Assembly (NCBI RefSeq): GCF_009760405.1
Contig: NZ_WRPP01000010.1
Coordinates: 250,711-274,710 of the forward strand
DNA: 24,000 nucleotides
Source: Nocardia terrae
Lineage (GTDB): Bacteria; Actinomycetota; Actinomycetes; Mycobacteriales; Mycobacteriaceae
Direction: 5' to 3'
Shown here: positions 1 to 24,000 of the stretch, in pieces
How positions within the stretch are numbered: position 1 is the first letter of the stretch
How the letters are laid out: every line of letters starts with the position of its first letter
Program-made: the position numbers and the translations under genes
The notes under the pieces: model-generated
What the model saw: the letters and a program-made list of their open reading frames with translations, nothing else
What the model was told of the DNA's origin: nothing
Database searches by the model: none

Positions 1-1
1 C

Positions 2-145
2 ATCCACCGCAACACCGTCACCTATCGGCTCACCCGCATTACCGACCTGACTGGATACGATCCCCAAAATCCCACCGAGGCAATGACATTGGCCGCCGCG
101 CGCACCGCGCGTCTGCTGCAGCGAGCCAATGTCTCCACCATGTGA
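2..145 (+). CDS. 3' end of a PucR/CdaR-type transcriptional regulator (C-terminal HTH); 5' part lies outside the window
   Basis: Frame 2 reads IHRNTVTYRLTRITDLTGYDPQNPTEAMTLAAARTARLLQRANVSTM, then TGA at 143-145. IHRNTVxYRLxRIxxLTGxDP is the typical PucR C-terminal HTH signature. Confidence 0.6.
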   Translation: MHRNTVTYRLTRITDLTGYDPQNPTEAMTLAAARTARLLQRANVSTM

Positions 146-181
146 CGTGGCGGGTGCGAGGTGTAGCGGTTGCGAAACCGG

Positions 182-988
182 TCAGAGCAACATCTTTTCC
201 TTCAGCGCGGTGGTGTCGGCATCGGTGAGTTTCAACCCGTCGCGGACGTAATTGCGGAAGCTGCCATAGCTTTGATCCACCTGGTCGAAAGCGGCATCCA
301 GCGCGCCGGGCACGACCCCGTTGGCGGTGTCTCCAGGGGCGGCGCCGCGGTAATAGTTGGACAGCAGGTAGTCGTAATAGACGGTGTCGCGGTCGACGCC
401 GAGAACGGTCAGCAGAATGGCCGTGGTCCAGCCGGTGCGGTCCTTGCCCGAGGTGCAGTGGTAGAGAACCGTGCCGTCGGTGGTGTCGATGATGTCGTGC
501 AGGACCGATGCGAAGCCCTCGTTCGCGCCGGGTGTGGTGATGAAGGCCCGGTAGAGGTCGGGGCCCGCGTTCTGGGCGGACGCGATGACCTGCGGCGAGG
601 CTTGTCCCACGACATCCGCGTTGCGGTAGGCCGCTCCCGTCGCGACTCGGTCGGGGGCCTCGGTGATCTCGGATCGCAGCCGCAGGTCGTCGTCGACTTT
701 CAAATCGTGGCCGGTGAGGTAGGCCAAGGCCGAATCGCTTGCCGTGGACAGTTCGCCGGAGCGGTACACCAGACCGGTCCGGATCCGGCGGCCATCGACC
801 GTGCGATAACCGCCCACGTCGCGCGCGTTCTCTACGCCGGGCAGGGGCAGTGCCCGCTCGTCGACGCCGACAACGACCGCGGAGGTCCGTGCGGGCGGCT
901 CGACCACGGCGTCGGTTCTGGTAGAACAGGCGCTGACCGTGACTGCCGCCGTGAAAGCCAGCATCAGAGTTAGTCCACGAGAATGCAT
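182..988 (-). CDS. Secreted lipoprotein, tyrosine/dual-specificity protein phosphatase (CX5R type)
   Basis: ORF 182..1030. I chose the ATG at 988 because GAAGGAGG lies 6 nt upstream. N-terminus MHSRGLTLMLAFTAAVTVSAC has signal-peptide and lipobox (VSAC) character. Active-site P-loop is HCTSGKDRTG (C-x5-R). Confidence 0.85.
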   Translation of the reverse strand: MHSRGLTLMLAFTAAVTVSACSTRTDAVVEPPARTSAVVVGVDERALPLPGVENARDVGGYRTVDGRRIRTGLVYRSGELSTASDSALAYLTGHDLKVDDDLRLRSEITEAPDRVATGAAYRNADVVGQASPQVIASAQNAGPDLYRAFITTPGANEGFASVLHDIIDTTDGTVLYHCTSGKDRTGWTTAILLTVLGVDRDTVYYDYLLSNYYRGAAPGDTANGVVPGALDAAFDQVDQSYGSFRNYVRDGLKLTDADTTALKEKMLL

Positions 989-1236
989 GCGCCGCCTCCT
1001 TCGTTCCAGTCGGACAATTCTCCTGACCATCTCTCGGTTGTCATCGACATGCCATTGGCAATCTAACGGAAAATCTGCGGAGAATTTCTATATCTTGCCA
1101 AACGTCCGGAAAACAGCTCCCTGATCTGCGGTTCTCTATTTCGAAAGTCGTGCTATCGGCCCGGTTTGCTCAATTTGTACCCCTCGTGATCTTTGACACC
1201 GGAACAATTATTGAATTTGTCCCTATTCTCAATTTC

Positions 1237-1827
1237 ATGGCAATCATCGAAGAACGAGTTCAGGAAGGGCCTGTCCATGCTGTGGCCCGTAATGCGTGGC
1301 AGTCGATTCTGGTCACCGGCATCATCTCGGTGGCGTTGGGCATCGTGATTCTGGTGTGGCCCGGGCCCACCCTGGTCGTCGCCGGTGTCCTGTTCGGCAT
1401 TTACCTGGTGGTGTCGGGTGTGATCGGGTTGATCGCCGCGTTCGGGATACCCGTCAGTCCATGGACGCGGGTGCTGTCGTTCATTGCCGCGATCGCGTCC
1501 CTCGTACTGGGTTTCTTCTGCTTCCGCAACGATTTTCAGGCCATCGCCCTGCTGGCACTGTGGATCGGCATCACCTGGACCTTCCGTGGCACCGTTCTCC
1601 TGGTGACCGCCCTGTCGGATACGGTGATCCCGGGGCGGGGCTGGCAGGTCCTGCTCGGCATCGTGCTCGTCGCCGGCGGCGGTCTGCTGATCGTCGAACC
1701 GTTCCGCTCGATCGCGACGCTCGTCATCGTGGTCGGCTGCTGGCTGATCGCCATCGGCGTCTTCGAGGTGATCTCGGCCTTCCAGGTCAAGAACCGACTG
1801 GTATCCAATACAACCGGAGGTGCCTGA
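1237..1827 (+). CDS. HdeD/DUF308-family integral membrane protein
   Basis: ORF 1150..1827 encodes about 6 hydrophobic helices. The N-terminal WQSILVTGIISVALGIVILVWPG pattern is typical of HdeD-like proteins. The start is uncertain: ATG 1237 was chosen, but no clear SD precedes it. Confidence 0.7.
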   Translation: MAIIEERVQEGPVHAVARNAWQSILVTGIISVALGIVILVWPGPTLVVAGVLFGIYLVVSGVIGLIAAFGIPVSPWTRVLSFIAAIASLVLGFFCFRNDFQAIALLALWIGITWTFRGTVLLVTALSDTVIPGRGWQVLLGIVLVAGGGLLIVEPFRSIATLVIVVGCWLIAIGVFEVISAFQVKNRLVSNTTGGA

Positions 1828-2825
1828 TGGGTAGTGGACTTCTTCGTCGTGATCCGCATATCGATCGCTACCCGGCATTACGGGCGCGGATGTTCCAGGC
1901 GATGTTCCCGATCGTGGAACGCCTGCGGTACTCCTCGCCGCACGTGCAGTTCGCGACCAAACCGATCGGCAAGCCTACGACCATGACGGTCCCGACACGG
2001 CACGGTCCAGTCCGCACATTGGTCTACGCTCCCGTTGGCGCCGATGTCGCCGCAACCCGTGCCGAGGGCCGCAAGCCGCCTGTCCACCTGATCATCCACG
2101 GTGGCGCGTTCGTCATTCGCCGCCCTGCGCAGGAGGACAATGTCGCACGGTTTCTCTGTTCGGAGCTCGGCTGCTACGTCGTCCTGCCCGATTACGACAC
2201 CGCGCCGTCGGTTCGATTTCCCGTGTCGGAGGAGCAGTGCTCCGATGTCCTGGCCTGGTTGCGTGACAATGCTGCGGACCTGGGCTGGGACCGCGACCGG
2301 ATCAGCCTCGGCGGCGCCAGCGCCGGCGGCAAGCTCGCCTTGTCCGTGGCACTCGACGCGATCGACCGCGGCGCCTTCGTCCCGATCGCGATCAGCATCG
2401 AATACGGCGCCGCGAACCTGTCCCTTCCCGACTCCGAACGGACCTCACCCAAACGCAATCCAGTGGTAGGTCCGTCACTGATGAACCTGATCCGGACCAC
2501 CTACTTCAAAGACGTCGACACCACCCTGCCCACGGCGTCTCCCGCACTACACCCCCGCAGGGGAGAGCTCCCGCCCACCTTGATCATCACCGCTGATCAA
2601 GACACCGTCCGGCACGAAATGAACCACCTCGCCGCCGACCTACGCGAGCGCGGGGTCGCGGTGACCCACCACGAATTCCCCGGTGTCGACCACGGATTCA
2701 CCCACGCCGAGCCCGTCGAGCAATGCCGCGCCGCGCTGGAAATGATCCGCGATCACCTCGGTTCCGCATATCAGGCCCCACTGACCCGATCGACCGTGGA
2801 GACCCGCAGTGACAGCTCCCGATAA
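1827..2825 (+). CDS. Alpha/beta-hydrolase fold-3 (HSL-type) esterase/lipase
   Basis: Motifs present: HGGAF oxyanion motif, GASAG nucleophile elbow (GxSxG), and C-terminal DHGF histidine motif. The ATG at 1827 overlaps the upstream TGA by 1 nt (TGATG), and GGAGG lies 6 nt upstream. The long 1296.. extension of this ORF overlaps the HdeD gene and is not coding. Confidence 0.85.
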   Translation: MGSGLLRRDPHIDRYPALRARMFQAMFPIVERLRYSSPHVQFATKPIGKPTTMTVPTRHGPVRTLVYAPVGADVAATRAEGRKPPVHLIIHGGAFVIRRPAQEDNVARFLCSELGCYVVLPDYDTAPSVRFPVSEEQCSDVLAWLRDNAADLGWDRDRISLGGASAGGKLALSVALDAIDRGAFVPIAISIEYGAANLSLPDSERTSPKRNPVVGPSLMNLIRTTYFKDVDTTLPTASPALHPRRGELPPTLIITADQDTVRHEMNHLAADLRERGVAVTHHEFPGVDHGFTHAEPVEQCRAALEMIRDHLGSAYQAPLTRSTVETRSDSSR

Positions 2826-3080
2826 TGCACGAAAGCCGTTGCACAGCAACGCCGTTTGTTTCGATATGCGTCCGGGGGAGTCATGACCACTGCGCACGCG
2901 TGTTCAACCGGAAAAACCGATACTTCGTCAACATGACTTCGACGGACAGATGCGCTCGCCGCGTACGAATCCAGACCTTGGCTGGCGTGCTTGATATGCC
3001 ACCTCGAACGGGTCGGCGGTGTCAAAGTCCGCGTTCGTTCTCGACCCGGCCGAGCCGGGGTGAACGGGTGTATGACGCCG

Positions 3081-3956
3081 CTACTGCCGTGGGGCCGCGA
3101 AGTATCCGCGGCAGCTGAACTGTGTGTCGATGTCGCCGTGCGGTTCGGCGTGGCCGTCGTGCAGCATGTTCTCGGTGGGAGCCAGATATGCCTCCCCGGG
3201 GTGGATGGTGAGGCGGGTGACCGGATAGTGGGGGAAGACCTCCATGAAGCGTTGCCCGAGTGCGTACTTCGGGTCCGCGGCGCCCGACAGGAGATCGACT
3301 TGCGCCAGAGCCTGTGCCATTCCCTGGAGTGGCGCGTTCACGAACAGTAGGTGCCGGTCGTGGCTTCCGAGGTTGACGGACAGGCGATTCGGTGCGGTGG
3401 ACCGGTCGGATAGCGGATCGGTGTACCAGCTGTCGACATGCAGGCCGACGCGGCGGCCGTGGCCGCCGGTGGTCATGGTCGGCTGGCCGGCGGGGCTCTT
3501 GCCGTACAGCAGTGGGGCTTCGATCCCGGGGCGGGCGGGATCGGTCAGGGTGGCGGCCCAGCGCAGAATCTCGACCAGCGCGGTCCGGCCCGCCGGGCCG
3601 TGGGCCAGCTCCCGGACACCCGACTCGCCGGTGGCGAGCGGCAGTCCACGAAAAACGGCGCACGCCTCCAGAACACGGGCGGGCGCGGGCAGCACCGCGA
3701 GCCATTCGCCCGGCAGCGCGGCGGGCACCGGACGGCCGAACAGCAGGGCGCGCTCGTGGCAGGTGGGTGCTCGCCAAGGCCCGCGGGGCACGAAGGCACG
3801 GTCGGCGTAGTCCTCGGCATAGGACGTCTCGGAGGCGAGCCGAATTCCGGAGCTGAGCCTGATCCGGTCCGTGGTGGGCGCGCCGGGCGGTAGCAGCATG
3901 GTCATCCCGGCGCGAAGTCCGGTGTGGTCGAGGGCCGTTCGATGCTCGAGCGTCAT
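3081..3956 (-). CDS. Hypothetical protein with HxD...H motif; putative Fe(II)/2-oxoglutarate-type (cupin/DSBH, KdoO-like) oxygenase. Third gene of the RiPP-like operon.
   Basis: Its ATG (3956..3954) overlaps the rSAM stop codon (CTATGA, a 4-nt ATGA overlap). The sequence GLHVDSW...NRLSVNLG...IHPGEAYLAPTENMLHDG resembles a 2-His-1-carboxylate facial triad in a jelly-roll context. The upstream part of ORF 3081..4397 only shadows the rSAM gene. Function is inferred from motifs alone. Confidence 0.55.
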   Translation of the reverse strand: MTLEHRTALDHTGLRAGMTMLLPPGAPTTDRIRLSSGIRLASETSYAEDYADRAFVPRGPWRAPTCHERALLFGRPVPAALPGEWLAVLPAPARVLEACAVFRGLPLATGESGVRELAHGPAGRTALVEILRWAATLTDPARPGIEAPLLYGKSPAGQPTMTTGGHGRRVGLHVDSWYTDPLSDRSTAPNRLSVNLGSHDRHLLFVNAPLQGMAQALAQVDLLSGAADPKYALGQRFMEVFPHYPVTRLTIHPGEAYLAPTENMLHDGHAEPHGDIDTQFSCRGYFAAPRQ

Positions 3957-5071
3957 AGCTCGGTCTCGTGCAGTCGCTCCGCGATATAGGCGATGACCGG
4001 TCGGCCACTGCACAGCATGGTGCCCGCACCGTCCTCGTCGCGCTCGCAGGATTCGGTCTCCGCCAGCAGGGTTCCGCCGCAGGCGTCGAAGAACGGACAG
4101 GGCAGGCAGTTCAGGGCGACCCGGCGTTCGGCCTGCACCGCGCAGCGTTCGAAGACCGGGCCCGACAGCATGTCGGCCACCGAGTCGGTGAAGATATTGC
4201 CGATCGACCAGTCCGCGTCGCCGTACGGTTCGCCATAGGTGTAGCAAGAGCCATCGGTGTCGACCAGCACCACCGGCAGCCAGGCACGCCGGTCCTGGTA
4301 TTCGGGTCCCGGGGCGGCGGACAGGTATCGGGCCGCGATCTCCACGTATCCATCCAGGGGTGCGGGCGGCCGCTGCATGAGGTCGCTGGCCAGCCACAGT
4401 TCGAAGAGGCGTGCGAGCGCGAAAAGCTCTTGCTCCCGGTCGATTTCGAAGGGCGTGGTCTGTCCGGGCTCACCGGTGTCGAACAGCGGCAGCACCCGGA
4501 AGTGGAGTCGCCGTGCCTCGAAGAACCGGAACAGCTCGTCCACAGCCTGAATGTTCTGGGCGGTCAGCACCGAGATGCAGCCGACCCGGCCGCCGTCGGC
4601 CACCAGCCGATCCAGATTGCCCGTGACCCGACGCTGTGAATCCCGCCCGGCCAAATTGACCCGCAATCCGCCGATCACATCCAGTGAGACGCCCACCGAG
4701 TCGAACCCGTGTAACAGCAACCGGCGACGCTCGTCGTCCAGGAGCACCAGATTGGTTTGCACGCTGTTGCGTACCGGGATCCGCTCGCCGAAGATCTCAC
4801 GTTGATCCGCCCATGTCTGCCAATAGAATTCGGCGGGCTGCATGAGCGGCTCGCCGCCGTGCCAGACGAAATGCAAGCCGGTAGCCAGGCCGTCGCGGGC
4901 GTCGACGACATCGAGGTGGTCGCGCAGGGTGCGATACATAGCGCTGACCTGCGCCCGCGACATGGCTGCCCGGTTGCCCAGTTCCGGGTACTCGTAGCAG
5001 TAGCGGCATCGTAGATTGCAGAACTTCGAGACCTTCACCACGATCTGCATGGTCCGGTTGGTCGAATTCAT
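3953..5071 (-). CDS. Radical SAM / SPASM-domain peptide-modifying enzyme (AslB/anSME-like architecture, no N-terminal extension)
   Basis: CNLRCRYC (CxxxCxxC) lies about 20 aa from the N-terminus, followed by a GGEPL SAM-binding motif. The C-terminal Cys cluster is C-x15-G...NCLPCPFFDACGG...C...C (SPASM-like CxxCx5C). Start is ATG 5071 (MNSTNRTMQIVVK), with ATG 5050 as an alternative. The 5131 start of the ORF track would run through the hairpin. Confidence 0.9.
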   Translation of the reverse strand: MNSTNRTMQIVVKVSKFCNLRCRYCYEYPELGNRAAMSRAQVSAMYRTLRDHLDVVDARDGLATGLHFVWHGGEPLMQPAEFYWQTWADQREIFGERIPVRNSVQTNLVLLDDERRRLLLHGFDSVGVSLDVIGGLRVNLAGRDSQRRVTGNLDRLVADGGRVGCISVLTAQNIQAVDELFRFFEARRLHFRVLPLFDTGEPGQTTPFEIDREQELFALARLFELWLASDLMQRPPAPLDGYVEIAARYLSAAPGPEYQDRRAWLPVVLVDTDGSCYTYGEPYGDADWSIGNIFTDSVADMLSGPVFERCAVQAERRVALNCLPCPFFDACGGTLLAETESCERDEDGAGTMLCSGRPVIAYIAERLHETEL

Positions 5072-5110
5072 TTGGTGCACTCTCTTTTTCGCGGAGACGA
5101 ACGACGCTGC

Positions 5111-5144
5111 CCCGTCGTCAGGCGTGCGCACACCTGACGACGGG
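5111..5144 (-). promoter_or_regulatory. Perfect 12-bp GC-rich stem-loop between the precursor and maturase genes (attenuator or transcript-stabilising hairpin)
   Basis: cccgtcgtcagg (5111-5122), loop cgtgcgcaca, cctgacgacggg (5133-5144); the arms are exact reverse complements. There is no T-tract after it on the transcribed strand, so it is not a canonical intrinsic terminator. Confidence 0.6.
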
Positions 5145-5217
5145 TGTGAGAAATTGCTCCGATCGCGGCGAATCGTCCGGTCAGCCGTGCCCCGGACGCG
5201 ACGCCGACGATCCCGGA

Positions 5218-5589
5218 CTACGGCTCCGACAACTCCTGGAAGGGGTCACCGGGAGCCTGGTGGAACGGGATGTCCTGACCGAACGGCGAGCCCTGGCGGA
5301 ACGGCCCCTGATGGAACTGCTGGAACTGATGGAACGGGTTCGGTTTCAGCACATGGGGATTCGTCGCCTGATCGGCCGAGAGCCGCTCGGTGGTGACGCC
5401 CGGGCCCAGCAGCGTCGACAAATGCGCCCGCGCCGCCGTGCCGACATCGGCACTCTGCTGCACGGGCGCCTGCGCCGCCTGGGCCGAACCGGCGATGATG
5501 ACCGCGACCGCGGGGGCCGCGGCCATCGTCGCCGCGATACCGGCGAGCCGTGCGATCGCCGCCGTGCGGCGATGTGATGGAGGTGGCAT
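5218..5589 (-). CDS. Exported repeat peptide, candidate RiPP precursor (signal-peptide-like leader plus F-x-Q repeat core)
   Basis: ATG 5589 is preceded by GGAAGGA 8 nt upstream. N-terminus MPPPSHRRTAAIARLAGIAATMAAAPAVAVIIAGSAQAAQA has an RR-containing n-region, an h-region and AxA sites. C-terminus is NPFHQFQQFHQGPFRQGSPFGQDIPFHQAPGDPFQELSEP. At DNA level this shows as iterated CTGnnnGAA(CGG) on the + strand, 5233-5343. Confidence 0.7.
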   Translation of the reverse strand: MPPPSHRRTAAIARLAGIAATMAAAPAVAVIIAGSAQAAQAPVQQSADVGTAARAHLSTLLGPGVTTERLSADQATNPHVLKPNPFHQFQQFHQGPFRQGSPFGQDIPFHQAPGDPFQELSEP

Positions 5590-6089
5590 TCGGATGTCCT
5601 TCCGGTCCATGTCCCGTCGAATCACTGTGGCCCCGGGGTACTTTCGACGAACGCGACGAGACATCTACAGATAAGGAAGGGGGTTACACCCCGCGCTGTC
5701 GCCGCCGATCCAACACTGACCTCTAGGTTCCGGCTTGCTGGCTCGCGGCGCCCGTGACCACCAACAGCAGGATCGTGACACCGAACGGTAGGGAGAATCT
5801 CGAGCAGAACAGGGTGAGATCGATCTGGCCCAGACGGTTCGAACCCCTACTTCCGAACGTCGACACCGCGCCCAGATCAATTCGGCCCAGTGTGGACGGC
5901 GAAGCCGATGCGCCTGGCAAACCGAAGCCTGGATCAGGCCGGTTGGGGGTCAGGGCGGTAGCGGGCCATGGGCAAGACACCCCGGTCCTGCAGCCGGGCA
6001 GCCGAATTGGAGAGTGGCCCACCGGGTACCTGGACCGGATCCTGGCCGGGACCCGGCCCCGCCATCAAGTGTCCAAGTAGCCGTGAGGC

Positions 6090-6168
6090 GCGCTGATCGA
6101 ACCGACCAGCGCAGCGGGGCGGAAGGTCCAGTGGCAGTATCGGTCTGAGGTTGACCGAACGTCCTGCA
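6090..6168 (+). repeat. Interspersed ~80-nt structured repeat, copy A
   Basis: gcgctgatcgaaccgaccagcgcagcggggcggaaggtccagtggcagtatcggtctgaggttgaccgaacgtcctgca. By hand alignment, about 8 mismatches in 79 nt versus copy B and about 9 versus copy C. Confidence 0.85.
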
Positions 6169-6176
6169 TCGCCGGT

Positions 6177-6621
6177 TACAAGATGTCAACCGCGGGGATG
6201 GTGTGGTAGCGGCGGCTGGCGGCGATCGACACGGTGGCGACCAGAACCGCCAGCACCAGCCCGGTGCCGAGGGCGACCACAGGTGGGGTCCCTGCCAGTC
6301 CAAGGCCAGTAGTACGACGCTGGCTGCGAGCCACAAACACAGCCGTGAGCGGTCCGGATGTCCGATGCGGTCGGATTCGATGAGTGTCAGTACCAGCAGG
6401 AACACCACGACCGGCAGGGTCAGAGCGAGACCGGCCACCCGGTGGGCGACCTGATGGCCGTCATGGCTGCCGCCGAGGGCGGCGACGGCGGTTTCGAGGC
6501 CGGCGCCGAGGGCTGCCAGTGCCGCGAGGCTCGAGATTCGACGGCCCGAACTCTTCCGCGTTGCCCAGGTCGGAGAGTGACCGGCGTGTCCCCGTCGGTA
6601 ACGATATGGACACGCGACCAT
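6177..6621 (-). pseudogene. Small multi-TM membrane protein gene, apparently frameshifted near its 3' end (or a sequencing error)
   Basis: ORF 5950..6621 encodes TM-like segments (LALTLPVVVFLLVLTLI, LCLWLAASVVLLAL), then turns into a Trp/Pro/Arg-rich stretch after about 6290. A neighbouring frame continues with a clean TM helix, PVVALGTGLVLAVLVATVSIAASRRYHTIPAVDIL, to TAA at 6177-6179, just before repeat A. N-terminus is unclear. Confidence 0.3.
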
Positions 6622-6828
6622 TTTGGCGGGGGGCGCACCAGCAATAGCTGGCGTGAATCGGATAGTGCTGGAACGTCATTCGAGGCCGTGGCCAGCGGGA
6701 TGTGGCGGGTGCCACGGTCCGGCCATTCGGTGATGGGCATCTCATTTGACTGTCGGGACGTCCGTCCCTTGTGAAAACCTCCGCAAGAAGTTTGCTAGAT
6801 GTTTACTGATTGCGGAGAGGTGTTCTGG

Positions 6829-7476
6829 GTGTCTGTGCGACAAACGGCGACTGCTGGTGCTGGAGTACTGGCCACAGTCCTTCTGGTAGGGGTTTGGGCG
6901 GAAGGTTCGGCGAGTGCGGATGGGGTTGCTGACAAGTATCGGCAGACCGTGACCGATGACGGTTGGACACTGGCGGTCACCAAGACGGGGGAGAATCTGG
7001 ATCGGTGGCCGAACCTGGCGGGATCTCCGGTCAGCCGGGAAGGATTCGTCAGTCTCAAGGCGATCGCCGAGGTTACCGGCGCCGGAACGCAGCCCGTTAC
7101 CGGCGGCACCGTCACCCTCGGTTACCAGATCGGGTGCGCGGTCGATGTCTCCAACGGGCTGACTCTCGGGATGGGGTTGTCGATCGGTCCGAACGCCAGC
7201 GTCACCATCTCGCAATTCCCGGGAGTGACGATCGGCGGGCAGGCCTCGGTGAACCCGAACATCTCCACCACCCTGCGACCCGGTGCGATCTCCACGGTCG
7301 CGTTCGGTTCGAAACCGCTTGCCGCGTCGAGGGGTTCGATCACCGCCGAGCAGGTCGAGATCCGCGTGGACGCCTGCGCGGGACCGGTGACCATCCGCTC
7401 CTACGCCACCGCCGCGATCTCGACCCCGACCGCCGATCACAACATCACCGTCTACGGCGACGCCATCTGGCTGTGA
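6829..7476 (+). CDS. MspA-family mycomembrane porin
   Basis: Motifs resemble M. smegmatis MspA: GTVTLGYQIGCAV (MspA GTLELGYQIGFPW), ISQFPGVTI (MspA NLFPGVSI), C-terminal ITVYGDAIWL (MspA TTYGEPWNMN). Signal peptide VSVRQTATAGAGVLATVLLVGVWAEGSASA. GGAGAGG at 6814-6820 favours GTG 6829 or 6835 over ATG 6799. Confidence 0.85.
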   Translation: MSVRQTATAGAGVLATVLLVGVWAEGSASADGVADKYRQTVTDDGWTLAVTKTGENLDRWPNLAGSPVSREGFVSLKAIAEVTGAGTQPVTGGTVTLGYQIGCAVDVSNGLTLGMGLSIGPNASVTISQFPGVTIGGQASVNPNISTTLRPGAISTVAFGSKPLAASRGSITAEQVEIRVDACAGPVTIRSYATAAISTPTADHNITVYGDAIWL

Positions 7477-7542
7477 AACACAGCCGTGCCCCACTCCTTT
7501 CACCTCACCTCGTAGTGCGTTAGTCAAGGAAGGCCGACATCG

Positions 7543-7830
7543 ATGACCGACACCATTTCCGGCAGCACGACCGCGAGGACTCCCGACACGAAATCTGCTC
7601 CGCAACCATTGAATCCGACCGTTGTCGCGTTCGGTGGTCTGGCGCTGGGACTCGTGCTGTTGATCGTGGCCTTCGCGAATCTGAACCAGATGCCGGGCTG
7701 GGCCGACGATTACGGTTCGATCCTCGTCTATATGGCATTCTTCCTCTACATGTCGATCGCCGGCCGGCTGACCTGGTGGGGCATCGACACACTGCGCGAC
7801 CAGGCCACGGCCCGCCGAGGCCGCCGGTGA
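7543..7830 (+). CDS. Small 2-TM membrane protein (95 aa), hypothetical
   Basis: AAGGAAGG lies 8 nt upstream of the ATG. Two hydrophobic helices: VVAFGGLALGLVLLIVAF and ILVYMAFFLYMSIAG. The stop overlaps the next gene's start (GTGA). Confidence 0.7.
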   Translation: MTDTISGSTTARTPDTKSAPQPLNPTVVAFGGLALGLVLLIVAFANLNQMPGWADDYGSILVYMAFFLYMSIAGRLTWWGIDTLRDQATARRGRR

Positions 7831-10169
7831 GCATCCCGTTCACGCGCCTGTCCGCGCTCGGATTGGCCACGGGCGCAATCGGTCTCGGGATCGGCGCGCT
7901 GGCGCTCGCGGGGTCACCAGCCGCGGACGCGCAAGGTTATGTGCCCTGCGAGCAATGGCAGGCCATGCATCCGGGCTGGCCCTGCATCGATGTCCCGACC
8001 CCGCCGCCCGGCGGACCGCCGACGATCTCGACCCCGCCGCCGCTGCCATCACAGACTCCCGGCGTGCCGTCCCAGCCCGGCGGCGGCGGGGGAATCGGCG
8101 CAGGCGCGCTCACCCCGCCGTCCATCGCGCCGGGCACCGGAACACCGATCGTGCCCATCCCGGCACCTCCAGTGGAATCCGGCGAGGTGTCCGCGCCAAC
8201 CCCGGACCCGTCGCATTCGCCGGCCCCGGTCGCACCGGAAGATCCTGCGAGGCATCCGCACCCGGCCGGTGATACCCCCGCGCCCGAGCCGACCGACACA
8301 CCGGTTCCGCCGCCCGTACTCGCCCCGAGCCCGTCGCGGGACGAAGCGCCGGCCGCGCCGAGTCCGGCGCGTGAGGGCGGTGACGGACGAATCCCGTGGC
8401 TCCTGCTCGCAGGAGCGGGGGCCTTCCTGGCGCCGGCGCTGCGGCTGCGTGGCGGTAGCGCCGCGCGACAGCTGACGATCAACAAGCCCTGGGACGGCGG
8501 GCAACAGACCTTCATTCTGATGACCGACCCGAGCGCACCGCGCGAATACCGTTTCCCGCAAAACATTCCGCCCGGCGGCCGGTTGCGCAAGAATCCCGAT
8601 GGATCGATCGACGTACTCGACAACGCGGGAGCCGTTGTCTCGCACACGAAACCGCCCTGGGCCTACGACGCCCTGGGACGGCCCGTCCGCACGTGGTACG
8701 ACATCGAGGACGACACCATCGTCCAGCACATCGAACCCGACAGCGAGACGGTCTACCCGATCCTGGCCGACCCCGACACCGTGCCGCAGTGCACGATCAG
8801 CGATGACGGCCACGGTGGCACCACCACCTCGAGCAGCCACGGCGACGGCAGTGTCTTCAGCGCCCACGACGACGGGCACGGCAACGTCTCGACCGCCACC
8901 TCCACACCCGTACCCGGCAGTGGCGGCACCATCGACACCCGCATCGACAACGCCGACGGCACCACCAGCGACGTCCGGTCGGTCCCGGACGGAAACGGCG
9001 GGGTGACGACCTGGACCCGCAACCCCGACGGCTCACACACCGTCCAATACCCCGACGGCACGTTCTACCAGGAACCCGCCGCGGGCTCCGACAATCCCAT
9101 CCACGTGCAAGGACAGGTCACCGACACCGGAATCGACTCCCAATTCACCGACGGTTCCGGCAACGTCACCACCGCCACGACCACGACCACACCCGGAAAC
9201 ACCGACCTACACACCGAATACGAGACCCCGACCGGGCACGCGAGCAGTGACAGTCAGGTCACCGCCGGGAATTCGATCATCACCAAAACCCTCGACCAGG
9301 ACGGTGTTCCGATTGTCACCAGGTCGGTCCCGAATGCCGACGGCACGGTGTCCACACACTCGATCGTGGCGCAGACCACCGACGACCAGGGCAATGTGGT
9401 CTATCTGCAAGACGACGGCACACTGTTCACCCCCGATGTCGGTGACGGGACATCGGCCACCACGACCGTGGCCGACGACGGAACGATCACCATCGTGTCC
9501 TCGGACCTTTCGAAAATCGTCCTGTTCGCCGACGGTTCGGCAGCGGCATTCGACAAGTTCGGCAACAAGATCGACAAAGCCATCGACAAACAACTCCAAC
9601 GATGGCCACAGCGTGCCGCGCAGGGCGGCGCGGCGGCCACGAAGTTCCTCGTCGAGCGTCAACTCTCCTCGGTGCTGAGCGCGATGGAAAATCTCACTGC
9701 ACAGCTTTCCCGCGGGCAGGCCGTGATGAACGTCAGCACCGATTTCGATGCCGCATGGCTCGCGGCGTCGCGCTCGGCTTCGCAGAGCGCCGCGGCGGCC
9801 GAGGCGCTCGCGCCCGCGGCGTCGCGGCTCGGATTGGCCGCGAAGGTCCTCGGCAAGAGCGCGATCATCCTCGCCCCGCTCGGCATGTATTTCGATATCA
9901 AGCAGGGCGTTCGTCCGGGGCAGGCGATCACCTCCGGCACCGCGGGTGTCGCGGCCGGCATCCTCGCAGCCCCCGCCATCGCCGCAGGCGTAGCAGCGGC
10001 GGGGCTCGCAGCTCCGGCGATCGTCACAGGTGCCGCGGTGATCGGAGTCAGTGTCGGTGTCTACCTCGGCACCAAATGGCTGTACGGGCAGATGCCGACT
10101 GGCTGGCAAGATGGAATCGATGGTGGACTGCGATCGGTATGGAGCGGAATAAAAGGAGTGTTCTCATGA
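7827..10169 (+). CDS. Large (~780 aa) secreted/membrane protein: signal peptide, Pro-rich linker, TM segment, PWAYDALG domain, DG(S/T)-rich beta-repeat region, C-terminal small-xxx-small hydrophobic domain
   Basis: GTG 7827 is coupled to the upstream stop. Segments: signal-like LSALGLATGAIGLGIGALALAGSPAADA; Pro-rich region about 7995-8385; TM IPWLLLAGAGAFLAPAL; degenerate DG-containing repeats about 8800-9580; Ala/Gly zipper-like hydrophobic tail 9858-10166. No enzymatic motif recognised. Confidence 0.75.
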   Translation: MSIPFTRLSALGLATGAIGLGIGALALAGSPAADAQGYVPCEQWQAMHPGWPCIDVPTPPPGGPPTISTPPPLPSQTPGVPSQPGGGGGIGAGALTPPSIAPGTGTPIVPIPAPPVESGEVSAPTPDPSHSPAPVAPEDPARHPHPAGDTPAPEPTDTPVPPPVLAPSPSRDEAPAAPSPAREGGDGRIPWLLLAGAGAFLAPALRLRGGSAARQLTINKPWDGGQQTFILMTDPSAPREYRFPQNIPPGGRLRKNPDGSIDVLDNAGAVVSHTKPPWAYDALGRPVRTWYDIEDDTIVQHIEPDSETVYPILADPDTVPQCTISDDGHGGTTTSSSHGDGSVFSAHDDGHGNVSTATSTPVPGSGGTIDTRIDNADGTTSDVRSVPDGNGGVTTWTRNPDGSHTVQYPDGTFYQEPAAGSDNPIHVQGQVTDTGIDSQFTDGSGNVTTATTTTTPGNTDLHTEYETPTGHASSDSQVTAGNSIITKTLDQDGVPIVTRSVPNADGTVSTHSIVAQTTDDQGNVVYLQDDGTLFTPDVGDGTSATTTVADDGTITIVSSDLSKIVLFADGSAAAFDKFGNKIDKAIDKQLQRWPQRAAQGGAAATKFLVERQLSSVLSAMENLTAQLSRGQAVMNVSTDFDAAWLAASRSASQSAAAAEALAPAASRLGLAAKVLGKSAIILAPLGMYFDIKQGVRPGQAITSGTAGVAAGILAAPAIAAGVAAAGLAAPAIVTGAAVIGVSVGVYLGTKWLYGQMPTGWQDGIDGGLRSVWSGIKGVFS

Positions 10170-10357
10170 GACGGCTGTTCGGAAAACTGGCAATATGGTT
10201 TGCCTATTTCCTCAACCCGTCGTCCTCCCCCTCTCCACTGGATGCCGAAGACTTGGTCGAGAATCGACGCCAATCGGTGAAAGAGCGTCTTGCCGCATCC
10301 GAACGCCTATTGGACGAATACCGGGCAGCCCGCGGACTCCCACCCAAGCGCCGCTAG
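10166..10357 (+). CDS. Small (63 aa) protein translationally coupled to the large protein; possible cognate partner or immunity-like factor
   Basis: The ATG overlaps the upstream stop (ATGA), and AAAGGAG lies 7 nt upstream. N-terminal hydrophobic segment LFGKLAIWFAYFL, followed by a charged helical tail. Confidence 0.5.
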   Translation: MRRLFGKLAIWFAYFLNPSSSPSPLDAEDLVENRRQSVKERLAASERLLDEYRAARGLPPKRR

Positions 10358-10394
10358 ATCGCGGCGATCGAGTCACGGGAAGACACCTAGCCGC

Positions 10395-10480
10395 GACCCG
10401 GGCGGTTCGACCCCGCCAGCGTGACGCCACCGAAGATCAACGAGCCGAATATATCCCGTTGAGCCATCCGCTCATGGCGC
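10395..10480 (+). repeat. Degenerate copy (E) of the ~80-nt repeat, adjacent to the IS110 remnant
   Basis: Shares ccagc...cGAAGATCAAc...tgag at the same offsets as copy C, and lies a similar distance (about 113 vs 118 nt) from the gggtccgggat start of IS homology. Otherwise strongly diverged. Confidence 0.35.
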
Positions 10481-10528
10481 CCCTTCAGGTCAAGACCTGG
10501 TTCGGGTGTCGGGGTTACTCTGTTTGGT

Positions 10529-10950
10529 GGGTCCGGGATATGGCTTGTCCGAAGGATCGGTGTGCGGGTTGGAGCCGGTCGCGCTGGAGTGTGTAGTCGT
10601 TCCCGATTGCCCTCCCAGGCCTGCTAATTCGTGTCGGTCCTGGTCTGTGAGCATGCGTGTGTAGACGCTGTTGGACAGGCGGCGCTTGAGTGCTCGCATT
10701 GCTTCCATCGAGGTCTTGCCTGCGAGTCTTTTGCGGTCGTAGTAGGCGCGCCCGGGGTGCGGTGGCGGAGCTGGACAACGGCCATGATGTGGAGCACCCG
10801 GTTGATCTTGCGGTTGCCAGAGCGGGAAAGTCGATGCCGTTTCTGGTCTCCGGAGGAGGCGTCCAGCGGTGCGGTTCCGTTCCAGGACGCGAACCGGTCG
10901 CGGGTCGCGAAGCGGTGGATATCGCCAGTGTCGGCGAGAAGTCTTGCGGC
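10529..10950 (-). pseudogene. IS110-family transposase remnant (C-terminal Transposase_20 region only; truncated and frameshifted)
   Basis: Collinear with 23357..23790. It is near-identical over about the first 70 nt (gggtccgggatrtggcttgtccgaaggatcggtgtgcgggttggagccggtcgcgctggagt). Reading needs two frames (...FASWNGTAPLDASSGDQKRHRLSRSGNRKINRVLHIMAVVQLRH / GRAYYDRKRLAGKTSMEAMRALKRRLSNSVYTRML). Homology stops abruptly at about 10950, so the catalytic N-terminal half is missing. Confidence 0.8.
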
Positions 10951-11046
10951 GCTGGTCGTTGCCGCGGACGACTGACATCCGACTCGTCGACGTGTCCCGG
11001 CTGAAGATCAATGACGTGCGGCATCTCGGGGCTGAATCGGGCGATG

Positions 11047-11874
11047 TTATCGGCCCGTGCTGATCCCGAACATCTCGTGCGCCACGCCGAAGCCGAGGTC
11101 GTGGACCAGGCGGCGTTTCCAGGGGCGGGTGGCGATGGCGTGGGTCAATCGGCGGGTCGTGCGTGGTTGTTTCATGATGGTCTCAGCCAGTTCCCTCGCT
11201 CGGGGAAGCAGCTTTGTCGGGGGGAGAACCTCATTGACCAGTCCGAGTTCGAGCGCTTCCCGGGCGTCAATGGGCCGACCGGTGTAGAGGTGATAGGACG
11301 CGCGCTTGGTGCCGAGGATCTCCTGCAGGGTCAGTTGCTGGCCGTCGCCGGGTGCGGTTCCCACCAGGAAGTGCGGATCGGTGATGGTGGCTGTTTCTGC
11401 TGCCAAGGTGATGTCGCACAGCAGCGCGAATTCCGTGTGCGCGATGCTCGGGCCGTTGATCGCTGCGATCGTAGGGATGTCGATGCCGAAGACGAAGTTC
11501 TCCATCAGCTTGGTCGCGTCGTAATAGCCGTGCTCGTAACCGAAGTCCGGTGGGAAGGGGCCGGAGGTCGTCCTTCGCGCGGATTCAGCCGGTGCCGGGT
11601 CCGGAGCGCCGAGCCACCGGTCTCCGGTTCCGGTGAGGATGAGCACCTCGTTCTCCGGGTCGTTGCCGATCTCGAGCCATGCCTGTGCCCACGCGTTGTG
11701 AACGGCGAAATCGAACTGCGCGGGACCGTCATCGGTGTGCATCCGCAGCTCGAGGATGCCGTCTCGGCGTTGCATGGCGAAATACCTCGAGTACTTCTGC
11801 GCGTAGTCGTCGAAGTCGGGGCGTGGTACGAAACCGCCTGTGCGCGTGCGCCATTCGTCCAGACTGCCGGGCAT
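11047..11874 (-). CDS. Enoyl-CoA hydratase/isomerase (crotonase) family protein
   Basis: Crotonase-fold pattern: VLILTGTGDRW..., IPTIAAINGP...H.EFALLCDITLAAE, YHLYTGRPIDAREALELGLVNEVLP. GAAAGG lies about 9 nt upstream of the ATG. Confidence 0.85.
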   Translation of the reverse strand: MPGSLDEWRTRTGGFVPRPDFDDYAQKYSRYFAMQRRDGILELRMHTDDGPAQFDFAVHNAWAQAWLEIGNDPENEVLILTGTGDRWLGAPDPAPAESARRTTSGPFPPDFGYEHGYYDATKLMENFVFGIDIPTIAAINGPSIAHTEFALLCDITLAAETATITDPHFLVGTAPGDGQQLTLQEILGTKRASYHLYTGRPIDAREALELGLVNEVLPPTKLLPRARELAETIMKQPRTTRRLTHAIATRPWKRRLVHDLGFGVAHEMFGISTGR

Positions 11875-12399
11875 GATGTTGACCTTTCGTCGCCGATCCG
11901 GGCTGGGTAACCCGTAAGTCGGACGATACGAGTACTCATGCTCTGTCGCCAGGTCGACAAGGTGGCGCCCGTAACGAAATGACGACTACGGCAATGGTTG
12001 TCGCGTAACGTGGCGGGACGAGTTGATCTCGCCGGGCCAGGGCGCGTTGTCGCCCCGCTGGGAGCGTCGCACGCGGCGCGCAGTAAAGCAGAGCCGCTGA
12101 CTGGATACGTGGCAATACAATGGCTTTCGAGCCCCAACAGGATGCGCTCAACCGCGCGAATCATGTTGGGGGGTGCGAGCGGTACGCCTCGTGACGAAAG
12201 AGAGCAACCCCTTGTTGATCGTAACGAAAACAGTCACGAAACGGCGATTGCGACTGACCTACCGCGCGATCACGTCGACGGAGAAGATCGAAGCCGAACA
12301 TTCCGGCCAAGGTACAACCGAGAGCCTTCCGCAGCTTTGCGTGCTGGCTCCTAGCCTAGGTTGCCCAGGACAAGCAACGCACTGCCCTAGCTGCGAGAC

Positions 12400-12478
12400 G
12401 CGCTGATCGAACCGGTCAGCGCAGCGGGGCGGAAGGTCCAGTGGCGGTACAGGTCCGAGGTTGACCGAAAGTCCTCCA
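12400..12478 (+). repeat. Interspersed ~80-nt structured repeat, copy B
   Basis: gcgctgatcgaaccggtcagcgcagcggggcggaaggtccagtggcggtacaggtccgaggttgaccgaaagtcctcca. The shared left flank TAGCyGyGAGrCGC with copy A suggests the unit starts about 12 nt earlier. Confidence 0.85.
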
Positions 12479-12621
12479 GCGGAATGCAGGGCGTGGTCAG
12501 ATCTCGAGTCGGATCGGTTCGCTGACCGGGCCGCGGGCAGGTCGACTCCGTCATCGTAGGGGTGATTGACGAGGTGGAGCGTTTTCTCTCAATTGTGCTG
12601 TGCTCGTGAGACTCTGGAGGG

Positions 12622-13365
12622 GTGGGGATTCTGAACGTGCGCATCGATGACCGCTTCGGTTACCCGTGTGTGTGGCTGTGGTCGCCCGACCCAGATCTGG
12701 ACCGCGTGTTACGCGAACGACTCCTCGACCGCGACCCGCCATGGTTCGGTGGCCGCCTCGAATTGGAGGTGTTTCGCCGAGGCTGGAACGGTAGATCGCG
12801 GTCGGAGTTTCGCCTGTTGCTCGAATCGCTGTCCGAGCAGCAATTGCTGACCGGGATATCGGTCAGCTACTTCGTGGACGCTCGAACCGCGGTGCTCGGT
12901 GTCGATGGTGGCGGCCTGGACACTTTGATGTCGATGCTCGACGACGCACTGACCAAACCCCTTGTGGAACTCAGTTTGCGGCTGTTGAGTGCCGAGCGGG
13001 TTGTGATCTACGACGTACCAGAGGTCTTGGAGGAGATCTACGCGGACGGTTTGCGGGATCTGGGTCTCTCATGGACTGTCGACACTACAAGGCGAGATCA
13101 GGAACTGGCCCGACGGCAACAGCAGAAGAGAAGGCACGGTGGGGGATTCAGGATGTCGGCACCGCCTGGAATCGACATGATCGTTGCAGTCAGCGCCACC
13201 GAAGACGCGCAGACGCTCACCACTCGGATACTGAACGGATTCATCGATCGATACCGTGTGAAAAGACTCGACATCCAGTTGGTAGACGGAACCACACTCG
13301 CGATCGAGGACGCGACACCAGCTTCCATCGAGCCCCTGCTGGTTCGGATCGACAAGTTGTCGTAG
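12622..13365 (+). CDS. Hypothetical protein (247 aa), no recognised domain
   Basis: Single long ORF with coding-like third-position GC and no competing ORF. The start is ambiguous: GTG 12622 sits directly after GGAGG, and GTG 12637 is the alternative. Confidence 0.55.
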   Translation: MGILNVRIDDRFGYPCVWLWSPDPDLDRVLRERLLDRDPPWFGGRLELEVFRRGWNGRSRSEFRLLLESLSEQQLLTGISVSYFVDARTAVLGVDGGGLDTLMSMLDDALTKPLVELSLRLLSAERVVIYDVPEVLEEIYADGLRDLGLSWTVDTTRRDQELARRQQQKRRHGGGFRMSAPPGIDMIVAVSATEDAQTLTTRILNGFIDRYRVKRLDIQLVDGTTLAIEDATPASIEPLLVRIDKLS

Positions 13366-13593
13366 CTGCCCCGTTCCGTTCGGCGATGCAGATCCGAGCT
13401 TGGGGACGCAGCTGGAGCTGCGACGAATCCCTTGGAAACATCAACCAGCAGAGTCTATCTCGGATCCTGAGCGAACCAGTGCACGTCAGCGCCTTCACCC
13501 GCGTCGAATTCGAGGGTTCCGGCGTGTCTACGCAGGGCGACGCCGTGCGGCTGACCGCTGCTCACGCGGAGGCCCCGGCTGGAGCCGCCCGTC

Positions 13594-14325
13594 TCACGCC
13601 AGTAGCTTGCCCCATCGAGAATCGAGCAGCGGGGCGCCGGCGAGTTGCAGACAGCGCCACAGTGTCACCGCGACCGAGTCCAGAACCGCTGTGCCGGTGT
13701 TCGACTCCAGCTCGGCCACGATCGGCGCCCCGTACAGATTCGTGCACAGGAACACCAGAGCGTCGGGGCGGTCCCGCGCCAGTTCGAGTGAGCCCGGGAG
13801 CAGCTCGCCGGCCCGGACACGGGCGAAGGACTCGTTGTCGCTCAGTCCCAGGGCGCGGTGGGCGGAGACGCGGACCCCTTCGTCGGCATAGCGATCGATC
13901 ACCTGCCGGTTGACATCCGCGGTGTAGGGAGTCATGAGCCCGATCGTCGCGATCCCGAATTCGGCGAAGGCGTCGAGGTAGGCCAGCGTCGACGTCGTTG
14001 CGGGAACGCCTGTGGCTGAGGTGATCTCGGCCGCGATCTCCCGGTCGTGCCGCGGTCCGAGCCATGAGCCGGAGGTGCCGTTCCAGGCGATGACGTCGAC
14101 GTCGGCGGTGGCGAGCAGTTCGGCGGCCCGCCGCATGCCCTCGACATCGAACTGTCGATCCGAGCCCGCGTCGAGCGCGATTCGGGTGACGGGGATGCGT
14201 GCGGAGTGGATCGTGACATCCGCACGGTCGCCGAGGATCCGATAACTCATCGGCTCGAGACACGTGTTCGACGAGGGCACGATCATGCCGATTCTGGTCG
14301 GGCGTCGGGCATCCACTGTGATCAC
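13594..14325 (-). CDS. Asp/Glu racemase superfamily protein, maleate cis-trans isomerase / arylmalonate decarboxylase-like
   Basis: Motifs: RIGMIVPSSNTCLE near the N-terminus, a second Cys motif FLCTNL, and about 240 aa length. GTG 14325 overlaps the upstream stop (GTGA). GTG 14316 is an alternative start, with GGAAGG 8 nt upstream. Confidence 0.8.
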   Translation of the reverse strand: MITVDARRPTRIGMIVPSSNTCLEPMSYRILGDRADVTIHSARIPVTRIALDAGSDRQFDVEGMRRAAELLATADVDVIAWNGTSGSWLGPRHDREIAAEITSATGVPATTSTLAYLDAFAEFGIATIGLMTPYTADVNRQVIDRYADEGVRVSAHRALGLSDNESFARVRAGELLPGSLELARDRPDALVFLCTNLYGAPIVAELESNTGTAVLDSVAVTLWRCLQLAGAPLLDSRWGKLLA

Positions 14326-15740
14326 CTTCCTGCTGCTGCGACGAGTTCTTCGCGTGCCGCCGCCTCGCGGTAGCCGCGGCGCGCGAGGAAACGACCCACC
14401 GGTCCGGGGTCGTGGAAGCCACGCTCGTCGAGGACCACTCGGCCACCCGCCACCACGATCTGCGGCCAGCCGCGCAACAGCTCTCCCTCGAACGGGGAGA
14501 AATCGGTGCCCATGTGCAACGCCCGGCTGTCGACGGCGCGGACCTCGGCGGGGTCGAATACGACGAGGTCGGCGTCGTAGCCGGGCGCGATCACACCCTT
14601 GCCGGGCAACGCGTTGATACGAGCCGGGCCCGTGGAGAACAGTTCCACGAACCGTTCGAGTGCCCGCGGTGTCGGTGAGCCCAGAGCCGTGAACGCGACA
14701 GGCATGCGTGTCTCGACCCCGGGCAGCCCGTGCGGCATCTGCCGGATGTCGTCGCTGCGCTCACGCTTCTGGGTGAGGTCGTAGCAGGAGTGGTCGCTGG
14801 CGATCGTGTGGATCGAGCCGTCCGCGAACCGCTTCCGCAGTGCCGCAACCGTTTCGGGCGAGCGCATGGGCGGGCAGCACGCGAACCGTTCCGGGAAGCG
14901 CGACGCGTACACGCCATCGTCGAGTACCAGGTAATGCGGGCAGGTTTCGGAGTGGACGTCGAGGCCGCGGGCGCGGGCCGCCGCGACCAGGTCGACGGCG
15001 CCGGGCGTCGACTGATGGACGAAATACACCGGTGCGCCGGTGTATTCGGCCATCGCGAGGACCTCACGGACCGAGGCTTCCTCGGCGAGCTCGGGCCGGG
15101 TCTCGTGCAGGTGCGCGATCCCGATCTCACCCGCGGCGGCGTGCCGGGCCGTGCAATCCACGACCAGGGCGTCGTGCTCGGCGTGAATGTAGGTCAGGCC
15201 GTCCAGGCGCACCATTTCCCGCATGACCCGCAGGACGGTGTCGTCGTCGGCCATCGTGGTGCCGCGATTGGTCATGTACATCTTGACCGAGCGAATGCCG
15301 AGCGCCGCGAGTTCCTCGAGCTGCGCCGGTACCGTCTCGTCCCAGGTGATGACCGACGCGTGCAGGGCGACGTCGCAGCGGGCCGCGCGGGCGAGGTCGA
15401 GCTTGTTCCGCGCGGCCGCCAGCGGAGATTCGTCCGCGTCGCGCGGGATGCCGAAGTCGAGAATCGTGGTCGTGCCGCCCCACAGTGCGGCCGTCGACGT
15501 CACCGCGAAGTCGTCGAGCGTGCGATAGCGGCCCGTCACCTGGGCGACGTGGCAATGCCCGTCGACCCCGCCCGGGATCACCACGCGTCCCGTCGCGTCG
15601 ACGACTCGCAGGGCTTCGGGTACCGGCTCGGACGCGTCGAGGACAGCGATCACCCGACCCCCGGAGACGACGACGTGCGCGGCCTGCGAGCCGGAGGCGT
15701 TGACGACGAGACCATGGGCGATCACGAGATCGGCCTTCAT
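14322..15740 (-). CDS. Cyclic amidohydrolase, D-hydantoinase/dihydropyrimidinase family
   Basis: Motifs: GGVDGHCH (HxH metal site), VKMYM (carbamylated Lys context), downstream His residues, and SDHS (catalytic Asp). Length 472 aa. The ATG overlaps the upstream stop (ATGA). Confidence 0.9.
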   Translation of the reverse strand: MKADLVIAHGLVVNASGSQAAHVVVSGGRVIAVLDASEPVPEALRVVDATGRVVIPGGVDGHCHVAQVTGRYRTLDDFAVTSTAALWGGTTTILDFGIPRDADESPLAAARNKLDLARAARCDVALHASVITWDETVPAQLEELAALGIRSVKMYMTNRGTTMADDDTVLRVMREMVRLDGLTYIHAEHDALVVDCTARHAAAGEIGIAHLHETRPELAEEASVREVLAMAEYTGAPVYFVHQSTPGAVDLVAAARARGLDVHSETCPHYLVLDDGVYASRFPERFACCPPMRSPETVAALRKRFADGSIHTIASDHSCYDLTQKRERSDDIRQMPHGLPGVETRMPVAFTALGSPTPRALERFVELFSTGPARINALPGKGVIAPGYDADLVVFDPAEVRAVDSRALHMGTDFSPFEGELLRGWPQIVVAGGRVVLDERGFHDPGPVGRFLARRGYREAAAREELVAAAGR

Positions 15741-16498
15741 GCGGTTCTCCCTTCGGCCTGGGCCGCGGCGATCGCGGATTCAAGCGCCGTTCCGAGACCG
15801 CGACGCGGTTTGGGCGGCGGGGCCGCGAACGAACCGGCCCGGTGCGGCCCGGACGCGAGACCGACGACGGCCTCGGCGAACCGGATGCCCGCCCCGATGC
15901 CGTCGACGACGGGAACCGGGATCTCGGCCATGACATCGCGGGCGAGGCCGGCCAGCGGCGCACCGGCGAGGATCACGACATCGGCACCGTCGTCGGCGAC
16001 CGCGCGCTGTGCCAGCTCCACGAGTGGTGCGCGGAAATCGTCCTGGACGGAACCGATTCCGCGCAGTGCCTGTTTGATCGACCGGATCGAGGCGAGGCGA
16101 TTCCCGAACCCGAAGTGCTCGACGCATTCGCGATACCACGGCGTGATGCGGTCCGAGATCGCGATGATCGAGAAGCGCCGGCCCTGCAGCGCCGCCGCAC
16201 ACAACGCGGCCTCGGTGATCCCGATGACGGGCACGTCCACGAGCTCTTTGAGAGCGGGCATGCCCGGATCGCCGAACGCGGCGACCACCACACCGTCCAC
16301 ATCGCGATGCTCGGCGATCAGCTCCGCGACGGCCTGCGCGGCGAGCAGCGCCTCGAACCTGGTCTCGATGTACTCGACTCCGTGAGCGGCCGTGCGCACG
16401 AGGAGTCCCGTCGTCGGTGCCACCGAGCGCATCGCCTCGGCACGGATCAACTCGGTGACGTCGTCGCTGATGTTGGGGTTGACGACGAGAAGTCTCAT
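15737..16498 (-). CDS. Asp/Glu/hydantoin racemase family protein (hydantoin racemase-like)
   Basis: MRLLVVNPN N-terminus, two conserved Cys contexts (GITEAALCAA and ...), about 250 aa, and genetic coupling to the hydantoinase. GAGGGA lies 5 nt upstream of the ATG. Confidence 0.8.
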   Translation of the reverse strand: MRLLVVNPNISDDVTELIRAEAMRSVAPTTGLLVRTAAHGVEYIETRFEALLAAQAVAELIAEHRDVDGVVVAAFGDPGMPALKELVDVPVIGITEAALCAAALQGRRFSIIAISDRITPWYRECVEHFGFGNRLASIRSIKQALRGIGSVQDDFRAPLVELAQRAVADDGADVVILAGAPLAGLARDVMAEIPVPVVDGIGAGIRFAEAVVGLASGPHRAGSFAAPPPKPRRGLGTALESAIAAAQAEGRTA

Positions 16499-16513
16499 GA
16501 AGATCCCTCTCTC

Positions 16514-17158
16514 TCAGATGGTTTCGGGGTATTGCGCGCGGTACTTGTCGATGTGCTGCGCCGACTGCGCCGCCGCGCGCTCGGGGTCGCCGCTCGCGAT
16601 GGCGGCGAGCAGGTCGCGGTGCTCTTGCACGAGCTCGGGCAGGTTGGTGACGTGGCGGAAGAGCCAGTGCATGCGACCCTGCAGCGGCTCGAGCGCCGTT
16701 CGGAGGAAGCGGTTGTCGGCGATCCTGGTGATCTCGTCGTGGAATTCGCTGTTGGCCCGATGCGCCTCGTTGATGCTGCCGCGGGACAACGCGTCCACGG
16801 CGCGGTCGAGAATGCCCTCGAGTCGTGCGAGGTCCTCGGCGGTGGCGCGCTGGGCGACAAGCGAGCAGGCGAGCACTTCCAGTGAGTGCCGCACTTCGAA
16901 CAGATCCGCCACATCCTTCTCGCTCAGCTCCGCGACCACCGAACCGCGTCCGCGTTCGGTGACCAGGCCCTCCTGGACGAGCATCCGCAGCGCCTCGCGA
17001 ACCGGGAGCCGGGAGACATCGAACTCGGCGGCGAGGTCGCGTTCGACGAGCCGCGTGCCCGGGGCGTAGTGGCCTTCGAAGATGCGCGTCCGAAGCCTGT
17101 CGCGGACCACCTCACGCAGCGGGCGATCTCGCTGTGGCGCTTCGACGGGCGGTGTCAT
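16514..17158 (-). CDS. GntR-family (FadR/FCD subfamily) transcriptional regulator
   Basis: N-terminal wHTH (LVERDLAAEFDVSRLPVREALRMLVQEGLV) plus a helical FCD-like C-terminal domain. ATG 17158 has GAGGAGAAG upstream. Confidence 0.9.
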   Translation of the reverse strand: MTPPVEAPQRDRPLREVVRDRLRTRIFEGHYAPGTRLVERDLAAEFDVSRLPVREALRMLVQEGLVTERGRGSVVAELSEKDVADLFEVRHSLEVLACSLVAQRATAEDLARLEGILDRAVDALSRGSINEAHRANSEFHDEITRIADNRFLRTALEPLQGRMHWLFRHVTNLPELVQEHRDLLAAIASGDPERAAAQSAQHIDKYRAQYPETI

Positions 17159-17213
17159 CACGTCTTCTCCTCGAGTCGGGCTTCTGATTCGATTTCCATT
17201 CGAGCACACCGGG

Positions 17214-18566
17214 TTACACCGGCAGCCGCCTGCTGTAATCGAGAGTGAGGACGCTGCCGCCCATGAGGATCGCAGCACCCACGAAGTACAGCAGCGCGCC
17301 CGTGTAGCCGCCCGTCGCTCCCACGATGAATCCGACGGCGATCGGCGTCACGAAGCCCGAGATATTGCCGGCCAGGTTCATCGCGCCGCCCAGGACTCCG
17401 GCGTTCGTACGGCCGCCGAGGGTTGCCGGAACAGACCAGAACAGTCCCACCCAGCGCAGGAAGAACAGCACCAACGACAGCAGCGCCACCGCGGCGATGG
17501 GCTTGCTCACGATCGTCACGCCTACCAGGCCCATGACGACGAACAGGCTCGAGACACCCAGCAACGAGCGCATGACGACATTGGTGTGGAATCCCTTGAC
17601 GCGGAGCCGGTCGGCGAGCAGGCCGCCGAGGATCTCCCCGACGAAGCCCGCACCGAAGATCACGAACGTCGACCAGCCGATCGAGGCGAGCTTGAAGCCC
17701 TTGGCCTCCGACAGATACAGCGGCCCCCAGGTGAGCAGGCCGTAGAACACGCCGTTGAAGCCGAGCCAGCCCAGGCACATCGCCCAGAACGAGCGGAACT
17801 TCAGATACGGCAACAGGCCACGGCGGGTCGTGCCGCCCTCGGCGAGCGCCGCCTCGTCCTCGGCCCGGTGCGACGCCTCGATATACGCGGCCTCGGCCTC
17901 GTTGACTCCCGGGTGCTGACGCGGGTTGTCCCGCACGTACCACCACACCAGCGCCCCGAGCAGCGCCGTCACGACGCCGGCGATGATGAACGCCATCCGC
18001 CAGCCGCCGAATGCCGCGATCAGTCCCGTCACGAGGATGCCGCCGACGCCCGCGCCGAGCGGAGCACCGGCGTCGAGAATCGTTGCCCCACGGCCACGTT
18101 CCTTGGAATGCATCCATATCGCATTGAGCTTCCCGCCCGCGGGCATCACGCCGGCCTCGGTGACGCCGATGCCCATGCGTGCGATGAACATGCTGACGAA
18201 CCCGCCGGCCAACCCCGAGGCCGCGGTCGCGGCACCCCATCCGACACACGAGGCCGTGATGACCTTGCGCGGGCCGAAGCGGTCGATCAGTAAGCCGACC
18301 GGCACCTGCATGGCGGCATAGGACCAGAAGAACGCTGAGAGCAGAAGGCCCACGAGAGTATGCGAGAGCCCGAAGTCCTTCTGGATGAGGGGGAGCGCGA
18401 CCGAGATCGAACCCCGGTCGACATAGTTGATGGCCACGAGAAACAGCAGCAGGACGAACAGCTTCCACCGGACGTTCGTCCGCGCGACCGGGGCGATGTC
18501 CACGGTGTGCGGTGGTAGGGCATTGGCAGCAGTGCCTTTGCCCGAGGTCTCCTCTTGAAGGGACAT
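17214..18566 (-). CDS. MFS transporter, anion:cation symporter (ACS)-like
   Basis: 12 TM segments. MFS signatures: LLIDRFGPRKV (loop 2-3) and DRLRVKG. ATG 18566 is preceded by GAAGGAGGAG 5 nt upstream; ATG 18584 is an upstream alternative. Confidence 0.9.
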   Translation of the reverse strand: MSLQEETSGKGTAANALPPHTVDIAPVARTNVRWKLFVLLLFLVAINYVDRGSISVALPLIQKDFGLSHTLVGLLLSAFFWSYAAMQVPVGLLIDRFGPRKVITASCVGWGAATAASGLAGGFVSMFIARMGIGVTEAGVMPAGGKLNAIWMHSKERGRGATILDAGAPLGAGVGGILVTGLIAAFGGWRMAFIIAGVVTALLGALVWWYVRDNPRQHPGVNEAEAAYIEASHRAEDEAALAEGGTTRRGLLPYLKFRSFWAMCLGWLGFNGVFYGLLTWGPLYLSEAKGFKLASIGWSTFVIFGAGFVGEILGGLLADRLRVKGFHTNVVMRSLLGVSSLFVVMGLVGVTIVSKPIAAVALLSLVLFFLRWVGLFWSVPATLGGRTNAGVLGGAMNLAGNISGFVTPIAVGFIVGATGGYTGALLYFVGAAILMGGSVLTLDYSRRLPV

Positions 18567-18640
18567 CAGCTCCTCCTTCAACATGGGGAAAGGTCCGTCC
18601 GGCTCGTGCGCGGCCGTCCTGGGAGGCAAGTAGAGAATAT

Positions 18641-18664
18641 CTTGGGATCCCGCAGTGGGATTCC
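18641..18664. promoter_or_regulatory. Candidate operator, copy 1 (cTTGGGATCCCgcagTGGGATtCC)
   Basis: Contains the 8-bp palindrome GGGATCCC plus the half-palindrome TGGGATTCCA. Lies in the divergent MFS/FAH intergenic region and is repeated 59 nt downstream. Confidence 0.45.
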
Positions 18665-18699
18665 AGGATCGTAAGTGCACGTCAGGCCGCAGTCAAGAC

Positions 18700-18723
18700 T
18701 TTGGGATCCCAATGTGGGATCCT
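18700..18723. promoter_or_regulatory. Candidate operator, copy 2 (tTTGGGATCCCaatgTGGGATCCt)
   Basis: Same bipartite motif as 18641-18664: TTGGGATCCC-N4-TGGGATyC. Confidence 0.45.
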
Positions 18724-18872
18724 ATCGGAATGCTGCTGGGAGAAGTGGGCAGAAGCGCTGATCGCGGCTCTGCGGAAACGACTGGAGGGTTCTCCATTAC
18801 TCACTCGCTGAAAAACGCCGTGAACCGCTCGCCACAGTTCACGGCGCCGTCGATCCATCCGGGAGTCCAGTC

Positions 18873-19727
18873 GTGAAGCTGCTGCGGGTAGGGGCCAAGG
18901 GTTTCGAAAAGCCCGCGGCCATCGATGATCAGAGCGTGCTGCGCGACCTGTCGTCCGTTACCGGCGACATCGACGGGCAGCTGCTCGGCGACCCGGTCGC
19001 GCTGCAAACCGTCCAGAGCGCACTGGCCTCGGGCACCCTGCCCGAGCTGGATGCCGACCGGATCGGCGCTCCGATTGCCCGGCCCGGCAAGGTGATCGGA
19101 ATCGGGCTCAACTACACCGACCACGCCGCCGACATCGGCGCGGCCATTCCCGAGCGACCGGTGGTGTTCCTCAAGCCGGGCACCACGATCAACGGACCGT
19201 ACGACCCCATCGAACTACCGCGCGGCAGCGAGGCCACCGATCACGAGGTGGAACTGGGCGTGGTGATCGGGCAGCGGCTGCGCGATTGCGCCGATCCCGT
19301 CGCCGCGCTGGGGGCGGTCGGAGGGTATGTCACCGCCAACGACATCACCGAGCGCAGTCGTAACGCGGGGGAACCGACCTGGGCGAAGGGGAAGTCCTAC
19401 GACACCTTCACACCGATCGGTCCGTGGCTGGTGACGCCGGACGAGGTCGCCGAACCGCAGTCGCTGAGCCTGCAGCTGTGGGTCAACGGCGAACGGCGGC
19501 AGTCGAGTACGACCCGGAACATGGTCGCCGGGGTCGGTGAGCTGCTGGTGTACCTGAGCTCGCTGATGACGATGGAACCGGGCGATCTGGTGCTGACCGG
19601 AACGCCCGGGGGCGTCGCGGCCGGCAGGCTGGAACCGAAACCGTATCTGCGCGACGGGGATGTCGTCGTCGCGGAGGTCGCCGGCTTGGGGCGCCAGCAG
19701 ACCTTGGCCACCGGCGTGCGTGGGTAG
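18873..19727 (+). CDS. Fumarylacetoacetate hydrolase (FAH) family protein
   Basis: FAH-domain pattern: GIGLNYTDHA, HEVELGVVIG (metal-binding E/E/D context), KGKSYDTFTPIGPWLVT, GDLVLTGTPGGV. GTG start with GGGAG 8 nt upstream. Confidence 0.9.
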   Translation: MKLLRVGAKGFEKPAAIDDQSVLRDLSSVTGDIDGQLLGDPVALQTVQSALASGTLPELDADRIGAPIARPGKVIGIGLNYTDHAADIGAAIPERPVVFLKPGTTINGPYDPIELPRGSEATDHEVELGVVIGQRLRDCADPVAALGAVGGYVTANDITERSRNAGEPTWAKGKSYDTFTPIGPWLVTPDEVAEPQSLSLQLWVNGERRQSSTTRNMVAGVGELLVYLSSLMTMEPGDLVLTGTPGGVAAGRLEPKPYLRDGDVVVAEVAGLGRQQTLATGVRG

Positions 19728-19807
19728 CGATCCCGAAAGGCGCTCCGCTTCGGGCCAAATACGGAGTGGGGTTCTGGGGCTAGCCTGTGTGTCGGGTCCG
19801 GGTTGCA

Positions 19808-19880
19808 CGCTGTCCGAATCGGACGGCGTCGCGGGGCAGAAGATCAAGTGGCCGTGGCGATCTGACGTCCGCGAACGCAC
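19808..19880 (+). repeat. Interspersed repeat, diverged copy D
   Basis: The cgctgtccgaatcggacggcg hairpin replaces the gcgctga..tcagcgc hairpin while pairing is preserved. It is followed by gcggggcagaagatcaagtgg, which matches copy C (gcggggcggaagatcaagtgg). Confidence 0.55.
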
Positions 19881-19919
19881 TGAACTGCCGAGTGGCGCAC
19901 GTCGCAGGCCCTGCTGTGG

Positions 19920-21107
19920 TCACCGGTTGACGGCCAGCACTGCGGCGAGACCGTCTTGCAAGTCCTTGACGAACTGTTCGGGAACCTCCAGCGACGGGAA
20001 ATGGCCGCCGGTTTCGGGCGCGTGCCATCGGACGATCTGACGGAATCGTTCCTCTGCCCACGGGCGTGGGCACTTCTCGATGTCGTGGGGATACATGCTG
20101 AGCGCCGACGGGACGTCGACCCGAAGGTCAGGGTCGAACGCGTTGATGCCGCCGTGGCTTTCGGAGTAGATGCGGGCCGACGATGCGCCGGTCCGTGTCA
20201 ACCAGTACAGGGTCACGTTGTCGAGAACGCGATCCACGGAGACAGTCTCGAATGGGCTGTCTTCGGTGTCGGTCCACTCGGCGAACTTGTCGAGGATCCA
20301 GGCGAGAAGCCCGACCGGAGAGTCGACGAGTGAGTATCCGATGGTCTGCGGTCGGGCCGCCTGAAGCTTCGCGAACGCCGCCCGGGGCCCCTCCCAGAAA
20401 TCCCGGGTTGCCTCGACCCAGGTGCGATCGGCCGCCGATAGCCCGTCCGTTGTCAATCCGGGCGGTGCCTGTGGGGTGAGCGTGTGGATACCGAGAACAT
20501 GCTCCGGAAACCTGGCGCCGAGGACCGTTGTGATCACCCCTCCCCAGTCACCGCCGTGCGCTACGAACTCGGTGTAACCGAGCCTGTCCATCAGTTCCAC
20601 CCAGGCGGTCGCGATCTTTCCGATTCCCCACCCGGTGATCGCCGGCTTCTCGCTGTAGCCGAAGCCTGGCAGCGACGGAATCACGACATGGAACGCCGGT
20701 GCGCCCGCATCTTTCGGATCCGCCAGTTCGTCTACAACATCGACGAATTCGGCAATGCTGCCCGGCCAACCGTGCGTCACGATCAGGGGAGTGGCGTCCG
20801 CGCGCGTGGACCTTCGGTGCAGGAAGTGAATGCCCAGGCCATCGATGGTCGTGCGGAACTGGCCGATCTGGTTGAGGCGCTCTTCGAACGATCGCCAGTT
20901 GTACCGGGTGCGCCAATAGTTCACGAGATCGACGAGATCGGCGAGCGGAACGCCCTGCTCCCATCGGCGAGGACCGGGCTCGGCACGATGGACCGTCTCG
21001 GTCTCCGGTAATCGCGCCGTGGCCAATCGCGTGCGCAGATCGTCGAGTTCGGCGTCGGTCGCGTGGGCTTCGAATGCTTGAACGTCGACGTGGCCGAGTG
21101 CGGACAT
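19920..21107 (-). CDS. Epoxide hydrolase (microsomal-EH type: N-terminal EHN domain plus alpha/beta hydrolase)
   Basis: Motifs: DAELDDLRTRLATARLPE...YWRTRYNWRSFEERLN...IHFLH (EHN domain) and HGWPGS oxyanion motif. ATG 21107 is preceded by AGGAGG. Confidence 0.9.
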   Translation of the reverse strand: MSALGHVDVQAFEAHATDAELDDLRTRLATARLPETETVHRAEPGPRRWEQGVPLADLVDLVNYWRTRYNWRSFEERLNQIGQFRTTIDGLGIHFLHRRSTRADATPLIVTHGWPGSIAEFVDVVDELADPKDAGAPAFHVVIPSLPGFGYSEKPAITGWGIGKIATAWVELMDRLGYTEFVAHGGDWGGVITTVLGARFPEHVLGIHTLTPQAPPGLTTDGLSAADRTWVEATRDFWEGPRAAFAKLQAARPQTIGYSLVDSPVGLLAWILDKFAEWTDTEDSPFETVSVDRVLDNVTLYWLTRTGASSARIYSESHGGINAFDPDLRVDVPSALSMYPHDIEKCPRPWAEERFRQIVRWHAPETGGHFPSLEVPEQFVKDLQDGLAAVLAVNR

Positions 21108-21385
21108 GAGACCTCCTGATTGTCGCGGAACCACCCGAGGTGACCAATCCTGCTGGGATACCCGAATTTCGCTTCGCTAACGAGTTGACGACAAACGTCA
21201 CAGAACGCTTTCGGCCGTGCGGTGGAAGCAGCAGGTACCGACCGAGGTCATCTGGGCCCTCCGAATGCACGGCATTGCCGATGAGCGTGTCAACGTATGC
21301 GCTGCCCGAAGCCCCTCATAGGCTCCGCGTCGAGCAAAGTCACGCAAGTCCGACCAACGGGAAGTGCGCCGGAAAGGATCCGACG

Positions 21386-21913
21386 ATGAGCGCAGGGGCC
21401 AAGCCGATTCGGCAGACCGAAGAGTTCCGGCGGCTCCAACACGACGAGCGTTTCCGAGCCTGGCTGCGGATGCAGGAAGCTGCGTTGGAGATCGAGTTCA
21501 TCGTCACCGATGTGCCAGAGCTGAACAACCTGGACGCGCTATGGTCCCGGGATGGGCTCGCCATCGTCGAAGAGGATGCGCTGCGCCGGTGGAGTTCCGA
21601 GCAGCAGGCGTTCACCGGCGATGAGTTCCCGATGGCGATGCGGTTCTGCTACTTCATCGGTGAAACGTTCCGCCGGGAAGTCGAGGGGAACTGGGTCGCC
21701 CTACCGCCGCATCCGCCGACGCGGGGGATGCGCTCGGTCATCGACGCCGAGTACCGGGCCCGCTTCTACGACCCCGCCGACATGCTCGGAATCGCCCTGC
21801 TGCGTCGCACGGGCGATCAGCTCTCCAAGATCTTCGGCTATGCCGTCGAGGCTCACCGCGAGTGGGTAGAGGCAGGTCGTCCGGCGCGGGGACACTGGCC
21901 CGGATCGGCGTAG
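21386..21913 (+). CDS. Hypothetical protein (175 aa)
   Basis: ATG with GGAAAGGA 7 nt upstream and coding-like composition. No motif recognised. The upstream part of ORF 21140.. lacks coding character. Confidence 0.55.
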   Translation: MSAGAKPIRQTEEFRRLQHDERFRAWLRMQEAALEIEFIVTDVPELNNLDALWSRDGLAIVEEDALRRWSSEQQAFTGDEFPMAMRFCYFIGETFRREVEGNWVALPPHPPTRGMRSVIDAEYRARFYDPADMLGIALLRRTGDQLSKIFGYAVEAHREWVEAGRPARGHWPGSA

Positions 21914-21935
21914 TTGAGGGCTAAGTAGTTGCAAG

Positions 21936-22430
21936 ATGGACCCAAACTCTGTTGGGGACACTGCGCATGAACGAGACGATACGAGGGGCAGTGTGGGTTT
22001 TAGAACTGTGGTGATCTCTGAGGATCTGCCGTACGCGTTGCCGACGTGGTTCGTCGAGGCCCATCCCGAGCTGCACTTCGGCAACGGCGTGGACGGATCG
22101 TCTCGCCTACCGATCGCGAGTCGCTTTGAGCGAAAGTTCTATGGCTCCAAGGACGATCCGCTCTTTCTCGACCTGCAGCGGGTGTTGAACGAAACTGCGT
22201 CATGGAGACACCATGTCGAGCTGATCCTGTTCCACGAGTGCGGTGGGATTACCAAGGTGCTGGTCACGCGCGACCGGATACGTATGGCCGAACCCACGGG
22301 CTGGTCCGAAGTCGACGAGATCGAACACTGGTTCTGCGGCTGCTCATTCGACACTCAAATTGAGCCCGCGCGCTCCGAACCCGAGATCGGGAAGGCCGTC
22401 AGCCCACAGGTCGGACCGGACGAAGAGTGA
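21936..22430 (+). CDS. Hypothetical protein (about 145-164 aa)
   Basis: ORF in a locally lower-GC stretch. Start is ATG 21936 or GTG 21993 (GAGGGG 4 nt upstream). No motif recognised. Confidence 0.5.
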   Translation: MDPNSVGDTAHERDDTRGSVGFRTVVISEDLPYALPTWFVEAHPELHFGNGVDGSSRLPIASRFERKFYGSKDDPLFLDLQRVLNETASWRHHVELILFHECGGITKVLVTRDRIRMAEPTGWSEVDEIEHWFCGCSFDTQIEPARSEPEIGKAVSPQVGPDEE

Positions 22431-22544
22431 CGATCCGAATCTGGGGCTTTGTCAGCACGCGCGACCTCCAGCACGGACACCGCACGATAATGCCGCTATG
22501 CCGCTCTGACCGATTCGGCCTGAGTGTGTGCCACGATCGGGTCC

Positions 22545-23183
22545 ATGGATCCACATGTGGCCGCCGAAGCGACTGTCGAGGCATGGAAGTCGCGGCTGGT
22601 CACGCTTGCGGACTGCCCGGAGTACGTGTTCGTGGACACGCCACAGGAGTTGATCGACGAGCATCGTGCCCGGCTAACCGCCTTCAACGGTTGTAGCGAC
22701 GCGGAAATCGAGGCAGTAGAGGCGCAGATCGGTGGACGGTTCCCCGCGGTGTTTCGCCAGTACCTGTTGCAGATGGGTGAGGAGTGCGGTGGCCTGTTCC
22801 GTGGCAGCGACCGAGCAGGCATACGCGGCTTCGACCGGCTGCGCGCCGACGCCCGCGAGATCGTCGACGAGGTCGGTGCTGGGTGGAGGCTGCCGACGGA
22901 TGCGGCCATCGTTCTCACACACCAGGGCTACATGTTCGACTATGTGCGTGCGGTCGGAGGGTTCGACACTCCGGTCATGCGGTGGACCGACGGGAAGCCG
23001 AACGAGGACACTCAGGTGGCGATCACGTTCGCACACTACGTCGACGCGCATCTGCAACTGATGGAGCACAACGCCCGCAGCACCCGGGCGCAAGGCGGCT
23101 ACTACCTCACCCTGCACCCTGGCGGTGGGCGACAAGTGCACCCCGCCCGCAACTCTAGCGACCGCCCACTCGATTCTCGGTGA
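22545..23183 (+). CDS. SMI1/KNR4 (SUKH-1) family protein, immunity-protein-like
   Basis: The central EIEAVEAQIGGRFPAVFRQYLLQMGEECGGLF matches the characteristic SUKH pattern (i..vE..lg..lP..y..fl...nG). Start is ATG 22545 or GTG 22524. Confidence 0.7.
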   Translation: MDPHVAAEATVEAWKSRLVTLADCPEYVFVDTPQELIDEHRARLTAFNGCSDAEIEAVEAQIGGRFPAVFRQYLLQMGEECGGLFRGSDRAGIRGFDRLRADAREIVDEVGAGWRLPTDAAIVLTHQGYMFDYVRAVGGFDTPVMRWTDGKPNEDTQVAITFAHYVDAHLQLMEHNARSTRAQGGYYLTLHPGGGRQVHPARNSSDRPLDSR

Positions 23184-23222
23184 AAGGCAAACCGGCGCCA
23201 ACGCACCACATTGCCGCGGACG

Positions 23223-23301
23223 GCGCTGACCGAACCGGCCAGCACAGCGGGGCGGAAGATCAAGTGGGGGTGTCGGTCTGAGGTCGACCGAACGTCCTGC
23301 A
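23223..23301 (+). repeat. Interspersed ~80-nt structured repeat, copy C (abuts the IS110 3' flank)
   Basis: gcgctgaccgaaccggccagcacagcggggcggaagatcaagtgggggtgtcggtctgaggtcgaccgaacgtcctgca. Confidence 0.85.
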
Positions 23302-23347
23302 CTGGCTCCCCTCTATGTCAACCCCGCGGAGTGGGGTTGGGGTTAGC

Positions 23348-24000
23348 CTAGAACACGGGTCCGGGATGTGGCTTGTCCGAAGGATCGGTGTGCGGGTTGG
23401 AGCCGGTCGCGCTGGAGTCAGGAGTCGTTCCCGATTGCCCTCCCGGGCCTGTTAATTCACGGCGTCGCTGGTCGGCGAGCATCCGTGTGTAGATGACGTT
23501 GGAGAGTCGGCGTTTGAGTGCGCGCAGGGCTTCCATGGAGGTCTTGCCGCCGGTCTTGCGCAGGTCGTAGTAGACGCGTCCGGGTGTGGGGTTTCGTAGT
23601 TGAACGATGGCCATGATGTGCAGAACCCGGTTGATTTTTCGGTTGCCGGCGCGGGAGAGGCGGTGGCGTTGCTGCTCGCCCGAGGAGGCGTCCAGGGGTG
23701 CGGTGCCGTTCCAGGACGCGAACCGGTCCCGGTCACGGAATCGGTGGATGTCGCCGGTGTCGGCCAAAAGCCTTGCCGCTGAGGATGGTCCGATGCCGTG
23801 CAGGTCCATCAGGGTGGACCCGCGGTCGAGGACGAGTTGTCGCAGTTCTTTGTCCGCGGCGCGGGTTTTGCGGTCGATGGTCTCCAATTCTTCGATCATT
23901 TCCTCGACCAGCCGCCGCCGGACCCGCGACGCGGCATCGTGCGGGGCGACCTCGGCGATCAACGCGCGGGCCTGTCGAGCGGTGAGGAACACCTTGGCGC
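23348..24000 (-). mobile_element. IS110-family transposase gene, C-terminal two-thirds; continues beyond the window end
   Basis: The Transposase_20 region reads LMDLHGIGPSSAARLLADTGDIHRFRDRDRFASWNGTAPLDASSGEQQRHRLSRAGNRKINRVLHIMAIVQLR...TSMEALRALKRRLSNVIYTRML, typical of IS110/IS116/IS902. Stop codon at 23348-23350. Confidence 0.9.

Follow-up and report, generated by a model that had tools for sequence, protein, structure and literature searches.

[quoted passage not shown]

Three co-directional minus-strand genes of Nocardia terrae (ET3-3), here called A, B and C, form a peptide-modification cassette (Table 1). The window analysed is a stretch of 24,000 nucleotides. The cassette is a genuine three-gene set for making a modified peptide: one gene encodes the repeat precursor, one a radical SAM enzyme for cross-linking and one an oxygenase that uses iron and 2-oxoglutarate. 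I read it, with a probability of about 60%, as a minimal RiPP operon of the cyclophane (triceptide-like) kind in which a MicC-type oxygenase is the second tailoring enzyme. The sequence features that the initial annotation had listed for the three genes are all present. Its view of the locus as a cyclophane/triceptide-like cassette was strengthened, as the pairing of precursor and radical SAM enzyme is conserved across the radical SAM family and the A-B-C unit was found again in N. arthritidis (twice), Nocardia sp. BMG111209 and Actinocrinis with different or unrelated flanks. Its claim that the combination is undescribed had to be given up, since gene C is a homologue of MicC, an enzyme already characterised from the triceptide cluster for minviopeptin. 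Both the types of enzyme and the logic of the cluster have been published before, and because the MicC family, to which the oxygenase belongs, was described in 2026, the cassette opens no new class. [quoted passage not shown] Inspection of the neighbour genes in the window revealed no protease or transporter gene adjoining the cassette, in agreement with the initial annotation, which had seen neither a protease nor an ABC exporter. No fourth gene is conserved around the five cassettes compared.

Table 1. Features of the N. terrae cassette (positions within the window)
Feature	Position	Strand	Basis or remark
Gene A, precursor (signal-like leader, variable linker, F-x-Q/E repeat core)	5218..5589	minus	ORF and translation, 123 aa
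Leader, residues 1-38, Sec-type signal-like, A-x-A site A36-Q-A38/A39 (slash, putative cut)	5476..5589	minus	judged by eye
Core, residues 83-123, PNPFHQFQQFHQGPFRQGSPFGQDIPFHQAPGDPFQELSEP	5221..5343	minus	seven F-x-[Q/E] motifs, five after Pro
Gly95 to Gly100 codons (G-P-F-R-Q-G), candidate MicC-type cleavage/amidation sites	5290..5307	minus	both Gly invariant; putative assignment
Stem-loop, 15 pairs (one G-U), GCGC loop, no U-tract	5111..5144	minus	fold of the A-B intergenic region
Gene B, radical SAM peptide maturase, cyclophane-synthase-like	3953..5071	minus	372 aa from ATG
Radical SAM [4Fe-4S] motif C18-x3-C22-x2-C25	4997..5020	minus	read from sequence; invariant in 17 family members
C322-x2-C325-x5-C331 ... 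C354, sole family-wide C-terminal Cys	4010..4108	minus	family alignment A2
Gene C, MicC-family 2-oxoglutarate/Fe(II) oxygenase, 291 aa	3081..3956	minus	homology to MicC
Facial triad H173-V-D175 (MicC H160-x-D162)	3432..3440	minus	invariant in 23 homologues; aligned to MicC
Third triad ligand H266 (MicC H253)	3159..3161	minus	invariant in 23 homologues; aligned to MicC
R201 = MicC R188 (2-oxoglutarate C5 carboxylate)	3354..3356	minus	invariant; mapped by alignment

The repeat precursor and its leader

The gene A product has no match in Pfam or NCBIfam. Nine orthologues were found, all in Nocardia, and their N-termini back the start codon. The open reading frame and a motif count confirmed what had been reported, a protein of 123 residues with a signal-peptide-like N-terminus and seven F-x-Q/E motifs near the C-terminus (FHQ86, FQQ89, FHQ92, FRQ97, FGQ103, FHQ109 and FQE117). 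All seven Phe residues of the product lie within residues 86-117, and each opens an F-x-[Q/E] motif. When residues 83-123 were shuffled, such motifs numbered 1.7 on average, and seven were reached with P ~1e-5. Seven motifs are present in every one of the nine Nocardia orthologues. The linker is variable among them, while Phe, Gln, Pro and two Gly positions of the core are invariant (P83, P85, F86, H87, Q88, F89, Q91, G95, P96, F97, Q99, G100, F103, P108, F109, F117 and P123). Both Gly95 and Gly100 directly follow the third residue of a motif. The core has no aromatic-x-aromatic motif, and the product ends in ...PFQELSEP.

The N-terminus begins with a basic n-region (R7, R8 and R14); about 20 hydrophobic residues come next, followed by the A-x-A site. 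It is unusually conserved, with the invariant pattern AAIARLA.IAA.M.A.PA in nine orthologues, and the leader of the Actinocrinis precursor resembles it (KKAASLTRLVAIAATMGA). This strong conservation suggests that the leader has a second role as the sequence recognised by B. Of the Sec and Tat routes named in the initial annotation, Sec is plausible and Tat is unlikely, since the twin arginine is not conserved in the orthologues and R8 alone is invariant. It is rather doubtful that the N-terminus is only a hydrophobic leader helix for B, with the product staying in the cell or leaving by an unlinked transporter. Such a helix would fit a hydrophobic region that is far more conserved than usual signal peptides, even between Nocardia and Actinocrinis, and the similar pattern shared by the leaders of Streptomyces and myxobacterial homologues (x-L-x-x-L-x-x-hydrophobic...P). 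However, the layout of n-region, hydrophobic stretch and invariant A-x-A is classic, and precursors of cyanobacterial relatives have clear signal peptides or else Nif11-GG export leaders. Throughout the B family the leaders are signal-like or of the Nif11 type with a GG site, both of which are export-linked. The bufferins are a precedent for RiPPs with a Sec signal (PMC11626156); these MNIO-modified peptides likewise have a long precursor with a Sec-type signal and no dedicated exporter or protease, but their enzymes (MNIO/DUF2063) and chemistry (thiooxazoles) are unrelated. Sec may handle macrocyclised peptides poorly (PMC11626156).

Gene A is followed by a stem-loop. The perfect 12-bp hairpin reported there was seen and extends to 15 pairs. 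Folding of the A-B intergenic region gave z = -4.2 against shuffles, and three further Nocardia loci have a stem at this position, with T-A replaced by C-G on both sides of the stem. A scan for consensus terminators did not call it. Through the conserved stem-loop, the precursor transcript is probably kept more abundant than the transcripts of the enzymes.

The radical SAM enzyme and its family

The CxxxCxxC motif described near the N-terminus of B is present, and the Pfam Radical_SAM model matched at 6.6e-12. A longer alternative start (GTG-5131) lies within the hairpin and is unsupported by homologues. The SPASM-like Cys cluster reported at the other end stands in part. The C-terminal Cys residues exist, but the SPASM model of Pfam matches weakly, at 15.6 bits with a cut-off of 21.5, and only four of these residues are invariant across the family. 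Thus, they look in the alignment like one auxiliary-cluster motif rather than the full seven-Cys set. DarE was measured to have two [4Fe-4S] clusters in total (PMC9055067), which is consistent with the four conserved Cys.

The profile comparison proposed in the initial annotation returned Radical_SAM but no NCBIfam model above its cut-off. The DynA/daropeptide models NF041298 and NF038005 scored 127.8 bits (cut-off 450) and 65 (650), the former being the top match; it was followed by anSME (TIGR03942; 104.4/349), DarW, AmcB (81/425) and GrrM/OscB (GrrM 79/310). YhhB (64/445), FxsB (TIGR04269; 57.7/370) and XyeB (TIGR04496; 37.3/450, matching the N-terminal third only) are also far below their cut-offs. 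I rejected B as a member of the XyeB family, of the FxsB/FxSxx-COOH system (the precursor has the C-terminus given above), of the DynA/daropeptide maturases (the core has no aromatic-x-aromatic motif) and of the anaerobic sulfatase-maturing enzymes (the window has no sulfatase). The closest PDB entries are ChlB, a triceptide synthase (3e-13), and then anSME.

At least 783 homologues of B share this gene context. The expectation that the small gene is syntenic with the radical SAM gene in related genomes was borne out: nearly every related locus has a small gene upstream of the B homologue, be it from Nocardia, Streptomyces, myxobacteria or cyanobacteria. The precursor cores of the family carry aromatic-x-polar motifs, for example WGE/WSQ/WHE, FGQ/FNE/YNE/YLQ, FVQ/FVK/WVE and FIE. 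As to whether the third gene always accompanies them, a MicC-like gene is directly downstream of the B homologue in 23 of 91 loci, in several phyla. Two loci (L026 and L041) have the B-type and MicC-like parts in one ORF, and fusions of a radical SAM enzyme and MicC are present in a library of 1.84 billion proteins.

It is very improbable that B is an anaerobic sulfatase-maturing or other non-peptide radical SAM enzyme beside an unrelated secreted protein. The anSME model and PDB entry are each second among the matches of B, and NCBI names one homologue (P0012) 'anaerobic sulfatase-maturation protein'. However, the score is far below the cut-off, no sulfatase was found among the genes of the window, conservation of the small upstream gene extends across phyla and the B family is fused to or paired with a peptide-tailoring MicC-like enzyme. 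Clustering with anSME, which the initial annotation had offered as a test, does not discriminate, given this second-best match and the similarity of DarE-type cyclophane synthases to AnSME in full-length sequence (PMC10288494).

With the triceptide synthases (XyeB, GrrM/OscB, FxsB, YhhB, AmcB, ChlB, HtkB and HaaB) the cassette shares an iterated aromatic-X-X precursor beside a radical SAM gene, and ChlB is the closest solved structure. It differs from them in the low NCBIfam scores of B and in the four C-terminal Cys that the B family keeps. Phe-containing motifs are known substrates of triceptide synthases (PMC11499958), and no described enzyme acting on F-x-Q was found in the searchable literature. 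The dynobactin/darobactin maturases (DynA, DarE and DarW) resemble B in the best-scoring model and, for DarE, in the number of Fe-S clusters. They differ in that B does not reach a cut-off score and gene A encodes a long precursor with many motifs, none of them aromatic-x-aromatic, with no dedicated ABC exporter in the cassette.

Since B does not come near the cut-off of any named family, its bond type and register are predictions. A cross-link other than a Phe-to-Gln Cβ cyclophane is rather unlikely; the options are an ether, a different carbon of Gln as the partner, or, in the H-Q-F register, a dynobactin-like bond from His (N or C2) to Phe Cβ. The alternative register would be His87-x-Phe89, like the His-x-Tyr link of dynobactin. 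DynA is the top NCBIfam match, H87 is invariant and H-Q-F occupies residues 87-89. Related enzymes make C-C, C-N and C-O links (PMC11499958), and WprB attaches Trp to Cγ of Arg, not to its Cβ (PMC11851443). In contrast, the seven motifs have just two positions in common, F at i and Q/E at i+2, with His in some, and the ether-forming daropeptide motifs need an aromatic third residue that gene A does not have.

The MicC-family oxygenase

The start codon of gene C overlaps the stop codon of gene B (ATGA, 3953-3956), as had been reported. By sequence comparison and structural modelling, gene C encodes a full-length MicC homologue with a predicted 2-His-1-carboxylate (double-stranded beta-helix) fold. 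A phmmer comparison with PDB 9VKM (MicC) gave an E-value of 6e-24 over residues 16-286 of 291, and a profile of 23 gene C homologues (A1) gave 2e-52. The AlphaFold model has a pLDDT of 91.9. Its best Foldseek matches are FIH and JmjC 2OG oxygenases, and 9VKM was not in the match list. The HVD...H sequence that had been proposed as a candidate 2-His-1-carboxylate triad gained support, being invariant in the 23 homologues and part of a model that matches 2OG oxygenase folds. The H-to-H spacing of the triad is 93 residues in both gene C and MicC. In MicC, the triad H160-D162-H253 is essential, and so are R188 and K266, the ligands of the 2-oxoglutarate C5 carboxylate (PMC12912966). MicC Y244 is conserved as Y257 in gene C. 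MicC K266 aligns with Q279, at a position that is variable in the gene C subfamily. R191 of gene C is invariant and has no counterpart in MicC; it might compensate for K266. The MicC-like family comprises 1,602 clusters at 50% identity, and fusions with a radical SAM enzyme or a tryptophan halogenase are common in it.

In the minviopeptin triceptide cluster, MicC is the enzyme that depends on 2-oxoglutarate and iron (PNAS 2026, PMC12912966). MicB forms cyclophanes on YSK, HAS and FTK. MicC then breaks the N-Cα bond of the Gly that follows HAS, and the peptide is left with a C-terminal amide (PMC12912966). The cut is strictly at the Gly directly after the cyclophane (YSKIHAS/GGFTKDL), and prior ADP-ribosylation of the substrate is required (PMC12912966). 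Thus, the simple +16 Da hydroxylation implied by the initial annotation does not correspond to the characterised MicC reaction, an oxidative N-Cα cleavage with amidation at Gly.

There is a smaller but real chance that C, in the same cassette, is a side-chain hydroxylase (+16 Da on core Gln, His, Pro, Phe or Asp) or carries out another oxidation, and is not a Gly-cleaving amidating enzyme. The best Foldseek matches are protein hydroxylases, and the essential K266 is not conserved. MicC required an ADP-ribosyltransferase, but none was recognised among the neighbour genes, and the five cassettes have no conserved fourth gene; in this respect the cassette departs from the minviopeptin-type pathway. 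At two loci (L016 and L019) the MicC-like gene pairs with a precursor core without Gly, so Gly cleavage is not the universal role of MicC-like partners, and functional diversification among MicC homologues was suggested by the MicC authors (PMC12912966). However, the sole characterised member of the family cleaves at Gly, and the invariant Gly95 and Gly100 are placed exactly after a third motif residue, as in MicA. I prefer the Gly-cleaving, amidating reading.

Proposed pathway and its meaning

In the proposed pathway, gene A is translated as the precursor and B would act on it in the cytoplasm. B would take a hydrogen from the third-residue side chain of each F-x-[Q/E] motif (Gln/Glu, most likely at Cβ) and bond the carbon so activated to the Phe ring. 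Each three-residue cyclophane formed in this way would change the mass by -2 Da, and one peptide could carry up to seven. C, judged from its homology, may then hydroxylate an invariant Gly at Cα, one that comes directly behind a cyclophane. Gly95 is favoured by an X3-G-x-aromatic spacing that matches the MicC site, and Gly100 may also serve. The N-Cα bond would break to leave a C-terminal Gln-amide on ...PNPFHQFQQFHQ-NH2, and the C-terminal follower would be released. The signal-like leader would route the product through Sec and be removed at A36-Q-A38, and further trimming at conserved Pro residues may follow export.

The minviopeptin (mic) cluster of Mucilaginibacter inviolabilis encodes the precursor MicA, the radical SAM cyclophane synthase MicB, the 2OG/Fe oxygenase MicC and the ADP-ribosyltransferase MicD (PMC12912966). 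Both clusters have a small precursor with multiple aromatic-x-x motifs, then a seemingly PasB/daropeptide-like radical SAM enzyme and then a MicC-family oxygenase. They also share the triad and the 2OG-binding Arg of the oxygenase, a motif directly followed by Gly as at the MicC cleavage site, and a last motif near the C-terminus (FTKDL in MicA, FQELSEP in gene A). In contrast, the Nocardia cassette belongs to an actinomycete and has no recognised ADP-ribosyltransferase or transporter/peptidase gene, its leader is signal-like, its seven motifs are Phe-x-Gln/Glu instead of YSK/HAS/FTK, and Q279 replaces K266.

A more far-reaching picture is tentative and, taken as a whole, improbable. The product would be a Sec-exported peptide with up to seven contiguous or near-contiguous Phe-Gln cyclophanes. 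A MicC homologue would act without prior ADP-ribosylation, cutting at two invariant Gly residues to give an amidated tri-cyclophane (FHQFQQFHQ-NH2), or would perform a new oxidation. One N-terminus would be both Sec signal and radical SAM leader, and the radical SAM family would be a large unnamed clade of cyclophane synthases that switches between Sec and Nif11/GG routes and shares a conserved C-terminal follower motif.

The B family pairs with precursors bearing Sec signals or Nif11 leaders, and the MicC-like family has many members. For an actinomycete peptide that is uncharacterised, the analysis makes a concrete prediction: seven staples of the Phe-x-Gln/Glu type, with cleavage and amidation at Gly95/Gly100. 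The Nocardia cassette also offers a natural way to test if ADP-ribosylation is dispensable for MicC-type enzymes, which is relevant if they are to become general peptide-amidating tools.

The cassette and its surroundings

The initial annotation had described three co-directional minus-strand genes: a 123-aa protein with a signal-like N-terminus and seven F-x-Q/E motifs, a radical SAM (rSAM) enzyme with CxxxCxxC, preceded by a hairpin of 12 perfect pairs, and a protein with HVD...H whose ATG overlaps the rSAM stop codon. All of these were found. The three proteins each have a 100% match named from Nocardia terrae (Nocardia sp. ET3-3), the source of the window. Hereafter they are gene A (candidate precursor peptide), gene B (rSAM enzyme) and gene C (MicC-like oxygenase). 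An ATG at 5664 was ruled out as the start of A, since 5589 is the start in the orthologues and in the NCBI record. A GTG at 5131 was likewise ruled out for B; it lies inside the hairpin, and the homologues begin at the ATG.

Features of the cassette and neighbouring genes in the window
Feature	Position	Strand	Description
Abhydrolase_3 gene	1878-2825	+	alpha/beta hydrolase, convergent with gene C
Gene C	3081-3956	-	291 aa; ATG overlaps TGA of B; H173-V-D175...H266
Gene B	ATG at 5071	-	372 aa; C18-x3-C22-x2-C25
Stem-loop between A and B	5111-5144		15 pairs, including the 12 perfect ones
Gene A	5218-5589	-	123 aa
MspA-family porin gene	6799-7476	+	Pfam MspA 2e-54; divergent, ~1.2 kb upstream of A
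797-aa ORF	7776-10169	+	rich in Pro/Thr/Gly/Asp; signal-like start; hydrophobic Ala/Gly-rich C-terminus; no Pfam match
Amidohydrolase, Asp/Glu/hydantoin racemase, GntR/FCD regulator, MFS transporter	14322-18680	-	resembles a hydantoin or amino-acid utilisation set; unrelated to the cassette

The genes on either side of the A-B-C cassette are unrelated between the window, the pair of N. arthritidis loci, Actinocrinis and Nocardia sp. BMG111209. Thus, the cassette itself is the functional unit. A conserved fourth gene was not found around the cassettes, and the ORFs upstream of A differ at every locus. Esterase genes lie near the cassette both in the window and in N. arthritidis, but the enzymes do not resemble each other. 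In agreement with the initial claim that no protease or ABC exporter is adjacent, no protease, transporter or recognisable ADP-ribosyltransferase lies near the cassette in the window. The alpha/beta hydrolase was rejected as a prolyl peptidase trimming the Pro-Phe sites; it matches chiefly the esterase family Abhydrolase_3 (1e-46) and Peptidase_S9 only weakly, and the gene is not syntenic in other Nocardia.

The stem-loop recurs at three further Nocardia loci, where pairs at two positions have changed from T-A to C-G. A terminator scan did not call it, and it has no U-tract.

Some neighbourhoods differ in content. N. arthritidis has two paralogous cassettes at distant chromosomal sites (L001 4489-7101 and L088 5532-8094; L-numbers denote the loci compared), one of which adjoins a large polyketide synthase gene. 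A DUF8020 gene adjoins an N. arthritidis cassette where the window has the porin gene. In Nocardia sp. BMG111209 (L089 8156-11067), the cassette is followed by co-directional genes for a PIG-L deacetylase, an R2K_3 (ATP-grasp-like) protein, a methyltransferase and a 153-aa ORF. These four may be extra tailoring genes, absent from the window.

Precursor A and its counterparts

All seven Phe residues of A lie within residues 86-117, and each opens an F-x-[Q/E] motif (FHQ, FQQ, FHQ, FRQ, FGQ, FHQ and FQE in order), five of the seven directly preceded by Pro. When residues 83-123 were shuffled, seven motifs arose by chance with P of ~1e-5. The homologue search gave nine A sequences, in Nocardia only, and all nine keep the seven motifs. 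The invariant core residues are P83, P85, F86, H87, Q88, F89, Q91, G95, P96, F97, Q99, G100, F103, P108, F109, F117 and P123, while the linker (residues 40-82) is variable. A related precursor in Actinocrinis has FSQ/FDQ/FGE/FTE/FSE motifs and a leader similar to that of A.

The N-terminus of A has basic residues, then about 20 hydrophobic residues, then A36-Q-A38|A39, and the leader is conserved to an unusual degree among the Nocardia orthologues (AAIARLA.IAA.M.A.PA). Export by Sec or Tat had been proposed. Tat was rejected as unlikely because the RR pair is not kept, R8 being its sole invariant Arg; this argues for a Sec signal. Public names are inconsistent; a UniRef name for the precursor is 'Serine protease' (P0148, P-numbers denoting homologous proteins).

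Is such a pairing common in the B family? A small gene was found 100-200 bp upstream of the B homologue in all contexts opened and in most of the 43 genome loci scanned, bearing out the suspected synteny of precursor and rSAM genes. The cores contain aromatic-x-polar motifs, such as WGE/WSQ/WHE, FGQ/FNE/YNE/YLQ, FVQ/FVK/WVE and FIE/FIQ. An aromatic-x-polar core encoded next to an rSAM gene marks a precursor and maturase of the triceptide/daropeptide kind (PMC11499958). Some leaders have a signal-like N-terminus (Streptomyces, myxobacteria, many cyanobacteria, Bacteroidota), and others are Nif11 leaders ending in GG (other cyanobacteria, one gammaproteobacterium). Nif11/GG leaders occur at L016, L017, L019, L025, L026, L041, L044 and L047, and Sec-type leaders at L018, L020, L022-L024, L027, L029, L031-L033, L036 and L037. 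This alternation suggests that one rSAM family is served by two distinct routes of export.

The precursors of the family also share a C-terminal motif, S-A-x-(E/D)-(T/L)-F-x-x-L (L016-L036, L026, L041, L012-L013, L004; window 5221-5244), with examples such as PSAVETFRSL, SAVELFQSL, SAQELFDRL, SFADLLDEV and SFAELLGRV. The Nocardia ending PFQELSEP and FTKDL of MicA, the minviopeptin precursor, resemble it. The motif may be a follower recognition element, instead of or besides a cross-link site. In the metagenomic relative L007 (4361-6936), the precursor starts with MSEEELAKASGG, an unusually short GG leader, and a frameshift or an assembly error breaks the rSAM gene into two ORFs of 271 and 126 aa, with an overlapping MicC-like gene after them.

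The radical SAM enzyme and its MicC-like partner

Gene B reached no curated NCBIfam cut-off. All matches were far below: DynA 128 bits (cut-off 450), anSME 104 (349), DarW 82, AmcB 81, GrrM/OscB 79, YhhB 64, FxsB 58 and XyeB 37. Membership in FxsB, XyeB, anSME or DynA was ruled out on score. The nearest solved structure is the triceptide synthase ChlB (3e-13), with anSME second. The full-length sequence of DarE is also closest to AnSME, yet DarE behaves like cyclophane formers (PMC10288494). Thus, the anSME resemblance of B is no argument against a peptide role. A SPASM-like C-terminal Cys cluster had been proposed; among 17 diverse family members there are indeed invariant C-terminal Cys residues, but only four (C322, C325, C331, C354), which indicates one auxiliary cluster. 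This is consistent with DarE, for which two [4Fe-4S] clusters in total were measured (PMC9055067). Judged from sequence, B is an unnamed, cyclophane-synthase-like rSAM enzyme. Hundreds of homologues with 40-80% identity exist in Nocardia, Streptomyces, Actinosynnema, myxobacteria and cyanobacteria, nearly all named just 'radical SAM protein'; one (P0012) is named 'anaerobic sulfatase-maturation protein'.

Gene C matched no Pfam or NCBIfam model, and a word-indexed search gave only 27 relatives. The profile of these relatives matched a single PDB entry, 9VKM (E 2e-52), titled 'alpha-ketoglutarate-dependent non-heme iron oxygenase MicC'; C alone matched it over residues 16-286 (E 6e-24). By this homology, C is assigned as a MicC homologue. 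MicC is an enzyme of the Mucilaginibacter inviolabilis minviopeptin cluster, in which MicD ADP-ribosylates a His before the MicC step (PMC12912966). MicC hydroxylates the Cα of the Gly right after the HAS ring (YSKIHAS|GGFTKDL), so that the N-Cα bond is broken and a C-terminal amide is left; Gly is strictly required, as the G8A variant is not cleaved (PMC12912966). MicC residues were mapped by alignment with 9VKM, in which a 20-residue tag shifts the numbering of the chain.

MicC residues (roles from PMC12912966) and their equivalents in gene C
MicC	Role in MicC	Gene C	C relatives
H160 / D162 / H253	essential iron triad	H173 / D175 / H266	invariant
R188	binds 2OG C5 carboxylate; essential	R201	invariant
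Y244	near 2OG; little effect of Y244A	Y257	invariant
K266	essential	Q279	not conserved

An AlphaFold model of C from a 23-sequence alignment is confident, with a pLDDT of 91.9. In a Foldseek search of the PDB, the model matched 2-oxoglutarate oxygenases best (FIH, JmjC demethylases and TmpA); 9VKM is absent from the match list. One C homologue (P0127) is named 'Phytanoyl-CoA dioxygenase'.

An HMM of C was run against six-frame ORFs. A MicC-like gene lies directly downstream of B in 23 of 91 loci, including four Nocardia, Actinocrinis, 14 cyanobacterial loci, a gammaproteobacterium, an alphaproteobacterium and a Kofleriaceae MAG. In L026 and L041, a single ORF holds both B and C. An exhaustive profile search gave 1,602 MicC-like representatives of clusters at 50% identity (891 at E < 1e-30), a family for which there is no Pfam model. 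Fusions include rSAM-MicC (P0204, P0271), rSAM-MicC-MicC (P0157), rSAM-MicC-GNAT (P0262) and tryptophan halogenase-MicC (P0228, P0254, P0301).

Proposed pathway and the kind of cluster

The proposed pathway builds on the homology of C to MicC with catalytic residues kept, the rSAM motifs of B, the synteny of precursor and enzyme, and the B-C fusions. B would form three-residue cyclophanes from Phe to Gln/Glu at up to seven motifs of A; alternatively, it might cross-link in another register, such as H-Q-F. The third residue of a motif directly precedes Gly95, and likewise Gly100; Gly95 has the X3-G-x-aromatic spacing of the MicC cleavage site. C would then hydroxylate the Cα of Gly95, and perhaps also of Gly100, and the chain would be cleaved, leaving a leader-bearing fragment ending in ...FHQFQQFHQ-NH2. 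However, the ADP-ribosyltransferase is missing near the window cassette, the K266 equivalent is not conserved, and MicC-like partners also occur beside Gly-free cores (L016, L019). The leader-bearing fragment would be exported by Sec and cut by signal peptidase at A38|A39, although macrocycles are possibly poor Sec passengers (PMC11626156). The stem-loop probably raises the ratio of precursor to enzyme transcript.

In the accessible literature, neither an enzyme named for the F-x-Q motif nor a characterised actinomycete example of an rSAM and MicC cluster was found. Clusters of an rSAM enzyme with a MicC homologue are already published. The initial annotation had proposed a candidate undescribed RiPP operon; since gene C is a MicC homologue, this does not hold for the class. 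Rather, A-B-C is a real but uncharacterised RiPP cassette, and its kind was described recently.

Follow-up and report, generated by a model that had tools for sequence, protein, structure and literature searches.

A three-gene Nocardia cassette predicted to cross-link a Phe-X-Gln/Glu repeat peptide with a Sec-type signal-like N terminus

A gene on the minus strand of the 24,000-nucleotide window analyzed here, whose source is Nocardia sp. ET3-3 (Nocardia terrae) as judged from 100% protein matches, encodes a 123-residue peptide that is very probably the substrate of an adjacent radical-SAM enzyme. The peptide joins a signal-like N terminus to a C-terminal repeat of Phe-X-Gln/Glu units. Because its gene precedes those of a cross-linking enzyme of the radical-SAM type and an iron oxygenase, the precursor most likely belongs to the triceptide class, as a variant that is exported by the general secretion system. 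The explanation favored here, with confidence somewhat better than even, is that the three genes form a cassette for triceptide-type cross-linking of the FxQ/E units, MicC-type oxidation, and Sec export with removal of the signal. The features of the locus are as follows.

5218..5589, minus strand: precursor gene, from ATG 5589 to the stop at 5218-5220, 123 aa, located by translation and orthologue matches
5597..5603, minus strand: Shine-Dalgarno-like GGAAGGA upstream of ATG 5589, conserved
5476..5589, minus strand: residues 1-38, signal-peptide-like, the most conserved segment (19 of 38 columns invariant), with a basic n-region (R7, R8, R14), an Ala-rich h-region (L15-G34), and a putative cleavage site between A36-Q37-A38 and A39
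5344..5475, minus strand: residues 39-82, the linker (or what remains of the leader), which is the least conserved segment and contains the motif VG-x-AA-x-x-HL-x-x-L at residues 49-60
5221..5343, minus strand: core, residues 83-123, with the units FHQ FQQ FHQ FRQ FGQ FHQ FQE, identified from motif, shuffle, and alignment evidence; in the orthologue alignment it is closed by a C-terminal F-x-[EQ]-[LI]-x-x-P, and G95 and G100 are invariant
5111..5144, minus strand: 15-bp perfect hairpin, CCCGUCGUCAGGUGU-GCGC-ACGCCUGACGACGGG, between the precursor stop and the radical-SAM start
3953..5071, minus strand: radical-SAM/SPASM enzyme, 372 aa, starting at ATG 5071 (Pfam Radical_SAM, 6.6e-12; weak SPASM match)
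3081..3956, minus strand: αKG/Fe(II) oxygenase of the MicC family, 291 aa, assigned by a profile match to PDB 9vkm_A

The precursor gene and its operon

The precursor open reading frame is a real gene. It matches the NCBI hypothetical protein GPX89_36930 of Nocardia sp. ET3-3 at 100% identity, and eight further Nocardia orthologues were found, so that the full-length alignment used throughout contains nine Nocardia proteins. A longer reading frame beginning at ATG 5664 (148 aa) was rejected as a noncoding extension because the NCBI protein and every orthologue begin MPPP or MSPP, because the Shine-Dalgarno-like box lies upstream of ATG 5589 and is conserved, and because GC3 drops from 0.83 within the precursor, a value equal to that of the two downstream genes, to 0.64 in the extension. 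The box is kept as GGAAGGA or GGGAAGGGA at an identical distance in two other Nocardia loci (L004, from Nocardia sp. NBC_00511, and L005) and lies 5 to 9 nt 5' of the start in the three Nocardia loci. The precursor matched no family in Pfam or NCBIfam, and its family profile recovered just three clusters among 1.84 billion representative proteins, all from Nocardia or its closest relative, which means that the family is narrow. One source gives the precursor the label "serine protease".

On the minus strand, the precursor is followed by the conserved hairpin, the radical-SAM/SPASM gene, and the oxygenase gene. The precursor stop and the radical-SAM start, on the same strand, are separated by 146 nt, and the intergenic RNA has a predicted fold of -74.7 kcal/mol (z = -4.2). 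In L004 the hairpin stem carries one compensatory and one wobble change. There is no T-tract after the hairpin, which is therefore not a canonical terminator. An alternative radical-SAM start at GTG 5131 was discarded; it would cross the conserved hairpin, and the NCBI annotation and the orthologue alignment favor ATG 5071. The radical-SAM stop overlaps the oxygenase ATG (ATGA), an arrangement by which the two genes are predicted to be translationally coupled.

This gene order is shared by the two Nocardia loci L004 and L005, an Actinocrinis locus (L084), and a metagenomic locus (L085), in all of which the flanking genes are nonsyntenic. The flanking genes in the window, encoding a tyrosine phosphatase, an α/β-hydrolase, an LtrA remnant, and an MspA porin, do not lie beside the cassette in other Nocardia; the unit therefore consists of three genes, without a protease or transporter. 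The end of the oxygenase gene (3081) faces that of the convergent hydrolase gene (2825). The Pro residue before five of the motifs made the idea of a Pro-specific protease attractive, and the hydrolase (1296-2825), which has a weak Peptidase_S9 match, was considered for this role in maturation. It was rejected; its strong match is to Abhydrolase_3 esterases, and its gene, besides being convergent, is missing from L004 and L005.

The initial annotation had treated the peptide as the substrate of the radical-SAM enzyme, and this view is strengthened by the adjacency of the two genes, the conserved hairpin, and a gene order that persists in other genera despite different flanks. A rival view, that the peptide is an unremarkable small secreted protein placed by chance beside a radical-SAM gene with some other substrate, would fit the absence of any Pfam or NCBIfam family and the "serine protease" label. 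Against it stand the conserved hairpin-linked operon, the persistence of the gene order between changing flanks, the size of the precursor family (only three clusters), and repeat tails that co-vary with the enzyme family across phyla (see below), and this explanation is very improbable.

A conserved Phe-X-Gln/Glu repeat

The F-x-[Q/E] motifs start at residues 86, 89, 92, 97, 103, 109, and 117, with spacings of 3, 3, 5, 6, 6, and 8 residues. Pro precedes five of the seven, and all seven Phe residues of the protein are used in motifs. Seven motifs were reached in none of 100,000 shuffles of the 41-residue core (mean, 1.66; P < 1e-5), and the dipeptide PF occurs five times against a shuffle mean of 1.36 (P = 0.0014). 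The seven units, five of them after Pro and spaced by 3 to 8 residues, are thus as the initial annotation had quoted them and exceed chance expectation. It had also described a periodicity in the DNA. That repeat is real, with four copies of CTGNNNGAACGG where 0.31 is expected (four copies were reached by 0 of 100 shuffles), but the copies all lie inside 5257-5337, and the range originally given, 5233-5343, was slightly generous.

Across the nine orthologues, F86, F89, F97, F103, F109, and F117 are invariant and F92 is absent only where the whole unit is deleted. The third position is Q or E in every motif present, and the middle residue is variable in most units; fixed Phe and Gln/Glu with a varying middle residue is the outcome that the initial annotation had hoped for from such an alignment. 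The middle His is invariant in motif 1 and occurs in eight of the nine orthologues in motif 6. Triceptide cores are defined by the motif Ω1-X2-X3 (PMC11499958, PMC11002830), and the Nocardia precursors conform to it with their seven F-x-[Q/E] units and six invariant Phe positions. Cys is absent from all nine orthologues, which excludes thioether chemistry, and the Cys residues for thioether links that characterize sactipeptide, ranthipeptide, and SCIFF cores are accordingly lacking in each of them. Nor do the precursors contain the aromatic-X-aromatic (Ω1-X2-Ω3) motif of daropeptides; the spacing is F-x-Q-F, and F-x-F does not occur.

The radical-SAM enzyme and its family

The CxxxCxxC motif and the C-terminal Cys residues are invariant in the radical-SAM enzyme. 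Judged by its sequence, the protein cannot be placed in any named subfamily. Its best NCBIfam matches are DynA (4.5e-37), anSME, DarW, AmcB, GrrM/OscB, DarE, YhhB, FxsB, and XyeB, every one of them far short of its curated cut-off. Those of the cyclophane-synthase type (DynA, AmcB, GrrM/OscB, YhhB, FxsB, and XyeB) have E values from 1e-37 to 1e-9; DynA scores 128 bits against a cut-off of 450, and the second-best match, anSME, which is rated as its equal, scores 104 bits against 349. The nearest solved structures are anSME (4k36; E = 1.7e-29) and the radical-SAM domain of ChlB. The type of cross-link proposed below is extrapolated from these relatives, which lie far below the curated cut-offs.

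Hundreds of relatives of the enzyme, with 30 to 55% identity, are present in Streptomyces, myxobacteria, cyanobacteria, Acidobacteriota, Bacteroidota, and Proteobacteria. Small upstream open reading frames were read at 83 family loci, and the peptides that they encode end in repeats of aromatic-X-(E/Q/D/N, sometimes K/R) triplets, such as WGE-WGE-WSQ-WHE, FGQ-FNE-YNR-YNE-YLQ, WPE, FRD-FRD-FKE, FKE-FAD, FVK, and FVE-WHE. These repeats fit the triceptide definition given above. A crude test for a signal sequence (a basic residue followed by at least 14 uncharged hydrophobic residues) was positive for upstream peptides at 47 of 81 family loci from several phyla, compared with 6 of 81 on the opposite strand and 7 of 81 in shifted regions; the Nocardia orthologues of L004 and L005 were among the positives.

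The N termini at the family loci are signal-peptide-like, of the Nif11 type ending in GG (L019, L020, L022, L029, L054, L058, and L063), or without a hydrophobic segment. One of the Nif11-type loci, L063, is adjoined by genes for a C39-peptidase ABC exporter and HlyD, and among seven signal-type cyanobacterial loci the scanned large flanking open reading frames included no transporter, only housekeeping or unrelated genes. A C39-ABC exporter was present within 4 kb at one of the five Nif11-type loci examined, however, and the contrast between leader type and exporter is therefore suggestive at most.

Two of the loci illustrate how far the substrate can vary. In Actinocrinis (L084) the genes for the precursor, the radical-SAM enzyme, and a MicC homologue occur in that order, and the 137-residue precursor contains RLVAIAATM, LGSAARSHLATL, and a tail of FSQ, FDQ, FGE, FTE, and FSE followed by GGGG. 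In the metagenomic locus L085, the radical-SAM gene lies between genes for two proteins of about 580 residues. Each of these begins with the same leader, continues into a Tectonin/beta-propeller domain, and finishes in a long F-x-Q/E tail whose last residues are FQELFNE-GGGGGGG. From this architecture it follows that a modified tail can belong to a full-size, secreted-looking protein, and the sequences of the two Tectonin proteins fit genuine secretion. Poly-Gly after the last motif is found in L084, L085, and MicA but is absent from the Nocardia tail; in L084 and L085 it is reminiscent of the Gly where MicC cleaves MicA.

A MicC-family oxygenase

The oxygenase had no matches in Pfam or NCBIfam. 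A profile of 25 oxygenase homologues, however, matched PDB 9vkm_A (MicC) over nearly its full length with an E value of 5e-52, and the single sequence did so with an E value of 6e-24. The residues H173-x-D175...H266 are invariant, and the AF2 model has a pLDDT of 91. The best Foldseek matches were to FIH, JmjC, and KdoO oxygenases with low TM-scores (0.25 to 0.36), and the MicC assignment is made because the sequence profiles matched. At 24 of the 83 family loci, which include both kinds of leader, the gene immediately after the radical-SAM gene encodes a MicC homologue, and the authors who described MicC have noted that its homologues adjoin radical-SAM genes in Actinomycetota (PMC12912966). 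MicC cleaves the Gly N-Cα bond in the triceptide minviopeptin and requires prior ADP-ribosylation of its substrate (PMC12912966). No counterpart of the ADP-ribosyltransferase MicD was found at the Nocardia locus; the operon has no room for it, and the large neighbors that were scanned are the hydrolase, the phosphatase, the LtrA remnant, and MspA.

The two enzymes bear on whether the peptide is a substrate for chemistry of another kind, such as the C-O or C-N links of darobactin and dynobactin, bonds involving the conserved His residues, or modification of Gln/Glu alone together with hydroxylation by the oxygenase. The best single model, DynA, belongs with a product that has a C-N link, and DarW and DarE also matched; moreover, the middle His is invariant in motif 1 and nearly so in motif 6, FIH, a beta-hydroxylase of Asn, Asp, and His, is among the structural neighbors of the oxygenase, and anSME-like radical-SAM enzymes are also able to yield cyclopropylglycine (TvgB; PMC11002830). 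The precursors nevertheless lack the daropeptide-type aromatic-X-aromatic motif, their invariant pairing of F with Q/E at positions i and i+2 has the geometry of a triceptide, and MicB, the PasB-like enzyme encoded beside MicC, makes triceptide C-C links (PMC12912966). Other chemistry of this kind is thus unlikely, although it carries some weight, and triceptide-type cross-linking remains the preferred assignment.

The signal region and the export route

Mean pairwise identity among the nine orthologues is 74% in the signal region, 67% in the core, and 44% in the linker. Invariant in the signal region are R8, RLA, IAA, M22, P26, G34, A36, A38, and A39. The region combines the features expected for Sec export and signal peptidase I, namely, invariant R8 and R14, an uncharged h-region at residues 15-34, and an invariant A36-x-A38 followed by A39. 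The N terminus is predicted to be a Sec-type rather than a Tat signal peptide, because G34 and the A-x-A/A residues (A36, A38, and A39) are invariant while the RR pair is not conserved, and the export route and cleavage site assigned here follow from that prediction.

The initial annotation had read the N terminus as a signal peptide with a twin-arginine pair. Its reading of H6-R7-R8 and of the AQA/AQA junction was correct, and the segment is indeed signal-like, but RR occurs in only five of the nine orthologues (position 7 is R, S, R, R, R, R, S, G, and S), and the other four have SR or GR. Its further proposal, that RR marks a Tat signal and that the cross-linked peptide leaves through the Tat system, would neatly allow modification before export; it would also suit the RR of N. 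terrae and of the orthologues that share it, the length of the signal (38 aa), and the folded beta-propeller domain between signal and tail in L085. The proposal does not hold up against the wider comparison. None of the nine orthologues matches RR.[FGAVML][LITMVF], a TatP-style rule, and the set does not show the conserved S/T-R-R-x-F-L-K-type motif with near-invariant RR that marks Tat signals. The Tat-signal HMMs of Pfam (TAT_signal) and NCBIfam (TIGR01409) gave no matches to the nine at E <= 10, a search in which the HMMER filters can lose weak matches. Among 24 curated family N termini RR was found once, it is absent from the L084 and L085 leaders, and the c-region contains no basic residue. 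Export by Tat is accordingly a very unlikely route for this peptide, and the Sec-type reading is retained.

The authors of the bufferin work have argued that macrocycles would make poor Sec substrates or may pass SecY poorly (PMC11626156). Set against this objection, three-residue rings are small. Rigid adducts of about 2 nm are tolerated by SecYEG.

The linker of about 40 residues had been put forward as possibly the actual recognition sequence. One motif within it, G-x-A-A-x-x-H-L-x-x-L, is conserved across genera, being present also in Actinocrinis and the metagenomic relative, and to that extent the idea stands; as a whole, however, the linker is the least conserved segment of the precursor. 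The RL.AIAATM of the signal region is kept in the same two relatives. Because the conservation of the signal region is unusually high for a signal peptide, it hints that this region also helps the enzyme to recognize its substrate and suggests a second, sequence-specific role, which could be enzyme docking or a delay of export. The bufferin group likewise suspects that the signal peptide has a role in enzyme recognition (PMC12452194).

The same conservation, far above that of usual signal peptides and with a sequence-specific motif kept across genera, could be taken to mean that the hydrophobic N terminus serves the radical-SAM enzyme purely as a bound leader helix, with a product that stays inside the cell or is exported in some other way; other members of the enzyme family do have true RiPP leaders of the Nif11 type. 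Against this stands the complete n/h/c architecture with its invariant A-x-A/A, and the family includes textbook signal peptides in cyanobacteria and Bacteroidota as well as substrates with Tectonin domains. The cassette, moreover, has neither protease nor exporter, and the favored explanation already allows the region to serve in both recognition and export. A leader helix without an export function therefore seems distinctly unlikely, and the region is treated below as a signal peptide.

Proposed pathway and its implications

In the proposed pathway, the radical-SAM enzyme would act in the cytoplasm on the C-terminal 41-residue tail, with the signal region probably aiding recognition of the substrate. 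The most likely reaction would link the ring of every Phe to a carbon in the side chain of the Gln or Glu two residues later, forming three-residue cyclophanes of the triceptide type, up to seven rings in all. The αKG/Fe oxygenase would then oxidize the cross-linked tail, by analogy with MicC through Cα-hydroxylation and cleavage at glycine, for which the invariant G95 and G100 are candidates, or otherwise through hydroxylation. The 38-residue Sec-type signal is proposed to direct the peptide, once modified, into the general secretion system, with signal peptidase I cutting after A36-Q37-A38, and a cassette that uses these host functions would therefore need no dedicated protease or transporter. 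Any cleavage at G95 or G100 in the cytoplasm would leave the downstream fragments without their export signal, which makes the order of events doubtful.

Signal peptides are regarded as rare on RiPP precursors and have been shown in the native host only for the MNIO-modified bufferins (PMC11626156, PMC12452194), which bears out a remark of the initial annotation. In the literature searched, triceptide landscape surveys aside, no link was found between radical-SAM cyclophane peptides and signal peptides, and Gln/Glu at position 3, a Sec-type leader, and protein-size relatives were not described. By the sequences compared here, the signal-peptide observation does hold and appears to extend to a large enzyme family. 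A bolder reading would see the locus as one member of an undescribed cross-phylum class in which radical-SAM enzymes install rings on Sec-exported peptides and full-size secreted proteins, besides classical RiPP natural products, the h-region core RL.AIAATM serves as a recognition element that keeps the substrate from SecA/SecYEG until its tail has been cross-linked, and Phe-X-Gln/Glu is a new cyclophane motif. This reading is put forward tentatively and as a whole is rather doubtful. Its full-size examples include the two lectin-like Tectonin proteins of 580 aa.

Triceptides and MicC-type oxygenases are already known. If the proposed pathway is right, export through general secretion would be widespread in an entire radical-SAM family of Actinomycetota, Cyanobacteria, Myxococcota, Bacteroidota, and others, and the question would arise of how an oxygen-sensitive cytoplasmic enzyme gains time on a substrate that bears an export signal. 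The Phe-X-Gln/Glu ring would join the catalogue of enzymatic cross-links, and some secreted proteins may bear rigid cross-linked tails. If it is wrong, what remains is a clean cassette of just three genes that lends itself to heterologous expression.

Comparison with known systems

Anaerobic sulfatase-maturating enzymes (anSME/AtsB) are SPASM radical-SAM enzymes of the cytoplasm whose substrates bear signal peptides and are modified ahead of export, and anSME provides both the nearest solved structure (4k36) and the second-best NCBIfam match of the Nocardia enzyme. Its substrates, however, carry the sulfatase motif C/S-x-P-x-R, which the Cys-free Nocardia precursor lacks, and its target is the active site of an enzyme, whereas the putative target in Nocardia is a repeat tail.

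The MNIO-modified bufferins, oxazolins, and chryseobasins (PMC11626156, PMC12452194) resemble the Nocardia system in having a Sec-type signal in place of a classical leader, a minimal cluster without protease or exporter, and substrates that range from peptide to protein size. The bufferin enzymes, MNIO and DUF2063, are unrelated to the Nocardia radical-SAM enzyme and αKG oxygenase, and neither is encoded in the cassette. Bufferins also depend on Cys chemistry and bind copper, whereas the Nocardia precursor contains no Cys.

Triceptides are three-residue cyclophane RiPPs made by radical-SAM/SPASM enzymes of the 3-CyFE type, and their rings are closed by a C-C bond between the aromatic ring of Ω1 and the beta carbon of X3. 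Characterized systems (XncB, OscB, MscB, YxdB, HaaB, YhhB, and HtkB) have in common with the Nocardia locus a C-terminal core of repeated aromatic-X-X motifs, an adjacent SPASM radical-SAM enzyme that lacks an N-terminal extension ahead of CxxxCxxC, a Pro often found before the first ring, and a Cys-free precursor. They differ in that the Nocardia enzyme does not reach the cut-off for any named subfamily model and in that a classical leader is replaced in Nocardia by a signal-like N terminus, followed by up to seven units, three of them contiguous. Position 3 is Asn, Asp, Arg, Lys, Ser, or Ala in characterized examples (PMC11002830, PMC11499958), in contrast to the Gln/Glu of Nocardia, and neither Gln nor Glu was found at this position among the characterized triceptides reviewed in PMC11002830.

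A close parallel to the downstream enzymes is minviopeptin of Mucilaginibacter inviolabilis (MicA-MicD; PMC12912966), in which a MicC-family oxygenase likewise comes right after a darobactin-like radical-SAM enzyme and the precursor has an Ω-X-X core with a conserved Gly after the motifs. The likeness of the Nocardia radical-SAM enzyme to that of the mic cluster is indirect, through its matches to DynA, DarW, and DarE. The Nocardia oxygenase is about 30% identical to MicC. The minviopeptin motifs are YSK, HAS, and FTK, whereas Nocardia has FxQ/E units and a signal-type leader; the minviopeptin locus also encodes the ADP-ribosyltransferase MicD and the transporter MicT, and the Nocardia cassette has neither. 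With a MicC homologue present, though no MicD, the sequence evidence indicates that the locus works like a triceptide pathway with MicC-type tailoring.

Genes flanking the cassette

The surroundings of the precursor-enzyme-oxygenase cassette include:

5950-6621, - strand, LtrA-like open reading frame whose match covers only the C-terminal quarter of the LtrA profile
6799-7476, + strand, MspA-type porin gene
7776-10169, + strand, gene for a 797-aa Pro-rich protein, following the porin gene

The LtrA-like open reading frame becomes Pro/Arg/Ala-rich beyond its LtrA-matching portion; it is probably what remains of a gene after truncation or a frameshift. The 797-aa protein starts with a hydrophobic segment, is rich in Thr, Gly and Asp in its middle part, and has membrane helices at the C-terminus; it has no significant Pfam match. 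The porin gene and the gene for this protein are oriented away from the cassette, and neither is syntenic with the cassette in other Nocardia.

Within the cassette, a potential RNA structure separates the precursor stop from the start of the radical-SAM/SPASM enzyme (rSAM):

5111-5144, - strand, perfect 15-bp hairpin

A conserved counterpart in another Nocardia locus (L004, about 3925-3957) carries one compensatory and one wobble change. No T-tract follows the hairpin, which may control how much precursor transcript is made relative to enzyme transcript, or else stabilize the precursor mRNA. A single genome of Nocardia arthritidis encodes two rSAM paralogues (P0011 and P0015; 81% and 75% identity), whereas only one precursor orthologue was retrieved for this species, which may also contain a second, unannotated precursor.

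Putative substrates and leaders across the rSAM family

The metagenomic contig L085 encodes two paralogous proteins, one on each side of its rSAM gene:

L085 1211-2950, protein of ~580 aa
L085 4272-6017, protein of ~580 aa

In both, a Nocardia-type leader (RL.AIAATM, GxAARxHLxxL) is joined to a Tectonin/beta-propeller domain, and the long tail of F-x-Q/E units ends in poly-Gly. The two proteins resemble protein-size substrates for an enzyme of the RiPP type. The same rSAM family also includes leaders of the Nif11 type, which carry a GG cleavage site, at L019, L020, L022, L029, L054, L058, and L063, the last of which is adjoined by a C39-peptidase ABC exporter and HlyD. The Nostoc loci among these include CHAT-domain/TPR proteins and an additional JmjC_2 oxygenase.

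A shared C-terminal motif is found beyond the repeat core in three groups of precursors:

Cyanobacterial (L019-L048, L058, L072; signal-type and Nif11-type alike), P-S-A-[VL]-x-x-F-x-x-[LI]
Streptomyces (L008-L016), PLSRILDDLS
Myxobacterial (L035, L045), SxAEAFxR

This motif could be a follower recognition element. A relationship to the F-x-[EQ]-[LI]-x-x-P end of the Nocardia precursors is possible.

Comparison with the minviopeptin pathway

Two homologues of MicC, the oxygenase of the triceptide minviopeptin pathway, are encoded downstream of the rSAM gene in each of L020 (5257-7165), L030, and L054, side by side in L020 and L054 and separated by ~1.4 kb in L030. This pairing is consistent with the proposal of the authors who described MicC (PMC12912966) that these oxygenases have diversified in function. 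Nocardia precursors lack the poly-Gly follower of the Actinocrinis L084 (2595-3008) and L085 tails, in which the last F-x-E unit is followed by 4 to 7 Gly and a short charged C-terminal extension. That Gly run recalls the Gly of the minviopeptin precursor MicA that is cut by MicC.

Follow-up and report, generated by a model that had tools for sequence, protein, structure and literature searches.

Five copies of a short, palindromic repeat lie on one strand within 24,000 nucleotides of Nocardia terrae DNA (the window), and this raises the question of what the repeat is and what holds its copies in one direction. The five copies (A–E) sit where the earlier note had placed them. Copies A (6078-6172), B (12376-12482) and C (23199-23303) were 82-87% identical over 94 nt, and copy D (19803-19891) was 71-79% identical over 62 nt. 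Copy E (10379-10475), previously listed as degenerate, is a real full-length copy that has diverged: a variant hairpin, the GAAGATCAAC box and the motifs of both ends are all there. The length given earlier, about 80 nt, was too short; the repeat is real, but the element reaches about 110 nt and has conserved end motifs.

Iterated nhmmer searching found 46 copies in the 9.3-Mb genome, which indicates that the family is not due to chance. A feature that had not been noticed before is their clustering genome-wide into approximately 9 strand-coherent arrays. Another 95 copies were found in regions of four other Nocardia genomes, and the repeat was present in 36 of the 150 other Nocardia species searched. 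All window copies are on the + strand and between genes, each after the end of a + strand ORF. As had been proposed, their direction is independent of neighbouring genes: it tracks the array. The dense, co-oriented, intergenic family is genuine. No Rfam family was matched at E values up to 1, and no published description of the repeat or of a cassette system containing it was found. The G+C content of the arrays is below that of the genome (approximately 0.64 in the window and 0.68 in the genome). Array cargo is accessory and includes TY-Chap3, TetR, SUKH, GNAT, hydrolase and DUF genes. Immunity-type cargo comprises six TY-Chap3 genes and a SUKH gene immediately upstream of a unit in two species.

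Conservation of the hairpin

The first reading of the hairpin was that a T-A, T.G, C-G series in copies A, B and C reflected selection on base pairing, as RNA or as single-stranded DNA. This was not supported, because covariation was absent. In 50 units, the covariation score was 0.132 compared with a shuffled mean of 0.135, and 341 of 500 shuffles scored equal or higher. Paired cells accounted for 73.6% in the 50 units and 74.3% in column shuffles. RNAalifold predicted 0 pairs and no consensus structure, and the folding z-scores of whole units ranged from -2.2 to +0.3. Pairing in the stem reaches 82.8% of cells (25-51% with a slid partner), but this reflects only the conservation of the two arms; the consensus even retains an A.C mismatch. 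The hairpin is a conserved imperfect palindrome, and the series in A, B and C is ordinary variation within it. The second stem, GGTC-n7-GACC, was found in A, B and C as described.

Recombination-type sites at the unit ends

The unit, with a modal length of 91 bp centre to centre, is flanked by two direct copies of a site of about 30 bp, AACGCAC-N5-TGCCG(A/C)-N5-GYGC(GTT). Direct AACGYMC-N5-TGCCG motifs stand at both ends of every copy, which the earlier note had not reported. The site has a 6-bp centre between two 12-bp arms that are imperfect inverted copies of each other, as is classical for the core sites of tyrosine recombinases, and one example, CGTACGCACA-TGCCGA-TGTGCGTACG, has perfectly inverted arms. 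Each arm goes with the segment on its own side of the centre, the left arm with the upstream and the right arm with the downstream one; in units, the first arm of the GC-rich palindrome is at the same time the right arm of the 5' site. Sites within one array share one direction. A position matrix (PWM) for the site gave 107 matches in this genome, compared with 24 for a reversed-matrix control. The matches fall in the same strand-coherent arrays, among them 14 on the - strand of contig C1 (1.982-1.995 Mb) and 11 on the - strand of C16 (603-628 kb). Tandem unit pairs occur at C17:633220/633314 and C1:521224/521316.

In the window, unit A (6078..6175, +; PWM site score 14.6 bits) contains the centre GCCGTG (6080-6085), the palindrome (6090-6112), the GGAAGGTCCA box (6121-6130), the 3' left arm GAACGTCCTGCAT (6157-6169) and a degenerate centre, CGCCGG (6170-6175). 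The diverged unit E (10379..10475, +; nhmmer match C2:261098-261166) has the 5' motif GAAGACACCTA/GCCGCG, a palindrome variant (10400-10417), the CCGAAGATCAAC box (10430-10441) and the 3' arm GCCATCCGCTCAT. In unit B (12375..12485, +), neither end has a PWM site that reaches 9 bits; its parts are the 5' arm CAACGCACTGCCCTA, a mutated centre, GCTGCG (12390-12395), the palindrome (12400-12422), the box (12431-12440) and a decayed 3' site. Unit D (19803..19902, +; PWM 32.7 bits) carries the palindrome variant CGCTGTCCG-AAT-CGGACGGCG (19808-19828), the box (19837-19848) and an intact 3' site, GAACGCACTGAAC-TGCCGA-GTGGCGCACGT, with its centre at 19886-19891. Unit C (23199..23303, +; PWM 26.7 bits) has a 5' site with AACGCAC (23200-23206) and TGCCGC (23212-23217), the palindrome (23223-23245), the GGAAGATCAA box (23254-23263) and the 3' arm GAACGTCCTGCACT (23290-23303). 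A solo site, GAATGCACGGCAT-TGCCGA-TGAGCGTGTC (21263..21292, +; PWM 21.6 bits), lies between an epoxide-hydrolase gene (-) and the following + genes. A weak one, CACCGCACGATAAT-TGCCGC-TATGCCGC (22478..22507, +), lies immediately upstream of a SUKH/SMI1-KNR4 gene, and its PWM score of 13.4 bits barely exceeds the background range. Judging from the decayed centres in B and in the 3' site of A, several window copies are probably inert.

Segments shared between arrays

The end motifs are also the exact joints of segments that recur in other arrays and species, a further point new to this analysis. Ten segments were shared among arrays of this genome or between it and three other Nocardia species; they were 80-92% identical and their neighbours were not shared. 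All ten start at TGCCG(A/C) and finish with AACGYMC-N5-TGCCG. For the 30 shared segments that were 250 bp or longer, 17% of the ends lay within 10 nt of a site, compared with 0.8% of random points. Gene segments that contain no unit have the same joints. Array genes had no strand preference (42 co-oriented and 42 opposite, with a crude gene caller).

IS110-family element

An IS110-family element is likewise tied to the end motifs, as is a Xer-like recombinase; neither had been noted before. The genome's three IS110 transposase genes all lie in arrays, and the same base of the centre forms the joint each time; the insertions are inside TGCCG and in one orientation throughout. In the window, an insertion sequence of about 1405 bp (23304..24000, -; PF02371 at 2.8e-21) extends past the window end to about 24708, with its transposase gene at 23348-24496 (-); a 95.5% identical copy is at C1:1634150-1635603. 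It interrupts the TGCCG centre that separates unit C from the unit after it, with the junctions ...CCTGCACT/GGCTCCCC and CTTACTA/GCCGCG. A second, truncated copy (10476..10960, -), consisting of the right end and the 3' part of the transposase gene, is inserted at the 3' site of unit E; it is 81-87% identical to 23357-23779 and has a PF02371 match at C2:261463-261669. A solo left-end remnant (5996..6079, -) abuts unit A at ...CCAAGTA/GCCGTG and shares 79% identity over 149 nt with the left end and junction of an intact copy (C2:275335-275481); its junction type, ...TA/GCCGC, matches both intact copies. A solo right-end remnant (19763..19802, -), which parallels 23328-23365, replaces the 5' site of unit D.

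Xer-like recombinase

Int is a Xer-like tyrosine recombinase of 304 aa, with an intact copy at C17:627666-628577. Both Int copies of this genome are one 1030-bp segment that ends in site motifs, and N. otitidiscaviarum and a further three Nocardia genomes likewise have Int on a site-bounded segment. We collected 80 Int loci, which included Nocardia, Lentzea, Kutzneria, Kribbella, Micromonospora, Actinoplanes, Intrasporangium, Humibacillus, Ornithinimicrobium and many metagenome-assembled genomes. At these loci, ...TGCCGC occurs 60-100 nt upstream of the Int gene and ...TGCCGA directly past its stop codon. The Int strand carried 158 occurrences of the site pattern and the opposite strand 17; when the count was restricted to sites away from the gene, the figures at non-Nocardia loci were 110 and 11. 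Site density was 166 per Mb at Int loci and 12.7 per Mb genome-wide in N. terrae. We infer that Int is the enzyme that acts on the sites.

Int, often broken, occurs in 24 of 150 Nocardia species and the units in 36 of 150, with both in 9. Most unit-bearing genomes, including the two unit-richest relatives, have no intact Int gene, and the largest arrays have no recombinase at their ends. One genome without Int carries a 200-bp Int remnant inside an array. The integron-integrase model gave Int 46 bits against a cut-off of 265 and matched only its last 64 residues, and Int also scores far under the XerC/XerD cut-offs.

Discussion

We believe that gene-cassette arrays maintained by site-specific recombination contain the repeat as their non-coding unit, and we give this reading a probability of roughly 60%. 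The arrays apparently belong to an integron-like system run by a Xer-like recombinase that occurs across Actinomycetota. Against this count the patchy distribution of Int, the lack of a recombinase beside the largest arrays and the absence of a strand preference among array genes. One property of the site also counts against it: the inner 5 bp of each arm are variable and the centre is conserved, the reverse of dif and lox sites. We also know of no precedent for two direct-repeat sites just 91 bp apart.

The units could instead be selfish or structural repeats of REP/BIME or MITE type, which spread by themselves or through a transposase acting in trans, the recombinase being incidental. They are short, GC-rich, palindromic, intergenic, multi-copy and patchy across species, tandem pairs occur, and Int is absent from most unit-bearing genomes. 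We nevertheless regard this as unlikely, since the copies form a few strictly co-oriented arrays and are neither dispersed nor alternating, and terminal inverted repeats are absent. The two end motifs of one copy resemble each other no more than those of different copies do, which rules out a target duplication. The sole Y1 (RAYT/IS200-type) transposase is on another contig with no copy nearby, and such spread leaves unexplained both the shared joints of unit-free gene segments and the same sites round Int in genera that have no units. The earlier note could not match the element to a REP family, and on these features we place it in neither the REP/BIME nor the MITE class. An ordinary integrase-less integron array (CALIN) with the units as attC sites would also give co-oriented, structured repeats of attC-like length that separate accessory genes. 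This is very improbable: the unit ends are direct repeats and not an inverted R''/R' pair, the GTTRRRY core and gene co-orientation are absent, and the linked recombinase scores far below an integron-integrase.

It is also unlikely that the unit works as RNA (a 3'-UTR element, a terminator that has no U-tract, or a small RNA) and has spread with upstream genes. The position of every window copy after a + strand ORF end fits this, as do a co-oriented upstream gene in 82 of 138 cases and a convergent downstream gene in 82 of 137 (crude gene caller), and G.U-type pairs on the + strand are frequent in the second stem. However, covariation, a consensus fold, an Rfam match at E up to 1 and a T-run after the hairpin are all absent, folding energies are ordinary, orientation is set by the array, and an RNA does not explain joints at the DNA level. 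A terminator role of the units would be compatible with the cassette explanation. Equally unlikely is that an RNA-guided IS110-family recombinase made the joints, the units being its preferred target (as REP is for IS621) and IS-IS rearrangements shuffling the DNA. Three transposase genes and at least 4 solo end remnants sit at 5' sites of units in one orientation and at one TGCCG base, and the left end of the IS has ATGCGGC and GTGCAGG, the bases flanking the insertion point. Its k-mer matches to the flanks, however, were no better than those of shuffled sequence (325/500), the majority of joints have neither IS nor remnant, and the unit-richest relatives have no IS110 gene within their large arrays. 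The inverted arms of the site are arranged as in tyrosine-recombinase sites, and across the phylum the site accompanies Int, not IS110.

The cassette explanation invites comparison with integrons. A published survey found no complete integrons in Actinobacteria (PMC4889954). As in integrons, co-oriented site arrays here separate accessory genes, modules reappear in other arrays and species, the recombinase belongs to the tyrosine family, many arrays lack a nearby recombinase gene, and a specialised IS110/IS1111-family element targets the sites. In integrons, the IS1111-attC group targets attC sites. Unlike integrons, the sites here measure about 30 bp, have a layout of the double-stranded type and are not folded attC hairpins, the recombinase has no IntI signature and is itself a cassette and not a fixed platform gene, the attI/Pc layout is absent, genes lie on both strands, and some segments hold whole operons.

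Other systems share parts of this organisation. In pdif modules of Acinetobacter plasmids, XerC/XerD sites that mimic the host dif and alternate in orientation flank discrete gene modules, which, as here, occur between short Xer-type core sites in varied contexts. In our arrays, all sites are direct repeats, the single host dif-like site (CGCGCCGATAA-TGCACA-TTATGTCAAGT, C20:234412) is unlike the cassette site, and the linked enzyme is a dedicated protein. Neisserial NIMEs are repeat blocks flanked by dRS3 repeats, which are targets of an IS110-family recombinase; like these and REP/BIME, our units are short intergenic blocks bounded by a smaller repeated motif that an IS110-family element targets. 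Genome-wide dispersal, alternating orientation and a linked RAYT are absent here, and the bounding motif also delimits gene-sized segments that move between arrays. The rAID-1 clusters of Bacteroidales and the polyimmunity loci lie beside XerC/D-like recombinases and share immunity-type cargo with our arrays. Phylum, recombinase family and repeat all differ; in rAID the recombinase heads the cluster and genes are co-directional, whereas our cargo is mostly metabolic or regulatory and on both strands. The rAID text consulted describes no joints at base resolution.

In the proposed mechanism, Int would recombine any pair of sites, the DNA between directly repeated sites would be released as a circle, and the circle could re-enter at any other site. 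Genes would thus be gained, moved and lost as modules, as in integrons. At 91 bp, a unit would not circularise easily and therefore probably moves with an adjoining gene segment. The conserved unit interior (the palindrome with its fixed A.C mismatch, the GGAAGATCAAC box and the second small stem) would most likely be an accessory or insulating element, and this is the weakest step; it might serve as a binding platform promoting recombination at the unit's sites, or it might keep cassettes apart as a barrier. The IS110 element would be a parasite of the cassette system. If the cassette reading is true, integron-like gene exchange would take place in a phylum reported to have no complete integrons.

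Repeat copies and their clustering

The repeat is best explained as the unit of a cassette array built on recombinase sites, a reading to which we give a probability of about 60%. The five copies A to E were found at the positions given in the earlier note, and copy E, regarded there as degenerate, was complete though diverged. The identity among A, B and C was 82-87% over 94 nt, and that of D was 71-79% over 62 nt. Redefined as a module of modal length 91 bp between two direct sites of about 30 bp, the five units occupy 6078-6175 (A), 10379-10475 (E), 12375-12485 (B), 19803-19902 (D) and 23199-23303 (C), all on the + strand. Iterated nhmmer searches of the N. terrae assembly (9.3 Mb, 68% G+C) gave 46 copies genome-wide, and two further copies lay just beyond the window end, at approximately 24709 and 24949. 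The copies were not scattered. They formed approximately nine clusters, every one with a single shared orientation, for example at C1:517-521 kb, 1633-1641 kb and 1982-1990 kb, C16:604-628 kb, C18:329-343 kb and C17:631-634 kb (C-numbers denote contigs of the assembly). The window corresponds to C2:250711-274710, and its G+C content was approximately 0.64, lower than the 0.68 of the genome. Units were also present in 36 of the 150 other Nocardia species searched.

Sites at the unit ends and joints of shared segments

The motif AACG[CT][AC]C-N5-TGCCG was conserved just before each unit and again at its end in all copies printed in register, and the two end motifs are direct repeats. In tandem unit pairs, a single motif was common to both units. 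Solo occurrences were found almost only in or beside the arrays, in the orientation of the array. Within a unit, the distance from TGCCG to TGCCG was most often 91 nt, and shorter units of approximately 57-60 and 80 nt exist. In a matrix made from 106 sites, the 6-bp centre TGCCG(A/C) was flanked symmetrically by outer arms, GCAC to its left and GYGC to its right, and a perfectly palindromic site, CGTACGCACA-TGCCGA-TGTGCGTACG, was present in another Nocardia genome. The start of the GC-rich palindrome of the units is the right arm of the 5' site. When the genome was scanned, the matrix gave 107 matches and the reversed matrix 24, and the matches lay in the same strand-coherent arrays.

BLAST comparison of the N. 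terrae arrays with each other and with other Nocardia genomes showed many segments that were 80-92% identical and had unshared neighbours. In ten inspected segments, the similarity began at TGCCG(A/C) and ended just past AACGYMC-N5-TGCCG (10 of 10). Because the shared segments end at TGCCG, the left arm moves with the segment upstream of it and the sequence beyond the centre with the segment downstream, which is what a reciprocal exchange inside TGCCG would leave. For segments of at least 250 bp, 17% of the shared-segment ends (n = 120) were within 10 nt of a predicted site, compared with 0.8% of random points. The two adjacent segments at C1:1886.5-1887.9 kb were found in two different species, each beside different units. 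The core site of a tyrosine recombinase (lox, FRT or dif type) has two inverted binding arms around a crossover region of 6-8 bp, and joints fall inside it. Judged from sequence, the cassette site looks like such a core site, with inverted arms around TGCCGM and shared-segment joints at TGCCG.

Within the window, the matrix scan gave two further solo sites, at 21263-21292 and, with a weak score, at 22478-22507. There are therefore three segments between D and C, the last of which is a SUKH/SMI1-KNR4 gene. A segment of approximately 135 bp without an ORF occurred three times between a site and a unit (C1:518019-518162, C1:1888019-1888151 and C2:275498-275641), and two of the copies were 98.5% identical. 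This segment is a second kind of non-coding module.

Palindrome and interior of the unit

The earlier note had proposed that the 5' hairpin covaries and is selected for structure. We aligned 141 units from N. terrae and from the fetched arrays of three other Nocardia genomes (G001, G003 and G013) and N. otitidiscaviarum. The covariation score was that of shuffles, and RNAalifold gave no pairs. The hairpin is a conserved imperfect palindrome, whose commonest form retains an A.C mismatch (69 of 117 copies) and whose changes are mostly one-sided. RNAalifold on 50 full-length units predicted 0 pairs, and a second run on both strands likewise showed no structure. For a four-helix structure named by hand, the covariation score was 0.132, compared with 0.135 for column shuffles, with 341 of 500 shuffles scoring at least as high, and 73.6% of its cells were paired, compared with 74.3% in shuffles. 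A control with slid partners showed that the arms are complementary, and nothing beyond. The folding energy of the whole unit on either strand was within approximately 2 standard deviations of shuffles. An Rfam scan of the window at E values up to 1 gave no match. The pairing potential is real, and there is no evidence of selection on the pairing itself. The observation in the earlier note is confirmed in part, in that the repeat is real and the covariation is not, and the interpretation given there is supported in part. Wobble pairs were also considered as a guide to the folding strand and were contradictory, with the top-strand A.C conserved in helix 1 and top-strand G.T frequent in helices 3 and 4.

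The information content of the unit peaked at the two end motifs, the palindrome, the GGAAGATCAAC box and GATC. One subfamily has a long perfect hairpin as its second half (AAACGGTCGGCCC ... GGGGCCGACCGGTTT) with the GAAGATC box in the loop, and another has GAAGATCAACG followed by CCCCGAGATCATCTCGGGG. In these subfamilies (C1:1984666-1984733, C18:336781, C18:343423, C1:1636219 and C17:631479), the surrounding stem was swapped and the box was kept. Conservation of the interior across species, similar to that of the sites, argues for a function. The units probably move together with a neighbouring segment, because a 91-bp circle is hard to form. The least certain point is what the interior does; it could act as a binding platform that favours the sites of the unit as partners, or separate cassettes as an insulator or terminator.

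IS110-family element in the arrays

The genome has three PF02371 genes, and all three are in arrays. The element is approximately 1405 bp long, and its two copies of this length were 95.5% identical. Both were joined as ...CCTGCACT/GGCTCCCC ... CTTACTA/GCCGCG (slashes mark the joints), that is, inside the TGCCG centre of the 5' site of a unit, where the transposase gene runs antisense to the unit. The joint T/GCCG was common to two intact copies, a truncated one and several solo ends, all at a single position and in a single orientation. Elements of the IS110 family have such target repeats, namely REP for IS621 and attC for IS1111-attC. In the window, an intact element starts at 23304, directly after C, a truncated one lies at 10476-10960 after E, a solo left end at 5996-6079 before A, and a solo right end at 19763-19802 before D. 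These copies and remnants explain three of the observations in the earlier note, and the ORF at 5754-6080, which ends just before A, is probably this left-end remnant and not a gene.

The 5' non-coding end of the element (C2:275207-275418, window 24497-24708) carries ATGCGGC and GTGCAGG 56 nt apart. They repeat exactly the bases that adjoin the insertion point on its left and right, as would be expected of guides in a bridge RNA. These matches were suggestive and, by k-mer shuffling, no better than chance.

The recombinase Int

There were 17 Phage_integrase matches in the genome, two of which are copies of one gene, Int. The intact copy (304 aa, C17:627666-628577) and a frameshifted copy (C1:1632155-1633183) are both inside arrays, and the DNA duplicated between them is just 1030 bp with the site motif at each end. 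Int scored 119-120 bits against the XerC/XerD models (cut-offs 330-335). The integron-integrase models TIGR02249 and NF011946 gave 46 and 44 bits (cut-offs 265 and 435), in both cases over residues 219-283 only. We class it as a putative Xer-like tyrosine recombinase. The site upstream of the intact copy is inverted in N. terrae relative to other species. Around this copy (C17:625591-634280) the polarity of the array switches, with - sites at 625.6-627.6 kb and + sites from 628.6 kb, which looks like an inversion between two sites.

Relatives of Int with 70-89% identity were present in many actinobacterial genera. A scan of species-representative genomes gave 507 Int loci, 80 of which were fetched for site analysis. 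Most of the 80 had ...TGCCGC 60-100 nt upstream of the start codon, and ...TGCCGA directly behind the stop codon. A loose site pattern matched 158 times on the Int strand versus 17 times on the opposite strand, and 110 versus 11 times after removal of Nocardia and of the two gene-adjacent sites. In the latter count, 31 of 75 loci had at least two extra co-oriented sites. The site density at Int loci was 166 per Mb, compared with 12.7 per Mb in the whole N. terrae genome.

Four further Nocardia genomes also had Int between sites, and a 200-bp Int remnant lay inside an array of a genome otherwise without Int. Among the 150 other Nocardia species, 24 had Int (often broken), and 9 had both Int and units. 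No intact Int was found in the two relatives richest in units. An integrase was found neither flanking their 50-kb arrays nor at the ends of the big arrays of a complete relative; where present, Int was internal to arrays. Most arrays are thus recombinase-less as CALINs are, or served in trans, or fossils.

Genes carried by the arrays

The array genes were divided equally between the two orientations (42 co-oriented and 42 opposite), and genes adjoining units had a weak tendency to point their 3' ends at the unit; the codon-usage gene caller mis-strands some genes placed by Pfam, so all these orientation counts are rough. The cargo is accessory and includes six TY-Chap3 and five TetR genes, dehydrogenases, hydrolases, GNAT and several DUFs. 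In the window it includes a peptide-modification operon, an MspA porin operon, a GntR-MFS-racemase-amidohydrolase operon and the SUKH gene, and one segment holds a 5-kb minus-strand operon. Some of the cargo genes may confer immunity to the toxins of other bacteria.

The SUKH/SMI1-KNR4 gene lies directly upstream of a unit both in the window (22524-23183) and in N. otitidiscaviarum (L001 11689-12126). Array cargo in relatives includes the six TY-Chap3 genes and several DUF6301/6630/7691 genes. An ORF fragment at approximately 6306-6525 on the - strand resembled LtrA (PF06772) over the C-terminal part of the latter only, with an E value of 5e-7 that is below the cut-off. The frame of the fragment continues through unit A, and the fragment is probably a pseudogene truncated at the edge of a segment. 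Whether the direction of replication accounts for the co-orientation was considered with four complete genomes mapped by dnaA. Approximately 12 loci were co-directional and 8 head-on, the large arrays being co-directional, and the tally was unconvincing.

Comparison with known systems

In integrons, the integrase IntI is a tyrosine recombinase with an extra domain, attC consists of imperfect inverted repeats (R''-L''...L'-R') with a GTTRRRY core and folds as a single strand, and most cassettes consist of one promoterless ORF in the orientation of the array. Arrays of co-oriented sites separating mobile segments are common to integrons, CALINs and the present arrays. One survey reported Actinobacteria to be without complete integrons (PMC4889954). 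Int differs from IntI (46/44 bits against cut-offs of 265/435), the unit ends are direct AACGYMC-N5-TGCCG repeats without GTTRRRY or a consensus fold, and the genes share no orientation (42:42 by the rough caller, and a 5-kb minus-strand operon in one window segment). By this comparison, the system would function like an integron but fails the tests of IntI, attC and cassette orientation. In polyimmunity or rAID loci, immunity genes follow a Xer-like recombinase in a single direction, and motifs recur in the spaces between the genes. The link to a recombinase and the repeats are found here; immunity-type genes (SUKH, TY-Chap3, DUF6301/6630) are present as a minority, and the genes are not co-directional. 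Among the papers covered, the nearest parallels were polyimmunity loci beside XerC/D recombinases (PMC3482391) and the rAID-1 clusters of Bacteroidales, which have a XerD-like recombinase and intergenic repeats resembling those of integrons (10.1101/471110). A literature search, with most subscription journals outside its coverage, found neither the repeat nor the site nor the recombinase system described.

The system also differs from REP/BIME elements, MITEs and pdif modules. REP/BIME palindromes served by RAYT are dispersed genome-wide, often alternate in orientation, and have copies flanking the gene of the Y1 (RAYT) transposase; here, the copies are clustered and co-oriented, and the single PF01797 gene (C20:100510) has no copy on its contig. 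A MITE would have terminal inverted repeats and a target-site duplication. Here, the ends are direct repeats of a fixed motif, and within one copy the variable N4-5 is not the same at both ends. In dif/pdif modules, the sites are like the host dif and are recombined by the housekeeping XerC/XerD. The sole dif-like site of the genome, at C20:234412 (-), CGCGCCGATAA-TGCACA-TTATGTCAAGT, differs from the cassette site in both arms and centre, Int is far below the XerC/XerD cut-offs, and all cassette sites are direct repeats. This dif-like site can also serve as a terminus marker for the fragmented assembly.

Meaning of the arrays

Beyond the repeat itself, we tentatively propose, at slightly worse than even odds, that Actinomycetota own a phylum-wide gene-capture system. 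In it, a small, highly conserved Xer-like recombinase, itself a cassette, and sites of approximately 30 bp (AACGCAC-N5-TGCCGM-N5-GYGC) would chain accessory genes into arrays. Nocardia would add a dedicated 91-bp double-site module in the role of attC, together with an RNA-guided IS110 element specialised on this module. IntegronFinder and other standard tools, which search for IntI and attC, would miss such arrays. The site-homing IS110 element would offer, ready in nature, an RNA-guided recombinase whose repeated 91-bp target is defined. The sites could be natural landing pads, and with the recombinase form a compact pair, for engineering Nocardia, Mycobacterium-related strains and Streptomyces-type producers. 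If the proposal is true, it would give a testable mechanism for the collection and reshuffling of accessory genes in large actinomycete genomes, and its test would need just one 304-aa enzyme and a 30-bp site. The cargo includes immunity-type genes, regulators and enzymes.
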